Positions 1-64,000 of a stretch of 64,000 bases of DNA are shown in pieces. Within the stretch, counting starts at the first letter, position 1, and every line of letters begins with the position of its first letter. Location of the stretch: contig OZ253442.1 in the NCBI GenBank assembly GCA_965261085.1, positions 1,920,001 to 1,984,000 on the forward strand, in the 5' to 3' direction. The notes under the pieces were generated by a model that saw nothing but the letters and a program-made list of their open reading frames with translations, searched no databases and was not told the origin of the DNA. The stretch comes from a bacterium. Its GTDB lineage: Bacteria; UBA8248. A program made the position numbers and the translations under genes.

Positions 1-159
1 GGCTTGAAGGGCTTCATCGACGCGGAAATGCCGCTGGGCCGGTTCGGTCGCCCCGAGGAACTCTCCGCCGTGGCCGTCTTCATGGTGAGCCCGAGAGCGA
101 GCCTGGTTCACGGTGCCTGCTGGAATGTGGACGGCTCGCAAAGCCGCTCGAATATCTAA
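1..159 (+). CDS. SDR family oxidoreductase, 3' end (partial)
   Basis: Frame 1 reads ...MPLGRFGRPEELSAVAVFMVSPRASLVHGACWNVDGSQSRSNI*, a typical SDR C-terminus. Confidence 0.8.
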   Translation, partial: GLKGFIDAEMPLGRFGRPEELSAVAVFMVSPRASLVHGACWNVDGSQSRSNI

Positions 160-171
160 TCTGCAAAAAAT

Positions 172-1143
172 CTACGAAATTTTCCGGAGAGGTTCCTGTA
201 CGCGCGTTAGCCACTGCTGTTTCAGCGTGCTTTTGACGACGCGCGGGATGCTGAAGCCTATCGGTATCATCCTCGGCTCGACCAGGGGTTTAGACAGTCT
301 CGCCTCCTGAAGGGGCAGTCCCACCACGTCGATTTTATTCAGATCCGTCTCGCCGAAACCCGTCACGCGGGCGGCTTCCAAGGTTCTCAGTTTCTCAGGC
401 GAGAGCCCTGAAACCTCGCAGGCGACGCGGTCGAGCGCCACCGGGTCGGCGCTCGCGATGATGAGGCCCACTTGGCGCGGAGTGCCCTGCGCGGGTCCCT
501 GGCCTTCCATCGCGTATACGGCGTCCAGAACGGAAAGCCTCGTATTCAACAATCGCGCCGTTTCAATGAGCATGAGCGGAAAATAGTCCTCGAAAGTTCC
601 CGCCTTGAAATGCCACCACGCCTTTCTTTTTCCCGCCACGCAGCCGAACAGATTCTTGACCGCGCCCGTCATGTAAAGCTGGCAATGGGTCTTGAGCTTC
701 GGCAGGTTGATGATTCCGTCCGCATCCATGGCCTCTTTCGCCATGGTGAGATGCGCATAAACGACCCCCTCCGGATTGGGGACTTTCACCCCTGCCCGGA
801 ATTGGGTGAGTGGAAGCTTAAGTTCCTCACATACCCTCGATAAACCGGTCTGCTCGGCGCAACTGGCGAGACTTCCCCAGGCGGGACTGTCGCCCATGGA
901 TATTTTTCGTGGCGTCGTGGTTGAGTTTTGGAACTGTTCCGCCACCGCCCGGAGTATTTCAGGATGAGTCGTCAGCGCACTCTCTGGCGGCGCGCCTTTG
1001 AGGATGTTGGGTTTCAGGAGAATTTCATCGGTTGTAGAGGCGAATTGCGCAGCGCCGCCCAGCGCTTCAAAGGCCTCGGCAACGGCTTCGCTTACGCGTT
1101 CTCGGTCGTAGTCTCGACAACGGACAATCGCAACACGGCTCAT
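172..1143 (-). CDS. DUF362 domain protein
   Basis: ILLKPN, TTHPE, INLPKLKTH, GAVKNLFG, AMEGQGP and DPVALD motifs. Confidence 0.85.
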   Translation of the reverse strand: MSRVAIVRCRDYDRERVSEAVAEAFEALGGAAQFASTTDEILLKPNILKGAPPESALTTHPEILRAVAEQFQNSTTTPRKISMGDSPAWGSLASCAEQTGLSRVCEELKLPLTQFRAGVKVPNPEGVVYAHLTMAKEAMDADGIINLPKLKTHCQLYMTGAVKNLFGCVAGKRKAWWHFKAGTFEDYFPLMLIETARLLNTRLSVLDAVYAMEGQGPAQGTPRQVGLIIASADPVALDRVACEVSGLSPEKLRTLEAARVTGFGETDLNKIDVVGLPLQEARLSKPLVEPRMIPIGFSIPRVVKSTLKQQWLTRVQEPLRKIS

Positions 1144-1150
1144 GGATGGG

Positions 1151-1480
1151 TCAACTTTCTTTTTTGATGGCTTCTATCTTTTCGTCGCGCTCGGCTTCGA
1201 GCGCTTCACGCTCGCCCCTGAATTTTTGGCGGAATGCGCCCAGCGCCTCTCTGGCCTCTGGTTGGAGTCGCGCCTCGATGGCTTCGATGGGAGCGCCGCC
1301 CGTCATTTTCATCAATTCCTGCTGGTGGAGAACGTCTTTTTCGGCAATTTTTCCCTCGTATACCTTTTTGATTTCCTCAATCTTGTCCCTTTGCTCGGGG
1401 GTGAGTTTTTCCAGTTCCTGGCGCGCTTGCTCCCCGATGGCCGAAGTTTTCTCCATCGCTATTTCCAGGGCGCTTTTCAT
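1151..1480 (-). CDS. hypothetical coiled-coil protein (MKSALEIAMEK N-terminus)
   Basis: ATG at 1480 preceded by GGAGG; charged helical protein directly upstream of the DUF362 gene. Confidence 0.7.
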   Translation of the reverse strand: MKSALEIAMEKTSAIGEQARQELEKLTPEQRDKIEEIKKVYEGKIAEKDVLHQQELMKMTGGAPIEAIEARLQPEAREALGAFRQKFRGEREALEAERDEKIEAIKKES

Positions 1481-1732
1481 AATAAACCTCCACTGCAATG
1501 TGATCGTTTTTAGGCGCGCAGGCATTTTAGGTCGCGCGACCAAGGGGGTCAACATCCGCATCTTCGGGCGAAAGCCGCCGGGATGGCCCCTTCTCGATCA
1601 CGGGCGCAACGAGGTGTAATGCTCAAGTTTTCAGGTGGATAGCGAAAACCACCGGTTACTAGCTTTGTGGTGGCTCTCTGAGGCGGAAATTTTGCTATAA
1701 GAGGATGTGATACGCCCACCGTTGGAGGAACC

Positions 1733-2701
1733 ATGCGCGAACCCACTTTCGATGATGTTCTGGAGGCGCAAAAACGCATTGCCGAATACTTACAGCCCAC
1801 ACCCTTTCATGAAATGCCGGTGCTATCGGATCGCTTGGGGTGCCGATATTTTCTGAAATTCGAGTCCATGCAGCCCATCGGCGCGTTCAAGGTGCGCGGT
1901 GGCGCGAATCTCGTCGCCCAGCTAGGGCCGGATGAGAGGAAAGCGGGCCTCATCACGGCGTCTACCGGCAATCACGGGCAGTCCATCGCCTACGCCGCGC
2001 GGATTTTCGGGGTCAAGGCGTTGGTGGCGGCGCCGAATGGGGCCAATCCCGATAAAATCTCGGCTATCGAGAGACTGGGGGCTGAGGTCGCATTTGTGGG
2101 AAAGGATTTCGATGACGCCAGGGTGTGGTGTGAGGAGCAGTGCGAAGCGCTGGGTATGCGCTACGTTCATTCGGCCAACGAGCCGCACCTCATCGCGGGC
2201 GTGGCGACCCAGACGCTTGAAATCATGGAGCGCGAGCCGGAAATCGAGGTGATCATCGTGCCCCTCGGCGGGGGGAGCGGTGTGTGCGGAGCCGGCCTCG
2301 TCGCCAAGCACGTTAACCCCAATGTCCACGTGGTGGGGGTGCAGGCCGAAAACGCTCCGGCGTTTTTCAAGAGCTTTTACGCAGGGGAATTGCTGCCTCA
2401 ACCGTCGGCGGACACCTTTGCGGACGGACTCGCCACCAGGGTGCCTTTTGAGCTGACTTTCTCGATGATCAGACGATACGTGGATGAAATCGTGATGGTG
2501 AGCGAGGAGGAGATGTGTGAGGCGATTCGTCTGCTCGTCTCAGAAGTGCGCCTCATCGCCGAGGGTGCAGGCGCCGCAGCGACGGCGGCCGCCATGAAAA
2601 TGGACTTAAAGGGCAAGCGAGTCGCCGGAATCCTGAGTGGCCGGAATCTAACCAGCGAGCACCTCCATACCATCTTGAACGGCGGGACGCCTCGTCCGTG
2701 A
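1733..2701 (+). CDS. threonine/serine dehydratase (PLP, catabolic type, no ACT domain)
   Basis: KFESMQPIGAFKVRG PLP-lysine motif, ASTGNHG, VPLGGGSG; GGAGG RBS. Confidence 0.9.
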   Translation: MREPTFDDVLEAQKRIAEYLQPTPFHEMPVLSDRLGCRYFLKFESMQPIGAFKVRGGANLVAQLGPDERKAGLITASTGNHGQSIAYAARIFGVKALVAAPNGANPDKISAIERLGAEVAFVGKDFDDARVWCEEQCEALGMRYVHSANEPHLIAGVATQTLEIMEREPEIEVIIVPLGGGSGVCGAGLVAKHVNPNVHVVGVQAENAPAFFKSFYAGELLPQPSADTFADGLATRVPFELTFSMIRRYVDEIVMVSEEEMCEAIRLLVSEVRLIAEGAGAAATAAAMKMDLKGKRVAGILSGRNLTSEHLHTILNGGTPRP

Positions 2702-5262
2702 AATACGTCATCAAAAAAGAGGCCGTGAGAGTGCATGAACCGGGGAGCCTGTATGTCGAGGTTGTACTCAGCGTCCCGCAACTCAAGCCGCTCACCTACC
2801 GGGTGGAAGCTGAATTCGTGGGACGCCTCGCGCCTGGACTGCGCGTGCTCGTGCCGCTCGGAAAGAGGAAGGTGACGGGATACATCGTCCACCCGCCGAG
2901 CGAGAGCCCGCCTCCAGGCGTCGAGCCCACTTCCATAAAGCCTGTTCTGGAGATGATAGACGATGAGCCGTTGCTTACGCCGGAGCTTCTCGAGCTCACC
3001 AGATGGGTAGCGGAATACTATTGCTGTGGCTGGGGGGAGGCGCTCAAATTCGCGTTGCCGTCCCACCAGGAGAAAAAAACCGTAGAGCGTTATCGCCTGA
3101 GTGAATCGGGGAGGCGGGAGGCCGCGGGGGGCCTTGGCTTGCCCGGACTCAAGCCCTCAGAGGGGAAGGGAAGCCACAAGGCGCGCATTCTGGTGGCGCT
3201 TCGCAAGGCTCCTAGAACCATCAACTCCCTTACGGCGTCGTTCGGGCGCGGCACGCGCCCGGAACTCATGCGTCTTGTCGATGCGGGTTTCGTGGAGATA
3301 ATCGTCGATGCCGTGGGTGGTTCGGAACCTAGAAAGGCCAAGTACGCGCGCCTTTGCAAGAAGCCCGATGGGGATGAGTTGAAGAATTTGGGAAAACGCG
3401 CGAGGCGGCAGGCGGAAATCTTGCGTCTTTTGTACCAGGCCGAAGATGGGCGGATGCAAATACAAAAGCTGGAAGCCTTCTCGAAAGGGGCGCGCGCTGC
3501 ATGCGCGGCTTTGGAGAAAAAAGGATGGATCAAGGTGGAGGAATGCCTCCTCCCCGATGAAGCGGATGTTAGCGACCTGAGTCCGAGCCCCGGCGTGCCT
3601 TTTATGGACCTTACGGATGAGCAGGAAGAATCGTTTGAATTGGTGAAAGCGGATATCGAACAAAAGAATTTTTCAGTGACGCTTCTTCACGGCGTCACGG
3701 GAAGCGGGAAGACGGAAGTCTATATCCGACTGGCGCAAAAAGCCCTCGAAAACGAATTGGGTGCGTTGGTTCTGGTGCCGGAGATCGGCTTGACCTCCCA
3801 GCTGTTGGGGCGGTTTCAAGAGCGTTTCGGTCATCAGGTGGCTTGTCTTCATAGCGCGTATCCAGAGAAAAAGCGTAGATCCGAATGGCGGCGCATCAAG
3901 AATGGGGATGCGCCCATCGTTGTGGGCACGAGGTCCGCCGTTTTCGCCCCGATTCCGAACTTAGGGATGATTGCCGTGGACGAGGAGCATGACGGCTCCT
4001 ACAAGCAGGATGAAGCTCCTCGCTACCACGCTCGGGATACCGGAATCGTGCGCGCCAGGAATCTGAGCGTTCCGGTCGTGCTCGGCTCGGCGACGCCCTC
4101 AATTGAGAGCTATACGAGCGCCAGAAGCGGCCGCTTCCGCCTTCTCAAGTTGTCGCATCGACCCACGGGGGGAGCTTTGCCGGAGGTGCGGTTGGTGGAT
4201 TTAAGAAAAGAGGCAGGCTCCGACCCCAAGACGCCCGAACTTCTGACGCGCGATTTGGCGACGGCCATTGGCGAGTGTCTAGAGCGAGGCGAGCAAACGC
4301 TGTTGTTCTTGAACCGGCGCGGGTTTTCCTCGGTTATTTTGTGCCGCGAATGTGGGGAGGCGCTTCAGTGTCCTCATTGCTCCATTGCGCTTACATTTCA
4401 CCGCGAAGGCGGGGGCAGGGTGCAGTGCCATTGGTGTGATTACAGCGCGCATCCACCCAACAGATGCTCTTCCTGCCGCAGTGAGCGCGTGGGTTATTTC
4501 GGCGTAGGGACGGAGCGTGTGGAGGAGGCCGTAAGGGCGCGGTTCCCCGAAGCGCGCGTGCAACGCCTGGATCGCGATACCACCCGTCGGGCAGGCGCGT
4601 ACGAGCGGATATTCGGCGCCATGCGAAACGGAGAAATCGACATATTGATCGGGACGCAAATGGTGGCGAAGGGCCATGATTTTCCGAAATTGACGCTCGT
4701 GGGCGTCGTGGTGGCCGACGTCGGGCTTCATCTGCCGGATTTCAGGGCGAGCGAGCGGACTTTTCAGCTATTGACGCAGGTGGCCGGCCGGGCGGGCCGC
4801 GCCGATTTGCCGGGAGAGGTCCTCATCCAGACGTTCAGGCCGGATCATTTTGCGGTTCAGTGCGCTCGTACGCATGATTACGCCGGGTTTTACAAGAGAG
4901 AAGCCCTCGCGAGAGAGCGGATGGGCTACCCGCCGTATCGACGCCTGGCCAGGCTCCGTTTCGAGTCGAAAAACAAGCACCTTGCGGCGAAAGCCGGTGA
5001 ATGGACGGCCTCTTATTTGAGGAAACGTGGCGCCGTGGCGGCCGGACGCGCTGCCGATACAAGCGTGGTCGAATACCTGGGTCCCGCGCCGGCGCCTCTT
5101 TTGAGAATTCGCGGCGTATGGCGGTATCACATAATCCTGAAGGCCAGGACGTCGAGGCGCTTGGGCGAGGCGCTCAAATCGCTGACGGCGGAATTTGACG
5201 GACAACCGGCCTTTTCTTCCGTTCGCCTGGCGGTGGATGTCGACCCGATAAGTTTGATGTAG
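2698..5262 (+). CDS. priA: primosomal protein N' helicase
   Basis: GVTGSGKTEVY, DEEH, SATPS, CxxC zinc-binding motifs, GTQMVAKGHDF, QVAGRAGR, VDVDP C-terminus. Confidence 0.97.
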   Translation: MKYVIKKEAVRVHEPGSLYVEVVLSVPQLKPLTYRVEAEFVGRLAPGLRVLVPLGKRKVTGYIVHPPSESPPPGVEPTSIKPVLEMIDDEPLLTPELLELTRWVAEYYCCGWGEALKFALPSHQEKKTVERYRLSESGRREAAGGLGLPGLKPSEGKGSHKARILVALRKAPRTINSLTASFGRGTRPELMRLVDAGFVEIIVDAVGGSEPRKAKYARLCKKPDGDELKNLGKRARRQAEILRLLYQAEDGRMQIQKLEAFSKGARAACAALEKKGWIKVEECLLPDEADVSDLSPSPGVPFMDLTDEQEESFELVKADIEQKNFSVTLLHGVTGSGKTEVYIRLAQKALENELGALVLVPEIGLTSQLLGRFQERFGHQVACLHSAYPEKKRRSEWRRIKNGDAPIVVGTRSAVFAPIPNLGMIAVDEEHDGSYKQDEAPRYHARDTGIVRARNLSVPVVLGSATPSIESYTSARSGRFRLLKLSHRPTGGALPEVRLVDLRKEAGSDPKTPELLTRDLATAIGECLERGEQTLLFLNRRGFSSVILCRECGEALQCPHCSIALTFHREGGGRVQCHWCDYSAHPPNRCSSCRSERVGYFGVGTERVEEAVRARFPEARVQRLDRDTTRRAGAYERIFGAMRNGEIDILIGTQMVAKGHDFPKLTLVGVVVADVGLHLPDFRASERTFQLLTQVAGRAGRADLPGEVLIQTFRPDHFAVQCARTHDYAGFYKREALARERMGYPPYRRLARLRFESKNKHLAAKAGEWTASYLRKRGAVAAGRAADTSVVEYLGPAPAPLLRIRGVWRYHIILKARTSRRLGEALKSLTAEFDGQPAFSSVRLAVDVDPISLM

Positions 5263-5325
5263 ACGATTTTCACTTCAAGGGGAAGTCTTTTTCAGGAATC
5301 AGATGCTGAAAACGAGGAGCTTTTC

Positions 5326-6378
5326 ATGTCTCAGGAAAATTTCAGAACGGCTCTCGTGGGTCTTGGATGGTGGGCGACGCCGATAGCCGACGCCCTGCGC
5401 AGAAGCGAAAAGATGGACTTGATTGCCTGCTACACGCGCAACGAAGAAAAACGCGCTTCGTTCGCTCAGGAGCATGGATGCGAGGCAGCGCCGAGCTATG
5501 AGGCGATACTGGAGAATCCCGATGTGGAGGGAGTCCTGCTCACTACACCGAACAAGGTTCATGCGGCCCAGATAATATCCGCGCTCGAAGCGGGCAAGCA
5601 TGTCTGGGTGGAAAAACCGATAACGAACGTGCTCACCGAAGCGCCTGAAGTGCTCAAAGCCTGGAGAGTGTCCGGAAAGACCCTGGCGGTGGGGCATTGC
5701 TACCGGCGCGCGGCGGGACACCGGAAAATCCGTGCGTTAATAGAAGATGGAACTATTGGTACGCCGCTTTGGGCGGAGGCGGTGTTCTCAAACCATATGG
5801 GTCAGTTTTTCACCCCCGATAGGTGGCGTTACTTCCGGGATGAGTGCCCGGGTGGGCCTCTGATGCAGATGGGCATTCACCACTGTGATACGTTGAACTA
5901 CCTATTGGGAGAACCCGTGAGCGTAACGGGGATTCACAAAAAACTGGTCACGCCCGCCGAGATCGATGACGTGACGATGACGATTACCGAGCACGAAGGA
6001 GGCCCCGTCTCGAGCCTGATGACAAGTTTTGTGACGCCGGGCGTATTCACGCTCAAGCTGCACGGCACCCAGGCGGTTGTTTCTCTCGAGATGGTTCGCG
6101 AAAACATCACCCTGGCGCACCGGACCAACGACGAGACGACGCTGGCGATTCAAAAAGCGGGCGAAGCCGGCTGGACGGACGTGCCCGTTCCCGAAATGGC
6201 GGACATGATACTCGACGAGGTGGAGGAATTCGCTGATTGCGCGCGAACGGGGACCCCTCCCGAAACCGGTCCGCGGGAGGCCGTTCATGCCCTCGCATTG
6301 GTGGAAGGTTCGTGCCGCTCGGCGGAAGAGGGAAGAAAAATAGAGATGAAAGCACTGCTGGCCGGTATCGACATCTAG
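5326..6378 (+). CDS. Gfo/Idh/MocA oxidoreductase
   Basis: GLGWW Rossmann start, AGKHVWVEKP, GGPLMQMGIHHCD. Confidence 0.9.
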   Translation: MSQENFRTALVGLGWWATPIADALRRSEKMDLIACYTRNEEKRASFAQEHGCEAAPSYEAILENPDVEGVLLTTPNKVHAAQIISALEAGKHVWVEKPITNVLTEAPEVLKAWRVSGKTLAVGHCYRRAAGHRKIRALIEDGTIGTPLWAEAVFSNHMGQFFTPDRWRYFRDECPGGPLMQMGIHHCDTLNYLLGEPVSVTGIHKKLVTPAEIDDVTMTITEHEGGPVSSLMTSFVTPGVFTLKLHGTQAVVSLEMVRENITLAHRTNDETTLAIQKAGEAGWTDVPVPEMADMILDEVEEFADCARTGTPPETGPREAVHALALVEGSCRSAEEGRKIEMKALLAGIDI

Positions 6379-6417
6379 GAACTGTCGTTTTCCGTTGAGT
6401 GCTGTACGAAATTAAAA

Positions 6418-6492
6418 TGGTGGGCCGTACTGGATTTGAACCAGTGACTTCTGCCGTGTGAAGGCAGCGCTCTGCCGCTGAGCTAACGGCCC
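6418..6492 (-). tRNA. tRNA-Val(CAC)
   Basis: Reverse complement GGGCCGTTAGCTCAGCGGCAGAGCGCTGCCTTCACACGGCAGAAGTCACTGGTTCAAATCCAGTACGGCCCACCA folds as a cloverleaf with anticodon CAC, GGTTCAAATCC T-arm and encoded CCA. Confidence 0.97.
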
Positions 6493-6727
6493 ATGGTTTT
6501 TGCGTTTATCATAGGCCCCAGGAGGGGTCAAGGCAGATGGGCTCCAGGGGCGAGGTGTTTCATGCCGGACTATCGGGCCTGGCATGTGAGCCAACGAGGC
6601 GTTGATGAAAAATGGCTTTGAGACCGCCCCCCAAACTTTACGGCCATTCATGCCATCCGCTATGATAGGGAGTGTTGAAATCGTCATCGTCGAGTTTTCG
6701 CCAGCGACTTTGAAAGGATAATCCGAG

Positions 6728-6952
6728 ATGAACCAACTGACGAACAATGGGGTGAAATACAACCTCGAAACCCGCGAACACGATCTGTACGGGTTTGGCG
6801 TGGATGTCTTTATGCTCGAGCAGGTTGGGGACCAACCCAGGGAGCCCATCGCATTCATTCCGGGAAAAAATGAGAATGCCGCGACGATACTCACCCAGCA
6901 ATGGCTCAAGATCGCTTTTCCGGCGGAGTTGCCCAAGGGCAAGAAAAAATAG
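6728..6952 (+). CDS. small hypothetical protein (74 aa)
   Basis: ATG with AAGGA upstream, globular-looking composition, fills the gap before the RidA gene. Confidence 0.6.
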   Translation: MNQLTNNGVKYNLETREHDLYGFGVDVFMLEQVGDQPREPIAFIPGKNENAATILTQQWLKIAFPAELPKGKKK

Positions 6953-7010
6953 CGATGCGCTAGAGAGTCCCATCGGGCAGTTTTTCCAGCGCTCAAATCG
7001 GGGGAACGCC

Positions 7011-7412
7011 TTGGAGTCGCCTCAAACCATTCAAACAAACCTTGCGCCTTCACCCACCGGCCCTTTCGTTCAAGCGCGCCGCGTGGGGAATCTACTGTTC
7101 ATCGCCGGTCAACGCGGCATCAACCCCGATTCTGGGAAACTCGTTGAAAGAACCATAGAGGCGCGCGCCAGAAGGACTTTCGAAAACCTGAAAGCCATTG
7201 CCGAGGCGGCGGGAGGGTCGCTTGCGACCTTTGTTTCCACCGTCGTCTACGTGAGGGATATGGATGCCCATCGCCCGGCCATCAACCGGCTGTATGAGGA
7301 ATACTTCGGACCCAATCTACCCACGCGCACCATCGTGGAAGTGAGCGGGCTGAACCAGGACGATATTGTGGAGATAGAGGCGGTGGTGATGATCCCCGAA
7401 ACGCGGACTTAG
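7011..7412 (+). CDS. RidA/YjgF family protein
   Basis: APSPTGPFVQA, LFIAGQ, PTRTIVEV, VEIEAV; probable TTG start at 7011. Confidence 0.88.
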   Translation: MESPQTIQTNLAPSPTGPFVQARRVGNLLFIAGQRGINPDSGKLVERTIEARARRTFENLKAIAEAAGGSLATFVSTVVYVRDMDAHRPAINRLYEEYFGPNLPTRTIVEVSGLNQDDIVEIEAVVMIPETRT

Positions 7413-9001
7413 CTTGCGGGCGCCGCAGGCGCAGGAAGCGGCTCCCACCATTTCTCGACACCCAGATCATCGGCGATCGCGCCGGCCGCGTTATAGCCGG
7501 GCGCTCCGTTTAAACCACCCCCCTGGCAACTCGAACTGCACAGATAAAACCCTTCCAGCGGCGTCCGCATGCCGGAGAGCAGGGGATGGGGCCTGTTGAT
7601 CCCCAATTGTTCGGGAATGTACGCCCCCATGCGCACGCCGCCCCTGACCATGTTCTTGTTTCCGCGTTCCACGTCGAGCGGGGTGTAGATATCCGCCGCG
7701 CGAACGTTCCCGGGCGTGAGATTCGGAGCATAGCCTCGCCATACGTCCACCAGGCGCTCGGTGTATTCCTCTTTGATTTCATCCCACTTTTGGGGGCCGC
7801 CGTCTTTCAGTTCATAGGGCGCGCCGGGCCACCAGAATGCGACGTGTCCGCCTGGGGGCGCATAGGAGGGGTCGTGCTGGCTGTTGCATGAGCCGTTGCC
7901 CATCGGGCGCGACGGCAGGAGGCCGTTTCTGCGTTCTTCCGTGTTTTCGGCCATCTCCTCGCCGGAGTCCGCACCGAATATGATGTTGTACGCCTTGCCC
8001 ACGTCGGGGTCGAAATCCTCTGCGGTATATCGCGGGATTTCTGCAAGGGCGAGATGCAATGTGCTCAGGGAATGAAAACCCCAGTCCCAGTTTCGCACCT
8101 TATCGTTGACTTCATCGGGAAACGCGTCTTCTCCCGCCATCTTGATGGATGCCGGCGCATTGAGACTCGAGGCGACAAAGTGCGTCGCCATCATCTTTTC
8201 CCCGTTTTCGAGCATGACGCCCGTTGCGCGTCCGTTTTCCCGTATCACTTCCCGCACATGGCTGTTTCTCAAGACAGCGCCTCCGTTTTGGATGACGATG
8301 CGCTCGAGCGCCAAAGTCAGTTGCATCGCGCCCCCCACCGGAAGACCGAGCGTCGTGTGGGTGGAAAACAGACTCGGGAGAAAAATACCCGTGCCCGGCG
8401 CGTTCTCCACCGTGATGGCGTGAGCGAACAGGAAGAACAAGGCCCGCATTTTGGGATGCTCGAAATGTGTTTCGATGGCCTCGAAAATCGACATCTTCGC
8501 AAAGCTCAAAATCTCCCGTCCCGCATCGCTTTCCATCCGGGAGACGATTTCGGCCGGAGGTAAGGGCGGATGGAATAAAAAACTGCGCAGGAGAGGGGCG
8601 AGTTCCACGGCGAATCGCCGGTGAAGATAGGCGTATGAGTCGGCGTCTTTTTGAGAGAATTTAGAGATGGACGCTGCGCTTTTCTCAGGGTCTCTGTGCA
8701 GCAGGATGGCCGTGCCGTCACGATACAGCGTGGCGTGCTGCACGTCGGGCGTGAGCCACTTGAATCCGTATTTGGTCAACTCCAGGTCTTTGACGATGGG
8801 AAAATCATCGAGGCCGATGAAGAAATTCGCGTGCATATTGGATTGGTAGCCGGGCAGCAGGAATTCCTTGGTGCTCGAGCCGCCGCCGATTTCGGGTTCG
8901 CTGTCGAGAACGGCGACTTTGAGCCCCGCCCGGGCGAGATACGCCGCGCACACCAAGCCATTATGTCCCGCCCCGATCACAACCCCATCGAATTGCGCCA
9001 T
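7409..9001 (-). CDS. phytoene dehydrogenase-like FAD-dependent oxidoreductase
   Basis: IGAGHNGLVCAAYLA, PVGG, TPLD, RTPLEGFYLC, GAPGYNAA. Confidence 0.88.
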   Translation of the reverse strand: MAQFDGVVIGAGHNGLVCAAYLARAGLKVAVLDSEPEIGGGSSTKEFLLPGYQSNMHANFFIGLDDFPIVKDLELTKYGFKWLTPDVQHATLYRDGTAILLHRDPEKSAASISKFSQKDADSYAYLHRRFAVELAPLLRSFLFHPPLPPAEIVSRMESDAGREILSFAKMSIFEAIETHFEHPKMRALFFLFAHAITVENAPGTGIFLPSLFSTHTTLGLPVGGAMQLTLALERIVIQNGGAVLRNSHVREVIRENGRATGVMLENGEKMMATHFVASSLNAPASIKMAGEDAFPDEVNDKVRNWDWGFHSLSTLHLALAEIPRYTAEDFDPDVGKAYNIIFGADSGEEMAENTEERRNGLLPSRPMGNGSCNSQHDPSYAPPGGHVAFWWPGAPYELKDGGPQKWDEIKEEYTERLVDVWRGYAPNLTPGNVRAADIYTPLDVERGNKNMVRGGVRMGAYIPEQLGINRPHPLLSGMRTPLEGFYLCSSSCQGGGLNGAPGYNAAGAIADDLGVEKWWEPLPAPAAPAS

Positions 9002-9077
9002 CGGATTTTCTCCTCAAATGGTGGATAAAGAACTTCCACCTTATCGAATCGGGAGTGAAAGGGCAAAAAGGCGGAAG

Positions 9078-9110
9078 AAAAAACACCCTGCCACGGTGAC
9101 CAGGGTGTTT
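9078..9110 (-). terminator. rho-independent terminator after DsbA-like gene
   Basis: AAACACCCTG-N10-CAGGGTGTTT inverted repeat; the A-run gives a U tail on the minus strand. Confidence 0.6.
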
Positions 9111-9151
9111 CATTCATTCGTATGGGCGGAGCGGAGCCCCGGGAGTGCGGT

Positions 9152-9784
9152 TTAACTCTCTTCTTTATCCTTTTCGAGCCGTTCCTGCTTCACGCGGGCG
9201 ACCTCGGTCTTGACGTCGTCGATAACGTCTTTGCCCCAGAAGAGCTTTCCCTCCACCACGAACGTGGGGATTCCGAAGATACCCAGACCTTTTCCCTGGG
9301 CGCGCTGGCTGTGCAGTGCGCCGATGTAGCGTCCCTCGGCGATGACGGCTTTGATTTCCTCCCCGTCCAGGCCGACATCCTCACCGAGTTTGGCAATGAC
9401 GTCCAGATCTTCCAGGTTCTGGTCGTCCACCCAGCGGGCCTTGTAGCAGCGGTCCCGAAATTCCTTGAATTTCCCCTTGTCCCGAGCGTAATAGGTAGCC
9501 ATGTGAAGGTTGGTGGTGCGGTAGTCGCCTCCGGCGACCCGGATGGGCACGTCGTACTTATCGGCGAGAGGTTTGTGGTTCGTCTCGTAACTTTCTTTTT
9601 TCCGTTCGGGAGAGTAGCCGGCGAACTCCTGACCGGGGGGTCTTCCCTCCCAGCTGACCCACTCGACGACCACGTCGAGGTCTTCTTCAATCACAGGTAT
9701 GCCACCGACGGTGGCGACGTAGCAAAATGGTCAGGTGTAATCCGAGTATTTCACCACAACAATCGGTTCTTTCAACTCACCCAT
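9152..9784 (-). CDS. DsbA/FrnE-like thioredoxin-fold selenoprotein (UPFC)
   Basis: ATG 9784 with GGAGG; reads MGELKEPIVVVKYSDYT-TGA-PFCYVAT in frame with the 9152..9694 ORF; TGA at 9733-9731; cis-Pro motif GIPTF; hairpin 9701-9715. Confidence 0.85.
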
Positions 9785-9853
9785 GGCGTTGCCTCCGTCT
9801 TGTTTTTAATAGACCTCTTGAATGCCGGTGAATGTATAGCCGCAATTTTCAAT

Positions 9854-11290
9854 TTATACCACTTCGGCGCGGTCGTGGTCGATGGCGTCATGCCCCCCGG
9901 CGCCGATCCAAACTCCCATATTGCGGAGTTCCGTGACAGCTTGTGCGATTTCTTCCTCGTTTCCATTAAACTCGCATACCTGCCACCCGGATTGGGCATC
10001 CAATTCGCTCCGCATGATGTTGATGGAAAACGAATATTTTTTGCCGAGTTCCCACAGAATGGGTTTATCTGCGCAATGACCCGGTATGGAGAGGACGAGC
10101 CGGTTGCATCCCCGGGGTATGGGGGTCGCGTTGATACCGATCGGGCCGCCGTTTTCGAGTCTGGCCAGAAAACCACCGACGATCTCGGTGAGTTTGTCGT
10201 ATTGAACCAGGAAAGCATCGTGCCCATAGGTGGATTCCACCGTATGCAGTTCTACTTCGTAGTCGAGCTTTTGGAGAATCTGAGTGATCTCCATGCTTCT
10301 CTCCGGCGGGAAGAGCCAGTCGGATATGAAGCATACGAGCATACATTTGGTTTTCAGCCGGGATAAGGACGCTTCCAGACTCTCAAAACCCAGGGAGGCG
10401 TCGTATAGGTCCATCATACGAGATATGTATAAATACGAATTAGCGTCGAAACGATCGACGAATTTGTCTCCTTGGTGATCGAGATAGCTTTCCACTTCGA
10501 ACCGCGAGGCGATGTCGTCTAGCATTTTGTCTTTGTCTCTTATCTCACGGCCGAATTTCTCCCACATGATTCCTCGGCTCAGATAGGTGATGTGAGCCAG
10601 CATGCGCGCCGCGCTGAGGCCCTTGCGAGGCCCTTGGCCGGCGTCGTAGTCGCCGTTTTGCCAATCGCCGTCCGCCGTGATGGCCCTGCGGGCGATCTTG
10701 TCCCATGCGATTCCCATCGGGTCCAGGCGCGCGGCTCCCGCGACCGGAATGACAGAATCGCAGAAATCACTGTAGCGCAGGCCCCATTCCAGGGTTTGCA
10801 TCCCGGCGAGCGAGCCGCCGATAACCGTTTTGAGTCGCTTGACGCCCAAGCGATCGAGGAGCAGCTTCTGCACGCGAACTGTGTCCTCTACTGTGATGAC
10901 GGGAAAGCTAGTGTTATAGGCGCTTCCCGTGGCGGGATTGATTGAAGTAGGCCCCGTGGTGCCCGAGCATCCCCCCAAGTTGTTCGAAGAGACGACGAAA
11001 TTTTTCCGGGTATCGATGGCCTTGCCGGGGCCTATCATCGGGTCCCACCAGCCCGGGCGCGGGTCGTCGGGGCTGTGGAAGCCGGCTGCGTGCGCATCGC
11101 CCGTTAGAGCATGGATTACCAGAACGGCATTATCGGCGCTGGGAGAGAGTTTGCCATATGTCTCATATGCAACCTGGATTTCGGGCAATGTTTCGCCAGA
11201 ATCGGTCTGGAACGGCTCGGGAAGGATGATGGTCTGTGTTTTCGTAAGGCCGACTGAAGCGGGGGACTGCGGGAAATTTTTTCGATTCAT
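9854..11290 (-). CDS. metX: homoserine O-acetyltransferase with C-terminal NIL domain
   Basis: HALTGDAH, GWWDPMIGPGK, GGSLAG, RFDANSY, YGHDAFL, followed by an extension resembling NIL (KPILWELGKKYSFSINIMRSEL...GWQVCEFNG...LRNMGV). Confidence 0.9.
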   Translation of the reverse strand: MNRKNFPQSPASVGLTKTQTIILPEPFQTDSGETLPEIQVAYETYGKLSPSADNAVLVIHALTGDAHAAGFHSPDDPRPGWWDPMIGPGKAIDTRKNFVVSSNNLGGCSGTTGPTSINPATGSAYNTSFPVITVEDTVRVQKLLLDRLGVKRLKTVIGGSLAGMQTLEWGLRYSDFCDSVIPVAGAARLDPMGIAWDKIARRAITADGDWQNGDYDAGQGPRKGLSAARMLAHITYLSRGIMWEKFGREIRDKDKMLDDIASRFEVESYLDHQGDKFVDRFDANSYLYISRMMDLYDASLGFESLEASLSRLKTKCMLVCFISDWLFPPERSMEITQILQKLDYEVELHTVESTYGHDAFLVQYDKLTEIVGGFLARLENGGPIGINATPIPRGCNRLVLSIPGHCADKPILWELGKKYSFSINIMRSELDAQSGWQVCEFNGNEEEIAQAVTELRNMGVWIGAGGHDAIDHDRAEVV

Positions 11291-11508
11291 GATTTAGCGT
11301 GATTTCCTTATTTCTAAGACAAAGCTATATACTGATTTGTAGCAAAATTATGTGTTTTGCACACGCTTGTTCAAGTGGATGTTGCTTTTGCTTGTTTTTT
11401 CTTGTTTGCGCAATGGCGGTTGTTACATTTTTCATCAGCGAAACAAAATGCTTTTTGGGTCACGGACTCAGAAAGTCAACGGATTGAGAATGTATTTTCC
11501 GCCGTTTT

Positions 11509-12318
11509 TTGGTGTCTCAAATGATAGTTAGTCCGCGAGATAACCATGTTCGTCTCATTTGTCAGCACGACCACGCCCGGGCCGCAGGTACGATTGCGCG
11601 AAATTGGATAGGTATTGAGTCGCTTCCCTCACCGCCGGATGAACTCAGGGAGAAAGTTTTGTTCGCCGTCGATAACCATGACGTTGGGTGGTGCCGCTCG
11701 GATGCCACGCCGAAATGGGATGAAATGACGAAACTGCCTTATAGTTTTTTTGGCATAACGGCGGACAAGGCGATAGAAATATGGGCGGAAGGAATTGATT
11801 CTTGCGCGTCTTTTCATCCATTTGCCGGTTATTTGGTCAGCCTCCATTTCTCTTCGCTCGCGGAGGGAGGGAGGAGGGGTGCGCCCGGCGAGGTTTCAAG
11901 AGTGTTGAACGGGTTCATTCATTCTGAAGCGAAACGGCAGAAAAAATTGGACGTCCTCATTGAGCCGAGGCACAAAGATGCGATTGTAAATTCCGTGTCG
12001 CTGCTCAGGGTTTGCGATACGTTATCCCTATTGGCATGCCGAGCGCCCGAAATCACCCCGCCCGATAGAGCCGTCCACCCCTTAACGCAAAGTGGATTGA
12101 AAGTGAAAACGGCAAACATGGATGATTTGGAAATATCCCCGTGGCCGTTCTCAAAGGATTCGCTCAAGCTGCGGATGCCGGGGTTGGTCCTGCCGGGTGA
12201 GTATTTTGCAGATGAAAAGGAACTGGCCGAGGCCTTACCCCAGGCGGAACCGATCGTATTTTTAAGTATCCTTAAGCGGTTATCGGAGTATGCGGAACCT
12301 GAAGCTGCGCGGAATTGA
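11509..12318 (+). CDS. DUF3891 family protein
   Basis: LICQHDHARAAG, NHDVGW, LVSLH, CDTLSL, PWPF pattern. Confidence 0.75.
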   Translation: MVSQMIVSPRDNHVRLICQHDHARAAGTIARNWIGIESLPSPPDELREKVLFAVDNHDVGWCRSDATPKWDEMTKLPYSFFGITADKAIEIWAEGIDSCASFHPFAGYLVSLHFSSLAEGGRRGAPGEVSRVLNGFIHSEAKRQKKLDVLIEPRHKDAIVNSVSLLRVCDTLSLLACRAPEITPPDRAVHPLTQSGLKVKTANMDDLEISPWPFSKDSLKLRMPGLVLPGEYFADEKELAEALPQAEPIVFLSILKRLSEYAEPEAARN

Positions 12319-12333
12319 ACTTTTGGAGACGGA

Positions 12334-14493
12334 ATGAAGGACGAAGTTGCCGCTTTAGAGCTAAGTGTCGTCGCCGGAATTGTCTGGCACGAGGGGCGCA
12401 TTCTTATTTGTCAGCGCCCTGCAGGCGGCCACATGCCGGGCTTCTGGGAGTTTCCGGGTGGCAAAATAGAGGGTGGAGAGAACCCCCAGGAAGCCTTGCG
12501 CCGCGAGATTTGTGAGGAACTCGGTATCGAAGTACGCGTTGGACGTCTTCACTGGGAGACCCGACATCGATACCCAGATAGAGATGTACACCTACGCTTT
12601 TATGATTGTGAATGGGAGAGCGGGGTGGTGAAGAATGTAGAGGTGGCCAAGTACGAATGGGCGGATCCTTCCTTATTGGGGTATTTTGATTTCCTGCCGG
12701 CGGATGTGCAGTTGATAGAATCTCTCATGAATGGCGAGAAAATACGAGATTCGGGCAATAGCGCAAAACCCGTTTCAAAGGCTGATTTAAGCGCCGCTTA
12801 TGATACGTGTATGAAAATCGTAGTCGGCCATTACGAGAATTTTCCCGTGGCCTCGAAGTTGCTGCCGGCGAAGATAAGACCGCATGTCGCTGCTGTATAT
12901 GCATTCGCCAGAGGTGCTGATGATATCGCGGATACGGCCAGGCCCGCCCATGAGCGTTTCGCTCGTCTCGATGAATGGGAAGAAAAACTTGTTTTGGCCC
13001 AGAAAGGAGTTGCGGAAACAGACGTTTTCATAGCGCTTTCTCATACGCTTCAGCAATTCGATTTGCCCTTACAACCTTTTCGGGATTTGCTCTCGGCGTT
13101 CAAACAAGACGTCACGGTTCTCCGGTACCCGAACTATGAAACCTTGCTCGATTATTGTCGCCGATCGGCGGATCCCGTCGGGCGAATCGTTCTCATGCTT
13201 CACGGGATCCGTGATGAGGAAGCTTTTCGTGCGTCGGATGCCATATGCACGGCCTTGCAGATTGCGAATCACTTACAGGATGTAAAAGAAGATGCCGAGC
13301 GAGGCATCATCTACATGCCTCAGGACGAGATGAAAAAATTCTCCGTCTCCGAGGATGATTTGCTCGCAGACGTGGCGACACCTCCACTACGCGCATTTCT
13401 GGTTTTTCAGATACAAAGGACGAAGCGCCTCTTCAAGCAGGGCCTGCCTCTTTTGTACCGTACCCGTGGCGCATTGGGCCGTGAGCTTCGTGCGATTTGG
13501 CGCGGAGGCGTCGCGGCGCTGGACTCGATTTCCCGTGAGAATTGGGATGTTTGCGCAGGCTCGCCGCTTTTGAATGGCAGGGATAAGGCCAAGTCGCTGC
13601 TTGCGGCGTTTCGCCCGGTCTATCCACTCGAATCCAATGTGGATCGGCATGCGGAAGAAGAGTTGAACCGTGCCTATTGCCGCTGGTTTATTCGAGCCAG
13701 CAAGTCGAATTTTTATCTGTCTTTTTTTAGCCTGCCCGCGGAGAAAAGGCGCGCCATCACAGCGGTGTATGCGTATTGCCGCATGGCCGACGACATCGCC
13801 GATGAGCCGGGGGAGATATCTGGCAAAAGGACCTTGTTGCGTGAGTGGAAAGAAGCGTTGGCTCAGTTGTGCGAGGAGAGTCCATCCCACCCGATAATCG
13901 GGGAACTCGCGTGGGCGGCGCGAAAATACGACTTGCCGCCGCAGCATTTCCGGGCGATTTGTGATGGGGTGGCGATGGATTTAGAGGAAAGTCGATTTGA
14001 AAATTTCTCAGATCTTGAAAATTATTGCGACAAGGTGGCTTCTGCAGTAGGGCTGGCGTGTCTGGGTATTTTCGGCGCAAAATCGGAGTTTGCGAAAGAA
14101 TATGCCGTTTGTTTGGGAAGAGCGCTTCAGATGACGAACATTTTAAGAGACGTTTGGGAGGATGCGCAGCAAGAGCGCTTTTATATTCCGAGAAGCGAAA
14201 TGCAGAATTATGGTGTAACGGTCTCCGATTTGAGAGACAAAAAAGATACTTCTCAGGTCTTGAGTCTTCTCCAGTTTCTGGCGCATCAGGCGCGTGGATA
14301 TTACGAGCGGGCGAACGAGGCCTTGCGCCACGAGAAAAAAGAGAACCTTCTTCCTGCGAGAATCATGGGCCGAATTTATCGGAGACTTCTAAGTGAAATG
14401 GAGGAGAATCATTTTCGGCACATGGATTATCGCCCCTCATTGAAGTCCAGGGAAAAACTACAAGAAGCGCTTCGCTGTTTTCTGGAATCATAA
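12334..14493 (+). CDS. NUDIX(MutT-like)-HpnC-HpnD fusion (squalene pathway)
   Basis: NUDIX box GGKIEGGENPQEALRREICEELG; HpnC HYENFPVAS..AFARGADDIAD; HpnD SKSNFYLSF..AYCRMADDIAD..QMTNILRDV; one uninterrupted ORF. Confidence 0.9.
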   Translation: MKDEVAALELSVVAGIVWHEGRILICQRPAGGHMPGFWEFPGGKIEGGENPQEALRREICEELGIEVRVGRLHWETRHRYPDRDVHLRFYDCEWESGVVKNVEVAKYEWADPSLLGYFDFLPADVQLIESLMNGEKIRDSGNSAKPVSKADLSAAYDTCMKIVVGHYENFPVASKLLPAKIRPHVAAVYAFARGADDIADTARPAHERFARLDEWEEKLVLAQKGVAETDVFIALSHTLQQFDLPLQPFRDLLSAFKQDVTVLRYPNYETLLDYCRRSADPVGRIVLMLHGIRDEEAFRASDAICTALQIANHLQDVKEDAERGIIYMPQDEMKKFSVSEDDLLADVATPPLRAFLVFQIQRTKRLFKQGLPLLYRTRGALGRELRAIWRGGVAALDSISRENWDVCAGSPLLNGRDKAKSLLAAFRPVYPLESNVDRHAEEELNRAYCRWFIRASKSNFYLSFFSLPAEKRRAITAVYAYCRMADDIADEPGEISGKRTLLREWKEALAQLCEESPSHPIIGELAWAARKYDLPPQHFRAICDGVAMDLEESRFENFSDLENYCDKVASAVGLACLGIFGAKSEFAKEYAVCLGRALQMTNILRDVWEDAQQERFYIPRSEMQNYGVTVSDLRDKKDTSQVLSLLQFLAHQARGYYERANEALRHEKKENLLPARIMGRIYRRLLSEMEENHFRHMDYRPSLKSREKLQEALRCFLES

Positions 14494-15849
14494 ATGTCTG
14501 AGCCTGTCGGATTCGAACGACCGGTTATCATCATCGGAGCCGGCGCAGCGGGATTGTCCGCTGCTTTGCGCCTTGCCGAGTCGGGTACCAAAGTTCTGGT
14601 GCTTGAGGCGGGGAAGCTTCTCGGCGGCCGGGCGCGTAGTTTCATGCATTCGTCCACGGGTTTGGAGTTGGACTGGGGTCCGCATTTGTTTATGGCGGCA
14701 AACCCGGCATTGCGCTCTTTGTTGGAAAGGGTGGGTGCTGCCGATGATGTTTTTTACTCTCCCTCTTTAGAGGTGAGCTACCGTATTTGGGAATCGGAGT
14801 TGGCCAGACGGACGCAATTGTCATTTCCAGAGGGCGGAGGGATTTTTGCGCAACTCCGAGGCTTGCTCAAATGGCGTGGCCCCCGTTTTTGGGAGAAAGT
14901 GAATCTTCTGAAAGGACTTTCGAAGATTATTTCGAAATCGAGTGATGAGATTCCGAATGAATCCATGGGTGAAATGCTCGAGCGTTTTGGCCAGAAAGAT
15001 GAAGCGGTGCGCTGGTTTTGGGAGCCGTTTGCGCGCGCGGTATTGAATTTGCCCTTAGAGCAGGGAAGTGCGGAATTGTTCAAGGCGGTGATCCGCGAGG
15101 CCTTCGCCCATGGCCCGAAAGGGGCCGCCTTAGGAGTGCCGATGAAGGCCCTGAGTGCTTTATGGGCTAACAGAGCCGCGCAAAGCATCCGGCGCCTGGG
15201 AGGAGATGTTAGGCTTCAGCAACCCGCACTCGGTTTTGACGTCAAAAATTCAAAAATGAGCGGTGTGATCCTGAAAGAGCGCGAGATCTTGTATGCAGCC
15301 GCAGTCATTTCCGCCGTGCCGCCGGACGTCCTTGGGAGATTGTTGGGTAACGAACTCAGGGAGCAAACACCTTTTTCGAATCTGGGGAAACTATGTCCGG
15401 GGCCTATCGCCAGTGCATATTGCTGGCTTGAAAAACCGGATGAAGGTCCTCCCTTTGAAGCCATTTTGGATGAGGACTGGGATTGGCTGTTTCGTCCTGA
15501 GGGAAGTGGAGGAAATGCGGGAAATCTGGTGTGCCTGTTGGCCGGTGCGGAGGATTCCATCGCATCTGAGGAACGGTCGATCATTGAGTCGTCTGCGAGA
15601 GATTGCCTTAATCGATTGATGCCCCGTAACCGTACTCGAAGTATTTTGGTGGTGCGAGAGCGTGCCGCTACCTGGGCGAACGGGGTGGCCGAACAAAGCT
15701 CCCGGATGGACACCCAAACGCCTGTAAAGGGTTTCTTTTTGGCTGGAGACTGGACGCGCACAGGTCTGCCGGCCACCGTGGAGGGTGCGGTGAGAAGTGG
15801 AGACAAAGCTGCAGAGACGGTCCTGGAGTATATCAGGGCCGGCACGTAG
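14494..15849 (+). CDS. hpnE: hydroxysqualene dehydroxylase
   Basis: IGAGAAGLSAA, LGGRARSF, LAGDWTRTGLPATVEGAVRSG; abuts the hpnCD gene. Confidence 0.88.
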   Translation: MSEPVGFERPVIIIGAGAAGLSAALRLAESGTKVLVLEAGKLLGGRARSFMHSSTGLELDWGPHLFMAANPALRSLLERVGAADDVFYSPSLEVSYRIWESELARRTQLSFPEGGGIFAQLRGLLKWRGPRFWEKVNLLKGLSKIISKSSDEIPNESMGEMLERFGQKDEAVRWFWEPFARAVLNLPLEQGSAELFKAVIREAFAHGPKGAALGVPMKALSALWANRAAQSIRRLGGDVRLQQPALGFDVKNSKMSGVILKEREILYAAAVISAVPPDVLGRLLGNELREQTPFSNLGKLCPGPIASAYCWLEKPDEGPPFEAILDEDWDWLFRPEGSGGNAGNLVCLLAGAEDSIASEERSIIESSARDCLNRLMPRNRTRSILVVRERAATWANGVAEQSSRMDTQTPVKGFFLAGDWTRTGLPATVEGAVRSGDKAAETVLEYIRAGT

Positions 15850-15886
15850 CTTGCCCCCGATAAAAGATACGATAGCGGGAGGGAAA

Positions 15887-16093
15887 TTACTCTTCTTGTT
15901 TCGCTACATTCGCCGCCTGAAGTCCTTTGGGACCTTGTGTGATTTCGAATGTAACCTTTTCACCTTCTTTCAGAGATTTAAATCCATCTGCAACGATCGC
16001 TGAAAAGTGAACGAAGATGTCGTCGCCATCTTCCCGTGAAATGAAACCATATCCCTTTTTGTCACTGAACCACTTTACTGTTCCCTCTGGCAC
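15887..16093 (-). CDS. cold-shock protein
   Basis: [21 protein letters not shown]; GTG start with GGAGG. Confidence 0.95.
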
Positions 16094-16257
16094 CTACAAT
16101 CCTCCCGCGCGAGACCCCTCATGAGGTCGAGGACATTATGCCCAGCCCCAACCTGGACATCTGATTCACAGAGAAATGCAAATTTTCCCCATCTAAGCAA
16201 AAGAGATACCGTATAAGATGCGTTGTTGAAAGGTTTGTGTCAAGCAAATAATTTTCA

Positions 16258-17883
16258 TTATTCCGCTCGAACATCTTTTGAGCCCACATAACCATCGGGA
16301 TTGATGACGGCGTCGATGACCCATGGCTTATCGGACGAAAATGCCCGCTTGAGCGCATCTTTCAACTCTTCTTCGGTGGAAACTCTCTCTCCCTCACAGC
16401 CCAATCCTCTCGCCACAGACGCATAATCGGAATCACGGAACTCAGTGCCAAGGCGAGGGAAAGAGCGATTGTCCTGTTTGATTTTTATCAGGTTCAGATA
16501 GCGATCGTTAAATACGACAGTGACGAAGGGGATGTTTTCGCGCACGGCGACTTCCATGTCGCCGATTCGCATGAGAAACCCACCATCCCCGGTAAGGCAG
16601 ACAACAGGCGTATCCGGTTCGGTTAATTTGGCGGCCATGGCAGCCGGCGTGGCGACGGCCATCGAACCCAGCCCGCTGGAGGTCAGGTAACCCAGAGGAC
16701 GCCTCGTCTCCCAAATGTCGTTGGCTAAGACTTTATGGCTTCCTGCATCGGCGGTCATGATGCCGTTGTCGGGGAGACATTCTCTGGCAACCCGGATGAC
16801 GGCGCCGGGCATCAAGCCTTCTCCGGTGGGAAATAACGCGGATTGCCTCATTTTCTTATAGGAATCCATCTCCTCGGTGTTCCAGGCATGGTTGGAGGAG
16901 ACGGAGGCGCTTAATTCTCTGAGGATATCGGCGAGATGGGCGACGACTTCTATTTCAGGTCGAATCAAATCATCGAGATGCGGTACTTCATCCAAATTGA
17001 TCACCTTTTGGGGATAGTCCCAATACCCGGGGGCGAATACTTCCACAGTATCGAAACCCACCAGGATGAATAAGTCCGACTTGTCTATCAATTCCCGCTC
17101 GGAAGGCGCGCCTCTGAAGGTTCCCATGGCGAGGGGGTGGTGCTCCGGCAAGACGCCCTTCGCTGAGGGTGCGGCAAGAACGGGCGCTCCGAGTTTCTCG
17201 GCGAAAGAGACGAACTCCTTTTCCGCTTCTCGTCCCGAGCGATTTACCTGAAGTCCTGCTATTACTATCGGGTTTTTTGACTCTGAGATAGCGGCGAGAG
17301 TGGCGCCAATACCTGGATGGGCCGATCCGATGCGGCCAATATATTTTTTGGGGTTCTCCTTGGGTGGGAAATCGTTTGCTCCGGCATTCGCCAGTATGAC
17401 GTCGTACGGGAGGTCCACATGCACGGGACCCGGCCTTCCTTCCGTGGCCAGAGCCAGTGCCCGCCTGATGGCCACCGCAGCATTGTCTTTCGCGAGCTTG
17501 AAAGTCCCTTTCGTGATGGGGCGCAGCAAACGATCCTGGTCGAGTCTTTGCCGGCCCTGACGGCGAAACTGCTCATCGGAAAAGCGGTCGGTCAAGATGA
17601 GGCATGGTGCACGCTCTAGATAATTGTTTGCCACGCCATGGAGGACAGCCGCTGCCCCCGGACCGACGCCCGTGCTCACGACCCCTGGTCGTCCCGTCAA
17701 GATGCCATACGTCCCCGCCTTCACGGCCGCGCTGCTCTCGTTGCTGCAAAGGATATAGCGAATGTCGCGCTTACTGGCGGCTTCGATGAGTTCGACGGAA
17801 CTCAAGCTTCCCGGAACGCCGAAAATAAATTCGATGCCCGCATTTTGAAGTACGTCCGCAACCACATCGGCATACGTGGACAT
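16258..17883 (-). CDS. thiamine pyrophosphate-binding enzyme (acetolactate synthase-like family)
   Basis: FGVPG, GPG, GRPGPVH, GDGGF...N ThDP motif; ATG 17883 with GGAGG. Confidence 0.88.
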   Translation of the reverse strand: MSTYADVVADVLQNAGIEFIFGVPGSLSSVELIEAASKRDIRYILCSNESSAAVKAGTYGILTGRPGVVSTGVGPGAAAVLHGVANNYLERAPCLILTDRFSDEQFRRQGRQRLDQDRLLRPITKGTFKLAKDNAAVAIRRALALATEGRPGPVHVDLPYDVILANAGANDFPPKENPKKYIGRIGSAHPGIGATLAAISESKNPIVIAGLQVNRSGREAEKEFVSFAEKLGAPVLAAPSAKGVLPEHHPLAMGTFRGAPSERELIDKSDLFILVGFDTVEVFAPGYWDYPQKVINLDEVPHLDDLIRPEIEVVAHLADILRELSASVSSNHAWNTEEMDSYKKMRQSALFPTGEGLMPGAVIRVARECLPDNGIMTADAGSHKVLANDIWETRRPLGYLTSSGLGSMAVATPAAMAAKLTEPDTPVVCLTGDGGFLMRIGDMEVAVRENIPFVTVVFNDRYLNLIKIKQDNRSFPRLGTEFRDSDYASVARGLGCEGERVSTEEELKDALKRAFSSDKPWVIDAVINPDGYVGSKDVRAE

Positions 17884-17988
17884 GCGATCCCTCCCGTCGA
17901 ACGCAAATTGTGTATGAGTCCGAATGATAATACCATATTTAAAAGGCAGTGGTAGGGAAGAGACGACTACGAACCGGGGAGTGACATT

Positions 17989-18831
17989 TTGTCGTTGAGT
18001 GACTCGCAATTAGAGGCTGTGTGTCATTTGTTGAATGATGGTTCACCGAGGGTGACGGCGGTTTTGGACCGCCAGGTTTCCGAATTCTCAATCGAGGAGC
18101 AGCAAAGACTCCTGAGCATATTGAAAAAGCGTGAGGTGAGCGATGTGAAACTGCCGCCATCGCTGAGGGAATTCCATTATAGGCAAATCGAAATTGCTTT
18201 TTCGGACTGGTCTCTTTCTTCGGTTGAAGATGTGGCTCTGGAAGATGCGTGCTTCTTGTTGGCGTCTATTGGCCATCCGCTCGAAAACATGGAAACGAAA
18301 AAAGACGAATTGCTGAGCATGGAAAATCATTTACGTAAACGTTTGGAGGGTATAAGTAAAGCCGAAGCTATTGTCGACGAAGTCGTGGAATATCTACACG
18401 GAGAGCTTCGCTTCGATGGCGATCGGGAGAATTATTATGATGCGCAGAATAGTTTCATGAGTCGCGTGCTGGAGCGCAGACGCGGCATTCCCATATCACT
18501 TTCCGCGTTGTATTTGATTCTCACCGCGCGATTGGGGCTTCCTTTTCACGGAGTCGGGATGCCGGGGCATTTTATCGTAAAATACCAAGCTGATGAGGAC
18601 CCCATATTTCTGTATCCCTTCGATAGGGGAAAACGCTTGAGTGTTGGAGATTGCGCGGCGATCGTACGAGGACTCGGGTATCATTTCGACATGCGGTTTT
18701 TACAGGAAACCCCTCCTCGCCGTATCGTGGAGAGAATGCTCAACAATTTGCTTGGAATTTATAAGCGTGATGGGGAAGATGAAATGGTGACCTGCCTGCT
18801 TCGCTGTCGAGAGCTGGTGCAGCGGGTATAG
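17989..18831 (+). CDS. SirB1/transglutaminase-like domain protein
   Basis: FDGDRENYYD..NSF..VLERRRGIPISLS, GVGMPGHF, RMLNNL. Confidence 0.85.
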   Translation: MSLSDSQLEAVCHLLNDGSPRVTAVLDRQVSEFSIEEQQRLLSILKKREVSDVKLPPSLREFHYRQIEIAFSDWSLSSVEDVALEDACFLLASIGHPLENMETKKDELLSMENHLRKRLEGISKAEAIVDEVVEYLHGELRFDGDRENYYDAQNSFMSRVLERRRGIPISLSALYLILTARLGLPFHGVGMPGHFIVKYQADEDPIFLYPFDRGKRLSVGDCAAIVRGLGYHFDMRFLQETPPRRIVERMLNNLLGIYKRDGEDEMVTCLLRCRELVQRV

Positions 18832-18855
18832 CACCTTCATAAGAGGAAAAACGGT

Positions 18856-19320
18856 ATGCACTACTTCGAGTTGGCTGAAAATCTGGCTTTCGGGAGCCAA
18901 CCGGGTCGGAAGGATTTGGAATCCCTGGCGAACAAGGGAATAATAACCTTGGTGAATTTGCGTTTTGCCGATGAGGAAGAGCCTGAGCTACCACCCGAGG
19001 CGGAGAGAAAAGCGGCGCAAGAGTTAGGGATGAACTTCGTCCATATTCCCGTAAGCGCCGCGAATATGGACGATGCGTTATCGGGAGAAATCCATGAAGC
19101 ACTCCATGAGACCAGAAAAGATGGCCCGGTATTCGTCCACTGAAAAGGTGTGGGGCGAGCCGGGATTTGCTCGCTGATTCATGTGGCGGAAGAAAATGAT
19201 ATGGGTGGAGACGAGGTGCTGCAAAAGGCGGACGAAATAGGGCTTGACTGGGCAGTTTCCTCCATTGGGGGATATTTTGAAAAATTCGCCAACCAAAGGA
19301 AAAGAACTGGCACATCGTAG
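18856..19320 (+). CDS. DUF442/Blh-like sulfurtransferase or PTP-fold selenoprotein (HUxxxxxR)
   Basis: GSQP, LVNLR..EE, FVHIPV, then GPVFVH-TGA-KGVGRAG; the frame stays open to TAG 19318-19320; hairpin 19155-19174. Confidence 0.85.
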
Positions 19321-19338
19321 AAAAGTATTATAGCCATG

Positions 19339-19373
19339 AAAAAAGAGGGGAGTAAGTAACTCCCCTCTTTTTT
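19339..19373. terminator. bidirectional rho-independent terminator
   Basis: AAAAAAGAGGGGAGT-aagta-ACTCCCCTCTTTTTT between convergent genes; it lies just after TAG 19320, supporting the extended ORF. Confidence 0.9.
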
Positions 19374-19384
19374 GTGGTCAACCT

Positions 19385-21076
19385 CTATTCGTCCGTCACG
19401 CATCCCTCGGATGCCGAAGATACGCACTTGGCGTACTTGTAGAGCGTGCCCTTAGTGAATTTAAGCGGTGGCGCGCTCCAATTCTCGCGGCGCCTCTCTA
19501 TCTCTGCCTCGGGCACTTTTAGTTCCGTGACGCGTTTTTGGGCGTCGATCAAAACGATGTCGTCGTCTTCGATGAGAGCGAGCAGGCCGCCGGTTTGGGC
19601 TTCGGGCGTGACGTGTCCGACGACAAAACCATGGGTGCCGCCCGAGAATCTGCCATCCGTGATGAGGGCCAGGTCGTTCCCGAGGCCAGCCCCCATGATA
19701 GCGGACGTGACTGTCAGCATCTCCCGCATACCGGGGCCGCCCTTTGGGCCTTCATACCGAATGATGACGACATCCCCTTTTTGAATTTTCTTTTCTTCCA
19801 AACCTTTGAGGGCGTCTTCCTCGGAGTCGAAACAACGTGCGGGACCCTCGAAACGCTCTCCTTCTTTTCCTGTGAGCTTGGCGACGGCGCCCTCGCTCGC
19901 GAGATTTCCATATAGGATTTGGAGGTGCCCCGTTTTCTTAATGGGAGATGCAAGCGGCACGATGACTTTCTGGCCGGAATGAAGGTCCGACAAGGCCTCG
20001 ATGTTCTCTCCGAGTGTTTTACCCGTGACGGTAAGGCAATCGCCTTGGAGCAGGCCTTCTTTTAAGAGTAGTTTTTGGACGGCTGGCACACCTCCCACGT
20101 TGTGTAAGTCTTCCATGACGAATTGTCCACTGGGCTTCAAATCCGCGATGTAGGGTGTTCTGTCGCTGATTTCCTGAAAATCGTCAATGGTGAGTTCGAC
20201 CCCGACGGCCTTGGCGATGGCGATGTAGTGCATGACGGCGTTGGTTGAGCCACCGAGCGCCATGATGATGGTAATCGCATTCTCAATTGCTTCTCTCGTC
20301 ATGATGTCACTGGGCTTGATGTCGTTCTCGAGCAAATGATAAATGGCTTTTCCCACATTGAGACACTCGTTTTTCTTGGCCTCGCTCATAGCGGGATTCG
20401 ATGCGCTGTATGGCAGGCTCATGCCCAGCGTTTCGATTGATGAAGACATCGTGTTCGCCGTGTACATGCCCCCGCAAGCGCCGCCGCTCGGGCAGGCATG
20501 CCGGATAATCGACTGAAAACGCTCTTCGTCAATTTTATCGGAGAAATATTCCCCGTAGGCCTGGAAGGCGGAAACCACATCCAACTTGTCCCCATTGAGA
20601 AACCCAGGGCTGATGGTGCCGCCATAGACCATCAGGCTGGGCCGATCGAGTCGCGCCATAGCGATGATGGAGCCGGGCATATTCTTGTCGCATCCGGGAA
20701 GCGTGACCAGGGCGTCGTACCATTGTGCGCCAACGACGGTTTCAATCGAATCGGCGATGAGGTCCCGGGATTGCAAGGAGTATTTCATGCCCTCCGTGCC
20801 CATGGAGATGCCGTCGCTTACCCCGATGGTATTGAAAATGAGACCGACCATTTTTTTGTCGGCATTCACGCTTTGCTTGATGTATTCGGCGAGCTTGTTG
20901 AGATGAAAATTGCAAGAATTTCCCTCCCACCACATGCTGGCGATCCCAATTTGGGGATTGTTCATGTCTATTTCATCCAGCCCCGCACCATAGAGCATTG
21001 CCTGAGAAGCGGCTTGTGATGGAGGCTGGGTGATGCGTCGGCTAAATCGGTTCAACGCTGTTTTCTGCTCCGTCAT
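19385..21076 (-). CDS. ilvD: dihydroxy-acid dehydratase
   Basis: [53 protein letters not shown]. Confidence 0.97.
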
Positions 21077-21227
21077 CTTCTTTTCTCCTTATTTACTCGT
21101 TGCCTTGCCGATACAACGATTCAAATCGCGATACGATGATTTTTCGTGTTTGAGACGAACATATTTTCATCAAATGGTAGCGTAGTCTCCAGCATATCTG
21201 AACAATACGACGACATCATGAATGACT

Positions 21228-22496
21228 CTACCATAACCTCAGGAAAATCGTGGATGGGAAGTCCTGAGTAGTATGGGGAGAAGACTTTTTCTTTGAAGGT
21301 TGTGATGACTTGGTTTCGGGAGGCACTACGGGGGGGCTTTCTATTTTTTCGGGGTTTTCCAATAACGAAGCGGCCATGGGTGTGTGAATTGGTGATTCTT
21401 CGGGGCTCGTCTTTGTTTGTTTCTCCTCATGATTCATTTTTTTTGCCAAGCGTTGATTCGTTTGGGTCCGTGTTGTGGTGAGGGCATTTTGTTTCTCGTG
21501 GGTGATTTCCATTTGGGGTTCTTGGCCTGACGAAATAGCCGCATCCGCCCGTCGGGTTTGGGTCGCCTGCACCTTTTGTTCAGGATGCGAACCATTGTGA
21601 TTAGGCGTCTGTTTCGGTTTTTTCTCGTTGAAATTCGCTTTTTTGATGTTTGGGGCCCATCTTTCTGCAGACTTGGAAGAGGGTGCCATTTTTGGTTCTT
21701 GGGCTTTGAATCTTCTTTTTTTCTTTGGGCTTTGTTTTGCTTTAGGTGTGGGTTTGGGAGTTTGTTTTTGGGGTGTTTGAACCCGATTTCTTTTGATGTG
21801 AATCTTTTTCCCTCTGCATTCGCGGAGACGGTCCAGACGTTGGGCATCCAGGGGTTGAGAACAGGCATCGCGCGCATTCGAATTATGCGCGATTTCTATC
21901 CCATCAATGAATCCATCCCCATCGCTATCGGCGAGTAATGGGTTCAAGCCGCGTGATATTTCATCTCCATCGTCAAGAAGGTCACCATCCGTATCCGCTT
22001 TGAGCGGGTTGGTTCGGTACCGGCGTACTTCCAGGGAATCGGAAACTTTATCCCCATCTGTATCTGCATTGTCAGGTTTCGTTTTATATTTACGATATTC
22101 CGTGAGATCGGTGAGTCCATCGCCATCCGTATCGACACATTGTTTTTTTTGTATCTTCTCTTCCGCTCGCTTGATGGCCGCACGCGCCCGCATGATGAAC
22201 CGGGTTAGTTGCGCCATGGTGGCGGTTCTTTTCTCCTCCACCGCCTGATAAACAGCGAAACGCGCTACTCCGAAGAGCACGGGGTCGCAAAGTCCCAAGT
22301 CGCCTTTTAGGTCGAGTTGGCCGAACTCACGGGTCAATTGGGTAAACTCCACTTCAATGGCGTTTTTCAGAATTTTGACGGAACCCGTTTTCACCTTGGG
22401 AAGGAAAGCGTCACTACAGCCGGACAGGCTTATCCCGATGGCGAATATGGTGAAGAGCGGTATCAATCTGAACAAATGCTTTTTCGCGTCATACAA
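21228..22496 (-). CDS. lipoprotein with DxDGD calcium-binding repeats and disordered basic tail
   Basis: Signal peptide with LSGC lipobox; four D(T/S)DGD repeats; K/P/Q-rich C-terminal half. Confidence 0.7.
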   Translation of the reverse strand: MYDAKKHLFRLIPLFTIFAIGISLSGCSDAFLPKVKTGSVKILKNAIEVEFTQLTREFGQLDLKGDLGLCDPVLFGVARFAVYQAVEEKRTATMAQLTRFIMRARAAIKRAEEKIQKKQCVDTDGDGLTDLTEYRKYKTKPDNADTDGDKVSDSLEVRRYRTNPLKADTDGDLLDDGDEISRGLNPLLADSDGDGFIDGIEIAHNSNARDACSQPLDAQRLDRLRECRGKKIHIKRNRVQTPQKQTPKPTPKAKQSPKKKRRFKAQEPKMAPSSKSAERWAPNIKKANFNEKKPKQTPNHNGSHPEQKVQATQTRRADAAISSGQEPQMEITHEKQNALTTTRTQTNQRLAKKMNHEEKQTKTSPEESPIHTPMAASLLENPEKIESPPVVPPETKSSQPSKKKSSPHTTQDFPSTIFLRLW

Positions 22497-22631
22497 TTTT
22501 CAGTATCCCCACGATTCATCACTTTTGATTTGCATGCGCTCTATACTTGCGTACCATACATCAATTGTCGGCTGCATTTCACATCTCATTGTTGTTATTG
22601 CCATTATTTATTTCAACCCGGGGAAGAAGCA

Positions 22632-23405
22632 TTGAACAATTCCCAAATAAAACTCACCGAGAAAGCAGCGGAATGGGTTTTGGAATCTAACTCAACGGTG
22701 TGTCTTACCGGAGCCGGCATAAGTACTGAAAGCGGCATTCCCGATTTCAGGTCCAAAGGAGGGATTTGGGATCGATTTGACCCCAAAGATTTCGATATTC
22801 GCCGATGGCTGGCTTCTGGCGACATACAAAAACGCTACTGGGAAGTCGCTCAAGATGGGTACAACTTGGTCCGAAATGCACTACCCTCTGATGGACATAT
22901 CGCCTTGGCGAGATTATCCCGGCACGGTCGCTTGAAATTACTGGTGACGCAAAATACGGATGGCCTTCACCAGAAAGCGGGCCATGACCCGGAGAAGATT
23001 GTGGAGTTGCACGGGACGAGTCATCTGTGTGTTTGTGTGGGGTGTGGGGCTAAATTGCCTCGCCCCGAGGTGCACGTGCGGGTTCAGGGCGGTGAAACAA
23101 TACCAAAGTGCAAGGACTGTGGATGCCTGCTGAAGCCGGATGCCGTTTTCTTTGGAGAGGGGTTGTCCCCGGAAAAGTTGTCCCGGGCCGTTGATGCTTC
23201 TAAAGAGGCCGATGTTTTCCTGGTCGCCGGTTCCTCATTGTCGGTGAGGCCGGCGGGCGGCTTGCCCGAGCGCGCCCGCAAAGCTGGCGCGCGCCTCATC
23301 ATCATAAACGAAGGCCCCACTCGTTTTGACGCCAAAGCGGACATACGGATTCAGGGAAAAACGGGTGATGTTCTACCTGCGCTCGTAGATGCGGTTCTTG
23401 CCTGA
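22632..23405 (+). CDS. cobB: NAD-dependent protein deacylase (sirtuin)
   Basis: TGAGISTESGIPDFR, TQNTDGLH, ELHG, CxxC..CxxC, LKPDAVFFGE; probable TTG start at 22632. Confidence 0.9.
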   Translation: MNNSQIKLTEKAAEWVLESNSTVCLTGAGISTESGIPDFRSKGGIWDRFDPKDFDIRRWLASGDIQKRYWEVAQDGYNLVRNALPSDGHIALARLSRHGRLKLLVTQNTDGLHQKAGHDPEKIVELHGTSHLCVCVGCGAKLPRPEVHVRVQGGETIPKCKDCGCLLKPDAVFFGEGLSPEKLSRAVDASKEADVFLVAGSSLSVRPAGGLPERARKAGARLIIINEGPTRFDAKADIRIQGKTGDVLPALVDAVLA

Positions 23406-23570
23406 ACAGGTTCAGACGATGGATTTTTGATCTTCAATTCCCTGGATGATAGAGTCGGTGGCGAATCCTGGGGATATCCCCAGATTTGTATCGCCCGGGG
23501 ATTCAACAGATGTCCGATGACATCCTCTGGGATGTTCTTTGCGCTACAATTCTAAGAAGGAGGAGCGCTT

Positions 23571-24506
23571 GTGGCCACGCATGAACTGGATACCACTGTC
23601 GATACCTGCCATTGGGGGTTTTATGATTCCGCCCTCGCTCCCGTCATGACAATCGCCTCTGGCGATACGCTCGTCGTGAAAACCGAATCGGGGCGGAAAG
23701 ATTTTTTAAAAAAATATCCAGAGAGACTTTCTGAAAATCTCAGAAAAATTTTGGAGACCATGGAGCCGGGCCCGGGGGCGCATATCATGACGGGCCCCGT
23801 GGCCATCGAGGGCGCCGAGCCCGGCGACGTGTTGGAAATCAAGATTCATGAGGTCAAACCCCGCTATGATTGGGGCTACAACGGATTCAGACCCTTGGTG
23901 GGCGGTCTGCCGGAGGATTTTCCTTATACGAGAATGGTGATTGTCGAGGTTGACGAAGAGAACGGAACGGGTGACTGGGGCGCGGGGGTCAAGGTGCCGC
24001 TCGGGCCTTTTTTCGGGAATTTCGGGGTGGCGCCGTCTTCAGCGCTTGGGCGTGTGCCCACGATTCCGCCCGGGGAGTGGGGAGGAAACACGGATTGTAA
24101 GGAATTTACGGCCGGCTCGACGATTTATTTGCCGATTTTCAACGAAAGCGCTTTATTCTCCGCGGGAGACGGGCATGGCTGCCAGGGGGACGGTGAGGCG
24201 AATATCAACGGGATAGAGATGGGCCTCATCGGTACTTTCGTGATGAACGTTCGCAAGGACATGAACATCAAAACGCCGCGCGCGGAAACGAAATCTCACT
24301 ACATTTTGATGGGTTTTGATCCGATTTTGGATAATGCGGCGAAGATGGCTTTACGGGAGACGATTCAATTCCTGGGTGAGCTTCGCGGCATGAGCCCCGA
24401 TGATGCGTATAGGCTATGCAGCTTGGCGGTCGACCTGCGCGTCACCCAAATCGTGAACGGAACCAAGGGCGTTCACGCGATGGTGCCCAAATCTTTGTTT
24501 GAATGA
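23571..24506 (+). CDS. acetamidase/formamidase family protein (paralog 1)
   Basis: HIMTGPV, GAEPGD, GGNTD, GDGHGCQGDGE, AYRLCSL. Confidence 0.9.
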   Translation: MATHELDTTVDTCHWGFYDSALAPVMTIASGDTLVVKTESGRKDFLKKYPERLSENLRKILETMEPGPGAHIMTGPVAIEGAEPGDVLEIKIHEVKPRYDWGYNGFRPLVGGLPEDFPYTRMVIVEVDEENGTGDWGAGVKVPLGPFFGNFGVAPSSALGRVPTIPPGEWGGNTDCKEFTAGSTIYLPIFNESALFSAGDGHGCQGDGEANINGIEMGLIGTFVMNVRKDMNIKTPRAETKSHYILMGFDPILDNAAKMALRETIQFLGELRGMSPDDAYRLCSLAVDLRVTQIVNGTKGVHAMVPKSLFE

Positions 24507-24531
24507 GTTTCATTTTTAGAAGGGGCCATCG

Positions 24532-25479
24532 TTGCCCGAGCACGTGATTACGCAAAACCCCGACAACATTCAGTGGGGTTATTATGACGCCGTACTTTCT
24601 CCGGTTCTCACCGTGGTTTCGGGCGATGTGATCGAAATTCACACGGAACCGGGAATCAGGACCCTTGAGTCTCCGATTCGAGAAAGAGCGTCTGAAAACC
24701 TGCGTCATATAGCCGAGCGCGGAAAGAGGGATCTGGGCGGCCATATCCTCACGGGACCCATCGCGGTGGAAGGGGCCGTGGCGGGAGATGTCCTGGAGGT
24801 GAGATTTCTGGATATCTGGCCGCGCTATGATTGGGGCTTTAACGTCATCCGGCCCCTAGCGGGAGGTTTACCCGAGGATTTCCCGTATTCGAGAACAGTG
24901 ATCGTGGAAATCGACGAAGAGACGAATACAGGTGACTGGGGAGCAGGCGTGAAAGTGCCGCTTAGTCCTTATTTCGGTAATTTCGGTGTGGCGCCGCCCA
25001 GCGATTTTGGTCGTGTTCCATCCACTCCTCCGGGAATCTGGGGAGGAAACATGGACAACAAGGAACTCATCGCGGGTTCTCGCGCTTATCTTCCCGTATT
25101 CCACGATGGCGCTTTGTTCGCAATAGGTGACGGACACGGCTGCCAAGGGGATGGAGAGAGCTGTCTGTCGGCCTTGGAATGCGGTATGTCCGCGAAAATC
25201 GAACTCATTGTCCGAAAAGATTTGAATTTGGAAATGCCCCGCGCGGAGACGACCACGCATCATGTTCTCATGGGATTCGACCCTATTCTCGATAACGCAG
25301 CCAAAATGGCTCTCAGGGAGACAATCAAGTTTTTGGGGAAATTGTGTGGCATGAGCAAAGATGATGCGTATACGTTGTGCAGCCTGGCCGTGGATCTGCG
25401 CATTACGCAGATTGTGAATGGGGTCAAAGGCGTTCACGCGATGCTGCCGAAAGAAATTCTTGATGAAGGAGTGTGTTGA
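24532..25479 (+). CDS. acetamidase/formamidase family protein (paralog 2)
   Basis: HILTGPI, GGNMD, GDGHGCQGDGE. Confidence 0.9.
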   Translation: MPEHVITQNPDNIQWGYYDAVLSPVLTVVSGDVIEIHTEPGIRTLESPIRERASENLRHIAERGKRDLGGHILTGPIAVEGAVAGDVLEVRFLDIWPRYDWGFNVIRPLAGGLPEDFPYSRTVIVEIDEETNTGDWGAGVKVPLSPYFGNFGVAPPSDFGRVPSTPPGIWGGNMDNKELIAGSRAYLPVFHDGALFAIGDGHGCQGDGESCLSALECGMSAKIELIVRKDLNLEMPRAETTTHHVLMGFDPILDNAAKMALRETIKFLGKLCGMSKDDAYTLCSLAVDLRITQIVNGVKGVHAMLPKEILDEGVC

Positions 25480-26414
25480 TGGCGACTCATGAATTGGTTG
25501 CGAATCCGGATACCGTTCATTGGGGTCATTATGACGCCTCACTGGAGCCTGTGATGCGGATTCGCTCCGGCGATACGCTGGAGGTTCATACGGAATCCGG
25601 CAGAGAAGAATATCTGGCGGAACTCGGAGAACGGGCATCCCGGAATTTGCGGGATATTGTTTCGCAAGTCCCCCAAGAACTTGGTCCCCATATCATGACG
25701 GGCCCTGTCTCTATAGAAGATGCTCGGCCTGGAGACGTGCTGGAAGTTCGTATCCACGAGGTCAAGACGCGCTATGACTGGGGATATAACTCCATCCGGC
25801 CGATGATGGGAGGATTACCGGAAGATTTTCCGTATACGCGCACCGTCATAGTGGATCTCGATTTGGAAGCGCAAACAGGAGACTGGGGCGCGGGCGTCAA
25901 GGTGCCTCTGCGGCCGTATTTCGGGAATTTTGGTGTGGCGCCCCCGCCTTCCGTAGGCCGGGTGGGGAGCTATCCTCCGGGCGCCTGGGGCGGGAATTTG
26001 GATAACAAAGAACTCATTTCGGGTTCTATCGCCTATTTCCCTATTTTCAATGAGGGCGCGTTGTTTTCCGTAGGCGATGGGCATGGCTGCCAGGGAGATG
26101 GGGAGGCTTGCTTGACGGCCATTGAAACGGGCCTCTCGGGGACGATGGAAATTATCGTCCGAAAGGATTTGCACTTGGAAAATCCCCGTGCGGAAACCGA
26201 TACGCATTATATCTTGATGGGGTTTGACCCCATCCTTGATAACGCGGCCAAAATGGCGCTCCGGGAGACGATTCAGTTTCTCGGAGAGTTGCGAGGCATG
26301 AGCAGAGATGACGCCTATACGCTTTGCAGCCTCGCTGTGGACTTGCGGGTCACGCAAATCGTGAATGGCGTGAAAGGGGTTCACGCCATGCTGCCGAAAT
26401 CATTATTCACATAA
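25479..26414 (+). CDS. acetamidase/formamidase family protein (paralog 3)
   Basis: HIMTGPV, GGNLD, GDGHGCQGDGE; the start overlaps the previous stop. Confidence 0.9.
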   Translation: MATHELVANPDTVHWGHYDASLEPVMRIRSGDTLEVHTESGREEYLAELGERASRNLRDIVSQVPQELGPHIMTGPVSIEDARPGDVLEVRIHEVKTRYDWGYNSIRPMMGGLPEDFPYTRTVIVDLDLEAQTGDWGAGVKVPLRPYFGNFGVAPPPSVGRVGSYPPGAWGGNLDNKELISGSIAYFPIFNEGALFSVGDGHGCQGDGEACLTAIETGLSGTMEIIVRKDLHLENPRAETDTHYILMGFDPILDNAAKMALRETIQFLGELRGMSRDDAYTLCSLAVDLRVTQIVNGVKGVHAMLPKSLFT

Positions 26415-26448
26415 TCGGCGTGCTTAGATTTTATAGGAGGGATAAAAA

Positions 26449-26811
26449 TTGAGCCAGAATGTTGCGCCGAAGCGGCCAGAGTATATTCCCGGAACGCCCG
26501 AGGAACTGGATGCCGTAATCGCGGCTCCTGATAATCACGAAATTATTTTCGAGAACGAGCGGGTCCGTGTTTTACGAGTGACGATCCAACCCGGCGAACT
26601 GGAAAGCGAGCATACGCATAAATGGGAGAGTGTTTTTACGATCGTGAATTTTCCGAAAATCAGCTATTGCAATGAAAAGGGCGAGGCTTGCGCCATCAGC
26701 GAAGATCGCAAAGAAGGCATTCCTTTCTGGCTGGGTAGAGAGGGTTTGCACGCTGTAGAGAATCATGGAGATAAACCTCTTGAAGCGATTCGCGTCGAAC
26801 TCAAAGACTAA
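26449..26811 (+). CDS. cupin-like protein
   Basis: AAPDNHEIIFENERVRVL, PGE..HTH, HAVEN..RVELK. Confidence 0.8.
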   Translation: MSQNVAPKRPEYIPGTPEELDAVIAAPDNHEIIFENERVRVLRVTIQPGELESEHTHKWESVFTIVNFPKISYCNEKGEACAISEDRKEGIPFWLGREGLHAVENHGDKPLEAIRVELKD

Positions 26812-26922
26812 TTTCTAAGGTGTTGGAATTCTGCGCGCTCTCGCATGATTTCCCGCTGAAAAGGGAAGTCAGCCCAGTGCGCGTCTCATCGGAATTTTAT
26901 CGTACATATCAGGGAGTAGTGA

Positions 26923-28044
26923 ATGAACACTGAAAATAGAAAAAGAGCGCCCATCGGCTTGGCCATCGTCGGTTGCGGGACAATCGGTAGAGTCCGTGCT
27001 GAATTCGCCCGAGACTATCCGGGCGTCGAGTGGCTGGGCCTTTGTGACATCAACGAGAAAGTGGGGAGGAAACTCGCCGAGGAAACGAAAGCCGATTTTT
27101 TCACCACGGACTACAAAGAGCTTTTGGCCCGACCGGAGGTGACGGCTTCCATTATCGCCACGGAGGAAAACGAGCACGTAGATCCCATATTGGCTTCGGT
27201 GGATGGGGGCCATGCCTTGTTTATCGAGAAACCCCTGGCCACGAATGCGGCGGATTCCGCCCGGGTTCTCAAAGCCATCGAAGACGCAGGCCTGGATGCG
27301 GTTGTCGGCTATACCCAGCGTTTCAGAAGACGATTTTTGGTCGCCAAGGAAAAGATTCGCACCGGTCAATTGGGAGACGTCACCACGGTTGTCACGAGAG
27401 CGTTCATGAACCGCCTGGTGCCCATCGCCACAGTAACGAAAACTGAATACCGGGGCATCCTCACGCCGATGGTCGTCTCGGGGACGCACAGCCTCGATAT
27501 CTGTATGTGGCTGATGGACGGGAAAACGCCTGTCGAAGTCTATGCGCGTTCGATGGATAAGGCGCTCGGCGCTACTTATGGCACCAAGGACGCGACTTTA
27601 GGCATCTTCACCTTTGATGATGGCACGATATGGAGCATGAATATCTCATGGGCGTTGCCGACGGTTTGGCCCGGCTCCGTCTATAGCCTGGAAATCGGCA
27701 TCGTAGGCACCGAGGGTGTTCTCACCATCGACGACACGCATAGAGATTTAGTGCTCGCAAGCGAAAATGCGCAACCGGCGGGTTATACGCCCGATGTGAA
27801 GCGAAACGTCGATTTTCTGACGAGTTATCCACCTGGAGACATCGCATTCGGTCAACTCTGGGGTCCGATGCGAGAAGAAACCAACGCGTGGTTCGGGCGT
27901 GTGCATACAGGCCTGAAAACACCACATGCCACCGTACAAGACGGACACAGAAATCTGCTGCTCACCATGGCGATGGATGTTTCCGCAAACCGAAAAGCGC
28001 CTGTTCAACTTCCCATGGCCATCGACGAGTATGCGGAATTGTAG
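26923..28044 (+). CDS. Gfo/Idh/MocA oxidoreductase
   Basis: VGCGTIG, LFIEKPLA, GYTQRF, THSLD. Confidence 0.9.
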   Translation: MNTENRKRAPIGLAIVGCGTIGRVRAEFARDYPGVEWLGLCDINEKVGRKLAEETKADFFTTDYKELLARPEVTASIIATEENEHVDPILASVDGGHALFIEKPLATNAADSARVLKAIEDAGLDAVVGYTQRFRRRFLVAKEKIRTGQLGDVTTVVTRAFMNRLVPIATVTKTEYRGILTPMVVSGTHSLDICMWLMDGKTPVEVYARSMDKALGATYGTKDATLGIFTFDDGTIWSMNISWALPTVWPGSVYSLEIGIVGTEGVLTIDDTHRDLVLASENAQPAGYTPDVKRNVDFLTSYPPGDIAFGQLWGPMREETNAWFGRVHTGLKTPHATVQDGHRNLLLTMAMDVSANRKAPVQLPMAIDEYAEL

Positions 28045-28072
28045 ATACTTCAAATGATAGAGAGGAAAATGG

Positions 28073-28471
28073 ATGCCTTTTTATGAAATCGAGGGAATGA
28101 AGGAAAACAACAGCAAAACGAATCCCAAAGTCAGGGCGAAAAGCGTTGTGGGCGAATTCATGAAAGTGGGTATCGTGACGAAGCCGGAGGGTGAAGGTCC
28201 TCCGCTGCACATGCACCCGAATGAAGAGCAGTTCACACTTATTCTGGATGGCAAGCTGCACTATATACTGGGAGAGGAAGACAAGATTGTAGAGCATGGG
28301 GATTTGATTCACATTCCCAGGCACACGAATCACAGAAGCCGGGCTGTTGATGGAGAAGCCACCTTTTTCACCGTCAAGTTCCCTGCCGGAACGGGGGAAC
28401 TCGATGAGGATTACAACATGGCGCAAGGAGCCGAGGAAGCAGAAAAGAAATATCCCGGAACCTCGGCATAA
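28073..28471 (+). CDS. cupin domain protein
   Basis: HMHPNEEQ...G and GDLIHIP...H cupin motifs. Confidence 0.85.
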   Translation: MPFYEIEGMKENNSKTNPKVRAKSVVGEFMKVGIVTKPEGEGPPLHMHPNEEQFTLILDGKLHYILGEEDKIVEHGDLIHIPRHTNHRSRAVDGEATFFTVKFPAGTGELDEDYNMAQGAEEAEKKYPGTSA

Positions 28472-28495
28472 CATGAGATTGCATGGTTATTTCCG

Positions 28496-28954
28496 ATGAA
28501 AGAAAAGTATTTTGAGGATTTCAAGGTCGGCGAGAAGTTCCATACGGCAGAAAAAACACTCTCCACGGAAGAAATCATAGAGTTTGCCAAGTTATATGAC
28601 CCGCAGCCATTCCATATCGATGAGGAAGCAGCGGCCGCGTCTCCATATGGCGGCATCATCGCCAGTGGGTTTCATACGATAGGCACGTCGTTTCGTCTGT
28701 TTATCGATACGGGTGTTATCGGGACCACGGGGATGGGTTCACCCGGCATGGATTCCGTCCGCTGGATAAAACCCGTTCGTCCTGGAGACACCTTGCGTGT
28801 CGAGGCGGAAGTCCTTGAGGCGAGAGCGTCCCGTTCGACTTCTGGCCGCGGGATCATCCTCATGGATTTCAGGACGTTCAACCAGGAAAACGAACTGGTG
28901 CTCTCATTGCGGGGCGTGCATTTGGTGCGCAGACGAGATGACGGAAATATATAG
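28496..28954 (+). CDS. MaoC family dehydratase
   Basis: YFEDF, YDPQPFHIDEEAA, IIASGFHT, PVRPGD. Confidence 0.92.
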   Translation: MKEKYFEDFKVGEKFHTAEKTLSTEEIIEFAKLYDPQPFHIDEEAAAASPYGGIIASGFHTIGTSFRLFIDTGVIGTTGMGSPGMDSVRWIKPVRPGDTLRVEAEVLEARASRSTSGRGIILMDFRTFNQENELVLSLRGVHLVRRRDDGNI

Positions 28955-29086
28955 GCAAGGCGTATGTGATACGTTTGCGCCCGACTCTTCTGGTTTCAGC
29001 CAGTGAGGATAGGCTCCTCCTCGACTGTCTATGAATCGAAAATGCTGTCGCCCGTCGTTTCAGGAAATGTGCAAAATCCCCGATTT

Positions 29087-29740
29087 TCAGTGGTGGGCAT
29101 GCGTCATCGCCGCCATGATCGCTTGTTCTATTTCCATAATCGCCCCACTGACTTCACGGCCGATGAGATCCAACTTGCGAATCTGATCGATACGAGGACG
29201 GATCCGATGAATCTCCTTGCCGGAAAACACGTCACGCAGAATGTTGCATGCATCAGCAAGGCAGATAATAGCGACATCTTTTGGATCTGGAGTTTCATCC
29301 GATAGTAATACGCCGGTGATGCGCAGCTTCACTTCACGCTCGGCGCGGCCATCGATCATCGGATATCTCCGCGCCCGGAAGACCCAAAGGAACTTTTCCT
29401 CCTGGGATTCCAGAATGCCGTTGTCGATCAGGCTGGACAATGACTGATTGCGGATTTCTGTAGCCTCCCGGGAAATTGTTTCAATCCAGGCCTTTGTATC
29501 CCTGGTTTCGGTGGAACCCGCAATGCTGTCGAGAATCCGGTCATGCACCGGGTGGCCGATCGGGTTTTTATCCAGAACCATCAACTGGTTGGGGTCGGTG
29601 TCGATGCGGTTTGCAAATGCCAGATCCATTAGCACCGCGCCCGCGAGCACATATCCCATCGTGCTTTCGCGAATGGGTAGGAACGAACCTTTCTCGTCAT
29701 CCAACATCAGCAACAGGATTTCATCGACAAATGTCAGCAT
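29087..29740 (-). CDS. GPP34/GOLPH3-like family protein
   Basis: LTFVDEILLLMLDDEKG, LAGAVLMDL, L..GIL..EEKFLWVF..RYP pattern. Confidence 0.8.
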   Translation of the reverse strand: MLTFVDEILLLMLDDEKGSFLPIRESTMGYVLAGAVLMDLAFANRIDTDPNQLMVLDKNPIGHPVHDRILDSIAGSTETRDTKAWIETISREATEIRNQSLSSLIDNGILESQEEKFLWVFRARRYPMIDGRAEREVKLRITGVLLSDETPDPKDVAIICLADACNILRDVFSGKEIHRIRPRIDQIRKLDLIGREVSGAIMEIEQAIMAAMTHAHH

Positions 29741-29751
29741 GGAGTGCTCCT

Positions 29752-30090
29752 TTATGAAACCGCCGCGAGGGCTGCCTCACGGGTGTCGTGGCAATCGATT
29801 ACGGTATGGAAACCGCTGGTTTCTATCACTGACTTGCAATCGGGCTGTAGCGAGCAGATCATCAATTTGCCGCCGTTTTGCTGGCATTTTCTGGCGCCTG
29901 TGAGAAATATGCGCAGCCCGGCGCTGCTGACGTATGTCATTCCTCCGCAATCAAGCAGGACATGCACATCACCACGATCGACGATTTCCGAAATCCGGTT
30001 TTCCAGTTCCGGTGCGGTGGTGCCGTCGACACGCCCTTCAATGTTAATGACGATCACAGAATCCGCTTTTTCTTCCCCGATATTCATCAT
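29752..30090 (-). CDS. STAS domain anti-anti-sigma factor
   Basis: GRVDGTTAPEL, YVSSAGLR phosphoacceptor motif. Confidence 0.9.
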   Translation of the reverse strand: MMNIGEEKADSVIVINIEGRVDGTTAPELENRISEIVDRGDVHVLLDCGGMTYVSSAGLRIFLTGARKCQQNGGKLMICSLQPDCKSVIETSGFHTVIDCHDTREAALAAVS

Positions 30091-30264
30091 GGCGTGATGT
30101 TCTCCTGAATGGCTAGCGCAATTTAGTGTTCATTTCAAATGTAGTCCAACGTCTAGTTGCTTGCAACTCATTTTTTTTCCCGCGAGGACACTCTCACAAT
30201 TATTGATTCCAGAATGAAGGGCCGACTATTTTGTCAATTTTCCCTCACAAAATGTCAAAATGTT

Positions 30265-31161
30265 TTACTCGTTGAAAACCAGAATAATCGTACCCAGAAA
30301 GATGGTAAGCGCACCTGCAAAGACGCGCCAGTTCATTTTCTCTTCTGACTGGAGAAAAACCCACGATATCGCGATAACGAACAAAGGCCTTGATTGTGAG
30401 ATGGGGAAAGCATAGACAACGGGTGCATGTGCCAGCGCGAGATATAAAAACGTGACGCCGAGGCTTGCCGACAGACCGGCCAAAAGTAGAAATTTCCAGT
30501 TGCTTGGGGTCCAGTTTTTGATTTCGCTTATTTTTCCTTTGCGGAAGAGGAAAGGCAAAAAAGCTGCTACCGCAAAAATGTTGGAATAAAAGTTCGCCTC
30601 GTTGGCGGAGGTGAAGAACCTCACCGATGGCCGCACAAGCACCGCGGCCGCTCCAAAGGCCAGTGCGCAACCGAGAGCCAATCCCATTCCGATGTACGGG
30701 TTTCTCGGGGATTCCCCCCCTTGATGATTGGCATGACTCCTGGCAATGAAAATGTATCCACCAAACACCAGGAGGGCGCCCAGTCCGATGGTTGATGTAA
30801 GCGCTTCTCCCAGCAAGGTGACGCCAAGGAAAACGGCGAATATCAGATTCGTCGCGACGATGGCGCTCGTACGTGCGGACCCGATGTGTTGCGTGGCTGC
30901 GAAGAGCATAGTACGCGCAACGCAGACTCTGAAAATCCCCGCGATGGCGATGAAAAGAAGAGGCCAGCCGAAACCCGGCCAAGGGTCAAAAAAATCTCCT
31001 CTCAAAACGGAGACAGTCCAGAGAATGGGGAGACCGATGACAGCGGTGAAGGCTGTCCCCGTGATGGGATTTATGCCACGAACCGCGAAGCGTCCGAAGA
31101 TATCCCTTAGCGCAAGCAGAATTGCTGATATGAGGGCGTATACGGCGGCTGTCTCAAACAC
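30265..31161 (-). CDS. DMT/EamA family transporter
   Basis: About 10 hydrophobic segments in two repeats; LLGEAL and EEKMNW loop motifs. Confidence 0.85.
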   Translation of the reverse strand: MFETAAVYALISAILLALRDIFGRFAVRGINPITGTAFTAVIGLPILWTVSVLRGDFFDPWPGFGWPLLFIAIAGIFRVCVARTMLFAATQHIGSARTSAIVATNLIFAVFLGVTLLGEALTSTIGLGALLVFGGYIFIARSHANHQGGESPRNPYIGMGLALGCALAFGAAAVLVRPSVRFFTSANEANFYSNIFAVAAFLPFLFRKGKISEIKNWTPSNWKFLLLAGLSASLGVTFLYLALAHAPVVYAFPISQSRPLFVIAISWVFLQSEEKMNWRVFAGALTIFLGTIILVFNE

Positions 31162-31214
31162 CCCCGCATTATAGAAAAGTGTACGTGCGCATCAAAGCGC
31201 TTTTGGTCTGTTCG

Positions 31215-32189
31215 TTAAACTCTCAGTACGGAAGCTGGGTGTTGCGCGCGTTCGAGGACGAAGTCGGCCATCAGCGGCCAGGGATCGAAGCCGATGACAT
31301 TTTGCGCATCGTCCACGAAATTGGAGAGTGCGTTGATGTCGTAATAATATATTTCCCCATCTTTATCATTGACCAAATACTCGACGCCGCCGACTTCTAT
31401 GCCGGCTTTCCGCATGATTTTCTCGACCGTATTTATTACTTGTTGCGGGGGTGTGATTTTCTCAACCAAAGCATTCCTACCGTTCACGCCACACGCAATT
31501 TCTTCGTTTCGGCGGCAATAACTGCCCGGGCAGAGATTAAAGGAGTTCGGGTCCACCAATGCCAGTTGAATCGCATAAAGAAACTCACCATTTAGAATTT
31601 CGACTCGGATAATTTGCTCTCCACGCGGCGGAATGTATTCCTGAACGAGAGCCACATTGTCGATGCCAAAATCGATGCTCGCTTCATCCGCCGCCTTTTG
31701 GAGTTCTTGGGGCGTATCATATTTTTGTATCCCGGCGCCGCTTCCGCCAATGTTCGCCTTCGTGATGATAGGGAAGCTGAATCCCTCGGCCGCCGAAGGG
31801 GCCTGCGAGGGATGGTTTATCACCCGTGACTTCGGGTGATTGACGCCCAGGTTCTTGAGTAGACGGGTTTGCCGCACTTTTGAGAATTCATGGAGATAGG
31901 CCTCATAGCCGTTGATCACGTTGGCGCCAATCGCTTGGAGATGCGCGCAATATTCGAGCGTGTAGGGAATCGCATGTGTATGCCCGCGCGCCCATGCAGA
32001 TGGGCTCATCCGGTTTACAATCAACGAATAAGGCGATTCTGTTTCCGTCGGGTCGAAGCGGTGGTTGTGGGCTTCTATTTTTTCATATTCCACACCTCGC
32101 CTGTCGAGTTCATCGAAAAGCTTATTGAACCAATCGGGGTGTTCATAATAAACAGCGATGGGATGGGCAGAACCGTTTAGGTCACTCAC
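31215..32189 (-). CDS. ATP-grasp ligase (RimK/glutathione synthase-like)
   Basis: NRMSPSA, KANIGGSGAGI, VQEYIP, GGVEY, YDINALSNF. Confidence 0.85.
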   Translation of the reverse strand: MSDLNGSAHPIAVYYEHPDWFNKLFDELDRRGVEYEKIEAHNHRFDPTETESPYSLIVNRMSPSAWARGHTHAIPYTLEYCAHLQAIGANVINGYEAYLHEFSKVRQTRLLKNLGVNHPKSRVINHPSQAPSAAEGFSFPIITKANIGGSGAGIQKYDTPQELQKAADEASIDFGIDNVALVQEYIPPRGEQIIRVEILNGEFLYAIQLALVDPNSFNLCPGSYCRRNEEIACGVNGRNALVEKITPPQQVINTVEKIMRKAGIEVGGVEYLVNDKDGEIYYYDINALSNFVDDAQNVIGFDPWPLMADFVLERAQHPASVLRV

Positions 32190-32638
32190 CGGAGCACATT
32201 CTCCTCAAATTTTAGCGTATCGAGTACTTGTTGGATTCGTTCATCGACTATCTCGATCATCTTGGGATGAAATCCGAGGTGCGGACCTAAAATGACGTCG
32301 ATATCAGGGTATTTCCTCCGGCCTTCTTTAATGAAGACGGGCAAATCCACCTTCACGTGATTGCCCCTGAAAAGAAAGTAAGGGATGACGATGATTCTCT
32401 CTGCCCCATTCTCTACACACAAGTCGATTCCTTCGGGGATGGAAGGGTGGCTGATCTCCAAAAATGCGGCCTCTAGTATGCGATGCGGCCAGGCTTTCCG
32501 AAAATGATCCACGACGAGGAAAAGCGCATCGTTGGCGTTTTGGGCGCGGCTGCCGTGACCGACGAGCAATACCGCCGTTTTCACTTGGTCCTCGGATGTC
32601 TCGTCCAAAAATTCTAATTGCTTTTCTAGGCTAGGCAT
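32186..32638 (-). CDS. sirohydrochlorin chelatase (CbiX/SirB family)
   Basis: LLVGHGSR, AFLE..PSI, PYFLFRGNHVKVDLP; exact start uncertain. Confidence 0.88.
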   Translation of the reverse strand: MPSLEKQLEFLDETSEDQVKTAVLLVGHGSRAQNANDALFLVVDHFRKAWPHRILEAAFLEISHPSIPEGIDLCVENGAERIIVIPYFLFRGNHVKVDLPVFIKEGRRKYPDIDVILGPHLGFHPKMIEIVDERIQQVLDTLKFEENVLR

Positions 32639-34431
32639 TCGCCTTCTCCTCTTTCCAATACGTATTGTTTGTCCTGACTCCAATCGATGAACAAATCAGA
32701 ATCAGGCTCATCGTTGAATTGACCAACAAGGTGAAACTCTTGCAACAGGTCTTCGAAAGACGCACTGCCCTGACGATCCAAAAACTCGTTGAAACGCTCG
32801 CCTTCGCTCCTGTATTCCTGGTAGTGAGACAACATCTTCTTCAGTGCATCGGGAACACGCTTCGCAGGAATTCGAACCTGTATACGTTTGCCGATGCGGA
32901 TTTCTCCATCAGTGCTATCGTATTGGCCACCGAGGAAAATTTCATAAGCAGGCAGCATCGCGCCGTTCGCTCTAAGCGTTCCTCCATGAAAGCCGATGTT
33001 GGCGATATGGTGCTGGCCGCACGAATTCGGGCAACCGCTCATCTTGATGTGCATCTCCCGCGTGAGCGGGTCCTGATCGACTTCTTGGAGTGTTTCGCGC
33101 ATGGCGTTCGCCAAGCCCATTGAGGAGGTAATGCCGAGCTTGCATGAATCCGTTCCCGGGCAGGAAACCACATCAGATATCTCGCGGGCGCCTTTTTCGG
33201 CGAGTCCGATGCGATGAAGCTCTTTCCATAGGGGATAAAGCTCTCCTTCGCGCACCCATCTGAGGACAAGGTTTTGCTCGAAACTCGTTCTTGCGCGGCC
33301 TCTCGCAAAACGCCGGGTGAGGTCGGCTAAGGCGAAGAACTGACCTGTAAGAATATTTCCCAATGGTAGCTTGATCTCGACGGCGAAATAGCCTTCTTGC
33401 CTCTGCGCGGTGACGTTTGTATTTCTCCAGGCGTAATAATCCGCCGCATCGCCATTCGGGTTTGCTGCCACGCAGTTCAAGGTGTTCAAGACGGGTGGAG
33501 CGTCGGCTTCTTCATCATCTTTCCAAAGATAGGGCTCGGGATTGATGGGCTCTTTCGCCCAATCCTTCTTGAGCTCCTCCTCGACACGCTCGCGCAGTCC
33601 GTCTATACCGATCCAACTCACCAAAAACTTAATGCGCGCCTTGAAGCGGGATTTGCGGAGTTCAGCAGCCTGGTCAAAAACCCGGATAAGGGCTTCGCTC
33701 ACCCTCAGGAAATCGGACACCGGAACGAATTCGTACAGCACTTCAGCGGTACGCGCGAAAGTGGCGAGGCCGCCGCCAACGAGCATCTTGAAGCCATGCA
33801 CGGGGATTCCTTCCACTTCTTTAATGAGGGGAATGAACCCAATGTCATGAATTCCGCCGACTACGCAGTCCGAAGAACAACTGGAGAACGCCACTTTGAA
33901 TTTGCGCGGTAGGTCCTGTGTGAAATCCTTACGAACGAAGTAACGGGCGAAGGCACCTGCATATGGTGTGGTATCGAAAACCTGATCCTTACAAACGCCC
34001 GCATAGGGACAACCGGTGACGTTTCTCACGCTATTTCCACATGCTTCACGCGTGGTTAGCCCCACTTCGCCCAGAAGTCTCAAAACATCAGCGGCCTCGT
34101 CGAGAGGGACGAAATGAAACTGCACGTTTTCCCGTGTCGTGACGTGGCCTTTTCCTAATGGCGCGAAATCACGGGATACGCGCCCCAGGGCTTCGAGTTG
34201 CGAAGCACTCAGGCCGCCGAAAGGTATTTTCACGCGCACCATCTGAACATCCGCCTGACGCTGCCCATATACGCCGCGTCTTAGCCGATAGGGAAGAAAC
34301 TCGCTGTTATCGATTTCACCGTTTCGGAACCTGGTGGCTTGCGTTTCAAAATCATCTAATTCTTCGGGAATCACCGGAATGACGCCCAATGTTTCCCGGG
34401 ATAGTGGTTTTCGTGATTCTTCGTGCATCAC
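32626..34431 (-). CDS. siroheme nitrite/sulfite reductase (ferredoxin-dependent type)
   Basis: GVYGQRQ, TTRENVQ, CGNSVRNV, LPRKFK, SCPGTDSC and SGCPNSCGQH ligands. Confidence 0.92.
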   Translation of the reverse strand: MMHEESRKPLSRETLGVIPVIPEELDDFETQATRFRNGEIDNSEFLPYRLRRGVYGQRQADVQMVRVKIPFGGLSASQLEALGRVSRDFAPLGKGHVTTRENVQFHFVPLDEAADVLRLLGEVGLTTREACGNSVRNVTGCPYAGVCKDQVFDTTPYAGAFARYFVRKDFTQDLPRKFKVAFSSCSSDCVVGGIHDIGFIPLIKEVEGIPVHGFKMLVGGGLATFARTAEVLYEFVPVSDFLRVSEALIRVFDQAAELRKSRFKARIKFLVSWIGIDGLRERVEEELKKDWAKEPINPEPYLWKDDEEADAPPVLNTLNCVAANPNGDAADYYAWRNTNVTAQRQEGYFAVEIKLPLGNILTGQFFALADLTRRFARGRARTSFEQNLVLRWVREGELYPLWKELHRIGLAEKGAREISDVVSCPGTDSCKLGITSSMGLANAMRETLQEVDQDPLTREMHIKMSGCPNSCGQHHIANIGFHGGTLRANGAMLPAYEIFLGGQYDSTDGEIRIGKRIQVRIPAKRVPDALKKMLSHYQEYRSEGERFNEFLDRQGSASFEDLLQEFHLVGQFNDEPDSDLFIDWSQDKQYVLERGEGECLA

Positions 34432-34498
34432 ATGCTCCTCACGTGAACAGCTAAGTAAATATCGGATGATGAATGGGAGTCAGGCCGAAGCCCGGCTT

Positions 34499-35308
34499 TT
34501 ACGAAATGGCTTTGTTTAAGAATGCTTCCGGGAGACAGCGCCAGGAGATTTCTTGACTTTCATCGGCCTCGAACCAAACCAGGTCTTCAAGGCCGGCGAC
34601 TGGGCCTACGAGAAAAACAGCAGGTGGAGATATTTCTTCGCGTTGCGCGAGACTAGATGCTTCTCCCAAAAGACAGCGGTAGGCTGACTGCCTGTTGGTG
34701 GTTCCATTTTCAATAATGGCGGTGGGCGTGTCTTTCGACATTCCGTTTTCGATCAGAGCGGCTGATATGCGTCCGATGGAGCGTGCGCCCATGAGGAAAA
34801 CGAGTGTCCCCCTATCCTTCGCCAGATGCGCATAATCCACCTGTGTTTTCGGTTTGCCGGGATCTTCATGGGCGGTCACGACGGTGAACGATGAGGCGAT
34901 GTTTCGGTGTGTGACGGGTATTCCCGCATAGGTGGGCACAGCCAAGGCGGAACTGATTCCTGGTATGATTTCAAAATGAACACCGGCTTCTGCCAGGGCT
35001 TGCGCCTCCTCGCCGCCACGCCCGAACACGAAAGGGTCCCCACCTTTCAGGCGCACCACCTGAAAACCACGATGAGCGAAATGGATGAGAGATTTGTTGA
35101 TGTCATCTTGATTCATGATATGACGGCCGCTGGATTTTCCAGCATTGATGAGTTCGCAGCTTTCCGGGCAAAGTTGTAGAATCTCAGGGTTCACGAGGCG
35201 GTCATAAATCACCACGTCCGCATTTGATAAGGCTTTCGCCGCCTTGAGTGTAAGCAAGTCCGGGTCCCCAGGACCTGCTCCCACAATATGCACCTTTCCT
35301 TGATACAT
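34499..35308 (-). CDS. cobA: uroporphyrinogen-III C-methyltransferase
   Basis: VGAGPGDPDLLT, VRLKGGDPFVFGRGGEE, GIPVTHR. Confidence 0.95.
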   Translation of the reverse strand: MYQGKVHIVGAGPGDPDLLTLKAAKALSNADVVIYDRLVNPEILQLCPESCELINAGKSSGRHIMNQDDINKSLIHFAHRGFQVVRLKGGDPFVFGRGGEEAQALAEAGVHFEIIPGISSALAVPTYAGIPVTHRNIASSFTVVTAHEDPGKPKTQVDYAHLAKDRGTLVFLMGARSIGRISAALIENGMSKDTPTAIIENGTTNRQSAYRCLLGEASSLAQREEISPPAVFLVGPVAGLEDLVWFEADESQEISWRCLPEAFLNKAIS

Positions 35309-35347
35309 GAGAGATTCCTATCTAAAGTCTAATTTTTTCTTTTTATT

Positions 35348-35366
35348 GTTAAGTAGATTACTTAAC
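35348..35366. promoter_or_regulatory. palindromic operator candidate
   Basis: Perfect 8-3-8 inverted repeat GTTAAGTA-gat-TACTTAAC in the AT-rich divergent promoter region. Confidence 0.45.
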
Positions 35367-35483
35367 TTTTTCGGAAAATATTCCGCTTTTGTACTTTTGT
35401 CAACCCAATCAAGCGTTTATTCTTAGGTTGTTTTGTCTGGGATGATGTTGTAGATGTCCATCGCTATAGAGAAGGTGCGAATA

Positions 35484-36083
35484 ATGAGTGAAAAACCCAA
35501 GTGTTTTGAAGTTGCTTTGCGTCTCATCGATGAAGCGAATTCGCAGGATCCGAATACCGAGAAATTCGAGGGCGAAGATTACCCCAAAGAGCTTTTGTAT
35601 TCGATGAGAATGACAAAATGGCTCGAAACCGTGGAGCCGCACGCTTCCGAAGCCCTGCGTCTGGCGGTTCGCAGTCAACATATACGCCGGTGGGACATTC
35701 CTCGATCGGATTATCCTCCCGGTCGGAAAGGATATCACCAATGGCGGACCCGTCTTTACGACTATCATGGGGAGAAAGCGGCCGAAATTCTCAAAAAGGT
35801 GGATTACGATGAGGAAACAATAGCCCGTGTGCGAATGCTGTTGAAAAAGCAGGGTTTGAAGACCAACACGGAAACCCAGACACTCGAGGATGTCGCCTGT
35901 TTGGTGTTTTTGGAGAGTTATTTATGGGATTTCTCCCGGCTGTATGATGAGGAGAAAATCATCGACATCTTGCGGAAAACGTGGCGGAAAATGTCCGCGC
36001 GCGGACAGGAGGCCGCCAGGGAGCTTTCCTTGAATGCAGGTGCGGGAGCGTTGTTGCACAAGGCGCTCGCGCCTGAAAATTAG
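35484..36083 (+). CDS. DUF4202 domain protein
   Basis: IDEANSQDP, PKELLY, QHIRRW..PR..YP.GR.GY..WR, QTLEDVACLVFL. Confidence 0.85.
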   Translation: MSEKPKCFEVALRLIDEANSQDPNTEKFEGEDYPKELLYSMRMTKWLETVEPHASEALRLAVRSQHIRRWDIPRSDYPPGRKGYHQWRTRLYDYHGEKAAEILKKVDYDEETIARVRMLLKKQGLKTNTETQTLEDVACLVFLESYLWDFSRLYDEEKIIDILRKTWRKMSARGQEAARELSLNAGAGALLHKALAPEN

Positions 36084-36191
36084 TGGGAAACGGCTATTTT
36101 CAAAAGCTTTAACCCCGCTTTCTCATCCGCGTTCTTGTGGTGTATGATTCGGGCGCAATGTTTCTTTATGGCTCATCTTAAGGAGAAAATC

Positions 36192-36851
36192 ATGAACGTC
36201 ACCATGTGGAACTGCTACGTCTGACCTTACGCATATAGGGCCATGGAATGGCTCGTTCGCCTTCAGGAGAAAAGAAGCGATCTGAAAGTGGATTACAAGG
36301 CCTTCGTGCTGGAGCAGGCGAATTTCGGCCCGGCGCGGGGCGAGGACTGGAAAGCCTGGGAAGACAAGACTTTCCCGAGCAGGGATCTCCCCCCGCATCA
36401 GGCGGCCAAGTGCGCGGCGCTGCAGGGCGAGACGCAGTTCGACAAGTACCACGTGGCGCTCCACCGGGCGAGGCACCGCGACGGCAAGGATATCACCAGC
36501 GAGCTGGTTCTGCGCGATATCGCCGTGGAGGTGGGCCTCGACGTCGATCGCTGGGAGGAGGACATGAAGAGCGGCGCCACCATCCCCTTCATCGCGCAAG
36601 AGCATGAGGACGCGGCGGAGCAGGGCATTTTCGGCGTTCCCACGCTCGATTTCGGCGAGGGCAAGCCCGTTTTCGTGAAACTAGAGGAAGGCGATTGGGA
36701 AAACGAGGGCGATGAGCAGGGTCTGCTCGACGCCGTAAAGGCCACCTCGGCCGAGCGGCCCTATTTGTTGGAGCTCAAGACGCCCGAATCCGCCAAGCGC
36801 AGCTCTTCCTCTTCGAAGAAGTATGAGAAATATGGGGTGAAGGCGCGATAA
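36192..36851 (+). CDS. DsbA-like thioredoxin-fold selenoprotein (CYVUPYA)
   Basis: AAGGAG then ATG 36192: MNVTMWNCYV-TGA-PYAYRAMEW in frame with the 36243 ORF; TGA 36222-36224; FGVPTL cis-Pro motif; hairpin 36238-36254. Confidence 0.85.
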
Positions 36852-36885
36852 TGCGCCATAAACGCCCTCGAGGAGCCTCCATGCC

Positions 36886-37239
36886 ATGAGCGAAGCAGAG
36901 GATAAGGCCCATCCGGTAGATCTCACGGTGGATAAGACCGCGCGCGAGTTTCGCGTCGAGTGGGCGGGCGGGGAGAAGAGCGCCTACGGCTTCGATTACC
37001 TCGCTGCCCTTTGTCCGTGCGCGAATTGCAGGGAGGAGCGCAAGGCGCGCGAGAAAAACCCCCTCACCGTCCTCTCGGGGCCGAGCGGGCCGACAGAACT
37101 TGAAAACGTGGAGATGGTGGGGCGCTACGCCCTCAATTTCATCTGGCGGGGCGGTTGCGGCGCGGGAATCTATTCGTTTGACTATCTCTACGAGATCGCT
37201 CCTGAGCGCGCGAAGAGCGCAGGCGAAGGGGAGGCGTAA
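36886..37239 (+). CDS. DUF971 (gamma-butyrobetaine hydroxylase N-terminal-like) protein
   Basis: LAALCPCANC, VGRYAL..W..G..GIYSFDYL. Confidence 0.88.
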   Translation: MSEAEDKAHPVDLTVDKTAREFRVEWAGGEKSAYGFDYLAALCPCANCREERKAREKNPLTVLSGPSGPTELENVEMVGRYALNFIWRGGCGAGIYSFDYLYEIAPERAKSAGEGEA

Positions 37240-37441
37240 ATCGTGCCGACCCGTACACCGGAAGCCAAGGATGAGAAGTATCAAACTCAACCGGAGCAAA
37301 AAGCCTGCCCCACGTGAGTGGGCGGCTGGTTCCGCGCCGTGGCGTGGGTTTTCATGTGGATGAAGAGGAAGATACTGGGGTAGCCAGCCGATAAATCACA
37401 TTATGAAAATCGCGTAGAAGCGATGAAACGTGCGCAATATC

Positions 37442-37474
37442 AAACCCCTCGCCGGAGCGGGGGGTTTTCTTTTA
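37442..37474. terminator. rho-independent terminator (likely bidirectional)
   Basis: AAACCCCTCGC-cgga-GCGGGGGGTTTTCTTTT. Confidence 0.75.
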
Positions 37475-37630
37475 TCGGTTGATGAGCAGATTCGCGCCCG
37501 AGGCGATTACCAGGACGCCCACGATTCTCTTGAGCGTGAGGGCCGAGACGTTCTTGAGCAGATACGCCCCGTAAACGCCGCCCACGATGGCGCCCAAAAC
37601 CAGAAGACCTGCCCCTATCCAGTCAAAATC
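37472..37630 (-). pseudogene. TauE/SafE sulfite exporter C-terminal fragment
   Basis: DFDWIGAGLLVLGAIVGGVYGAYLLKNVSALTLKRIVGVLVIASGANLLINR*; in-frame stop just upstream and no start codon. Confidence 0.6.
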
Positions 37631-38039
37631 GTTCTCATTTTCAAGAATACTTGTTTTTTATCAACCAGTTATGACGATTATCGAATGTTTCACTGCAACT
37701 ACGGCCATCTCCGGATCCGTCTCGTTTTCCGGCGATTTATTTGTCGGAAATTTATCGAAAAACGTCGTGAATTTATCGATATTTATCGTATTGTTTCAGC
37801 CTTTTTATCGATTTTTCTCCGCCGATTCCTGCGTAATCAATCGCGACTGAGGAAGAAGCGATTGACGCGAGTGAGGAGCGAGCGTTTGTCGACCGACCGA
37901 AGTCAATCCCGCCCGATGCCGAATCGCCGTTTCCATTTTCTCCCCTCCTCCAAGTGCCGGGAACACTTATCTGCTCGCGCGAAATTCTCGCCCATCCCGA
38001 CGAAAATCCGATGACGGCAAATGCGGGAAGATGCGCGCC

Positions 38040-38300
38040 ATCACTCCCCCCTTGAGGGTGAATTCCGACTGAAGAAGGAGGGATTCTCGCGATTGAAGAA
38101 TGAGCGATTGTTCCGACAGATGATGGAGGGACTGCCAAGCGAGGAGGGAGGAAGGAAGGTTTGCGAAGGAATGGTGAGGATGTGGCTTCGTGTGGGGTCA
38201 GACATTTATGTCTGCCACCCATGTGTCCGCCCGGTTTTGCTTCGTCATTCCGGCGCATGCCGGAATCTAGAACCGAGGAGGGAGGGATTGTGCGCGTCTC
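38040..38300. repeat. cluster of REP-like palindromes
   Basis: TCACTCCCCCCTTGAGGG half-element, TTCCGAC..GGAGGGA(T/C)T repeats, GTGGGGTCAGACATTTATGTCTGCCAC hairpin, CGTCATTCCGGCGCATGCCGGAATCT hairpin. Confidence 0.7.
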
Positions 38301-38497
38301 ATCACTCCCCCCTTGAGGGGGAGTCGGCAAGATGAGGGCATATGCCCGAAGTCGCGCCGGTGGGGGGAGATTTAGTTTGAGAGTTATTTATATCGCTCCT
38401 GATCAATCCTCCCTTATAAGTCGTGATTACCCCCCACCGCATCAGCCTTCGCCCAAAGCGCTCGGCTTCCTCGACTCCCCCTCAAGGGGGGAGTGAT
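38301..38497. repeat. MITE/REP-dimer-like element with perfect 26-bp terminal inverted repeats
   Basis: ATCACTCCCCCCTTGAGGGGGAGTCG (38301-38326) is the exact reverse complement of 38472-38497; inner CGGTGGGGGG/CCCCCCACCG pair around an AT-rich spacer. Confidence 0.85.
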
Positions 38498-38637
38498 TCC
38501 CCACTGGATGAACCCCACCAAGGAGGAATCGCGCCGGAAAATGTGCGATATTTACGTCCCATGAAAGCCACGAGGAATAGCTTGCTCCGCCATACGTCCC
38601 CAAGCGCCTCCCGGCGCGGCATCGCCTGAGGCTGGAC

Positions 38638-41430
38638 GTGCGCCTATCCTGGAACGAGATGCGCGTGCGCGCGGCGGGGTTCGCCCGCGCATGGCGAGGC
38701 GCGGCGTATGAAAAGGGCGAGACGCAGAGTTTTTATAACGAGTTCTTCTATATCTTCGGCGTCGAGCGCCGCTCCGTCGCGCGCTATGAGGAGCACGTAA
38801 GGCGGCTGGATAATACCCACGGGTACATCGACTTGTTCTGGCCACGCGTTTTGATCGTCGAGCAAAAAAGCGCGGGCCGCGATCTGACGAAAGCCTACGG
38901 ACAGGCGGGGGAATACTTCGACGCCCTGCCCGAAAGAGAAAAACCCGGCCACATCCTGGTGAGCGATTTCCAGACGTTTGAGCTTTACGATCTGGACGAG
39001 CGCGTGCGCACCGTTTTCTCGCTCGGCGGCCTGCCCGCTAATATCGAGAAATTCGGCTTCATCCTCGGGCTTCGCCGCCGCGCCTTTCGCGATCAGGACC
39101 CCGCCAACATCAAGGCCGCCGAACTCGCGGGCAACCTGCACGACGCCTTGGCGGAGGCGGGCTATACGGGGCATGATCTCGAACGTTTTCTGGTGCGCGT
39201 GGTCTTCTGCCTGTTCGCGGACGATACAGGCATCTTCGAGCCGCGCGACATCTTTTTCAACTTCATCGAAGAACGCACGAACGAGGACGGCTCGGACACC
39301 GGGTCGAAGTTGGCCGAACTCTTCCAGGTGCTGGATACGCCCGATACGGAGCGTCAGAACACGCTGGATGAGGACATGGCGCGCTTCCCTTACGTGAACG
39401 GCGATTTGTTCAAGGACTCCCTCCGCATTCCCTCCTTCGACTCCGCCATGCGCAACGCCCTGCTCGAAACCTGCCGCTTCGACTGGTCGAACATCTCGCC
39501 CGCCATCTTCGGCGCGCTCTTTCAATCGGTGATGAATCCAAAGGAGCGCCGCGCGCAGGGGGCGCACTACACGACCGAGAAGAACATCCTGAAGGTCATC
39601 GAGCCGCTTTTCATGGACGATCTGCGCGAGGAGTTCACGCGGCTGAAGGCGAGAAAGGACAGCCGCCGCTCGGCTGAACTCAGCCGCTTTCAGGAGAAGC
39701 TGGGCCGTATGAAATTCTTCGACCCGGCGTGCGGGTGCGGGAACTTCCTCATCATCGCCTACCGCGAACTGCGCGAACTGGAGATGGAAGTGATCCGCGA
39801 ACTACGCGCCGCCGAGACGCAGCGCGAACTCGACGTGGCCGAACTCTCACACATCACCGTGGATCAGTTCTACGGAATCGAACTCGGCGAATTTCCGGCG
39901 CGCATCGCCGAGACGGCGCTCTGGATGATGGATCACATCATGAACAATCGCTTAAGCCTCGAGTTCGGCCAGACCTACACGCGCATTCCCATCACGACCT
40001 CCCCGCACGTCCTGTGCGCCGACGCGCTGGAGACCGACTGGGCGGCGCTTCTCCCGCCTGCGGATTGTTCTTATGTTTTCGGCAATCCGCCGTTCGTGGG
40101 AGCGAAGTTCCAGACGGGTGAGCAGCGCGCGCAGGTGCGCCGCATCGCCGATCTCGGCAAGAGCGGCGGGACGCTCGACTACGTGACCGCGTGGTTCATC
40201 CGGGCAGGGGAGTACCTGCAAAAGAGCGCGACGCGGATCGGCTTCGTCGCCACCAACTCGGTAACGCAGGGTGAGCAAGCGGCGCAGCTTTGGCCTCTCC
40301 TCTTCGATCAGTGCAAGCTAGAGATATCCTTCGCCCACCGCACCTTCGCCTGGGGGTCGGACGCGCGCGGGGTGGCGCACGTGCACGTCGTCATCATCGG
40401 GCTGGACGTCCGGGAGGCGGCGCGGGCGGAAAAGCGCCTGTTCAGCTATCCCGACATAAACGGCGAGTCGCAGGAGAGCCGCCACGCCGCCCTCTCTCCC
40501 TATCTGTTCGAGGCGGGGGGGCTTGCCGATCCGCATATAGTGGTGCGGGAGGAGAGTAGGCCGATCAATGGAATGAGGAGGCTCATAACAGGAACTCAGC
40601 CTCTCGAAGACGGAAGGCTTACTTTTTCACTTGCAGAAAAAGCGGTCTTTATCGAACGCGAACCAGGTTCTGCCCCATTTTTTCGACCCTTTCCAGGTGC
40701 GCGAGAGTTCATTCGAGGCCAAGAAAGATGGATACTTCATACAGCAGATATTCCGCCTCAAATTCTCCGTCAGTTGCCAATGATTCGTGCGAGGTTGCAA
40801 GCAGTTCGTGATTTTCGTAGCAAGAGTAAACGCCAAACCACAAAACGTCTTGCGGATTACCCAACTTCTTATGGAGTGACTGTCGTACCGGAAACGTCGT
40901 TTCTCATTATTCCGCAAACAAGCTCAGAGAGACGGGACTATGTGCCAATCGGGTGGCTCGAACCACCAGTGATCCCGAGCGAAAAACTTCGCCTACTTCT
41001 CGATGCGACTCTAGTCGATTTTGCCCTTTTAACCTCCGCTATGCACATGGCATGGATGAGAGCGGTAACGGGTCGGATGAAGAGCGATTACATGTATTCC
41101 GTCGGCGTGGTCTACAACACCTTCCCGACGCCGCCGGGGGACGCCGTCCTCTCGAAGCTGGAACCCTTGGCCCAGACCGTTCTGGACGCCCGCGCGGCGC
41201 ACCCTGAATCCACGCTGGCCGACCTCTACGATCCGGACCTCATGCCGCCCGACCTGCGCCGCGCCCATCAGACCTTGGACCGCGCCGTGGATCGCCTCTA
41301 CCGCCGGGGCGGATTCGCCTCCGAGCGTGAGCGCGTGGAGCATCTCTTCGCCCTGTACGAGAAAATGCGCGCGCCGCTGGAGGCGCGGGTGAGGAAAAAA
41401 CCGAGACGGAGGAGGGGAAATGTACGATGA
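38638..41430 (+). CDS. MmeI-like type IIL restriction-modification enzyme (N6-adenine MTase plus endonuclease)
   Basis: N-terminal IDLFWP..VEQKS nuclease motif, GAHYT, FDPACGCGNF (motif I), GNPPF (motif IV), SSERRDYVPIG, LADLYDPDLMP..AH..LDRAVDRLY. Confidence 0.92.
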   Translation: MRLSWNEMRVRAAGFARAWRGAAYEKGETQSFYNEFFYIFGVERRSVARYEEHVRRLDNTHGYIDLFWPRVLIVEQKSAGRDLTKAYGQAGEYFDALPEREKPGHILVSDFQTFELYDLDERVRTVFSLGGLPANIEKFGFILGLRRRAFRDQDPANIKAAELAGNLHDALAEAGYTGHDLERFLVRVVFCLFADDTGIFEPRDIFFNFIEERTNEDGSDTGSKLAELFQVLDTPDTERQNTLDEDMARFPYVNGDLFKDSLRIPSFDSAMRNALLETCRFDWSNISPAIFGALFQSVMNPKERRAQGAHYTTEKNILKVIEPLFMDDLREEFTRLKARKDSRRSAELSRFQEKLGRMKFFDPACGCGNFLIIAYRELRELEMEVIRELRAAETQRELDVAELSHITVDQFYGIELGEFPARIAETALWMMDHIMNNRLSLEFGQTYTRIPITTSPHVLCADALETDWAALLPPADCSYVFGNPPFVGAKFQTGEQRAQVRRIADLGKSGGTLDYVTAWFIRAGEYLQKSATRIGFVATNSVTQGEQAAQLWPLLFDQCKLEISFAHRTFAWGSDARGVAHVHVVIIGLDVREAARAEKRLFSYPDINGESQESRHAALSPYLFEAGGLADPHIVVREESRPINGMRRLITGTQPLEDGRLTFSLAEKAVFIEREPGSAPFFRPFPGAREFIRGQERWILHTADIPPQILRQLPMIRARLQAVRDFRSKSKRQTTKRLADYPTSYGVTVVPETSFLIIPQTSSERRDYVPIGWLEPPVIPSEKLRLLLDATLVDFALLTSAMHMAWMRAVTGRMKSDYMYSVGVVYNTFPTPPGDAVLSKLEPLAQTVLDARAAHPESTLADLYDPDLMPPDLRRAHQTLDRAVDRLYRRGGFASERERVEHLFALYEKMRAPLEARVRKKPRRRRGNVR

Positions 41431-41478
41431 AGCTGGCGAGTTTAGTGCGCCATTATTGAAAATTGTAGACCTATCTGG

Positions 41479-42387
41479 ATGGATTTCAGTATCCTGAGGA
41501 CGACACAAAGGAGCATTATCGTGGCGGGAAACCGAACCACCGACTTCAAAGACCCATTCTGGAGCACGAAATGGTTGGATACTGCCTTGAAGAAAGAAAA
41601 GGAAAAATATGAAAAATGCCCGGTAATGCCGGACTGGGTTCCCGACTACGACACCGCGCAGGGGTGGGGCTACGTAGTCATTGGCTATTTCCTTGTCGAA
41701 GAATCATTCAAGGCGCTTTTACACGTTCGCGGGAAGAAGGTACCCAAAGAACACTCACTATCTACTTTATTCAACTTGTTCGATCAAAACGACAAAACGA
41801 TCCTCCGCGAATATTATGCCGACTACCAGGCTACTATCGGCGGTATCATAGGGATGTTTCGGTTCAAATCCATCGACGATTTTCTTGTAAATCTCGACGG
41901 AGATAAAAACGAACGCGGAGACCACATCGGCTCCTTCGACTGGCGGTACTTCCTCATTGAGGAAAAGCGAAGCCAGGAGATGCCATTCGTCAGTGTGGAT
42001 TATCTGCACGAAATCGTATTCGGATGTGTCCGAATCATCGAATCCGCGAACAATGGTCAGTTCGATCCGTCTCGATACACTCGTACTTGGCGGATGCGAC
42101 GGGAGCGCATGAGAAAATACGACGACTGGTTGATTGTCAGAATGAACTCTGACGGATGGGATGATCTCGGTGATAGGTTGGAAATCCTGTGGGGACCGGA
42201 CTATCGTGGGCGCTATGACCTATGTCTTTTTAGAGGCATGGGGCAAGGGAATCATTTTTTTTCGAAGATTCCGGACGACTTCGAGTTGCCGGTTGTTGAC
42301 AAGAGGTTGGAGATCGAAACCTTCGATGCTGAACAAGGATATCGGAGTATCGGAGCGACCTTCCCTTCGCGTCCGTCTACAAACTAA
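41479..42387 (+). CDS. hypothetical protein, HEPN-like
   Basis: FLVEESFKALL..PKEHSLSTLF..FDWRYFLIE resembles the E-xx-LKA / H-x-L-xx-LF / WRY HEPN pattern; lower GC than the R-M gene. Confidence 0.5.
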   Translation: MDFSILRTTQRSIIVAGNRTTDFKDPFWSTKWLDTALKKEKEKYEKCPVMPDWVPDYDTAQGWGYVVIGYFLVEESFKALLHVRGKKVPKEHSLSTLFNLFDQNDKTILREYYADYQATIGGIIGMFRFKSIDDFLVNLDGDKNERGDHIGSFDWRYFLIEEKRSQEMPFVSVDYLHEIVFGCVRIIESANNGQFDPSRYTRTWRMRRERMRKYDDWLIVRMNSDGWDDLGDRLEILWGPDYRGRYDLCLFRGMGQGNHFFSKIPDDFELPVVDKRLEIETFDAEQGYRSIGATFPSRPSTN

Positions 42388-42421
42388 AAGTTCTTTCCTC
42401 CCACAATCCTCGCGTTTCGGA

Positions 42422-42546
42422 ATCACTCCCCCCTTGAGGGTCATTTCCGACCAAAGCGGGAGGGATTGTCGCAGAAGCCGAGCTTTCGGCGAAGGCTGAC
42501 GCGGGGGGGGGGGTATGGATTCTAAAATAAAAGCTCCCCCCACCGG
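42422..42546. repeat. left part of palindromic element interrupted by IS
   Basis: ATCACTCCCCCCTTGAGGG..GAAGCCGAGC..GGCGAAGGCTGACGCGG matches the 38301-38497 element; it ends at the IS end. Confidence 0.75.
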
Positions 42547-42729
42547 GGTTGTTGAAAAACCCCTGACTCTATGATTGGGTGTATGGATATATTCGCCCGA
42601 GATGGGGAGGTCCCGAGATGTTGGGATGCAAGAACAGCGCGCAGCTGGATTTGTTCATCACCGGTTCGCTGGAGAAGCTGGTGCCTGCGGATCATATATT
42701 GGCCCGCGTGAACCGCGTTCACGACCTGC
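42545..42729 (+). mobile_element. IS1182-like left-end fragment
   Basis: Near-identical to 44776-44960, including the GGGGTTGTTGAAAAACCC end and the first transposase codons. Confidence 0.8.
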
Positions 42730-42826
42730 TAGAACGCCTCTCCGCCTCTAAGCGTGCGGAAAAACCGGGGGAAACACTACACAAATCAAGCTGTCAGGAT
42801 ACGCCATATTGCAGGGTAACGCCGCT

Positions 42827-43948
42827 TTATATCCCGTCCATGGGCGGTTCTTCGTAGAACGTGAAATCATCGGTGCTCAGTTCGCTGACTTCGGTGTTCT
42901 CCAGGCGGATCGTGCCTCCTCCTTCGCTGGTGTTAATGAGGGCTGTCGTGCTGTCCGCCGTGATGGTCAGGTCGCCGAAGCCGGTGATGTTCTGCATGGC
43001 GCTCAGGTCGATGGTGTCCGTCTCGTCTTCGAAATCCTTGATGGTGTCGTCGCCGTGTCCCGCCTGAAAGACGAAGGTGTCCGCGCCGCTTCCTCCAAAA
43101 ATCGTATCACCGCCAGCACCACCATCGATGGTGTCGTCGCCTTCCTCCCCCACGAGCCAGTCATTGCCGGCGCCGCCGTATAGCTCGTCGTCTCCCTCGC
43201 CCCCATAGAGCAAGTCGTTGCCGCCCTCGCCATACATCTGTTTGTCGTTTTCCGCGCTCAAAAAGAAATTGGCGTTGCCATCACCCACCCAGGGGTTGGG
43301 CGCGTGGGTTATCCTGGTTGCATCAGTTGTGATGTCGGGTGGCGGGGCGCTGCCATCGGGAAGATTGAACATGCTCTCGGTGAGGTCGGCCTCTTCCACA
43401 CCGAGGAGGGTGATCGTTCCTCCCAGCGCGCTGTGCGTGATGGTCACGCCGATGATTTCGGCCACGTCGAGGCCTTCGGTTTGCCCTTCCAGATTCGTGA
43501 TGGTCAAATCCGAAAACGCTATCTCCACCGGGAGCCGACTCAGATCGATCACGTCGCTCGCGAGGTCGAAATCCTCGACCGTGTCGTTCCCCGTGTTTGT
43601 AGAGAACAGGAACGTGTCCGAGCCGGCGCCGCCGGTCAGGGAATCGTTTCCCGATCCTCCTAAGAGATGGTCGTCGCCTTCACCGCCATAAATCTCATCG
43701 TCGCCGGAGTCCCCTAATAACGTATCGTTGCCTTCACCGCCATAAATCGTATCGTCGCCGGAGTCGCCCCTTATGACGTCATGGAAACCCCCGCCATATA
43801 GCGTGTCGTTCCCGGAACCGCCGCGTATGATGTCCTTGCTGTCGCCACCGTGGACTGTATCGTCCCCGGCGTCGGTGGAAACAATATTGACTCCATCTCC
43901 CAGATCTAAATTGTCATTTTCCGAGGTGCCTTGTTTATGCCAGGACAT
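42827..43948 (-). CDS. RTX (hemolysin-type) calcium-binding repeat protein
   Basis: Many GGxGxD nonapeptides, two DTF.F..GxDT(I/V).DF..D.IDL modules; AAGGAG RBS. Confidence 0.88.
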   Translation of the reverse strand: MSWHKQGTSENDNLDLGDGVNIVSTDAGDDTVHGGDSKDIIRGGSGNDTLYGGGFHDVIRGDSGDDTIYGGEGNDTLLGDSGDDEIYGGEGDDHLLGGSGNDSLTGGAGSDTFLFSTNTGNDTVEDFDLASDVIDLSRLPVEIAFSDLTITNLEGQTEGLDVAEIIGVTITHSALGGTITLLGVEEADLTESMFNLPDGSAPPPDITTDATRITHAPNPWVGDGNANFFLSAENDKQMYGEGGNDLLYGGEGDDELYGGAGNDWLVGEEGDDTIDGGAGGDTIFGGSGADTFVFQAGHGDDTIKDFEDETDTIDLSAMQNITGFGDLTITADSTTALINTSEGGGTIRLENTEVSELSTDDFTFYEEPPMDGI

Positions 43949-44558
43949 GCCGTTCTCCTTTTATACTTATGAGACCCGTTGAATCTGGTTGGGTGTTTTT
44001 CCGGGCTGACCGGAGAGCGGCGGCTTTATCGCCTGCGCCGCCTTCGATCCAGTCGTTGTTCGCGCCACCGTAGATAAAGTCCCTGCCTTCACCGCCATCG
44101 ATCGCGTCATCGCCCTTACCGCCGTAGATAATGTCTGATCCTTCGCCGCCATCGAGCGTGTCGTCGCCTTCGGTGCCTTTGAACAAGTTGACGTCGAACG
44201 GCAGCTTCCCGAATATAAAATCATCCACGTCAAGGTTCGTGATATCAACGTTCTGGAGGCGGATCTCCCCTCCGCCGTACCCGCCCAAGTCGATGAGGAC
44301 GTCGTCCCCGTCGGCGGTGATGGTCAGATCATCGAAGCCGGTTATGCCCAGTATCGATGAGAAATCGATCTTGTCTTCCCCACTGGTGAAGTCGGTGATC
44401 GTGTCGTTCCCGTCCCGGGCGTCGTATATGAAGGTATCGTGCCCGGCTCCGCCCGTGAGCGTATCGTCGCCCTCCTCGCCTATGAGCGTATCGTGGTCCT
44501 CACTGCCCACGATCGTGTCGTCGCCCTGGGTCCCGAAGATTGTTTGGTCATCCACCAT
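43935..44558 (-). CDS. RTX calcium-binding repeat protein, probably 3'-truncated
   Basis: GGxGxD repeats end abruptly at about 44030, followed by a non-RTX tail running into the next gene's RBS. Confidence 0.75.
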   Translation of the reverse strand: MVDDQTIFGTQGDDTIVGSEDHDTLIGEEGDDTLTGGAGHDTFIYDARDGNDTITDFTSGEDKIDFSSILGITGFDDLTITADGDDVLIDLGGYGGGEIRLQNVDITNLDVDDFIFGKLPFDVNLFKGTEGDDTLDGGEGSDIIYGGKGDDAIDGGEGRDFIYGGANNDWIEGGAGDKAAALRSARKNTQPDSTGLISIKGERHVLA

Positions 44559-44775
44559 GTCGTCTCTCTTTAATTAGTTTTTAGTGCGGGCGTCTCTGGT
44601 GTCCGGGTGCATGCCGTACCGAGGTTCGCGAGGCCTCCCGTGCATGCGTCGCCGCCATCGCCGCGTCCGTACAAAATCGGTCACCAATCTACTAAACCTT
44701 GTGTGAAGTAGGTGTGAATTATCACTATAAAATGGTGTGGATTAAGTGAATTTCAACGCCAAACCGGCCCTGGGA

Positions 44776-45541
44776 GGGGTTTTTGAAAAACCCCTGACTC
44801 TATGATTTGGTATATGGATATTTTCGCCCGAGATGGGGAGGTCCCGAGATGTTGGGACGCAAGAACCGCGCCCAGATGGATTTGTTCATCACCGGTTCGC
44901 TGGAGAAGCTGGTGCCTGCGGATCACATCCTGGCCCGTGTGAACCGCGTACTCGACCTGGGTTGGCTGCGCGAGGAGGTGGCGGATTGCTATTGCGCGGA
45001 CAACGGTCGTCCGGGGGTCGACCCGGAGGTGGCGGTTCGCCTGATGCCGGCGGGTCTTCTGCTGAGGATCGTGCACGACCGGCGTCTGCTGCGCGAGGCG
45101 CAGGTGCACATCGCGATCCGGTGGTTCATCGGTTACGGGCTGGAGGATCGGCTGCCGGACCATTCGAGCCTGACGCGGATCCGGCAGCGGTGGGGGGAGG
45201 AGCGGTTCCGGGAGATATTCCGCCGCACGGTCCGGGCGTGCCTGGATGCGAAGGTGGCCAAGGCCGAAGTGGTTCACGTGGACGCCTCATTGATCCGCGC
45301 GGACGTGAGTTGGGAGAGTCTGGTGGAGCGTCACGTGGACGAGGTGATAGCGGAGAACCCCTTGGAGGAGAAGTCCGGGAAGAAGGGTGGAGGAGGCCGC
45401 CGGGGCGGGGGTTCGGGGCGGGTGAGCCGGACGGACCCGGACGCGCGCCTTGCGACCTCGGGCGGGCGCGGGGGGTTCCTGTCCGCCGCCGCGTGACCCT
45501 CCATACCGCCCGCTCCCGAAACCGGGTTATACAACAACCCC
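44776..45541 (+). mobile_element. internally deleted IS1182-like element
   Basis: Left end GGGGTTTTTGAAAAACCC; right end GGGTTATACAACAACCCC, whose reverse complement matches the 42545 end at 16/18. Confidence 0.8.
44849..45496 (+). pseudogene. truncated IS1182-family transposase
   Basis: LVPADHIL, GRPGVDPE, RWFIG..LPDHSSLTRIRQR, VDASLIRA, SRTDPDA, then an early stop; C-terminal DDE part missing. Confidence 0.8.
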
Positions 45542-45545
45542 CATG

Positions 45546-45654
45546 GGCGATGGCTGACGCGGTGGGGGGATGATTCTAAAATAAATTGCCCCCCACCGGT
45601 TCGCTTGCGGGCTTACGCCCTTACCTCACCGACTCCCCCTCAAGGGGGGAGTGA
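45546..45654. repeat. right part of palindromic element
   Basis: GGCTGACGCGGTGGGGGG..GATTCTAAAATAAA..CCCCCCACCGG..CGACTCCCCCTCAAGGGGGGAGTGA. Confidence 0.8.
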
Positions 45655-45794
45655 AAAAATCTCGTTGTCCGACTGCCGCATTATGAGCAATGATGATCCA
45701 ACTTTCTCCGCCGAGATGACGTGAATTGACGCGAGATTCAAAAGGGCTAACATAACAACACCTTTGCCTCTTAGCGGACACATGATGGGGATAA

Positions 45795-46004
45795 GTGATG
45801 GCGCGGAACACGATTAACATTTTCGCTGAATGGGTGAATGTCGAGGTGGCGAGTGATTCGGAGGCGCGGGTATGGGTAGCCGAAAGCGAAGACGCGCCCG
45901 GATTGGTCGCCGAAGCGTCCACGCCCGAGGGACTCGAAGAGAAACTAAAAACTCTCATTCCCGAACTGTTGGAGTTGAACGCCCAACATCTGGATGACGC
46001 TTAA
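45795..46004 (+). CDS. DUF1902 (HicB-like) small protein
   Basis: DSEARVWVAESEDAPGLVAEA.T.E.L..K....IPELLELN. Confidence 0.8.
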   Translation: MMARNTINIFAEWVNVEVASDSEARVWVAESEDAPGLVAEASTPEGLEEKLKTLIPELLELNAQHLDDA

Positions 46005-46033
46005 GCGAAAACGTCTCACCGGGAGGAAACGAT

Positions 46034-46582
46034 ATGACTGACACCGAAAACACACCGGGCGCCCAGTCGCTCGAAGCGCGGCTGCGCGATATCGAGGACA
46101 GGCTCGAAATCTACAACCTGATCGCTTCGCATCCGCCGAGCGCGGACACCGGCGCCGACTTTTACACCCGCGCCATCTTCACCGAAGACGGCGTCTTCGA
46201 CCGCGGCGAGAGTCTCGACTGCACGCTCGGCAGCGAGGCCATCGCCGCCATCACCCAGAGATCCGAGCATCAACAGGCGATTCACGGCGGCCTCGCCCAC
46301 TTCGCCGGTCTGCCGTTCGTCGAACTCGACGGCGATTCGGCCTACGTCACCTCCTACTTGCAGCTCATCCACCCAGACGCAGAGGGCGCGGAGCGCGAGC
46401 TGCCCAATCACGGCGTCTCGACCGGCTACCGCATCCACCGCGTCCTCGCCAACCGCTGGGAACTGAAGCGCACGCCCGGGGGCTGGAAGATCAAGAGCCG
46501 GAAACTGCGCCCGCTCGACGGCTCGCCGCCTGCGCGCGACATCCTGGCCCGCGCCCTGGCGCGCCACCGCCCCGCCGACTGA
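46034..46582 (+). CDS. SnoaL/NTF2-like family protein
   Basis: LEARLRDIEDRLEIYNL, FTEDGVFD, VELDGDSA, GWKIKSR. Confidence 0.85.
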   Translation: MTDTENTPGAQSLEARLRDIEDRLEIYNLIASHPPSADTGADFYTRAIFTEDGVFDRGESLDCTLGSEAIAAITQRSEHQQAIHGGLAHFAGLPFVELDGDSAYVTSYLQLIHPDAEGAERELPNHGVSTGYRIHRVLANRWELKRTPGGWKIKSRKLRPLDGSPPARDILARALARHRPAD

Positions 46583-46687
46583 CGCGCAGGGCTCTCTGCC
46601 GCGCCTTCTGGCCTATGGTATAGTCACGGCAAACAAAATCCGCGCACCGCTCCATCCGGTCGGGCGCAACCTATTCGGAGATAAGAC

Positions 46688-47614
46688 ATGAAACAAGGCA
46701 TGAGGCCCGGTGACCGCCTGCCCTATTCCGCCATCATCGATCGCAAACCGCTCAAACTGCCCGGCGGCGCACGCCTGGTGCTCTGGCCGGTCCTGGCGCT
46801 GGAGGTGTGGGATATTGTCCGGCCCATGGCGCGTATGGTGATACCCCCGCCCCAGGGGGTGCCGATGCTCCCCGATCACCCGAACTGGAGCTGGCACGAA
46901 TACGGCATGCGGGTCGGCGTGTGGCGCATCAAACGCATGCTCGATGAGCTGGGCGTACGCCCGACGGTTACCCTGAACGCCCGCACCTGCCTGGAATATC
47001 CGCGCGTCGCCGAGGCGTGTCTGGAAGCGGGTTGGGAATTCAATGCCCACTCCTTCGAGCAGGTGCCGATGCACAAGCTCGACGACGAACGCGCGACGAT
47101 CGACCAATGCATGAGCGTGATCACGGATTTCGCCGGCAAGAAGCCGCGCGGCTGGTTCGGTCCGGGGCTGACCCAGACGTACCAGACGCTGGATTTTCTC
47201 GCCGAGGCCGGCATCGAATATATCGGCGACTGGGTGCTCGACGACCAACCGGTGCATTTGAAGACGACGGTCGGCAAATCGGTCGTGGCGCTGCCCTACA
47301 ACTACGAGCTCCATGACATTGTGATGATGGCCATCCAGTACCATGAATCCCAAGTCTTCCGCGACCGGGCGCTTGATTACTTCGAGACCGTTTATGCCGA
47401 AAGCCACGAATCCACCAAAGTGATGTCAATCGCCATGCATCCTTATCTGTCTGGCTCGCCGCACCGGATAAAATACGTGCGCGAAACCTTCGAACATATT
47501 TTGTCCAAACCGGGGGTGGTGTGCTGGGACGGCGAGCAGATACTCGATTGGTTCTTGAAAGAACGTCCGGCGCCGAAACCCCGGAGGAGCCGCGCCAAAA
47601 GTAAAAGGGCCTAG
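46688..47614 (+). CDS. polysaccharide deacetylase family (PuuE-like)
   Basis: WHEYGMRVGVWR, WEFNAH, PRGWFGPG, DDQP, MSIAMHPYLSG.PHR. Confidence 0.88.
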   Translation: MKQGMRPGDRLPYSAIIDRKPLKLPGGARLVLWPVLALEVWDIVRPMARMVIPPPQGVPMLPDHPNWSWHEYGMRVGVWRIKRMLDELGVRPTVTLNARTCLEYPRVAEACLEAGWEFNAHSFEQVPMHKLDDERATIDQCMSVITDFAGKKPRGWFGPGLTQTYQTLDFLAEAGIEYIGDWVLDDQPVHLKTTVGKSVVALPYNYELHDIVMMAIQYHESQVFRDRALDYFETVYAESHESTKVMSIAMHPYLSGSPHRIKYVRETFEHILSKPGVVCWDGEQILDWFLKERPAPKPRRSRAKSKRA

Positions 47615-47676
47615 CCCGGACCCGAAAAAGAATTTCCGTGACCGACCCGCCATCCCCGACGACGAAATCGGATGTT

Positions 47677-47747
47677 TGGAGCACCTCTTCGCCCCGAACG
47701 AAAAAATTTGCGAGCCATTAGAGGCGAGGGTGAGGAAAAAGCCAAGA
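47677..47747 (+). repeat. degenerate copy of R-M gene 3' end
   Basis: Translates LEHLFAPNEKICEPLEARVRKKPR versus VEHLFALYEKMRAPLEARVRKKPR at 41336-41406. Confidence 0.75.
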
Positions 47748-47787
47748 TGAAAAAGGGGGTGATGCTGACGTTCCCGTCCCCGCGCGT

Positions 47788-48270
47788 TCAACCGTCCTGC
47801 GGGGCGGGTGGCGCGGACGTGCGGCGGATGAGTTCCAAGAGTGCTGATTGTTGGCCTTCCAGCGCCTCCATGTTTTCCTGATGCCGACTGTCCAAAGCCT
47901 TCATCGTTTCTTGGTGTCGGCTTTCCAGCGCCGCCATGTTTTCCCGATGTTGCGCCATGGTTTCCCGATGCTGGTCGTTTTGCGCCTCGTGTTGACCTTT
48001 TAACTCCGCCATTGTTTCTCGATGCTGCGTCATGGTTTCTTGATGCAGGGCGTCGCGGTACTTCGCGGCTTGGCGCATGATGTAGAGTCCATACCCTATC
48101 AGACTGCATTGCGCGGCCCCGACGATGGCGGCGACCCATACGGAGGCTTGTTGCACCGTGAGAGAGGCTTGTTGCACCGCGAGAGAGGCTTTCTGCAGGG
48201 CAAGGGTGGATTGTTGCAGCGTCAGGGTGTCTTGTTGCAGGGCGAGGCTTGCGGCTTCGTATTCCGTCAT
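47788..48270 (-). CDS. membrane-anchored tandem-repeat coiled-coil protein
   Basis: Five 7-aa xxLxxQ(Q/K) repeats, one hydrophobic segment, H(Q/R)E(T/N)M repeats; paralog of 50422..50850. Confidence 0.75.
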   Translation of the reverse strand: MTEYEAASLALQQDTLTLQQSTLALQKASLAVQQASLTVQQASVWVAAIVGAAQCSLIGYGLYIMRQAAKYRDALHQETMTQHRETMAELKGQHEAQNDQHRETMAQHRENMAALESRHQETMKALDSRHQENMEALEGQQSALLELIRRTSAPPAPQDG

Positions 48271-48481
48271 TCGGTTCTATCCAGTCTGTCCTCGTGGAGA
48301 TAGCCCGAATAGTATCTTCCGGGGCGCGTGGAAAGTCAAAGCGATTCGCCGGCGTCTTCCAGAGGATATTGCGCAAAAACCAGGACGACAAAGAAGGTGG
48401 TGAGGCTGACGCGCGCCTGATTTTTGGTGTATACAGATGGCTCCGGGTTCTGGATATGAGAGATTGAGCAAGGAGAAAATC

Positions 48482-49738
48482 GTGGGCAAGACGATGGCGG
48501 AGAAAATCCTCTCCGCACACGCTGGACGCGAGGCCAGAGCGGGTGATTTGGTCATCGCGGAACTCGATTACGTCATGGCGGGCGACGCCAAGGGACCCAA
48601 GGCGGTCGACATCTTCCGCGAGGCGGGTTTCGAGTTCCGGATGGACCCGAAGAAAACGGATTTCATCATCGATCATTTCGTGCCCGCGCAGGACGTGCTC
48701 TGGGCGAACCATCACAAGAAGCTGAGAATCTTCGGGGCGGAGTTCGGCGTGGAAGTGTTCGAGCCGGGCGCGGGCGTGTGCCACACCGTGGTGACCGAAG
48801 AGGGCCGCGTGGGGCCGGGCGCGCTCACCGTGGGGGGAGACAGCCACGTGTGCACCTACGGGGCGCTGGGCGCGATGGGCGTGGCGGTTGAGAGCGTGGA
48901 GATCGCTTCCGCCTACGCCACCGGGAAGCTGTGGTTCAAGACGCCCGAGAGCGTTCGCGTGGAGTTCACCGGCGCGCTCGCCCACGGCGTGTTTTCAAAA
49001 GACATGGAACTCGTCCTCGCGCGCGAAATGGGCGAGAACGGGGCGAACTACATGGCGGTGGAATACGGCGGCTCGGCGCTCGCCGACTTGTCGATGGACG
49101 CGCGCTTCACCATCGCGAACATGTCGGTCGACATGGGGGCGAAGACGGGAATCATGGATGTGGATGAGAAAGCGCTCTCCTGGGCGCGGGCGCACGGAGC
49201 GCCTGTGGATGGAGCGGTGTCGCCCGACCCGGACGCCGTCTACGCGAGGAAAATCCATCTCGATATCTCTGAACTCACGCCCGTCGTGGCCGCCCCGCCC
49301 GCCACGGGGAACGCGCATCCCGTAGAGGACTACGCGGGCCTTCCCGTCCAGCAGGCGTTCGTGGGTACGTGCACGAACGGACGGCTGGAAGACATCGAAA
49401 TCGCGGCGCGCATCGTGCGGGGCAAGAAGATAGCCCCCGGCGTTCGTTTTTACGTCGCGCCCACGAGCAGGAGAATCTACGAAGCGGCCGCCGCGAGCGG
49501 GGCCATCGGGGCATTGGCCGAAGCGGGGGCCGCCGTGCTCACCGCCGCGTGCGGGCCTTGCGCCTCGATGACGGGAAACGGCTGTCTGGCCGATGGGGAG
49601 CGCGCCATATCGTCCGCGAACCGCAATTTTCCGGGGAGACTCGGCAGCAAGGAGGCCGAAATCTATCTGGGTTCCCCGGCCACGGTGGCGGCGAGCGCAG
49701 TGACGGGTTGCATCACGGATCCCAGAGAGTTTCTCTAG
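48482..49738 (+). CDS. aconitase-family (LeuC/HacA/DmdA-like) dehydratase large subunit
   Basis: KTMAEKIL, DH, GVCH, GDSHVCTYG, GTCTNGR, CGPC, NRNFPGRLG; GTG start after AAGGAG. Confidence 0.92.
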   Translation: MGKTMAEKILSAHAGREARAGDLVIAELDYVMAGDAKGPKAVDIFREAGFEFRMDPKKTDFIIDHFVPAQDVLWANHHKKLRIFGAEFGVEVFEPGAGVCHTVVTEEGRVGPGALTVGGDSHVCTYGALGAMGVAVESVEIASAYATGKLWFKTPESVRVEFTGALAHGVFSKDMELVLAREMGENGANYMAVEYGGSALADLSMDARFTIANMSVDMGAKTGIMDVDEKALSWARAHGAPVDGAVSPDPDAVYARKIHLDISELTPVVAAPPATGNAHPVEDYAGLPVQQAFVGTCTNGRLEDIEIAARIVRGKKIAPGVRFYVAPTSRRIYEAAAASGAIGALAEAGAAVLTAACGPCASMTGNGCLADGERAISSANRNFPGRLGSKEAEIYLGSPATVAASAVTGCITDPREFL

Positions 49739-49762
49739 GCGCATGACGAGGAGAATGAGATC

Positions 49763-50248
49763 GTGGCGATGAGGGGACGCGTCCACCGTTTCGGGGACGA
49801 CATCAGCACCGACGTGCATCTGTCGGTCAAATACCGCTCGCCGGGCACCTCGCTGGAAGAATTAAAGCGCGATGCCTTCAAGGAGTTGGACCCTGAATTT
49901 TCGGGGAAAGTGCAATCGGGCGACGTGGTGGTGGCCGGGAAGAACTTCGGGCTCATCAGCAGCCGGCAGGATTCCGCCGTGGTGTTGCGCGAGTTGGGCG
50001 TGAGCTGCGTACTCGCCAGGAGTTTCGGGCACATGTTCTACCGAAACGCCATCAACTCGGGCCTTCCCGTCATCGCGTGCGACACCGACGCCATCCGCGC
50101 GGGCGATGAGATAGAAGTCGACCCCATGGCGGGCGAGGCCCGCGTAGGGGATGAGACGATTACCTTTCCCCCGTTTCCAGACGGCCTGTGGGCGATGATC
50201 GAGGCGGGCGGCCTCGTGCCCTATCTGCAGGAGAAGGGTGATTTTTAG
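49763..50248 (+). CDS. LeuD/HacB-like small subunit
   Basis: GDDISTD, VAGKNFG.ISSRQ, SFGHMFYRNAINSG, AGGL. Confidence 0.9.
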   Translation: MAMRGRVHRFGDDISTDVHLSVKYRSPGTSLEELKRDAFKELDPEFSGKVQSGDVVVAGKNFGLISSRQDSAVVLRELGVSCVLARSFGHMFYRNAINSGLPVIACDTDAIRAGDEIEVDPMAGEARVGDETITFPPFPDGLWAMIEAGGLVPYLQEKGDF

Positions 50249-50421
50249 GGCGGACTGATTCTCCCGGCTGTAGGTGTATATTTTTTTGACTCTTATTTTC
50301 GTTATTATTTCGTTTATATTATACTCCTGAGCTACCTACCCGACATAAGAGGACCCACCCGAGATGAGACGAGTTGATGGCGTCTTGCGTATTGATTTAT
50401 TCTTAGGCGTGGGAGAGAGAA

Positions 50422-50850
50422 ATGACCGAGTTTCAGCAGGCGACCTTGTTCGTGGGATGGCTGCAGGCCGGAGTGGCTCTGTTCGTGGGCATGGTGCAAT
50501 CGGCCCTGTTTTTTTACGGCATCAAGAGAATGAGCGACGCCTCCGAGAGGCGCGCCCGGCAAACGGACAGGCAAATCGACGCCATGATGAAGCAGATCGA
50601 TGTCATGGCGGACAACATGGACAAGCAGCACGAAGAGTCCATGAAACGAACGGACGCGCTGATAAAGCAGCAGGAGGAGTCCTCGAAACAAACGGACGCG
50701 TTGATCAAGTTACAGGAAGACACCTCGAAGCGAACGGACGCGCTGCTCAAACAGAGTGAAATGACGATGAAACAAAGTGAAATCACGATGAAGCAAAGTG
50801 AAACGGCGATGCTGGCCTTGCGCCGTCTGCTTGAAAGGCCCGCCGACTGA
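50422..50850 (+). CDS. membrane-anchored tandem-repeat coiled-coil protein
   Basis: MTEF start, hydrophobic segment ending YGI..M, 3x14-aa and 3x7-aa repeats. Confidence 0.75.
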   Translation: MTEFQQATLFVGWLQAGVALFVGMVQSALFFYGIKRMSDASERRARQTDRQIDAMMKQIDVMADNMDKQHEESMKRTDALIKQQEESSKQTDALIKLQEDTSKRTDALLKQSEMTMKQSEITMKQSETAMLALRRLLERPAD

Positions 50851-50884
50851 CGCCAGGTCATCAGGCGGCTTCTTTATACGACGA

Positions 50885-51353
50885 CTAAGGGCAAATCTCC
50901 CCGAGAACGCTCTCCAATACCTCCATCGGCAAATCGAAATCCCTGTATCCTTGTCTGAGCGTTTCGACGTAGTGCGCCGCCGGGCGCGCGGCCTTTATAG
51001 GATGCCGCATGATGTAGAGCATGGCGCAGAGGGGGACGCCGTCCGTCAGGATTTCCACTTCTTTCCGGTCGTAGAGCGCCGGGTAGTCCTCGAAATGATC
51101 GAGCGCGGGCAGGTTCGTCGGAGTGGAGGCGAAACAGCGCACCCGGCGCCTCAGCGCCCTTATGGGGCGTCACGGTGGCCCAGCCGGGCTGGTTCCCGGG
51201 CGCGGTGGCGGGCAGGGCGATGGTGAGGCGGTATTCCTGAAGGCGCGCGGGACATACGGGCGCGCTCCTGGGACAAAGGGATTTCATTTGCGCGATGTGC
51301 AGGTTCGCCCCGTAGGCGAAGTAGTTCGACTCAGGCGTAGCCGGGGTAGTCAT
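50885..51353 (-). pseudogene. gamma-glutamylcyclotransferase family, frameshifted
   Basis: N-terminal YFAYGANL..GALF in one frame and C-terminal LDHFEDYPALYDR..MLYIM in another; shift near 51120. Confidence 0.7.
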
Positions 51354-51726
51354 CCTCTTCATCGCCCTCCCAGTCGAGGTCGATGACCGGCGGATCGCTA
51401 CCGTCGCTCGGGAAGGCGAGCAGGAGCCTGGTCTTCTCCTCTCCCACCTGGGCTGCGCTGTGGATCGCCTCCTCGCGGATGGTGATCACCTCGCCCTGCT
51501 GGACGAGGACGAGTTCTTCCTCCACGTTGAACTGCATCTGGCCCTCGATGACGATGATGGCCTCTTCTTCATGGTGCGTGTGGTAGGGCACAAAAGCTCC
51601 GGCGGGTTGTTCGACCTCGAATACGCGGTAGTCGCGTTCGGCCAGAGCGGAGATGATCTCCTCCTGCTCGGGTTCGCATTGGTACGCTGTGGCGACGTCT
51701 TCTAGGCGATAGGTCGGCTTGCTCAT
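51331..51726 (-). CDS. cupin domain protein
   Basis: PYHTHHEEE..G, GEVITI...IHSA. Confidence 0.85.
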   Translation of the reverse strand: MSKPTYRLEDVATAYQCEPEQEEIISALAERDYRVFEVEQPAGAFVPYHTHHEEEAIIVIEGQMQFNVEEELVLVQQGEVITIREEAIHSAAQVGEEKTRLLLAFPSDGSDPPVIDLDWEGDEEDDYPGYA

Positions 51727-51741
51727 TTGGAGACCTCCATT

Positions 51742-52191
51742 TCACGTGCCCAGGAGTTTCCGGACCGCTTGGGAAATACGGGCTCCCGTGGCGCGTCCGG
51801 CTAGTTTGCGGGTCAACATTCCCATTACCTTTCCCATGTCTTTCATCGAGGAGGCCCCGGTTTCCTCGATCACCGCCTGGGCGGCGGCTTCGATTTCCGC
51901 ATCCTCCATCTGCGCGGGGAGATAGCCCTGGATGAACCGAATTTCATCGCGTTCCTTTTGAGCCAAATCCTCGCGGCCGGCGGCTGCGTACTGCTCGGCG
52001 GCTTCCTCCCGCTTTTTTACCATACTTTGCATTAGCTTGAGAATATCTTTTTGCGATGTTTCTTCGCCGCTTTCCTTGTCCTTGTTCAAAATCTCGGCGC
52101 GCGCCATGCGGATGGTGGAGAGCCTGAGCGTCTCCTTCGCGCGCATGGCGGTCTTCATGTCTTCGATGAGCGCCTCTCGAATGCTGGACAA
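51742..52191 (-). CDS. GatB/YqeY domain protein
   Basis: DMKTAMRAK, KKREEAAEQY..GREDLA..E, YLPAQM, MKDMGKVMG. Confidence 0.92.
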   Translation of the reverse strand: MSSIREALIEDMKTAMRAKETLRLSTIRMARAEILNKDKESGEETSQKDILKLMQSMVKKREEAAEQYAAAGREDLAQKERDEIRFIQGYLPAQMEDAEIEAAAQAVIEETGASSMKDMGKVMGMLTRKLAGRATGARISQAVRKLLGT

Positions 52192-52202
52192 CGTGAATTC
52201 TC

Positions 52203-52595
52203 CTATCCCTGCGTCGTTGCGCGGGGCCTTGCCTTTTCTCGGTGGAGACACCACATTACGGCGATGCCGCCGCCCGCGATGTCCGCCGCCAGGTCTCCCC
52301 ACGTCGCGGCCCTGTGGGGCAGAAAAAGCTGGTGCAATTCATCTCCCGCGCCGTTGAGCGCCGTGAGGATGAAGATGAAGGCGGCGGTTTTCCCCTCGGT
52401 CCATCGAGGGAGCGTTTCCCGCCAGGGCCGCCAGAGTAGCCCGGCGAGAAGCCCAAACTCGCAGAGGTGAACGATTTTGTCCACCCCTACCGGAAGGGTG
52501 GAAGAGGGATTGCGCCCGCCCGTCGCCGTCCAGAGGTGAATCGCCGCCATAAGCCCGAGCGCAAGCGCCCAGCGCAGGGTGGTTTTGACGCTCAC
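52203..52595 (-). CDS. VanZ family protein
   Basis: DKIVH..EFGLL, DELHQLF.P.R....DL.AD..G. Confidence 0.88.
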   Translation of the reverse strand: MSVKTTLRWALALGLMAAIHLWTATGGRNPSSTLPVGVDKIVHLCEFGLLAGLLWRPWRETLPRWTEGKTAAFIFILTALNGAGDELHQLFLPHRAATWGDLAADIAGGGIAVMWCLHREKARPRATTQG

Positions 52596-52607
52596 CGCCT
52601 TGTTCTC

Positions 52608-53009
52608 TTATTCGGGCAGGGGGACGATGGCCTCGACTTCGACCAGAAAATCGGGATCGGCCAGACTCGATATCACCAGAAACGTGCTCACCGGCGGGGC
52701 GTCGGGAAAGAACTCGGCGCGCACCTTGCCGACGGCGCTCCTGTAATCGAGGCTCGTGACGAAGACCTGAATCTTGGCGGTATCCGCCATGCGCCCGCCC
52801 GCCGCTTCCACCACCTTCTGGATGTTCCGGTAGCACTGGCGCGCCTGTCCCTCCGGGTCGCCCGGGCAGACGAGATTGCCGTCCTCATCGAGGGGCGTCT
52901 GGCCCGCGACGTAGAGCGTGCGTCCGCCCTCGGTGATGACCCCGTGCGAGAAATGTCCGGCAGGTGCGGCCAGCGTATCGGGAGCCAGCGTTTCGCGCTT
53001 CATCTTCAT
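52608..53009 (-). CDS. RidA/YjgF family protein
   Basis: FSHG, LYVAGQ, PPVST (no catalytic Arg), LVEVEA. Confidence 0.88.
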   Translation of the reverse strand: MKMKRETLAPDTLAAPAGHFSHGVITEGGRTLYVAGQTPLDEDGNLVCPGDPEGQARQCYRNIQKVVEAAGGRMADTAKIQVFVTSLDYRSAVGKVRAEFFPDAPPVSTFLVISSLADPDFLVEVEAIVPLPE

Positions 53010-53032
53010 TCCTCCTGATTTGTCGGCGCGCC

Positions 53033-54364
53033 TCAATAGGCCAGTTTCGCCTCGCCCAGGTTACCCACCACCGCGAGGGTGGATTCGTCGAGTTTGATGT
53101 ATTTTCTCGCCGCCGCGAGGATTTGCTCCTTCGTAACGGCGCGAATCTTTTTCAGGTATTCATCCGCGTAACCGGGGGAGAAGCCCAGAATTTCCACTGC
53201 GAGGATGTAGTTCGCGATGCGGCCCGATGAACCGAAGCGCGTGGCGAAGTTCCCGGTGATGAAGTCCTTGGCGTCTTGAAGCTCCTTGTCGCTCACCCCT
53301 TTTTCCTTGATGCGCTTTACTTCCGCGATCGCTTCTTTGATGGCCTCGTTTGCGCTCTTGTTCTTCGTCTGCAGGATGAGCCGCCAGTGGCCCGCGTGAC
53401 GGCCCGCGGCGAAATAGCTGTAGACGCTGTAGACGAGGCCTTTTTCTTCTCTCAGGTTTTCCATGATCCTGCTGGAAAACCCGCCCCCGCCCAGGATGTA
53501 GTTCATCATGCGCGCGGCGTAAAAATCTGGGTTCGTGCGCTTGAGCGAGCGGTTGCCCATCATCACCGTGGTCTGTGTGAGAGGACGGTCGATCTTCACC
53601 ACCTGCATCTTCTTCGGTGCTTCGGGCGTCGTCGCCTCGGGGATTTCCCCCCCGCCCGCTCGCCAGTCCTTGAAGCGGGCCAGAACGAGTTCTCGCGCGC
53701 GCTTGAGCGAAACGTCCCCCACGAAGACGAAGATCGCCCCCTTCATGCCGTACCATTTCCTATGGAAGCGGACGAGGTCCTCCCGGCGTAGTTTTTTGAT
53801 CGACGCCTCCGTTCCCTCGATCATGCGGCCATAGGGCGTTTCCCCGAAAAGGCTCTTCCTGAGCGCCTTGTTCGCCAGATGGCCGGGGCGCTCGCGCTGT
53901 CTGCGCAAACCGCCCATGATGCGCTTTTTCGTCTTCTCCATCTCCTCAGCCGGGAAGGTGGGGTTTCTGAGTACGTCGCTCAACAGGGAGAGGCCCTCGT
54001 CCAGGTCCCTCGTGAGCACGCGCATGGATACCTCAGCGCGCGCGCGGCCTGCCTCGACGCCCACGCCGCCGCCCAGCGCGTCGTTCAGCTTCTCGATGTC
54101 GGATGCGCTTCTCGTATTCGTCCCCCGCGTGAGGAGGGCGGAGGTAAGGTTCGCGAGTCCCGCTTGTTCGGGCGCCTCATGGCGCGAGCCCGACGGAATC
54201 GAGACGGTGATCCGCACCATAGGCAGTTGCCTGCTTTCCTTGACGAGCAATACGCCGCCGCCCGGCAACTCCTCGCGCTCATAGGTGATGACGGCGGCGC
54301 CCGCCAGGGCGGGCAGGAGGAGGAGTGCGGCAGCCAGTGTCCAGAGAATGCGGTGTAATCTCAT
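53033..54364 (-). CDS. M16 family peptidase, non-catalytic subunit (secreted)
   Basis: Signal peptide, GLANLTSALLTRGT lacking HxxEH, ILGGGGFSSR..REEKGLVY. Confidence 0.9.
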   Translation of the reverse strand: MRLHRILWTLAAALLLLPALAGAAVITYEREELPGGGVLLVKESRQLPMVRITVSIPSGSRHEAPEQAGLANLTSALLTRGTNTRSASDIEKLNDALGGGVGVEAGRARAEVSMRVLTRDLDEGLSLLSDVLRNPTFPAEEMEKTKKRIMGGLRRQRERPGHLANKALRKSLFGETPYGRMIEGTEASIKKLRREDLVRFHRKWYGMKGAIFVFVGDVSLKRARELVLARFKDWRAGGGEIPEATTPEAPKKMQVVKIDRPLTQTTVMMGNRSLKRTNPDFYAARMMNYILGGGGFSSRIMENLREEKGLVYSVYSYFAAGRHAGHWRLILQTKNKSANEAIKEAIAEVKRIKEKGVSDKELQDAKDFITGNFATRFGSSGRIANYILAVEILGFSPGYADEYLKKIRAVTKEQILAAARKYIKLDESTLAVVGNLGEAKLAY

Positions 54365-54365
54365 G

Positions 54366-55766
54366 CTAGCGTCCTTCCCGGCTTTTGGCGGCGCTTGCGC
54401 GGCGGCTCTTCTTGGTCGGTATGAGTTCGGCGGTGGTCTTGTTCCGGTGGCTCAGGTATTTTTTCGCGACGCGCACCACGTCGGCGGGCGTCACCTTCCT
54501 GAGTGCGGGCAGGTAGCCTTCGAGCAGACGCCAGTCGCCCGCCACCACCGCCTGGCCCAAGAGCCTCGCGCGGTAGTAGTGCGAGTCCATGGCGAAAATC
54601 GTGTTCGCCTCGATGTTCCTGAGCGCACGGCGGAATTCCTCGTCCGAAACGCCTTTTTCAATAAGTTTTTCCACCTCATCGAGCAGGGCCTTTTCCGCGT
54701 CGGCGGCCTTCTTGCCCGGCGCCACCCTCGCGTAGAGATAGAAGACCATCGGGTCCACCGATATGTAGGTGTAATCGGTTCCCGCGCCCAGCGCGGTGGT
54801 GTCTTTGCGCACGAGCCTCTGGTGGAGGCGCGAGGTCTCCCCCCCGCCGAGTATGGCCTCGAGCATGACGAGAGCGGGCGCGTCCTCGCTCTTCCAGTTG
54901 GGCGTGTGGTAGCCGACCGCCACGTAGGGAAGCTGCGCGTCGGCGCGCACGTACACCCTGCGCTCCGATTTCTGGGGGAACTCGAAGAGTTTTGGCCTTT
55001 TTTTGAAGGTCGGGGACTTGGGGATTTTCCCAAAGTGTTTTTCGAGCAGCGCAATGGCTTCTTCGACCTTGAAGTCGCCCACCAGGACGGCGACGGCGTT
55101 CTCGGGGCTGTAGTAGCGCTTGTAGAACGCTTCTACGTCCTTGATGGTGGCGGTCTCCAGGTCCTCGGGCCAGCCGATGATCGGGTTCTTGTAGGGGTGG
55201 TTCGTGTAGGCGACGGCCCGTAGCTGCTCCCAAAACTTGCCCACGGGCCTGTCGCTCCGGGTGCGTCTTTCCTCGTGAACCACGTTTTTCTCCGCGTCGA
55301 AGGCCGTCTTTTCAAGCAGCATGTTCACCATACGGTCGGCTTCGAGCTCGATGATGAGTTCGAGCCTGTCCGAGGCGATGCGCTCGTAGTACGCGGTGTA
55401 GTCGAAGCTCGTAAACGCATTGTGGGAGCCGCCGTTTTTCTTGATGATCTCGCTGAATACCTTGGGGCCGTATTTTTTCGTGCCGCGAAACATCATGTGT
55501 TCGAGAAAATGGGCGATGCCCGTGAGGCCGGGCTGTTCGTCGCGGCTGCCGACGGCGTACCAGATCTTCATGACCACCATGGGCGCGCTGTGGTCGGGCA
55601 GTAGCAGGGCGCGCATCCCGTTCTTCATCTTATGCTCGGTCACGTTCCAGGGAACGCGCAGGGCGGTGGCCTCCGTCTTGGCGTCGGCCTTGATGGAGGG
55701 CGCGGCCAGGAGAAGGAAGATACAGGTGCCGATCAGCAGCGCGCGCAGCTTGTTTGTTTTCCGCAT
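54366..55766 (-). CDS. M16 family zinc peptidase, catalytic subunit (secreted)
   Basis: Signal peptide, GIAHFLEHMMF, NAFTS.D.T.Y, EERR. Confidence 0.92.
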   Translation of the reverse strand: MRKTNKLRALLIGTCIFLLLAAPSIKADAKTEATALRVPWNVTEHKMKNGMRALLLPDHSAPMVVMKIWYAVGSRDEQPGLTGIAHFLEHMMFRGTKKYGPKVFSEIIKKNGGSHNAFTSFDYTAYYERIASDRLELIIELEADRMVNMLLEKTAFDAEKNVVHEERRTRSDRPVGKFWEQLRAVAYTNHPYKNPIIGWPEDLETATIKDVEAFYKRYYSPENAVAVLVGDFKVEEAIALLEKHFGKIPKSPTFKKRPKLFEFPQKSERRVYVRADAQLPYVAVGYHTPNWKSEDAPALVMLEAILGGGETSRLHQRLVRKDTTALGAGTDYTYISVDPMVFYLYARVAPGKKAADAEKALLDEVEKLIEKGVSDEEFRRALRNIEANTIFAMDSHYYRARLLGQAVVAGDWRLLEGYLPALRKVTPADVVRVAKKYLSHRNKTTAELIPTKKSRRASAAKSREGR

Positions 55767-55839
55767 GAATTCATCCTCGTGGTGGCGGCGATCTTGAAGC
55801 ATTCCGGGGCGTCGCCCGGAGAGAAGGCGACGATTCACT

Positions 55840-56847
55840 CTAGTCCTTGATGCCCGCTTTTTCCAGCACCTCCGGGTTCAGAAGGCCCGCCGGGCGTCTT
55901 CCGGCGATGACGTCGAGCGCGGCGGCGACGGCGAACTCGAGCGATTGTTCGCAGGCGTCCTCACCCAGGCCCGCGATGTGCGGGGTGAGGATGACGTTGT
56001 CGAGCGAGAAGATGCGGTGGCGGTGATCGGCCGGCTCGTTCGGGAAAACGTCCAGCGCAGCGCCCTGAATGATGCCGCGCTCAAGCGCCGTGGCCGCTGC
56101 GTCCAGATCCACCACGGGGCCGCGCGAGGTGTTGATGAGATAGGCCCCCGGTTTCATCGAGGAGAGGAATTTTTCATCCACCATGCCCCGCGTCCCATCG
56201 TTCAGGGGGACGTGGCAGGTGATGAAGTCCGCCCGGCGCGTCACCTCCTCGCGCGCCTCAAAGAAAACGCCCACCTCGGCGGCGAAGCGCTCATCGCGTA
56301 CGATGTCATGGGCGATGACCTCCATGCCGAAGGCGACGGCGCGCCTCGCCACGCGCTTGCCGATGTTGCCCAGACCGATGATGCCCAGCGTCTTTCCCCT
56401 GAGCGGCGATATGGGAACTCTCAAGTCCGCCCATTCGCCCGTGCGCATTTTCTTGTCGCACAGGGCGATTTTTCGCGCGATGCACAGCATGAGGCCGAGA
56501 GCGTGTTCCGCGACGGAATCGGAATTCTGGCCGGGCGCGTTGGTGACGACCACCCCGTGGCGCGTGGCGGCGTCCAGATCGACGGAATTGAAGCCCACCC
56601 CCGTTCTGGCGATGTGCTTCAAGTCCACTCCCGCCGCCAGGGTGTGATCGTTATAGGGGTCGTTGCTCGGGAAGGTGACGACCACGCCGGGAAGGGAGGC
56701 GATGAGTTCTTCCTCCGTCCTGTCCACGCCGTTCGATTCGATTCTGATTTCCAGGCCCGCTTCGGTTTCGAGCCGCTTGAAGTGGCGCATCGGGTCTTCG
56801 AGGCCGCTCAGCCAACTCGTGGTGACCCAGGCGATTCCTTTCGACAA
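55840..56847 (-). CDS. D-2-hydroxyacid dehydrogenase (SerA-like)
   Basis: GVGFNSVD, GLGNIG, INTSRG, ALDVF..EP, TPHIAG. Confidence 0.9.
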   Translation of the reverse strand: MSKGIAWVTTSWLSGLEDPMRHFKRLETEAGLEIRIESNGVDRTEEELIASLPGVVVTFPSNDPYNDHTLAAGVDLKHIARTGVGFNSVDLDAATRHGVVVTNAPGQNSDSVAEHALGLMLCIARKIALCDKKMRTGEWADLRVPISPLRGKTLGIIGLGNIGKRVARRAVAFGMEVIAHDIVRDERFAAEVGVFFEAREEVTRRADFITCHVPLNDGTRGMVDEKFLSSMKPGAYLINTSRGPVVDLDAAATALERGIIQGAALDVFPNEPADHRHRIFSLDNVILTPHIAGLGEDACEQSLEFAVAAALDVIAGRRPAGLLNPEVLEKAGIKD

Positions 56848-56895
56848 TTTTCTATCCTCTCGTTGGTGTTTCCGTTCGGATTTCCGGGGAATTTG

Positions 56896-57579
56896 CTAGA
56901 AAACCTCATCTTCGGGGTTGTGCACCTCGCCCATGCGCTTGAGTGTGGGGAGGGGCAGTCCCTCGTAGAGCTTGACCAACTCCTCGTTCGTCTCGGCGAG
57001 CGCCATCTGGTAGAGGCTGTTGCCCCGTGCGTCGCATTCCACGAGGAAGGGCCCGAAGTTTTTTACCTCGAACACCCACATCGCCTGGGCGATGCCGAGT
57101 TCATCGAGCCAGTAGACGTCCCTGACGCCCGTGACGCCGCGTCCGTACTGCGCGCCGATGCCGTAGCCCACCGTGTTCAGGAACACCGCGCCCAGGCGCT
57201 TGAAGTGTTTTTGGTAAAACTCCGCCGCCATGCCGCCCTTGCCGATGACGCAGCGTATTCCGTGCGTATCCATCAAGAGCGGTAGGTGTTTTTCAAAGCG
57301 AAAACTCGCCGTGGCCGTTACGGCGGCCACCTTCCACTCGCCCGCATCGTTTCGCCCCACGGCGGGCGAGCAGTGAAACGTCACGTTCGTGAGCGAGGCG
57401 ATGTCCACGGGCGGCGGCGCCTTTTCGTCAAAGAGTTTCTTGTAGAGGCCGATTCTGCCCGTGAAGATCACGCCGTCGAAATAGACGATGTCGCCGAGTT
57501 CCAGTTTCGCCAGATCCTCGGACGAGGTCGGCGTCGTGAGGTGATGCTCCTTCATTTCCAGGTCGGCTGTGCCGCTCAT
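56896..57579 (-). CDS. class I fumarate hydratase / tartrate dehydratase beta subunit
   Basis: L.LGD.V...G.IFTGR, FHCSP, ATASFR, IGKGGM, FGPFLV..DARGNSLY. Confidence 0.88.
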   Translation of the reverse strand: MSGTADLEMKEHHLTTPTSSEDLAKLELGDIVYFDGVIFTGRIGLYKKLFDEKAPPPVDIASLTNVTFHCSPAVGRNDAGEWKVAAVTATASFRFEKHLPLLMDTHGIRCVIGKGGMAAEFYQKHFKRLGAVFLNTVGYGIGAQYGRGVTGVRDVYWLDELGIAQAMWVFEVKNFGPFLVECDARGNSLYQMALAETNEELVKLYEGLPLPTLKRMGEVHNPEDEVF

Positions 57580-57601
57580 ATTGCAGAATCTCCCGGGCCG
57601 C

Positions 57602-58552
57602 TTACGCGATGCTGTCGCGGCGGTAGTAGTCGGTGAACCAGTGGGGGTTTTCGCGGTATTCCACCTGGCCGTCGGGGTGGATGCGCGCGGTGGCGCGCCT
57701 GAGCGCGAAGCACTGGTGGTGGATCGAGATGGGCATGCCGCCCGTGTGGGTGTAGGCCACCTCGATGTGGGTGTCCATCACCGCGCCCTCGCCCTTGAAG
57801 CCCATGGGGCCGAGGCTCGTTCTCTTGCCGAGGTCGGTCAGCTCTTCTTCCAGTTTCGCGATCTCGGGGTCGGTGTTCCTGTCCCCCACCACGCGCAGGC
57901 AGGCCGCTTCCTTGGCGAGGCGCACGCAGGTGTCTTTCGTTCCGCCGATGCCGATTCCCACGATGGCAGGCTGACAGGAGAGGCCGCGCTTGAAGAACTC
58001 GCTGATGACGTCTAAGAAAAAGCGCTTGATGCCGTCGATCCCGTCCGTGGGGAAGAGCATCCGGTAGTCCCCGCCGAAAAGACCCCCCTTGTGGAAGCTC
58101 GTGAGCTCTATCCAGTCGGCGTCCGGCTCCCAGGAATAATCCACCGTGGGGGCGTGCATCCCTACGTTGTTGTTGTAGTCGTGCCGGGTGATGGGGTGCA
58201 CGCGGTTCGGACGCAGGGGCACGCGCTCGGTGGCGTCCGCCGTTGCCTGACGGACCGAGCGCTCGAGCGCCACGAAACCGCCCTCGATGGCCGCGTCGTT
58301 TCCGACTTTCGCATAGAAGCGCGGAAGCCCCGTGTCGGCGCACATGGGGCGCTGCTCGTCCACGGCGACCTTGTAGTTGTTGACGATTTCGAGAAGCACG
58401 AATTTAGACAGTTTCTCGGTCTCTCGCTCGGCCATGTCGGCGATGGAATCGCCCACGTCCTTGGGTATCCCGATGGCGGCGCGGCGGTTGAGTTCGAAGG
58501 CCACTTCTCTGATCAGTTCGCTGCTGATGGCTTGCGTTTCGACAGTCGGCAT
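57602..58552 (-). CDS. class I fumarate hydratase / tartrate dehydratase alpha subunit
   Basis: PMCADTG, LRPN, KGG, CQPAIVGIGIGG, LGPMGFKG, HQCFALRR. Confidence 0.88.
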   Translation of the reverse strand: MPTVETQAISSELIREVAFELNRRAAIGIPKDVGDSIADMAERETEKLSKFVLLEIVNNYKVAVDEQRPMCADTGLPRFYAKVGNDAAIEGGFVALERSVRQATADATERVPLRPNRVHPITRHDYNNNVGMHAPTVDYSWEPDADWIELTSFHKGGLFGGDYRMLFPTDGIDGIKRFFLDVISEFFKRGLSCQPAIVGIGIGGTKDTCVRLAKEAACLRVVGDRNTDPEIAKLEEELTDLGKRTSLGPMGFKGEGAVMDTHIEVAYTHTGGMPISIHHQCFALRRATARIHPDGQVEYRENPHWFTDYYRRDSIA

Positions 58553-58571
58553 TTTGTTGTCCTCCCCGCGT

Positions 58572-59423
58572 TCATGCGCCGGGCGCGCGGCCCCGGAAGA
58601 TGGATGCGGCGAATTGTTTGACGCCGCCCGATACGGCGCGGCGCTTGAGGCCCTTGATGGCGCCAGTGGGGCTGATGCCCTTGGGACAGCTCTCCGTGCA
58701 GTTGTATTGCGAGTGACAGCGCCAGGCGCCGTCTTCGGTGCAAACCTCCAAAAGCCTCTTATCGCCCAGGGCGTCTCTGCTGTCGTTCACGAGCGTGTAG
58801 GCGCGATTTAACGCCGCAGGCCCCAGGTAGTCACTATCATGCCCTACAATAGAGCAAGAAGCATAGCAGATGCCACAGGTGATGCACTCGATGTGCGGCT
58901 CGATGCGCTTTCGCTCACGCGAGTTGGGCGGGATGAGCGCAGGCGCTTTCTCCGCCGCCTTCGTGGGTTCGAGCCAGCCGCGCGCTTTTTTCATTTTTTC
59001 GAAAAACGCAGACATGTCGACCACCAGATCGCTCAAGACCGGGAAATTGGTGAGCGGCTCGAGCGTCACCTCATCGCCAAGGCCTTCGAGCCGCGTCCTG
59101 CACGCCCAGGCGGGGCGTCCGTTGATTTTGAGCGCGCAGGTGCCGCACATGCCCACCCGGCAGGAGTAGCGAAACGAGAGCGTGGCGTCCTGCCCACTCT
59201 GGACGGCGACCAGGGCGTCCAGTACCGTCATGCGCGGGCCTGTTTCGACTTCGAATACATCCACGCGCTCATTCGGATCATCCGCAGCACCTCCACGGCG
59301 GATTTTCACTCGCACGCTCGGGCGCTTTTCAGGCTTTGGTTCCGGGGCCTCTTTTTCTGGAGCCGGCTCGTCTTGCGCCTGTTCTTCCTGCGCTTCTTCT
59401 CTTACTTGCGCGTCTTCGCTCAC
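58572..59423 (-). CDS. succinate dehydrogenase/fumarate reductase iron-sulfur subunit
   Basis: FRYSCRVGMCGTC, CITCGICYASC, CHSQYNCTESCPKG; GTG start overlaps the upstream stop. Confidence 0.93.
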   Translation of the reverse strand: MSEDAQVREEAQEEQAQDEPAPEKEAPEPKPEKRPSVRVKIRRGGAADDPNERVDVFEVETGPRMTVLDALVAVQSGQDATLSFRYSCRVGMCGTCALKINGRPAWACRTRLEGLGDEVTLEPLTNFPVLSDLVVDMSAFFEKMKKARGWLEPTKAAEKAPALIPPNSRERKRIEPHIECITCGICYASCSIVGHDSDYLGPAALNRAYTLVNDSRDALGDKRLLEVCTEDGAWRCHSQYNCTESCPKGISPTGAIKGLKRRAVSGGVKQFAASIFRGRAPGA

Positions 59424-59767
59424 GACATGAATCTCCAGTATTCCTTGTGCATGAAGGCCAGCCAGAAGAAAGCGGCCACGCCCACCAAGCACAGCACCCA
59501 CAAGAGTTTTCTCTGGTGGCGATCCGGAAAGCCGAAGTCGGTCAGAATCACCTTGATGCCGTGCATGGCGTGCCAGACGACGAGCGCGAGCATGGTGATT
59601 CTCACCGAATCGATGTAGGGGTTCATCACGTGGATCGGGAAGAGGACGATGAGCGCCAAGGCCGAGATTCTCTGCAGCACCCAGGACCACATGCCCGGAT
59701 ACATCGACCGCCATGCGCTGATCTTCCAGACGGATGGCTTGTTGGTGGGGTCGTTCGCGCTCGTCAT
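59420..59767 (-). CDS. succinate dehydrogenase cytochrome b-type membrane anchor
   Basis: GMWSWVLQRISA, HAMHGIK.IL.D; three hydrophobic segments. Confidence 0.8.
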   Translation of the reverse strand: MTSANDPTNKPSVWKISAWRSMYPGMWSWVLQRISALALIVLFPIHVMNPYIDSVRITMLALVVWHAMHGIKVILTDFGFPDRHQRKLLWVLCLVGVAAFFWLAFMHKEYWRFMS

Positions 59768-59792
59768 CTTTTGCCTTCGCTCCGCATTGTCG

Positions 59793-61526
59793 TCAGTCGA
59801 TGAAATTGGGATCGGGCGCCCCGAGGGCGGCCGGTTCCACCTTCGGGTTCAGGCGGTTGAACGTGACGGGTTTCCGCTCGATGACCGCCGCCGTACCCTC
59901 TCGTTTCATGTAGACGTTGTAGAGGTCCTCATCCTGCGTCTCGGGGCAATCATCGCGGTAGTGGCTGCCCCGGCTCTCGTCGCGCTCGAGCGCCGAATAG
60001 GCGATGAGTTCCGCGACGCAGACCTGGTTCCTCACGTCGAGCGTGTGCTGCCAGGCGAGGTTATAGGCGCGCTCGCCCTCCGCGCGGGCGTCGGCTGCGC
60101 GTCTCTTCAAGTCCAGAAGTTTCCGGATACCGCTCTGGATGTCGGTTCCGTTTCTCCTTAGGCCCACTTTATTCCACATCGTCTCCTTGAGTTCCGCCCT
60201 GATGGGGTAGGGCGATTCGCCTTCGCCCAGCGCATCCAGCGTGTTCGCCTCCGCTGCCGCGAGCGCCTCCGCGTCATAGGGGAGGAGGGGAGAATCCGCT
60301 GCTTCCTCGGCCATCGTCTCGCCCGCTATCTCGCCGAACACCGTGGCGTTCGCCACCCCGTTTCCGCCCAGGCGGTTCGCGCCGTGCGTGCCGCCTGCGT
60401 CCTCACCCGCGGCGTAAAGCCCCACTAAATTCGTGCGGCAACTGGTGTCTATCTTCACGCCGCCCATCATGTAATGCGCGGTGGGGGTCACCTCCACGGG
60501 GCCGCTCAGGAGGTCGTAGCCCAGATCGGCGCAGCGCTCGACCATGCCCTTGAAATTCTTGCGCACGAAGGCGCGTCCCAAATGGCTCACGTCGATGAAC
60601 ACGCCGCCGCGCTCCGTGCCCCTGCCCTCGATAATTTCGGTGTAGCCCGCGCGCGAGACGACGTCGCGCGTGGCGCGCTCCATGCGCTCGGGGTCGTAGC
60701 GCTCCATGTAGCGCTCGCCCGCCGCGTTCTTGAGGTGTCCGCCCGCGCCGCGCAGGCCCTCTTCGAGCAGTGTGCCGGTTATCTGGAGACCGTCTCCCGT
60801 GAGGATGCCCGTCGGGTGGAACTGCACCATCTCCATGTCGCAAAAAGAAGCGCCCGCCTCCCAAGCGATGGCCATGCCGTCGGTGGCGAGTTCCTGCGCG
60901 CAGGCGGAGATTTTATAAAGCGTGGGGCCGCCGCCCGTGGCGAGGAGCGTGCATTTCGCGTTCACGGCGATGAACTCCCCGTTTTGGATGTCGAGCAGCA
61001 GCGCGCCCGCGACCCGCTCGGGTTCGCGCCTTGCGGGCAAAAGCGCCACCGCGCGCGCTTCTTCCAGCACGTCCACCCCGCGCCTGACGAGTTGCTCCGC
61101 GACGCGGTTTGTGAGTTCGATGCCCGTCAGATCGCCCTTGTGCACCGTGCGATCGAAACTCTGGCCAGCGAAGGCTTTCTGGTGGATAGTGCCGTCCTCG
61201 TTGCGGTCGAAAAAACAGCCGCACACGGTTTCGAGCCGCTCCACGCAGCCGGGCGCGCGGCTCACGAGCGTCCAGGCGAGTTCCTGATCGTTAATCCACG
61301 CCCCGCCCTTCAAGGTGTCGAGAAAATGGTTTTCCACCGAGTCGGTTTCGGCGAGGGCGACGTTGTAGCCGCCTTGCACCATGCGCGTGCAGCCGCTTTT
61401 CCCAAATAAACCCTTGACCGCCACGGTGATGTCTAAGGCGGGGTTTTGGGTGTGCGCGGCGAGTGCGGCCAGGAGGCCCGCCCCGCCTGAGCCTAGGATG
61501 AGGATGTCCGTCTTCATCGTGCGCAA
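59793..61526 (-). CDS. SdhA/FrdA/TfrA-like flavoprotein subunit
   Basis: LGSGGAG, KSGCTRMVQGG, MVQFHPTG, EGLRGAG, RDVVSR, AHYMMGG, HGANRLGGN, ESRGSH. Confidence 0.92.
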   Translation of the reverse strand: MRTMKTDILILGSGGAGLLAALAAHTQNPALDITVAVKGLFGKSGCTRMVQGGYNVALAETDSVENHFLDTLKGGAWINDQELAWTLVSRAPGCVERLETVCGCFFDRNEDGTIHQKAFAGQSFDRTVHKGDLTGIELTNRVAEQLVRRGVDVLEEARAVALLPARREPERVAGALLLDIQNGEFIAVNAKCTLLATGGGPTLYKISACAQELATDGMAIAWEAGASFCDMEMVQFHPTGILTGDGLQITGTLLEEGLRGAGGHLKNAAGERYMERYDPERMERATRDVVSRAGYTEIIEGRGTERGGVFIDVSHLGRAFVRKNFKGMVERCADLGYDLLSGPVEVTPTAHYMMGGVKIDTSCRTNLVGLYAAGEDAGGTHGANRLGGNGVANATVFGEIAGETMAEEAADSPLLPYDAEALAAAEANTLDALGEGESPYPIRAELKETMWNKVGLRRNGTDIQSGIRKLLDLKRRAADARAEGERAYNLAWQHTLDVRNQVCVAELIAYSALERDESRGSHYRDDCPETQDEDLYNVYMKREGTAAVIERKPVTFNRLNPKVEPAALGAPDPNFID

Positions 61527-61780
61527 AGGGATGGTTCCTCAAGTGAATCGAAAGGTTATTTCCACGAAATCAGAATGCCACACCGGATGGGCGCGAACAA
61601 GCAATATCAAAAATAGGGGGACGTGAGGGAGACTGGTTGAAATTCTTTCGGGCGGGCGGCAATGCAGACCCGCTCCACAACCGAGGCCATCATGCCGGCC
61701 GAGCCGTATTTCAATTTTTGAGGATGGCGGTGGCGCAGTTACGCCTCACATTCCGGCGAAGCTACGGCGGCCGATCCGTA

Positions 61781-62464
61781 TCAAAGCTTCTCCAGGATGA
61801 TGACGCGGCGACCCTCCGTCCAGCGGCGCGCGAAGCCGAAGTGCGCCTCAACCCACGCGAAAGTCTCCAGCCGATAGAAGCAAAGATGGGTGAAATCGCG
61901 CCTATAGTGCCAGTTGTCGGCGAAGAGCGCCTCATCCCAGAACGCCGTCATGACGCCCAGGAGACCGCCCGTTTTGAGGTTTTCATATATCTGTTCGATC
62001 TCCTCCCTCGGGTGTCTCAAGTGCTCGAACGTCTCACTCGATGCGATGAAATCAAAAGGCCCCTCGGGAGTTTCCGGGAAAAAATAGGGGTCGTATGGCA
62101 GGCACTTGATTCCTGCGTCGGCGAGGAGTTCACACAAGACGGGGCGTCCATCGGATGCCGGACCTGCCCCGAAATCAAGCCCACGCGCGCCTTCGCGCAG
62201 CATTCCCGCCAGAGGGTCGCTCAACTGCTTGAGAAAGGCGACGTAGCCCTCATCGGAGCCTGAGTTCTGGTGCTGCTCGTATCTCGCCTTTTCTTGATCG
62301 GGCGCGGGCCAGTATTCAGGCGGCACGAAAATGAGGCGGCAGACGGGGCAATGCGCATAATCCCTCCCATCGGCGTGAAGATAGAGCCCGGCCTCGCTCG
62401 CCCCGCACAGGGGGCAGATTTTATTCGGCTCGTCCTTCGGGGTATGGCGTTTTGTGTCGGCCAT
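61781..62464 (-). CDS. class I SAM-dependent methyltransferase with N-terminal zinc ribbon
   Basis: CPLC..CPVC, LDFGAGP, YDPYF, ETFEH, DFTHLCF. Confidence 0.85.
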   Translation of the reverse strand: MADTKRHTPKDEPNKICPLCGASEAGLYLHADGRDYAHCPVCRLIFVPPEYWPAPDQEKARYEQHQNSGSDEGYVAFLKQLSDPLAGMLREGARGLDFGAGPASDGRPVLCELLADAGIKCLPYDPYFFPETPEGPFDFIASSETFEHLRHPREEIEQIYENLKTGGLLGVMTAFWDEALFADNWHYRRDFTHLCFYRLETFAWVEAHFGFARRWTEGRRVIILEKL

Positions 62465-62714
62465 TAGGAAACTCATCTCGGCGGGTGAAGGCGATGGCGA
62501 TGATGCGGGGCCTGATGGGCGGCGCGCATCGGAAGCGATTTTATCCCTCCTGTGCGCGCTCGACAATGAGGCGCATCCGGCGCGCTCCTCGCCTCGGGTC
62601 GAAATATCGCCCCTCGTATTGACACCCCCATGCGCCATCCCCTAGCTTGGGGCGCTTTCATGAGAGAGGCGCAAATCGCCGCGCTATGTTTTATGACGCC
62701 AAAGGAACACTGGC

Positions 62715-63479
62715 TTGATACTCGATAAATTTCGTCTGGACGGAAAAGTGGCCCTGGTGACGGGCGCGGGCACGGGCTTGGGCGCTGCGATGGCGCTGGG
62801 TCTGGCGGAAGCGGGCGCCGCCGTGGCCGTTTTGGGCAGGCGTGAGGGTCTGGTGGAGCAGACGGCGCGCTGTATTGAAGACTTGGGACGCCGCGCGCTC
62901 GCCATCGGGGCGGACGTCACGAGTGCAGAAGACGTGGCGCGCGCCGTAGCCCGGACGGAAGAGACACTCGGCGGGGTGGACGTTTTGATCAACGGAGCGG
63001 GCGTTATGAACGCCGACCCGAGTGTGGATGTGAGGCCTGAGGATTTCCGTTTCGTCGTCGACGTGAACCTGACGGGTGCTTTTCTGTGCGCACAGGCCGT
63101 GGGGCGGGGGATGCTCGCGCGAGGTTCCGGCAGCATCGTGAACGTGGGCACGTTCCTGGGTGAGCGGGGCCACAGACCCGCGCGCGCGGCGTATAGCGCG
63201 AGTAAATACGGCGTCCTGGGACTCACGAAAGCGCTGGCGGCGGAGTGGGGGGCGCAGGGCGTTCGCGTGAACTGCATCTGCCCGGGCGTGCACCGCACGC
63301 CGATGCTGGCGCCCGCGCTCGAAGATCCGAGCGTCGAGAAATGGCTCAAGGAAAAGACGATGCTCGGCCGCATGGGCGAGCCCGAGGACATCGTGGGCCT
63401 GGCGGTTTTTCTGGCGTCCGACGCTTCTGCGTACATTACGGGCGAGAGTATCTTTGAAGATGGAGGGGGATGGCTGTAA
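62715..63479 (+). CDS. SDR family oxidoreductase
   Basis: TGAGTGLG, NGAG, YSASK, VRVNCICPG. Confidence 0.93.
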   Translation: MILDKFRLDGKVALVTGAGTGLGAAMALGLAEAGAAVAVLGRREGLVEQTARCIEDLGRRALAIGADVTSAEDVARAVARTEETLGGVDVLINGAGVMNADPSVDVRPEDFRFVVDVNLTGAFLCAQAVGRGMLARGSGSIVNVGTFLGERGHRPARAAYSASKYGVLGLTKALAAEWGAQGVRVNCICPGVHRTPMLAPALEDPSVEKWLKEKTMLGRMGEPEDIVGLAVFLASDASAYITGESIFEDGGGWL

Positions 63480-63495
63480 ATCCCGATAAAAAACG

Positions 63496-64000
63496 ATGGC
63501 GGATCTCAGGGCGATTATATTCGATTTCGACGGCACCATCGCGGACAGCGAGCCGCTCCACCTGGCGGCGTTTCAGGCGGTGCTATCAGAGGAACTGGAC
63601 CTGGATTTGACGGAAGAGGAATACGCCGAGCGCTATCTCGCGTTCGACGACAGGCTCCTGTTCACCCACGTGCTGAACGATCGCGGCGTGGCGGTCGACC
63701 CCGATCGTTTCGAGCAGCTTTTAGAACAAAAAGAAGCGCGCTACCAGGAAATCGCTCTTGCGCCGCAGATTCTGCCCGGCGCCGCGGAGATGATACGCGC
63801 TGCCGCCGGCCACTGGCCCCTCGCCATCGCGAGCGGGGCGCTGGGTCACGAGGTGCGGCCCGTGCTCGAACGGGTGGGTCTGATAGATTGTTTCCCGATC
63901 ATCGTGACGGCGGAGATGGTGGGTCGCGGAAAACCGGACCCTGAGAGTTTTCTGACTGCGCTTACGCGGATAAACGAGAACTTGGCTGTGCCGGTTCCGG
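63496..64000 (+). CDS. HAD family phosphatase (partial, runs off window)
   Basis: MADLRAIIFDFDGTIADSEP, IASG, GKPDPE. Confidence 0.9.
   Translation, partial: MADLRAIIFDFDGTIADSEPLHLAAFQAVLSEELDLDLTEEEYAERYLAFDDRLLFTHVLNDRGVAVDPDRFEQLLEQKEARYQEIALAPQILPGAAEMIRAAAGHWPLAIASGALGHEVRPVLERVGLIDCFPIIVTAEMVGRGKPDPESFLTALTRINENLAVPVP

Follow-up and report, generated by a model that had tools for sequence, protein, structure and literature searches.

The window, the stretch of 64,000 nucleotides of bacterial DNA analysed here, contains three unrelated and intact selenoprotein genes (A, B and C) whose in-frame UGA codons are, with a probability of about 0.93, read as selenocysteine (Sec, U) by the standard bacterial route. 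A and C offer nothing new in kind; the new part is B. Together with its paralogue, B may represent, at about even odds, a selenoprotein family not listed so far, i.e. a PTP-fold DUF442 protein with Sec in the C(X)4R loop that among 40 searched relatives occurs only in 24 family genomes and has a SECIS hairpin frozen down to synonymous sites; the same proposal includes a Sec-containing CoA-transferase-like protein and a Sec-containing zinc-ribbon protein and would bring the host to 59 selenoprotein genes. The genes, their Sec codons and the hairpins are located in the window as follows:

9784..9152, minus strand: gene A, DsbA/FrnE-like selenoprotein, 210 aa, motif YT-U-PFC (UPFC), U18
9731..9733, minus strand: Sec codon (UGA) of A, TGA at this column in 30/30 fetched loci
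9701..9715, minus strand: SECIS-type hairpin of A, GCCACC-GUC-GGUGGC, 15 nt after UGA
18856..19320, plus strand: gene B, DUF442/PTP-fold "sulfur transferase"-type selenoprotein, 154 aa, motif FVH-U-KGVG-R (HU(X)4R), U96
19141..19143, plus strand: Sec codon (UGA) of B, TGA at this column in 32/32 loci
19154..19175, plus strand: SECIS-type hairpin of B, GGCGAGC-CGGGAUUU-GCUCGCU, 10 nt after UGA
36192..36851, plus strand: gene C, DsbA-like selenoprotein of the single-Cys 'CPYA' type, 219 aa, motif C-YV-U-PYA, U11
36222..36224, plus strand: Sec codon (UGA) of C, TGA at this column in 28/28 loci
36238..36254, plus strand: SECIS-type hairpin of C, GGGCCAU-GGA-AUGGCUC, 13 nt after UGA

The original prediction had proposed that TGAs replace catalytic cysteines at three sites. 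They lie in frame at 9733..9731 (minus strand), 19141..19143 and 36222..36224 (both plus strand), each where a recognisable domain has its active-site Cys, and each gene forms one frame, open on both sides, when TGA is translated as U. A G-loop hairpin follows every one of them, as had been described, with spacers of 10-15 nt (10 nt in B, or 11 nt without the closing G.U). Elsewhere in the window TGA still acts as a stop, for example at 2699..2701 and 23403..23405. Genome-wide it ends 859 of 1853 long ORFs and is the commonest stop, so TGA is not reassigned.

The DsbA-like proteins A and C

Protein A starts with an ATG at 9784 that is preceded by GGAGG. The Pfam domain DSBA (92.7 bits, gathering cut-off 25.6 bits) covers residues 10-194 and spans U. 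In its PF01323 domain, the location of Sec at the first Cys of the CxxC motif and the post-UGA hairpin, A resembles form 1 of the DsbA-like selenoproteins (PF01323, UxxC), an entry in Table 1 of a 2026 review (PMC13188914). The best sequence match in the PDB (E 7e-15) was FrnE of Deinococcus radiodurans (PDB: 5cnw/5cp1), a cytoplasmic oxidoreductase of the DsbA family. Its CPWC motif aligns with the UPFC of A, the first Cys facing U in a local stretch that is weak on its own; FrnE is a Cys protein of 260 aa with a C-terminal tail, whereas A has Sec and 210 aa. A signal peptide was not evident in A. The protein is probably a cytoplasmic thiol-disulfide oxidoreductase of the FrnE/DsbA type with a U-x-x-C centre. 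A Sec paralogue with 70% identity is encoded at G000:1195432-1196061.

Protein C likely starts at the ATG at 36192, which is preceded by AAGGAG. The DSBA domain again spans U (64.2-65.6 bits, gathering cut-off 25.6 bits). The nearest solved relative, 7dk9, is a Cys protein in which the Cys of 'FLCPYAW' aligns with U. C shares the PF01323 domain and the Sec position with form 1, but its second Cys is replaced by Ala (UPYA), and a Cys at position -3 from U is conserved in 26 of 28 orthologues. Owing to these two features, C affiliates neither with the listed UxxC form nor with the crotonase-fused DxxUP form. It is best described as a single-nucleophile protein ('CPYA' type) with a DsbA fold that would employ Sec as nucleophile, with the Cys three residues upstream (C-x-x-U) as a possible resolving partner.

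The DUF442 protein B

Protein B is matched by Pfam BLH_phosphatase (PF04273, DUF442) over residues 6-102, spanning U, and NCBIfam models reach residue 135. On PF04273, B scored 34.0 bits and its paralogue 52.3 bits (gathering cut-off 26.1). On TIGR01244 B reached 48.3 bits, under the curated cut-off of 85.85 bits, and is a distant relative of that group rather than a filed member. The Blh sulfur transferase/dioxygenase model NF040641 and the Pfam models PTP-NADK and PTP-SAK also matched. U96 falls on the catalytic Cys in alignments with the VHC..GR loop of PTPs, and on the VHC(X)4R Cys when full-length Cys homologues are aligned. The coding score 3' of the TGA is near zero (-0.1), and the reading of B rests on homology and on the fold model. 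This AlphaFold2 model has a pLDDT of 95.5 over the whole length and is confident on both sides of U96; the top Foldseek matches were the DUF442 structures 3gxh, 3gxg and 2f46 (E 2.5e-8 to 9e-8, 146-152 aligned columns).

In fold and in the position of the C(X)4R loop B resembles the DUF442/TIGR01244 domain (Blh of Xylella; NMA1982, PDB: 2f46; 3gxh), from whose proteins it differs by having Sec for Cys and by standing alone with 154 aa, without a dioxygenase domain. With the rhodanese-type selenoproteins (PF00581, UxxG), of which this genome has two genes, it shares Sec in place of the persulfide-forming Cys in a sulfur transferase loop, but the folds differ (PTP-like DUF442 versus rhodanese). 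By analogy with the DUF442 domain of Blh, B most likely shuttles sulfane sulfur via a Se-S intermediate. A function as phosphatase with a Sec nucleophile, acting on protein Tyr/Ser or phosphoinositides, is rather unlikely. The PTP/DUSP fold, the many active phosphatases among the Foldseek matches (Tk-PTP, TpbA, KAP) and the matches to PTP-NADK and PTP-SAK would agree with it; yet the best matches are DUF442 proteins (3gxh, 2f46) and the Blh model, the C(X)4R loop is one residue shorter than the C(X)5R loop of PTPs, and the paralogue of B (L080 5789-6238) sits 28 nt behind a gene for an OsmC-type selenoprotein (L080 5203-5760). Moreover, thiosulfate sulfurtransferase activity is reported as measured for the DUF442 domain of Xylella Blh, and for that domain only (PMC5823870).

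The family of B is absent from the 119-family selenoprotein table of the 2026 review and, judged against that table (PMC13188914), seems not yet listed as a selenoprotein; in the literature collection searched, no paper connects DUF442 with selenocysteine. Of the 40 relatives searched, only the 24 genomes of the Nitrospinota-titled family yielded a B-type Sec gene; all 24 carry the TGA, which is also present in a second paralogue. If confirmed, B would extend selenocysteine to a PTP-fold sulfur-transferase scaffold and would offer a natural Sec/Cys pair for the study of persulfide or perselenide transfer. For B, the proposed mis-annotation as a truncated gene was found in the protein database: all 28 close homologues are fragments of 84-95 aa that cover at most residues 1-95 and stop at the TGA or short of it. 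Truncated fragments of distant B-like proteins (P0068, P0088) were observed as well.

Decoding of the UGA codons

Conservation in sister genomes, whose absence would have spoken against the original prediction, was seen in every locus fetched: the TGA occupies the same column in 30/30 (A), 32/32 (B) and 28/28 (C) loci, i.e. in 90 of 90 orthologues or paralogues, down to 37% protein identity. In the orthologous loci of all three genes the protein sequence is conserved on both sides of the TGA. TGA-bearing orthologues of A occur in 24 of 24 family genomes and those of C in 23 of 24, the last having a contig-end fragment only; C was furthermore present with TGA in nine of nine order- and class-level genomes. 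The TGAs of A and C are kept in class-level relatives at 37-57% identity, and the gene order A-B-C is maintained, e.g. in G008.

The genes selA, selB, selC and selD, which were to be located according to the original prediction, are all present in the genome, an assembly in a single contig rated 5.27% contaminated. The tRNA-Sec gene selC (RF01852, 75.9 bits, cut-off 47 bits; ARAGORN tRNA-SeC(tca)) encodes the sole UGA-reading tRNA among 52. SelB (TIGR00475, 384 bits, cut-off 242), SelA (TIGR00474, 579 bits, cut-off 268) and SelD (TIGR00476, 336 bits, cut-off 125) scored above their thresholds, and selD has an in-frame TGA of its own. We infer that Sec is actually inserted at A, B and C: SelD would make selenophosphate, SelA would convert Ser-tRNA(Sec), and SelB-GTP would deliver Sec-tRNA(Sec) to the ribosome on binding the hairpin, which is part of the coding sequence and located 10-15 nt behind the UGA.

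The hairpin of A has a stem of 6 bp and a GUC loop (-8.9 kcal/mol), that of B 7 bp and the loop CGGGAUUU (-10.6 kcal/mol) and that of C 7 bp and a GGA loop (-7.6 kcal/mol). After 5000 control Cys codons, hairpins as good or better followed in 4.4, 2.0 and 7.7% of cases, respectively. Pairing across orthologues amounted to 86.2% of cells for A (36-68% in slid controls), 100% for B and 92.9% for C (35-55% in slid controls). In A the synonymous sites are nearly frozen in the stem and the loop site is variable. Stem changes in B are A-U/G.U only, and codons +4 and +6 to +10 are each a single codon in 32 of 32 sequences despite a paralogue protein identity of 37-46%. In C one pair varies between U-A, U.G and C-G. 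Pairing is thus kept in the orthologues, but compensatory changes (six cells in A; two cells in C, equalled by 133 of 500 shuffles) are too few for a statistical claim of covariation.

As a class, G-loop hairpins of -6 kcal/mol or better follow 39 of 56 Sec codons, compared with 12% of 1500 Cys codons and 9% of 1000 TGA stops; some of the 56 are paralogues with hairpins inherited from a common ancestor, and 12 of 16 families have at least one hairpin. Their loops start mostly 17-28 nt from the U of UGA. The bSECISearch descriptor reportedly allows 16-37 nt between UGA and loop and demands a G among the first two loop bases. Sec and Cys codons were separated only by such a position-specific hairpin descriptor, and the minimum free energy of the following 60 nt was not different (-17.8 vs -17.4 kcal/mol). 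Rfam recovered no SECIS family at the gathering score in the 64-kb window and none at E<=1 in five Sec-gene loci. One expectation of the original prediction failed, namely that the three hairpins could seed a SECIS covariance model: in the MAFFT alignment the stems of A, B and C fall in different columns, none in register, and no common structure can be drawn up from which such a model could be built. The three share their shape only. The shape descriptor, which finds 70% of the Sec codons, lacks by far the specificity that about 20,000 in-frame TGAs would demand. Stem lengths, loop lengths and spacers vary among the 39 good hairpins, and the expected information of a model built from them lies far below the need of a 4.3-Mb genome.

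Two other readings of the TGAs have to be weighed. If they terminated translation, each of A, B and C would represent a pseudogene or a pair of short genes, and the frames behind the TGAs would have stayed open by chance, the genome being rich in G+C. Gene callers treat the TGAs in this way, as the 28 fragments of B homologues illustrate, and about 124 of 183 read-through candidates scanned in the genome are artefacts of such kind. Against this, a single domain spans each TGA, the column is invariant in all loci with protein conserved on both sides, and B's fold model depends on both halves; termination at these codons is extremely improbable. Scarcely more credible is a recoding of UGA that does not, or not always, yield Sec, for instance by near-cognate read-through, or by the Sec pathway placing Cys there when selenium is scarce. 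When Se is limiting, Cys can be inserted by Sec-tRNA pathways, and sequence data cannot tell Sec from Cys at the ribosome. The host, however, has kept a complete Sec machinery that includes a Sec-containing SelD, and has at least 57 Sec-type genes. Sec and Cys paralogues coexist among the DsbA-like, rhodanese and CoA-transferase-like proteins, which argues that the difference between Sec and Cys matters. Sec insertion by the standard bacterial route remains the preferred reading for A, B and C.

Selenoproteome of the host

The starting set of a genome-wide search was 20,142 in-frame TGAs. A loose coding filter retained 3,576, and 202 showed a U-U or U-Cys alignment to sequence of the same genome. 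Clusters in which all members were at least 72% identical and, by peptide context, four repeat/IS families were dropped, and 178 candidates plus five extra ones (183) were scanned against Pfam; the scan is blind to Sec within eight codons of the C-terminus or three codons of the start. About 124 candidates were rejected as IS elements, TraN/TraF pairs, antisense ORFs or neighbouring genes that share a frame. The candidates at 51744 and 12316 in the window are likewise each two neighbouring genes that share a frame and not selenoproteins.

In 57 genes (UGSC, AhpD/CMD, OsmC, GrdA/B, MGMT, DUF3179 etc.) U lies within the matching domain or a paralogue alignment or, in the four GrdB-type genes, directly behind it. 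Two further candidate genes, for the CoA-transferase-like protein (G000:3112727-3113563) and the LysW-like zinc-ribbon (G000:582342-582638), have a TGA that is conserved in relatives. TGA-free copies of DsbA-like, rhodanese and CoA-transferase-like genes exist alongside the TGA copies. By this sequence-based count, the host appears to encode about 57-59 selenoproteins. The large selenoproteome expected from the window was thereby recovered, and given the 57 (+2) genes, the complete sel machinery and the conserved TGAs, the host was rightly predicted to be a selenoprotein-rich organism.

That part is not new, since the lineage is already published as selenoprotein-rich: the BSepDB paper (2026) reports 48-54 selenoprotein genes for UBA8248 "Nitrospinota" MAGs, and the published bacterial record is given as 63. 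The relatives of our host bear the organism titles Nitrospinota or Nitrospinaceae MAGs, as in the published set, and its selenoproteome is of the same order of size as those of the published selenoprotein-rich bacteria. With 59 genes, if all are true, the host would stand near the record. Further TGA-at-Cys genes in this genome are to be expected and are ordinary unless their family is unlisted. Public databases probably truncate such genes systematically at the TGA, as found for B in 28 of 28 close homologues, and metabolic reconstructions of the lineage would therefore miss dozens of redox enzymes. The presence of three Sec genes in one window of 64 kb is a mild clustering only, with a Poisson probability of 0.06 for three or more at 59 genes per 4.27 Mb.

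Three predicted selenocysteine genes and the decoding machinery

The original prediction placed a TGA at the catalytic Cys of three genes, and its positions matched the sequence exactly. With TGA translated as U (selenocysteine, Sec), each gene forms one continuous frame, open on both sides of the codon as had been proposed.

Genes with an in-frame TGA (window coordinates)
9784..9152, minus strand: gene A, DsbA/FrnE-like, 210 aa, '..KYSDYT-U-PFCYV..'; Sec codon 9733..9731
18856..19320, plus strand: gene B, DUF442/PTP-fold, 154 aa, '..GPVFVH-U-KGVGRAG..'; Sec codon 19141..19143
36192..36851, plus strand: gene C, DsbA-like, 219 aa, 'MNVTMWNCYV-U-PYAYRA..'; Sec codon 36222..36224

The start of C is most likely the ATG at 36192, preceded by AAGGAG. 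In A, the Pfam domain DSBA extends over residues 10-194 (92.7 bits); in C it spans U (64-66 bits). B matches PF04273 (BLH_phosphatase) at residues 6-102, and the NCBIfam models Blh and TIGR01244 extend to residues 131-135. Alignments to solved structures put U at an active-site Cys in all three: in A the first Cys of the FrnE CPWC, although the match over that segment is weak when taken alone, in B the catalytic Cys of the PTP 'VHC..GR' loop and in C the Cys of 'FLCPYAW' (7dk9). Both A and C belong to the DsbA-like selenoproteins, a family already known; C is a variant in which the motif reads UxxA and the residues are arranged as C-x-x-U. A 414-aa open frame (9122-10366, plus strand) lies antisense to A and to the alpha/beta-hydrolase gene. 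High G+C probably makes this antisense ORF a spurious one, yet gene callers could choose it over a truncated A.

The genome, a single contig of 4.27 Mb with 58.7% G+C in which the window covers G000:C1:1920001-1984000, encodes the Sec machinery on which the prediction depended. One tRNA-Sec (75.9 bits, anticodon tca) is the sole UGA reader among 52 tRNAs, and selA (579 bits), selB (384 bits) and selD (336 bits) all exceed the curated cut-offs; selD itself carries one in-frame TGA. A reassigned genetic code is excluded since TGA is an ordinary stop: it ends the ORFs at 2701 and 23405, as the prediction had noted, and genome-wide it terminates 859 of the 1853 ORFs that reach 350 aa or more.

Conservation of the codons and downstream hairpins

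Conservation was followed in 40 relatives, 24 of the same family and 16 outside it. A TGA-containing orthologue of A occurs in 24/24 family genomes, with TGA-containing homologues in five of seven genomes of a class-level family. B is present in 24/24 family genomes and 0/16 outside, and most of the 24 carry a second paralogue of B, likewise with TGA. C was found in 23 of the 24, the last having a contig-end fragment only, and in 9/9 order- and class-level genomes. In 90 retrieved loci, the codon aligned to U was TGA throughout (30/30 in the A group, 32/32 for B and paralogues, 28/28 in the C group) at identities down to ~37%; the TGAs are thus conserved in sister genomes. The order A-B-C is also retained, e.g. 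at 2.977, 2.987 and 3.004 Mb in one relative (G008). The three-TGA observation holds and far exceeds what chance would give.

Over the 60 nt that follow a Sec codon, the minimum free energy did not differ from that downstream of ordinary Cys codons, so the mere presence of a hairpin is uninformative in such a G+C-rich genome. A descriptor was therefore applied with limits that follow the bSECISearch literature: 5 bp or more of uninterrupted stem, a 3-9 nt loop whose first or second base is G, and 16-37 nt between the U of UGA and the start of the loop. Matches at or below -6 kcal/mol followed 39 of 56 Sec codons, which are not independent cases because paralogues share hairpins by descent; the rate in the controls was 12% for 1500 Cys codons and 9% for 1000 TGA stops. 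At least one such hairpin occurred in 12 of 16 Sec families. The hairpins predicted shortly after each TGA, at 11-15 nt, were found with spacers of 15 (A), 10 (B) and 13 nt (C). Their energies of -8.9, -10.6 and -7.6 kcal/mol were reached in 4.4%, 2.0% and 7.7% of 5000 controls, respectively. Stem pairing held in 86% (A), 100% (B) and 93% (C) of cells in the orthologues, versus 34-68% with the partner slid; true compensatory changes were scarce and, for C, within shuffles. The strongest RNA-level signal is codon invariance in B, where positions +4 and +6 to +10 each use a single codon in 32/32 sequences and neighbouring conserved codons use 3-5. No SECIS family of Rfam matched, either in the window at the gathering score or in five Sec-gene loci at E<=1. 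The three hairpins could not be aligned in register and hence cannot seed the SECIS covariance model that had been envisaged.

Gene B as a probable selenocysteine form of DUF442

An exhaustive HMMER search returned 1199 relatives of B at E<=0.001. Aligned with B, its paralogue and 21 relatives, the U column is the Cys of 'VHC(X)4R' in 16 of 17 full-length proteins, and two distant fragments of 94-95 aa stop exactly ahead of it. The AlphaFold2 model has high confidence from end to end (pLDDT 95.5, pTM 0.90), and Foldseek matched it best to the DUF442 structures 3gxh, 3gxg and 2f46, with PTP/DUSP phosphatases next. The post-TGA part is thus integral to the modelled fold, despite a codon-statistics score near zero 3' of the TGA. 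The suspected mis-annotation as truncated genes holds for B: in a database of 5.8 billion proteins, 28/28 close homologues are fragments of 84-95 aa, covering at most residues 1-95 and all ending at the TGA or short of it, one of them named 'sulfur transferase domain-containing protein'.

Sulfurtransferase activity has been measured for the DUF442 domain of Xylella Blh (PMC5823870). No selenoprotein-specific NCBIfam model matched B, and no paper in the library searched pairs 'DUF442' with 'selenocysteine'; among the matches listed for TIGR01244 or PF04273, none concerned selenoproteins by title and opening of abstract. In a 2026 review, the table of 119 selenoprotein families lacks DUF442, PF04273, TIGR01244 and PTP-like entries (PMC13188914). 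We could not find a DUF442 sulfur-transferase fold with Sec in any inventory searched, the BSepDB family list lying outside these, and only B offers real potential for novelty.

The paralogue of B lies in the region G000:C1:1090037-1091072 of the contig, 28 nt downstream of another selenoprotein gene, and the two probably form one operon.

Adjacent selenoprotein genes (locus L080, same strand)
5203-5760: OsmC-like gene
5789-6238: paralogue of B

The selenoproteome of the genome

The 20,142 in-frame TGAs of the genome were reduced to 3,576 by a loose coding filter and to 202 by Sec-Sec or Sec-Cys alignments inside the genome; 178 + 5 candidates were compared with Pfam and a subset with NCBIfam. 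This screen bore out the large selenoproteome proposed, with 57 supported genes, in which U lies within a domain that matches or within the alignment to a diverged paralogue (directly after it in four GrdB-type genes), and two more with a TGA conserved in relatives.

Supported selenoprotein genes by family
AhpD/CMD-like: 15
UGSC: 8
DsbA-like: 6
AhpC/redoxin/deiodinase-like: 6
OsmC-like: 5
GrdA, GrdB, PrdB/GrdB-like, rhodanese, DUF442: 2 each
DsrE, Grx, Grx-DinB, Trx, MGMT, DUF3179, SelD: 1 each

At this density (59 genes in 4.27 Mb), the Poisson probability of three or more Sec genes per 64-kb window is 0.06. Two more lie upstream of the window, 8-12 kb from where it begins (locus L100, G000:C1:1907937-1912093), AhpC/TlpA-like 'TFA-U-INC' and DsbA-like 'YH-U-PWA', giving five within ~48 kb. 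About 124 scanned candidates were discarded as artefacts. The largest false clusters were sense and antisense frames of an insertion-sequence transposase gene ('..ADQ-U-GVHV..', '..SAAA-U-PSI..'), its putative IS family judged by eye, with ~12-23 copies in the genome; a degenerate copy lies at 44570-45817 (plus strand).

Families in the review table include DsbA-like forms 1 (UxxC) and 2 (DxxUP), UGSC, OsmC-like, CMD-like, DUF3179 and MGMT (PMC13188914). The BSepDB paper places three Nitrospinota/Nitrospinaceae-type MAGs, UBA8248 by GTDB taxonomy, in the top ten with 54, 50 and 48 selenoprotein genes (PMC13326102). The prediction of a selenoprotein-rich organism is correct, and is already published for this lineage, in which we infer the present genome to belong.

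Genes beyond the 57
G000:C1:3112727-3113563 (locus L127 101-937): CoA-transferase subunit-A-like, PF01144 over residues 23-240
G000:C1:582342-582638 (locus L068 104-400), minus strand: LysW-like zinc ribbon, TGA in frame

The CoA-transferase-like gene has its TGA at residue 119 ('TEHA-U-ASV'); a TGA copy occurs in 18/18 same-genus genomes searched, alongside 47-49%-identical paralogues without a stop there. CoA-transferase is absent from the 119-family table of the review (PMC13188914), and the gene may represent a further selenoprotein family missing from such lists. In the LysW-like gene, TGA stands at the final Cys within the second CxxC pair ('CGN-U-AG'); 11/11 genus-level matches have at least one TGA, six of them two, and three of five class-level matches have none. 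Immediately upstream of this gene is one for a Sec glutaredoxin.

The window also holds three tandem acetamidase/formamidase paralogues (PF03069, 23571-26414, ~311-315 aa each) and a 719-aa ORF (12334-14493) with a NUDIX domain and two squalene/phytoene-synthase stretches; the next gene, at 14494-15849, is of the amine-oxidase type (phytoene-desaturase-like). Elsewhere, TraN-TraF pairs of F-type conjugative transfer, 76% identical (G000:C1:229345-231225 and 1178267-1180129), sit in larger duplicated regions (~0.22-0.24, 1.16-1.19 and 2.49-2.51 Mb) resembling integrated conjugative elements.

Follow-up and report, generated by a model that had tools for sequence, protein, structure and literature searches.

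The gene at positions 18856–19320 of the 64-kb window (the whole stretch of DNA analysed here) encodes, as we hold with good but not complete confidence, a real selenoprotein, a selenocysteine (Sec)-containing, stand-alone sulfur transferase of the DUF442 type (PTP-fold, rhodanese-like) whose enzyme activity is predicted. As an ordinary open reading frame the gene spans 18856–19143 on the forward strand, with an ATG at 18856 and a TGA stop right after ...GPVFVH. Reading through this TGA yields HUKGVGRAGICSL..., with exactly 58 residues running on to a TAG, as a preliminary description of this DNA had stated, and a strong hairpin lies beyond, at 19333–19378. The same description saw in the loop a perfect H-C-x5-R motif, which is wrong, as the actual loop is U-K-G-V-G-R, i.e. 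U-x4-R; a loop of this x4 type is the norm in the DUF442 family. The locus comprises the following features.

17989..18831, forward strand: upstream transglutaminase-like / SirB1-like gene, 280 aa (Pfam PF13369 Transglut_core2, E 4.5e-41)
18843..18847, forward strand: Shine-Dalgarno-like GAGGA, read from the sequence, 8 nt 5' of the ATG
18856..19320, forward strand: full DUF442-type selenoprotein coding sequence as proposed, with a translation of 154 aa, U96 and a TAG at 19318–19320
19141..19143, forward strand: in-frame TGA, proposed Sec codon (U96), at the place of the catalytic Cys of the H-C-x4-R loop
19154..19175, forward strand: SECIS-like hairpin with a 7-bp stem, GGCGAGC/GCUCGCU, and an 8-nt loop, CGGGAUUU
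19156..19158, forward strand: codon of Arg101, the arginine of the U-x4-R loop (R in 21/21 clade members and 116/121 homologues)
19168..19170, forward strand: codon of Cys105 (U+9), clade-specific (21/21 clade members), candidate resolving residue
19333..19378, no strand assigned: strong hairpin flanked by A and U runs, located between the selenoprotein gene and ilvD, which are convergent

All 20 related genomic loci have the TGA at codon 96, and each is colinear with query residues 1 to 148–154. The TGA is thus not confined to the one assembly, a restriction that the preliminary description had named as speaking against its own reading. The region past the TGA likewise proved to be conserved as protein: dN/dS is 0.11 upstream of the TGA and 0.19 for codons 108–150, which lie beyond the hairpin, and in 20 of the 21 sequences frame 0 meets no other stop downstream, with stops in frame +1 in all 21 and in frame +2 in 14 of them. 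A global reassignment of TGA was ruled out, as 14 of the 39 Pfam-supported ORFs of the window end normally at this codon; TGA also terminates this DUF442-type gene itself in loci L017, L019 and L020. None of the 28 close database relatives crosses the TGA, 26 of them ending at the His just before it and all 28 at or before it, which leaves every one of them with the active site missing and means that the family is misannotated throughout.

That all public protein records found are of the short form would also fit a true stop, in which case the gene would be decayed or split, and its product a fragment of the 95 N-terminal residues, accompanied or not by a C-terminal piece translated from its own start. 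In one genome the annotation does carry a 53-aa protein of its own (P0059) for the C-terminal piece, and the GTG at codon 99 in the window is a possible translation restart. We regard a true stop as extremely unlikely, since the stop is fixed at the catalytic-Cys codon in 20/20 loci despite a dS of about 1 elsewhere, which is not the pattern of decay, and since the restart codon is not conserved, codon 99 reading GTA in L005 and GTT in L006. In addition, purifying selection acts on the frame past the TGA, which continues the frame of the upstream part, the 95-residue fragment would, judged from the structural model, be missing three of the fold's helices along with the Arg loop, and the suppression of synonymous variation coincides exactly with a hairpin that lies at SECIS distance from the TGA. 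In locus L018 the Trp132 codon is also TGA, without a hairpin of its own; this copy may be truncated or contain a sequencing error, and a reading of its second TGA as a second Sec codon was rejected, as L018 forms no hairpin there that sets it apart from the other sequences.

The stem of the SECIS-like hairpin starts 10 nt past the TGA, and the distance from the TGA to the loop is 17 nt. The paired GCGAGC and GCTCGC with the loop cgggattt, reported in the preliminary description, are present, GCGAGC starting from 19155, 11 nt past the TGA, and folding adds one G-U pair to this stem, bringing it to 7 bp. The preliminary description likened the spacing between hairpin and TGA to that of the E. 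coli fdhF SECIS. Conservation of the structure is complete, with the hairpin found in 21 of 21 sequences and 147/147 stem cells paired in the consensus fold. Only two kinds of change occur in the stem, A-U to G-U in 7 sequences and G-C to G-U in a single one, and both keep the pairing. No compensatory double change was seen in any stem pair of the 21 sequences, so the RNA evidence consists of conservation and two pairing-compatible single changes. The hairpin alone folds at -10.6 kcal/mol, and the minimum free energy (MFE) of the element is -10.6 to -14.1 kcal/mol; as a single sequence the fold is not significant by itself (z -1.82 over 45 nt, with 11/200 shuffles as stable; z -0.72 for a 66-nt fold of the region). 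At the codon level, 6 of the 7 codons 100–106 are without synonymous variation, against 11 such codons in 108 gene-wide (hypergeometric P 1.6e-6), and dS falls to 0.17 in the hairpin codons compared with about 0.9–1.2 elsewhere.

Published constraints on bacterial SECIS elements (bSECIS), as given in a figure legend, are a loop of 3–9 nt, an upper stem of 4–16 bp, a G in the first two loop positions, a UGA-to-loop distance of 16–37 nt and an MFE of at most -7.5 kcal/mol (PMC13188914). The hairpin agrees with all four published bSECIS constraints when checked against these legend values (PMC13188914), the G standing at the second loop position. Like a canonical bacterial SECIS, then, it is an intra-coding hairpin just past the UGA that satisfies the constraints of the bSECISearch model; unlike one, it has no Rfam match, a permissive scan of 19100–19260 with an E limit of 10 having returned nothing, and its loop is specific to its own clade.

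The protein belongs with DUF442. It matches Pfam PF04273 at 34.0 bits (cut-off 26.1, residues 6–102) and PF22741 at 34.1 bits (cut-off 27), the latter being, with PF22784 and PF22785, one of three PTP-type models that match. Scores for PF00102 and PF00782 are under their cut-offs, and the rhodanese model PF00581 has no match at E up to 1. DUF442 crystal structures available for comparison are 2f46 (Neisseria NMA1982) and 3gxg/3gxh (Shewanella). A profile search against the PDB retrieved 2f46 (E 2.7e-22) and 3gxg (E 2.3e-18) with alignments that span the U96 site, and 3gxh, 3gxg and 2f46 are also the best Foldseek matches (TM 0.70–0.76) of an AF2 model built from 134 sequences (pLDDT 95.4), which superseded a first model built from 21 close sequences only (pLDDT 69.6). 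With H-U-K-G-V-G-R on a PTP-like fold, the protein agrees with the H-C-x4-R loop and the fold expected of DUF442 / PF04273 members. With about 150 aa the protein has the size of many stand-alone DUF442 homologues, 2581 of which were found at E up to 0.001 in an exhaustive search and which are described as poorly understood.

Within DUF442 the relationship to characterised proteins is distant. The NCBIfam model TIGR01244 scores 48.3 bits (curated cut-off 85.85), placing the protein as related to but outside the curated family, and the Blh model NF040641 scores 63.6 bits (cut-off 625) over profile positions 3–130 of 423 only; transfer of function from Blh or from the DUF442 domain of sulfide:quinone oxidoreductase (SQR) therefore spans a long distance. 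That the protein is Blh itself was rejected, because it ends at residue 154 and has no dioxygenase domain. It shares the fold and the H-C-x4-R loop with the DUF442 / BLH_phosphatase domain (PF04273) of Blh of Xylella and Agrobacterium and with the N-terminal domain of Cupriavidus SQR, but differs from Blh and SQR-DUF442 in having Sec for the nucleophilic Cys and in standing alone, without a dioxygenase or SQR domain. It differs further in having an extra conserved Cys at +9 and a SirB1-like neighbour rather than a sulfide-oxidation operon. In the passages concerned, the DUF442 domain of Xylella Blh uses thiosulfate as the sulfur donor, with cyanide or GSH as acceptor (PMC5823870), and a Cys94-to-Ser exchange in the DUF442 domain of Cupriavidus SQR was used for inactivating its rhodanese function (PMC9163753). 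Both agree with the earlier claim that DUF442 domains are PTP-fold sulfur transferases using this Cys.

The fold is equally that of phosphatases, and the protein could be a real selenoprotein with phosphatase or arsenate-reductase-like activity, Sec96 attacking phosphorus or arsenic through a Se-P intermediate like that formed by Cys in PTPs and dual-specificity phosphatases (DUSPs). The three PTP-type Pfam matches favour this, as do the PTP/DUSP-like fold, with Foldseek matches to Tk-PTP, TpbA, KAP and Cdc14 at TM 0.65–0.74, and the naming of 3gxg and 2f46 as putative phosphatases by their depositors; Asp73, invariant in 13 clade rows of one alignment and present at 90% or more over 21, could be a general acid. 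Classical PTPs and DUSPs (TpbA, VHR/DUSP3, Tk-PTP) do share the alpha/beta fold and the placing of nucleophile and Arg in a strand-helix loop, but their C-x5-R loop is one residue longer and has Ser or Thr after the Arg, where the present protein has Ala. HMMER alignment of the U-x4-R loop to classical PTPs requires a one-residue gap, seen against both PTPRS and TpbA, and TpbA aligns only with an inserted residue. Within the rhodanese/Cdc25 superfamily, sulfur transfer is associated with the shorter form of the loop and phosphate with the longer. Classical enzymes moreover have a general-acid Asp, whereas DUF442-type homologues have no family-wide acidic residue at positions 67–75 (position 73 being P in 32, D in 22, A in 15 and E in 15), Asp73 being kept within the clade. 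Sulfur transfer is the only activity reported for DUF442 in the relevant passages (PMC5823870, PMC9163753). We judge phosphorus or arsenic chemistry unlikely.

The homologues support the proposed replacement of Cys by Sec. The U96 column contains C in 109 of 121 homologues (S in 8, D in 2, G in 1 and a gap in 1), His95 is kept in 118 of these and Arg101 in 116, and the motif [VILFAM]HCx4R is present in 123 of 148 homologues among the matches listed. Natural Cys forms have 45% identity and lower. When a tree is built on the N-terminal 95 residues, one Cys form falls in a single clade with the three truncated groups; this topology is compatible with one change from Cys to Sec and one later reversion, as far as a tree of these residues can indicate.

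We propose the following mechanism for the sulfur transferase. The UGA at 19141–19143 would be decoded as Sec by way of the mRNA hairpin at 19154–19175, which would function as a bacterial SECIS bound by SelB. The product is a stand-alone member of the DUF442 / TIGR01244-like branch of the PTP fold, where the loop is H-C-x4-R and the members so far characterised are rhodanese-like sulfur transferases; Sec96 would take the place of the nucleophilic Cys. The Sec96 selenolate, held in the Arg101 loop, would attack a sulfane sulfur donor (thiosulfate, persulfide or polysulfide), carry the sulfur as a Se-S(H) adduct and pass it on to a thiol or sulfite acceptor, and Cys105, which is specific to the clade, may form a selenenyl-sulfide with the selenium and so resolve or protect it.

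The conservation of Cys105 also bears on a redox role, in which a Sec96-Cys105 selenenyl-sulfide would serve a peroxidase or thiol oxidoreductase, or in which the protein would be a perselenide carrier to selenophosphate synthetase. Its equivalent is C in all 21 clade members and in only 3 of 121 other homologues, and three candidate genes in 64 kb point to a selenoprotein-rich organism. The selenium-carrier idea is taken from work on the perselenides of rhodaneses. Most predicted selenoproteins are thought to be redox-active, according to passages of PMC13188914. Against these roles, the nearest Cys form, P0031, already carries Cys105, so this residue does not track Sec, and an adjoining gene for a thioredoxin-like partner is absent in 20/20 loci; we consider a redox or carrier role very improbable.

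We lean slightly towards regarding the protein as the first selenoenzyme on the PTP fold and as the member of an uncatalogued family, with a Sec in an H-U-x4-R anion-binding loop that would carry sulfur or selenium as a Se-S or Se-Se adduct. No such family appears in the 119-family selenoprotein inventory of May 2026 (PMC13188914), a PTP-fold family is absent from two selenoprotein catalogue tables, and no report of a DUF442 selenoprotein was found in the literature searched. The suggestion that the protein is little described is thereby borne out for these two tables, for passages of a third paper and for the literature search, all without a match. The nearest parallel is the rhodanese-like selenoproteins (PF00581, forms 1–5), which, in the passages that treat them, have Sec at the nucleophile of a loop of sulfur-transferase type and were predicted by the same type of comparative evidence (PMC13188914). 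Their fold is unrelated, however, and their Sec motifs are UxxS, UxxG, CxU and UxxxxU as opposed to H-U-x4-R.

Most characterised selenoproteins have a thioredoxin-like fold, again according to passages of PMC13188914. The Arg-lined loop of a PTP-fold sulfur transferase is a different scaffold on which to compare Sec and Cys chemistry, and with natural Cys forms at 45% identity and lower, Sec/Cys swaps are easily designed. The gene is also an entry point to the stand-alone DUF442 proteins, which are poorly understood. In a bacterium rich in selenoproteins, its product could belong to the pathways by which other enzymes receive sulfane sulfur or selenium.

The genomic setting is stable. The SirB1-like gene, for which the NCBIfam SirB1 match is at E 6e-9 and far under the cut-off, lies directly 5' of the selenoprotein gene in 20 of 20 loci; in the window 24 nt separate its end from the start of the selenoprotein gene, and the two are probably co-transcribed, as their arrangement suggests. 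The clade with this fixed, operon-like position after the SirB1-like gene is one of Nitrospinota-labelled genomes. On the other side, the hairpin at 19333–19378 has a free energy of -29.2 kcal/mol by direct folding (z -7.15, 0/200 shuffles as stable) and is absent from the calls of a consensus terminator scanner; it is likely a bidirectional terminator.

Scans of the 64-kb window with Rfam, ARAGORN and Pfam found none of selA, selB, selD and tRNA-Sec, the Rfam scan at gathering thresholds returning only a tRNA-Val. Two DsbA-like genes of the window have an in-frame TGA at the redox motif, with hairpins, and read-through of the TGA restores full PF01323 coverage. With the DUF442-type gene this makes three candidate Sec genes in 64 kb, which suggests that the organism of the window is selenoprotein-rich; the two DsbA-like genes also speak indirectly for Sec machinery in it. 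Passages of the BSepDB paper list Nitrospinota-labelled metagenome-assembled genomes (MAGs) among the ten most selenoprotein-rich bacteria. A Pfam scan of the 62 ORFs of the window found no sulfide-oxidation genes (sqr, pdo). A nitrite/sulfite reductase gene is located at 32626–34431.

The putative selenoprotein gene opens at an ATG, and its frame ...KDGPVFVH runs into an in-frame TGA. Translation bears out the preliminary description, in which the ORF halts at VFVH-TGA and read-through gives 58 residues beyond it: with U at the TGA (U96, or Sec96), the frame continues as UKGVGRAGICSLIH... up to a TAG.

Features of the gene and its 3' side
18856, + strand: ATG start of the selenoprotein gene, with GAGGA upstream
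19141–19143, + strand: in-frame TGA
19154–19175, + strand: SECIS-like hairpin, 7-bp stem GGCGAGC/GCUCGCU, loop CGGGAUUU, stem 10 nt past the TGA
19318–19320, + strand: read-through stop TAG, 154 aa in total with the TGA as U
19333–19378: very stable hairpin found by folding, between the selenoprotein gene and the convergent ilvD (−29.2 kcal/mol, z −7.15; 0/200 shuffles equal its fold)

A word-indexed search over 5.8 billion proteins gathered 28 relatives at 59–99% identity, none of which crosses the TGA position; 23 are exactly 95 aa long and 26 end at the His just before the TGA, the two exceptions being a shorter fragment (P0006) and P0015. The latter (94 aa) has its first 56 residues fused in frame to its last ~38, is without the entire active-site region and could have arisen through a natural deletion or through misassembly. 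A locus scan using one genome per species returned 171 pattern matches, of which 20 encode a relative. All 20 loci are colinear with the read-through protein (query residues 1 to 148–154) and carry a TGA as codon 96, after which the protein reads KG[VLM][GR]RAGICSL, so that the TGA is not peculiar to this assembly. Because TGA also ends 14 of 39 Pfam-supported ORFs in the window and is the gene's own terminator (codon 152) in three of the loci (L017, L019 and L020), genome-wide reassignment of TGA is ruled out.

Selection on the protein extends past the TGA. Nei–Gojobori dN/dS among the 21 clade sequences (210 pairs, those with saturated dS left out) was 0.11 for codons 1–95 (192 pairs used) and 0.19 for codons 108–150 (201 pairs used). 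Downstream of the TGA, frame 0 is without a further stop in 20 of the 21 sequences, with stops present in frame +1 in 21/21 and in frame +2 in 14/21; the post-TGA region is thus conserved. The frame-0 exception is locus L018, with a TGA (4394–4396) at codon 132, which is TGG (Trp132) in all others. A second Sec there was rejected, as folding revealed no distinct hairpin of its own downstream of that TGA; the L018 copy may instead be truncated or decaying, or the TGA may be a sequencing error. In the majority of sequences codon 99 is a possible start (GTG, TTG or ATG) at which a split gene could resume translation past the TGA, but it is GTA in L005 and GTT in L006, and such a restart is therefore unlikely.

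The TGA, a predicted Sec codon, is accompanied by a SECIS-like hairpin, whose six-pair core begins 11 nt past the TGA, as originally noted. Judged on one sequence alone, the hairpin is not clearly above chance (single-sequence fold of 45 nt, z −1.82; 11/200 shuffles equal it), and Rfam gave no match at the site. All seven stem pairs are retained in all 21 sequences, the sole stem changes being A-U to G-U (seven sequences) and G-C to G-U (one sequence), with no double compensatory changes. Synonymous variation in codons 100–106 is limited to CGA/CGG, which preserves the pair, and dS is 0.17 there vs about 0.9–1.2 elsewhere in the gene. Gene-wide, 11 of 108 degenerate codons are invariant, and six of these 11 lie within the seven hairpin codons (hypergeometric P 1.6e-6). 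This suppression of synonymous change is a stronger signal of the hairpin than the retention of stem pairs. Set against the bacterial SECIS model, whose constraints are given in the legend to Fig. 2 of PMC13188914, the hairpin fits on all counts.

Bacterial SECIS model constraints and the hairpin at 19154–19175
Apical loop: model 3–9 nt; here 8 nt
Upper stem: model 4–16 bp; here 7 bp
G among the first two loop positions: required by the model; here at position 2
UGA-to-loop distance: model 16–37 nt; here 17 nt
MFE: model at most −7.5 kcal/mol; here −10.6 kcal/mol for the hairpin alone

No selA, selB, selD or tRNA-Sec was found within the 64-kb window. Scanning the window for in-frame TGA codons recovered two DsbA-like genes.

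DsbA-like genes with an in-frame TGA
9784 (ATG) to 9152, − strand: DsbA-like gene 1, TGA at 9733–9731, context DYT-U-PFC
36192–36851, + strand: DsbA-like gene 2, TGA at 36222–36224, context NCYV-U-PYAY

Read through, gene 1 covers PF01323 profile positions 2–189 of 191 (E 3.7e-26), with a GCCACC/GGUGGC hairpin starting 15 nt past the TGA. Gene 2 covers positions 2–172 (E 1.4e-17), with a 7-bp hairpin (loop GGA) starting 13 nt past the TGA and, relative to U, a Cys at −3 and none at +3. DsbA-like UxxC and DxxUP forms are selenoprotein families already in the tables of PMC9312934 and PMC13188914, and gene 1 is likely a selenoprotein of this listed family. Together, the two genes lend indirect support to Sec use by the organism. 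Among the ten most selenoprotein-rich bacteria in the BSepDB paper are three MAGs of GTDB phylum UBA8248, labelled Nitrospinota or Nitrospinaceae and with 48–54 selenoprotein genes each; several of our 20 loci bear Nitrospinota or Nitrospinaceae labels and may belong to that phylum.

The read-through protein matches PF04273 (BLH_phosphatase, formerly DUF442; 34.0 bits vs a cut-off of 26.1) and PF22741. The NCBIfam models Blh (NF040641; residues 6–135) and TIGR01244 (residues 5–131) match across the TGA with scores far under their curated cut-offs, and for Blh only the initial 130 of the 423 profile positions are covered. The protein is therefore a relative of both families, but not Blh itself. 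NCBIfam of June 2026 contains no dedicated model for it. PF04273, DUF442, TIGR01244 and the PTP-fold are absent from the 87-family table of a 2022 review (PMC9312934), from the 119-family table of a May 2026 review (PMC13188914) and from the nine new families of the deep-Sep paper, where a keyword look-up of the main text also gave nothing for phosphatase, sulfur transferase, rhodanese or DUF442; a full-text literature search returned no paper combining DUF442 with selenoprotein. The earlier suggestion that the protein is possibly little described thus stands for these tables and families, and we therefore regard the gene as a predicted case of canonical bacterial Sec recoding, a known mechanism, in a protein family that these selenoprotein catalogues do not yet include.

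An exhaustive profile search over 1.84 billion representatives (E up to 0.001) found 2581 proteins; among the 150 matches listed, the majority stand alone at a length near 150 aa, and [VILFAM]HCx4R is present in 123/148 of the matches listed. An alignment combined 13 sequences from the clade of 21 and the 121 homologues of 130–200 aa among the matches listed; in these homologues the U96 column holds Cys (109), Ser (8), Asp (2), Gly (1) or a gap (1), with His95 retained in 118/121 and Arg101 in 116/121. U96 is, on this alignment, one half of a clean Sec/Cys pair at the predicted catalytic position. Two more database protein groups stop at the same His, namely the P0056 group (six relatives at 69–85% identity, all 95 aa, one source-labelled Nitrospinae) and P0133 (94 aa), and the position of their ends suggests that Sec may be encoded in both. 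A maximum-likelihood tree built from the first 95 residues (80 rows, 96 columns), many of whose forks are unresolved, gathers all three truncated groups into a single clade together with P0031, a Cys form (support 99/76); within it, P0031 is the sister of the window's clade (99/90). This topology would fit a single Cys-to-Sec switch followed by one reversion, and repeated gains are also compatible.

The C-x5-R loop initially proposed does not hold, the real loop (U-K-G-V-G-R) being x4. HMMER requires a one-residue gap to match it with receptor PTPs and TpbA, and TpbA can be aligned to the profile only with an inserted residue. Against the PDB, the profile retrieved 2f46 (E 2.7e-22) and 3gxg (E 2.3e-18), both C-x4-R. 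An AlphaFold2 model from a deep alignment (pLDDT 95.4, pTM 0.90) placed the DUF442 structures 3gxh, 3gxg and 2f46 first in Foldseek (TM 0.70–0.76), ahead of PTPs and DUSPs from archaea and bacteria. Phosphatase activity instead of sulfur transfer is argued against by a loop one residue shorter than the PTP loop and by the lack of an acidic residue conserved family-wide on the loop preceding the active site. The same loop-length rule sets rhodaneses apart from Cdc25. For sulfur transfer, Sec96 would, by homology, be the sulfur-carrying nucleophile: the Xylella Blh DUF442 domain passes sulfur of thiosulfate on to cyanide or GSH (PMC5823870), and a Cys94-to-Ser mutation served to inactivate the rhodanese function of the Cupriavidus SQR DUF442 domain, which on separate expression accelerated GSSH:sulfite and polysulfide:GSH reactions (PMC9163753). 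Cys105 (Sec +9), invariant in the clade, present in the nearest Cys form P0031 and with an equivalent in only 3/121 other homologues among the matches listed, may pair with Sec96 as a selenenyl-sulfide.

In all 20 loci a SirB1-like/transglutaminase-like gene precedes the selenoprotein gene and ilvD faces it, with a TPP enzyme gene farther upstream in 19/20 (L014 is cut at its end). The gap of 24 nt suggests co-transcription with the SirB1-like gene. A Pfam scan of 62 window ORFs found no sqr or pdo; the only sulfur-related genes seen within the window are a nitrite/sulfite reductase (601 aa) with adjoining CbiX and tetrapyrrole methylase (32186–35308, −), suggesting a sirohaem-dependent assimilatory reductase cluster. 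Elsewhere in the window, a NUDIX domain and two squalene/phytoene-synthase stretches are fused into one 719-aa protein (12334–14493, +), with an amine-oxidase-type flavoprotein directly after it (14494–15849), and the pair resembles a locus for squalene or hopanoid-type lipids. Three tandem acetamidase/formamidase paralogues (PF03069; 23571–26414, +) are each about 311–315 aa, and a complete MmeI-like type IIG restriction-modification enzyme (38638–41430, +) matches 5/5 MmeI domains. Two adjoining ORFs with RTX calcium-binding nonapeptide repeats (42827–44558, −) could be a single gene broken by a stop or frameshift, and 29087–29740 (−) encodes a bacterial protein with homology to the GPP34 (Golgi phosphoprotein 3) family (E 3.5e-46).

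Follow-up and report, generated by a model that had tools for sequence, protein, structure and literature searches.

Described relatives

The solved structure closest to the protein described here is that of DR2335 from Deinococcus radiodurans (PDB 7DK9, 7DKA), a protein with one conserved Cys for which the passage on DR_2335 in a 2022 review reports no function (PMC8945050). Its active site reads D-F-L-C-P-Y-A, that is, Asp stands three residues ahead of the nucleophilic Cys (position -3) and the resolving Cys is missing three residues behind it (position +3). The nearest relative of known mechanism is Rv2466c (Mrx2), which carries D-P-L-C-P-W-C with the canonical +3 Cys. According to the account in PMC11841060 it is a mycothiol-dependent reductase, its nucleophile is the first Cys (Cys19), the second Cys does not drive the thiol-dependent reaction but competes with it, and mycothiol is confined to actinomycetes.

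Selenocysteine (Sec, U) forms of the branch lacking a resolving Cys are already published (PMC2398784, PMC13188914). The GOS “DsbA 3 (UxxV)” proteins (PMC2398784) are marine DsbA-fold selenoproteins with Sec as nucleophile and no resolving Cys; the motifs in the supplement, DFRUPFV and DYTUPWV, have Asp at -3. A 2026 inventory of 119 selenoprotein families splits subfamilies by Sec motif within a domain, and its Table 1 gives the DsbA-like domain only as UxxC and DxxUP (PMC13188914). Form 1 (UxxC, FrnE-like) possesses PF01323, a Sec nucleophile and, past the UGA, a short hairpin whose loop opens with G; its site is D-x-x-U-P-F-C, with canonical Asp and resolving Cys. Form 2 (DxxUP, representative MDP6049977.1) likewise has the Sec nucleophile and Asp at -3. 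In a different setting, SELENOM carries C-x-x-U between the end of strand beta1 and the start of helix alpha1 of a small, simple thioredoxin-like fold (PMC10668967).

The gene at 36192–36851 of the window (the whole 64-kb stretch of DNA that was analysed) resembles these selenoproteins in having a predicted Sec nucleophile and differs from the DsbA-type ones in having Cys rather than Asp at -3. The sequence comparisons point to a real selenoprotein gene, and its Cys(-3) form may represent an active-site design that has not been listed. Because Cys8 replaces Asp(-3) we file it as a sister variant and not as form 2, a comparison made by the Table 1 motif DxxUP alone. The Cys(-3) DsbA form is absent from the list of 119 families in PMC13188914 and, since that inventory separates subfamilies by Sec motif, a CxxUP-x-A form would be the third of the domain. 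Full-text literature searches and the supplements of PMC2398784, PMC12013277 and PMC13326102 yielded no CYVU/CxxUP DsbA form. As BSepDB covers these genomes, the variant may already stand there under “DsbA-like” without comment.

The gene and its product

The following features belong to the gene and its upstream region.

36120–36148, plus strand: promoter-like site TTCTCA-17-TATGAT, between the DUF4202 gene and the selenoprotein gene (function presumed)
36180–36185, plus strand: Shine-Dalgarno sequence AAGGAG, 6 nt 5' of the ATG at 36192
36192–36851, plus strand: DsbA-fold selenoprotein, predicted to be cytoplasmic, DR_2335/Rv2466c branch, Cys(-3) clade (PF01323, 64.6 bits against a cut-off of 25.6)
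36213–36215, plus strand: Cys8 (TGC), first residue past strand beta1, in place of the family's Asp(-3)
36222–36224, plus strand: Sec11 (in-frame TGA), directly ahead of helix alpha1 at the nucleophile position, aligned with the Cys of the DR2335 C-P-Y-A
36231–36233, plus strand: Ala14 (GCA), at the site of the resolving Cys in CxxC enzymes, a family-wide trait
36378–36392, plus strand: S63-R-D65-x-P67 motif, with Asp65 and Pro67 specific to the Cys(-3) clade
36633–36644, plus strand: G148-V-P150-T loop, invariant in 53/53 genes

With the UGA read as Sec, the open reading frame specifies 219 amino acids and closes with a TAA ending at 36851; the predicted N-terminus is MNVTMWNCYVUPYAYRAMEWL. 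Re-reading the DNA returned AAGGAG and ATG, C8, the in-frame TGA and A14 just as first described. The database annotation begins the protein at 36243 (codon 18), giving 202 amino acids. In most related loci a purine-rich ribosome binding site can be seen by eye ahead of a start ATG. The promoter-like site, a weak signal, has 9/12 matches, five such sites having been found against 1.1 in shuffled sequence; many of 23 related sequences show, by eye, a comparable -10 hexamer ahead of the gene.

Within the DsbA fold, the product belongs to the DR_2335/Rv2466c branch. Profile searches placed DR2335 (E 3e-42) ahead of the next family, Rv2466c (E 5e-15). When modelled with Cys for Sec (pLDDT 93.4) the protein folds as a strand (residues 2–7), a loop (8–11) and a helix (12–27) around the active site; the model matched DR2335 (Foldseek E 3e-12 and TM 0.79; by structural Z score 23.8, rmsd 2.5 over 196 residues) and Rv2466c (Z 18.1, rmsd 2.7 over 181 residues). 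The fold matches listed comprise oxidoreductases and enzymes that depend on glutathione. The original prediction of a DsbA-like selenoprotein with Sec at the nucleophilic position is supported, PF01323 and the fold match speaking for the fold and the DR2335 alignment for the position. With DR2335 (25% identity) it shares the P-Y-A without resolving Cys and the motifs F-x-L-x-Q-x-N and F-G-x-P-T. With Rv2466c (about 20% identity) it shares a C-terminal E-L-K motif; the C-P-W-C dithiol site is absent, U-P-Y-A standing in its place. The G148-V-P150-T loop occupies what we take to be the cis-Pro loop position of the thioredoxin fold.

The Rv2466c-like model PF22234 gave 16 bits against a cut-off of 27; Cys-containing homologues of the protein gave 34.1 (P0191) and 24.8 bits. 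No NCBIfam selenoprotein model scored above its cut-off with the window protein (best NF041057, 27.2 against 190 bits), and 12 clade members had weak matches to two models only (best E 8e-8). No signal peptide was detected, predicted strand beta1 beginning at residue 2, and we therefore place the protein in the cytoplasm and regard it as a reductase, not as an oxidase of the periplasm. With beta1 at residue 2 and Ala at +3 it lacks both marks of a classical periplasmic DsbA, the signal peptide and C-x-x-C at the start of alpha1.

The window holds a second DsbA-like selenoprotein gene (9152–9784, minus strand) of the canonical UxxC form, with D-Y-T-U-P-F-C and a 6-bp hairpin with a GUC loop 15 nt after its UGA. 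The two proteins are indeed unlike, as had been supposed, being 26% identical over 153 aligned residues. The GOS “DsbA 3” sequences resemble, by eye, the stored relatives P0073 and P0077, which match the window protein at E 1e-18 and 5e-18 and fall in its sister branch.

Related genes were gathered from genome contigs with peptide patterns of residues 65–74 and 161–170, so the N-terminus played no part in their choice. The 52 loci obtained (38–98% identical to the window protein) include Nitrospinota/Nitrospinaceae, Tectomicrobia, Deltaproteobacteria, Thermodesulfobacteriota, Planctomycetia and Proteobacteria. Together with the window they give 53 genes, a number which overstates the independent evidence since about twenty loci are close relatives (at least 86%). 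Codon 11 is TGA in all 53; Cys8 (TGC in 44, TGT in 9), Pro12 and Ala14 are each found in 53/53 as well, and the distant loci L039–L052 (38–55% identity) agree on these four positions without exception. The alignment of homologues proposed originally as a check on the C/U position and the upstream Cys has thus been made, and both TGA and Cys8 proved constant.

The active site

The site had been called rearranged in two respects, and these fared differently. Among 63 stored proteins with a readable motif, position -3 is Asp in 52, Cys in 9 (the window protein and eight others), Asn in 1 and Glu in 1, so that Cys does replace a near-invariant Asp. Ala in place of the resolving Cys is the branch norm: a +3 Cys occurs in only 8/63, all with Asp at -3 and none among the nine Cys(-3) proteins, and 46 of the 54 stored relatives lacking Cys(-3) are without it too. 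As DR2335 reads D-F-L-C-P-Y-A and Sec forms have been published, we rejected the Ala as a novelty. The distinctive trait, on the sequences compared, is the replacement of Asp(-3) by Cys throughout one clade.

Cys8 is the only invariant Cys of this clade (53/53). Cys74, found in 47/53 genes, was rejected as a general distal resolving Cys, being absent from six genes and from all six full-length Cys forms described below. Loci L039–L041 and L050 have an extra Cys at residue 5, i.e. -6 (C-Y-V-C-Y-V-U). In chosen sets of 25 clade members and 30 Asp(-3) relatives, position -3 is Cys in 25/25 and Asp in 30/30. Asp65 is present in all 25 members and is not among the four commonest residues in the 30 relatives (Gly in 17), and Pro67, Gly167, Trp169 and Glu170 are likewise clade-specific. 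Loss of Asp(-3) coincides with the gain of invariant Asp65 (S-R-D-x-P, where many relatives have S-R-G), so the acid may have moved in compensation. Asn44, Trp56, His95, Phe147-Gly148-Pro150-Thr151 and Lys196 are common to both sets.

A profile search for homologues gave 198 matches, of which the best 120 were examined and 90 were new. At least six full-length proteins (P0189–P0194) have Cys for Sec in the motif S-C-Y-V-C-P-Y-A; all retain Cys8, and the two cysteines of C-Y-V-C are the only ones they possess. The fragments P0079 and P0134 carry the same motif, so Cys8 is kept in 8/8 Cys forms. From truncated neighbours in the same sources we infer that P0189–P0194 have true Cys codons. Three of them are 80–84% identical to the UGA gene L049, and such natural Cys forms should be expressible without Sec machinery. 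Among these best 120 matches, 84 of the 90 new database proteins are without the active-site motif, i.e. the Cys(-3) clade is mis-annotated in the databases.

In a tree of 44 rows, from which the active-site segment and two long-branch rows were left out, the six full-length Cys forms are divided between two starred groups, next to UGA or truncated forms. A single origin of the six was rejected (AU p=1e-4, LG+G4); at least two exchanges between Sec and Cys would therefore have taken place, with Cys8 retained throughout. The Cys(-3) clade itself (28 rows) had support of 97/75 and was not starred; in a larger quick tree its SH-aLRT was 92.

The downstream gene

Two features follow the selenoprotein gene.

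36886–37239, plus strand: DUF971/GBBH-like_N (PF06155) gene, with C-P-C-A-N-C and a fourth Cys (65.2 bits, cut-off 22.8)
37331–37348, plus strand: terminator-like element downstream of the DUF971 gene, a G+C stem with a T run behind it (six found against 3.0 in shuffles, a weak signal)

The DUF971 gene begins 34 nt after the selenoprotein stop and is probably the second gene of a two-gene operon. It lies 18–103 nt downstream on the same strand in 40/52 loci, namely all of L001–L038 plus L046 and L049 (31–35% identity). The remaining 12 do not have it; among them, L047 stops at the selenoprotein gene. The position directly upstream of a Cys-rich DUF971 gene, as first described, is therefore true of the window and not universal, and we regard the DUF971 protein as a candidate partner, not an obligatory one. 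In HCF101, an Fe-S scaffold, DUF971 is the C-terminal domain; it has a CxCxxC motif (PMC7980591). No fusion with DUF971 was seen among the four longer matches of 8000 scored candidates, which is weak evidence.

Proposed chemistry

We suggest that the protein, made as a selenoprotein, works in the cytoplasm as a thiol-disulfide oxidoreductase belonging to the DR_2335/Rv2466c branch. The in-frame UGA would be recoded as Sec through a SECIS hairpin 13 nt downstream, a step strongly supported by comparison of the related genes. Sec11, standing as a selenolate where helix alpha1 begins, would then attack a substrate disulfide or oxidised thiol. There being no +3 Cys, Cys8 might resolve the adduct to give a Cys8–Sec11 selenenylsulfide, which a low-molecular-weight thiol or the thioredoxin system would reduce again. 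This would shift the redox pair upstream by one register and place it in the beta1-alpha1 loop, which also holds the CxxU of SELENOM. The probably co-transcribed DUF971 protein (CxCxxC) is the leading candidate for substrate or partner in Nitrospinota/UBA8248 and some Tectomicrobia genomes.

That Sec11 is the nucleophile and Cys8 its selenenylsulfide partner, shifted by one register, is the reading towards which sequence and model incline us, if by no great weight. In its favour, Cys8 is the sole invariant Cys and replaces the Asp of 52/54 other motif-bearing relatives, at least six full-length Cys forms keep it, none of the nine Cys(-3) proteins has a +3 Cys, and Rv2466c, the closest characterised relative, is a thiol-dependent reductase which uses its first Cys as nucleophile (PMC11841060). 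Against it, Asp65, Pro67, Gly167, Trp169 and Glu170 are equally clade-specific, and the invariance of Cys8 shows importance, not bond formation. Should the two residues pair, the redox pair of a thioredoxin-type site will have shifted by one register within one fold. The model places C-x-x-U between beta1 and alpha1 as in SELENOM, in a DsbA-type fold with a helical insert. We treat this likeness as an analogy and not as membership; the fold matches listed for the model are DsbA-branch proteins, with no SelW- or SelM-like proteins among them.

The original prediction offered a shifted selenenylsulfide or monoselenol chemistry; these are still the two live choices, the Se–S bond itself being putative. 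Under the second, Sec11 alone reacts, a low-molecular-weight thiol (glutathione, CoA or other) resolves the mixed adduct, and Cys8 merely caps the loop or hydrogen-bonds, as Asp(-3) presumably does, with no bond in the cycle. We consider this possible and would not expect it, a weight given to it because the Asp(-3) sister branch works without a second Cys, which is therefore not needed by the fold, and because invariance is no proof of a bond. It accords with the 46/54 relatives outside the Cys(-3) set that are without a +3 Cys, with the single conserved Cys noted for DR_2335 (PMC8945050) and with the competing role described for the second Cys of Rv2466c (PMC11841060). The residues named above as common to both sets, Asn44 and Lys196 among them, suggest a shared site too. 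A purely structural position would, however, be expected to tolerate Ser, Asn or Asp, and Cys is found there in 53/53 Sec genes and 8/8 Cys forms.

As to the thiol, two Asp(-3) members, P0060 (415 aa) and P0115 (423 aa), which are 45% identical over their full length, are fused behind dephospho-CoA kinase (CoaE). This is a weak hint at CoA as the thiol of the branch, or else at joined neighbours, since a Met directly precedes the DsbA part in each; and no CoaE match was obtained in any of the 52 loci or in the window.

It is improbable that the protein instead handles metal, Cys8 and Sec11 (joined, it may be, by His95 or His138, both invariant) binding a soft metal or an Fe-S unit for exchange with the CxCxxC site of DUF971. 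The frequent DUF971 neighbour (40/52 loci) would fit, as would the place of this domain in HCF101, the suggestion in PMC7980591 that CxCxxC may bind metals, the sulfite/nitrite reductase and siroheme genes nearby, and the aconitase-family pair of some loci. Yet His95 also occurs in Asp(-3) relatives that have no Cys8, the reductase cluster occurs in a single lineage and is encoded on the opposite strand, 12/52 loci have no DUF971 gene, and the fold neighbours are oxidoreductases and glutathione-dependent enzymes.

Returning to the Cys8–Sec11 selenenylsulfide, one might go on to speculate, at rather long range, that a lineage without the resolving Cys rebuilt a two-centre site (Asp to Cys, with Asp65 compensating) as a dedicated reductase for the CxCxxC metal or Fe-S site of stand-alone DUF971 proteins. 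If so, it would be the first named DUF971 partner in the literature searched, and a natural example of a SELENOM-like CxxU arising from a UxxC/UxxA site.

Probable selenocysteine insertion

One further feature bears on the reading of the UGA.

36238–36254, plus strand: putative bacterial SECIS hairpin GGGCCAT-GGA-ATGGCTC, with a 7-bp stem and a 3-nt loop whose first G is invariant

The hairpin starts 13 nt after the UGA, where the original prediction had put it, and its loop starts 20 nt after the UGA. The bSECIS consensus as set out in PMC13188914 has a loop of 3–9 nt, a stem of 4–16 bp, G in the first two loop positions, 16–37 nt from the UGA and an MFE of at most -7.5. With a loop of 3, a stem of 7, a spacing of 20 and an invariant first loop G the hairpin agrees with it; its MFE is -7.6 when folded alone, borderline against -7.5, and -10.1 in a 33-nt folding window. 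In context its single-sequence stability did not exceed that of shuffles (z -0.35 to -1.20 in four downstream folding windows). We therefore rejected such stability as SECIS evidence and drew on conservation and covariation.

RNAalifold predicted the SECIS stem, and nothing else, from the alignment. The stem positions pair in 99.1% of 343 cells, compared with 37.6–47.5% when the partner is slid. A compensatory change is seen in 11/49 distinct rows, which have U-A against the commonest C-G; this concerns one pair, the only one of the seven changed on both sides, and the shuffle control of the covariation ignores relatedness. Codon choice points the same way. The Arg16 codon ends in a purine in 53/53 genes, as do 402/699 Arg codons elsewhere; at codon 17 the third base is C in 53/53, against 565/1095 for other Ala codons; and L031–L034 have GAG at Glu19 though 70/80 of their other Glu codons are GAA. 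Codon choice at Arg16, codon 17 and Glu19 is, by these counts, constrained as stem pairing demands. The stem is retained even though codon 18 thereby alternates between Met and Thr, and the ATG (36243) taken as start by the databases lies buried in it.

Codon 18 is ATG in 31, ACG in 21 and GCG in 1 of the 53 genes, and the 17 codons ahead of it are conserved with synonymous changes. A start at 36243 by proteomics, or an unconserved run of 17 codons, was what the original prediction had named as telling against it; the run is conserved, and we rejected that start.

Evidence from the host is indirect and consists of the second UGA gene in the window and of the isolate that is the source of L027, which Table 2 of PMC13326102 enters in BSepDB with 54 selenoproteins. 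No tRNA-Sec was found in the 64-kb window or in the 52 loci; an Rfam scan of the window gave one tRNA only (tRNA-Val), and the scan for SelA, SelB and SelD among the related loci covered 113 chosen neighbour proteins.

On these comparisons the in-frame UGA is very probably read as selenocysteine. That it is instead a stop, the real protein being the annotated one of 202 amino acids, can hardly be credited: although 39/39 matches of the first search were without the N-terminus and none of selA, selB, selC and selD was seen within the window, position 36243 is not ATG in 22/53 genes, the upstream codons vary synonymously, the short form would by the model be without strand beta1 and the active site, a covarying SECIS and Cys homologues exist, and the L027 source genome is itself credited with selenoproteins.

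Genomic neighbourhood

Upstream, at 32186–36083 of the window, lies a cluster conserved in close relatives; it comprises genes for a sulfite/nitrite reductase, a tetrapyrrole methylase and a CbiX-type chelatase (minus strand) and for DUF4202 (plus strand). The sulfite/nitrite reductase and siroheme genes, on the strand opposite to the selenoprotein gene, are limited to L001–L038. No shared neighbourhood was seen among the distant loci. The genes downstream in some of these (L041:11571–14372, L050:11974–14757, L048:10799–11272) encode, among others, two kinds of enzyme that thiol reductases serve, a class II ribonucleotide reductase and a peroxiredoxin of the AhpC/TSA type. An aconitase-family gene pair directly follows DUF971 in L031–L034 (L031:11057–12817) and is found a few genes further on in several others. 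Past DUF971 the window (37300–46000) varies between close relatives; by eye its open reading frames include one of 930 amino acids, acidic Gly/Asp-repeat frames and transposase-like pieces.
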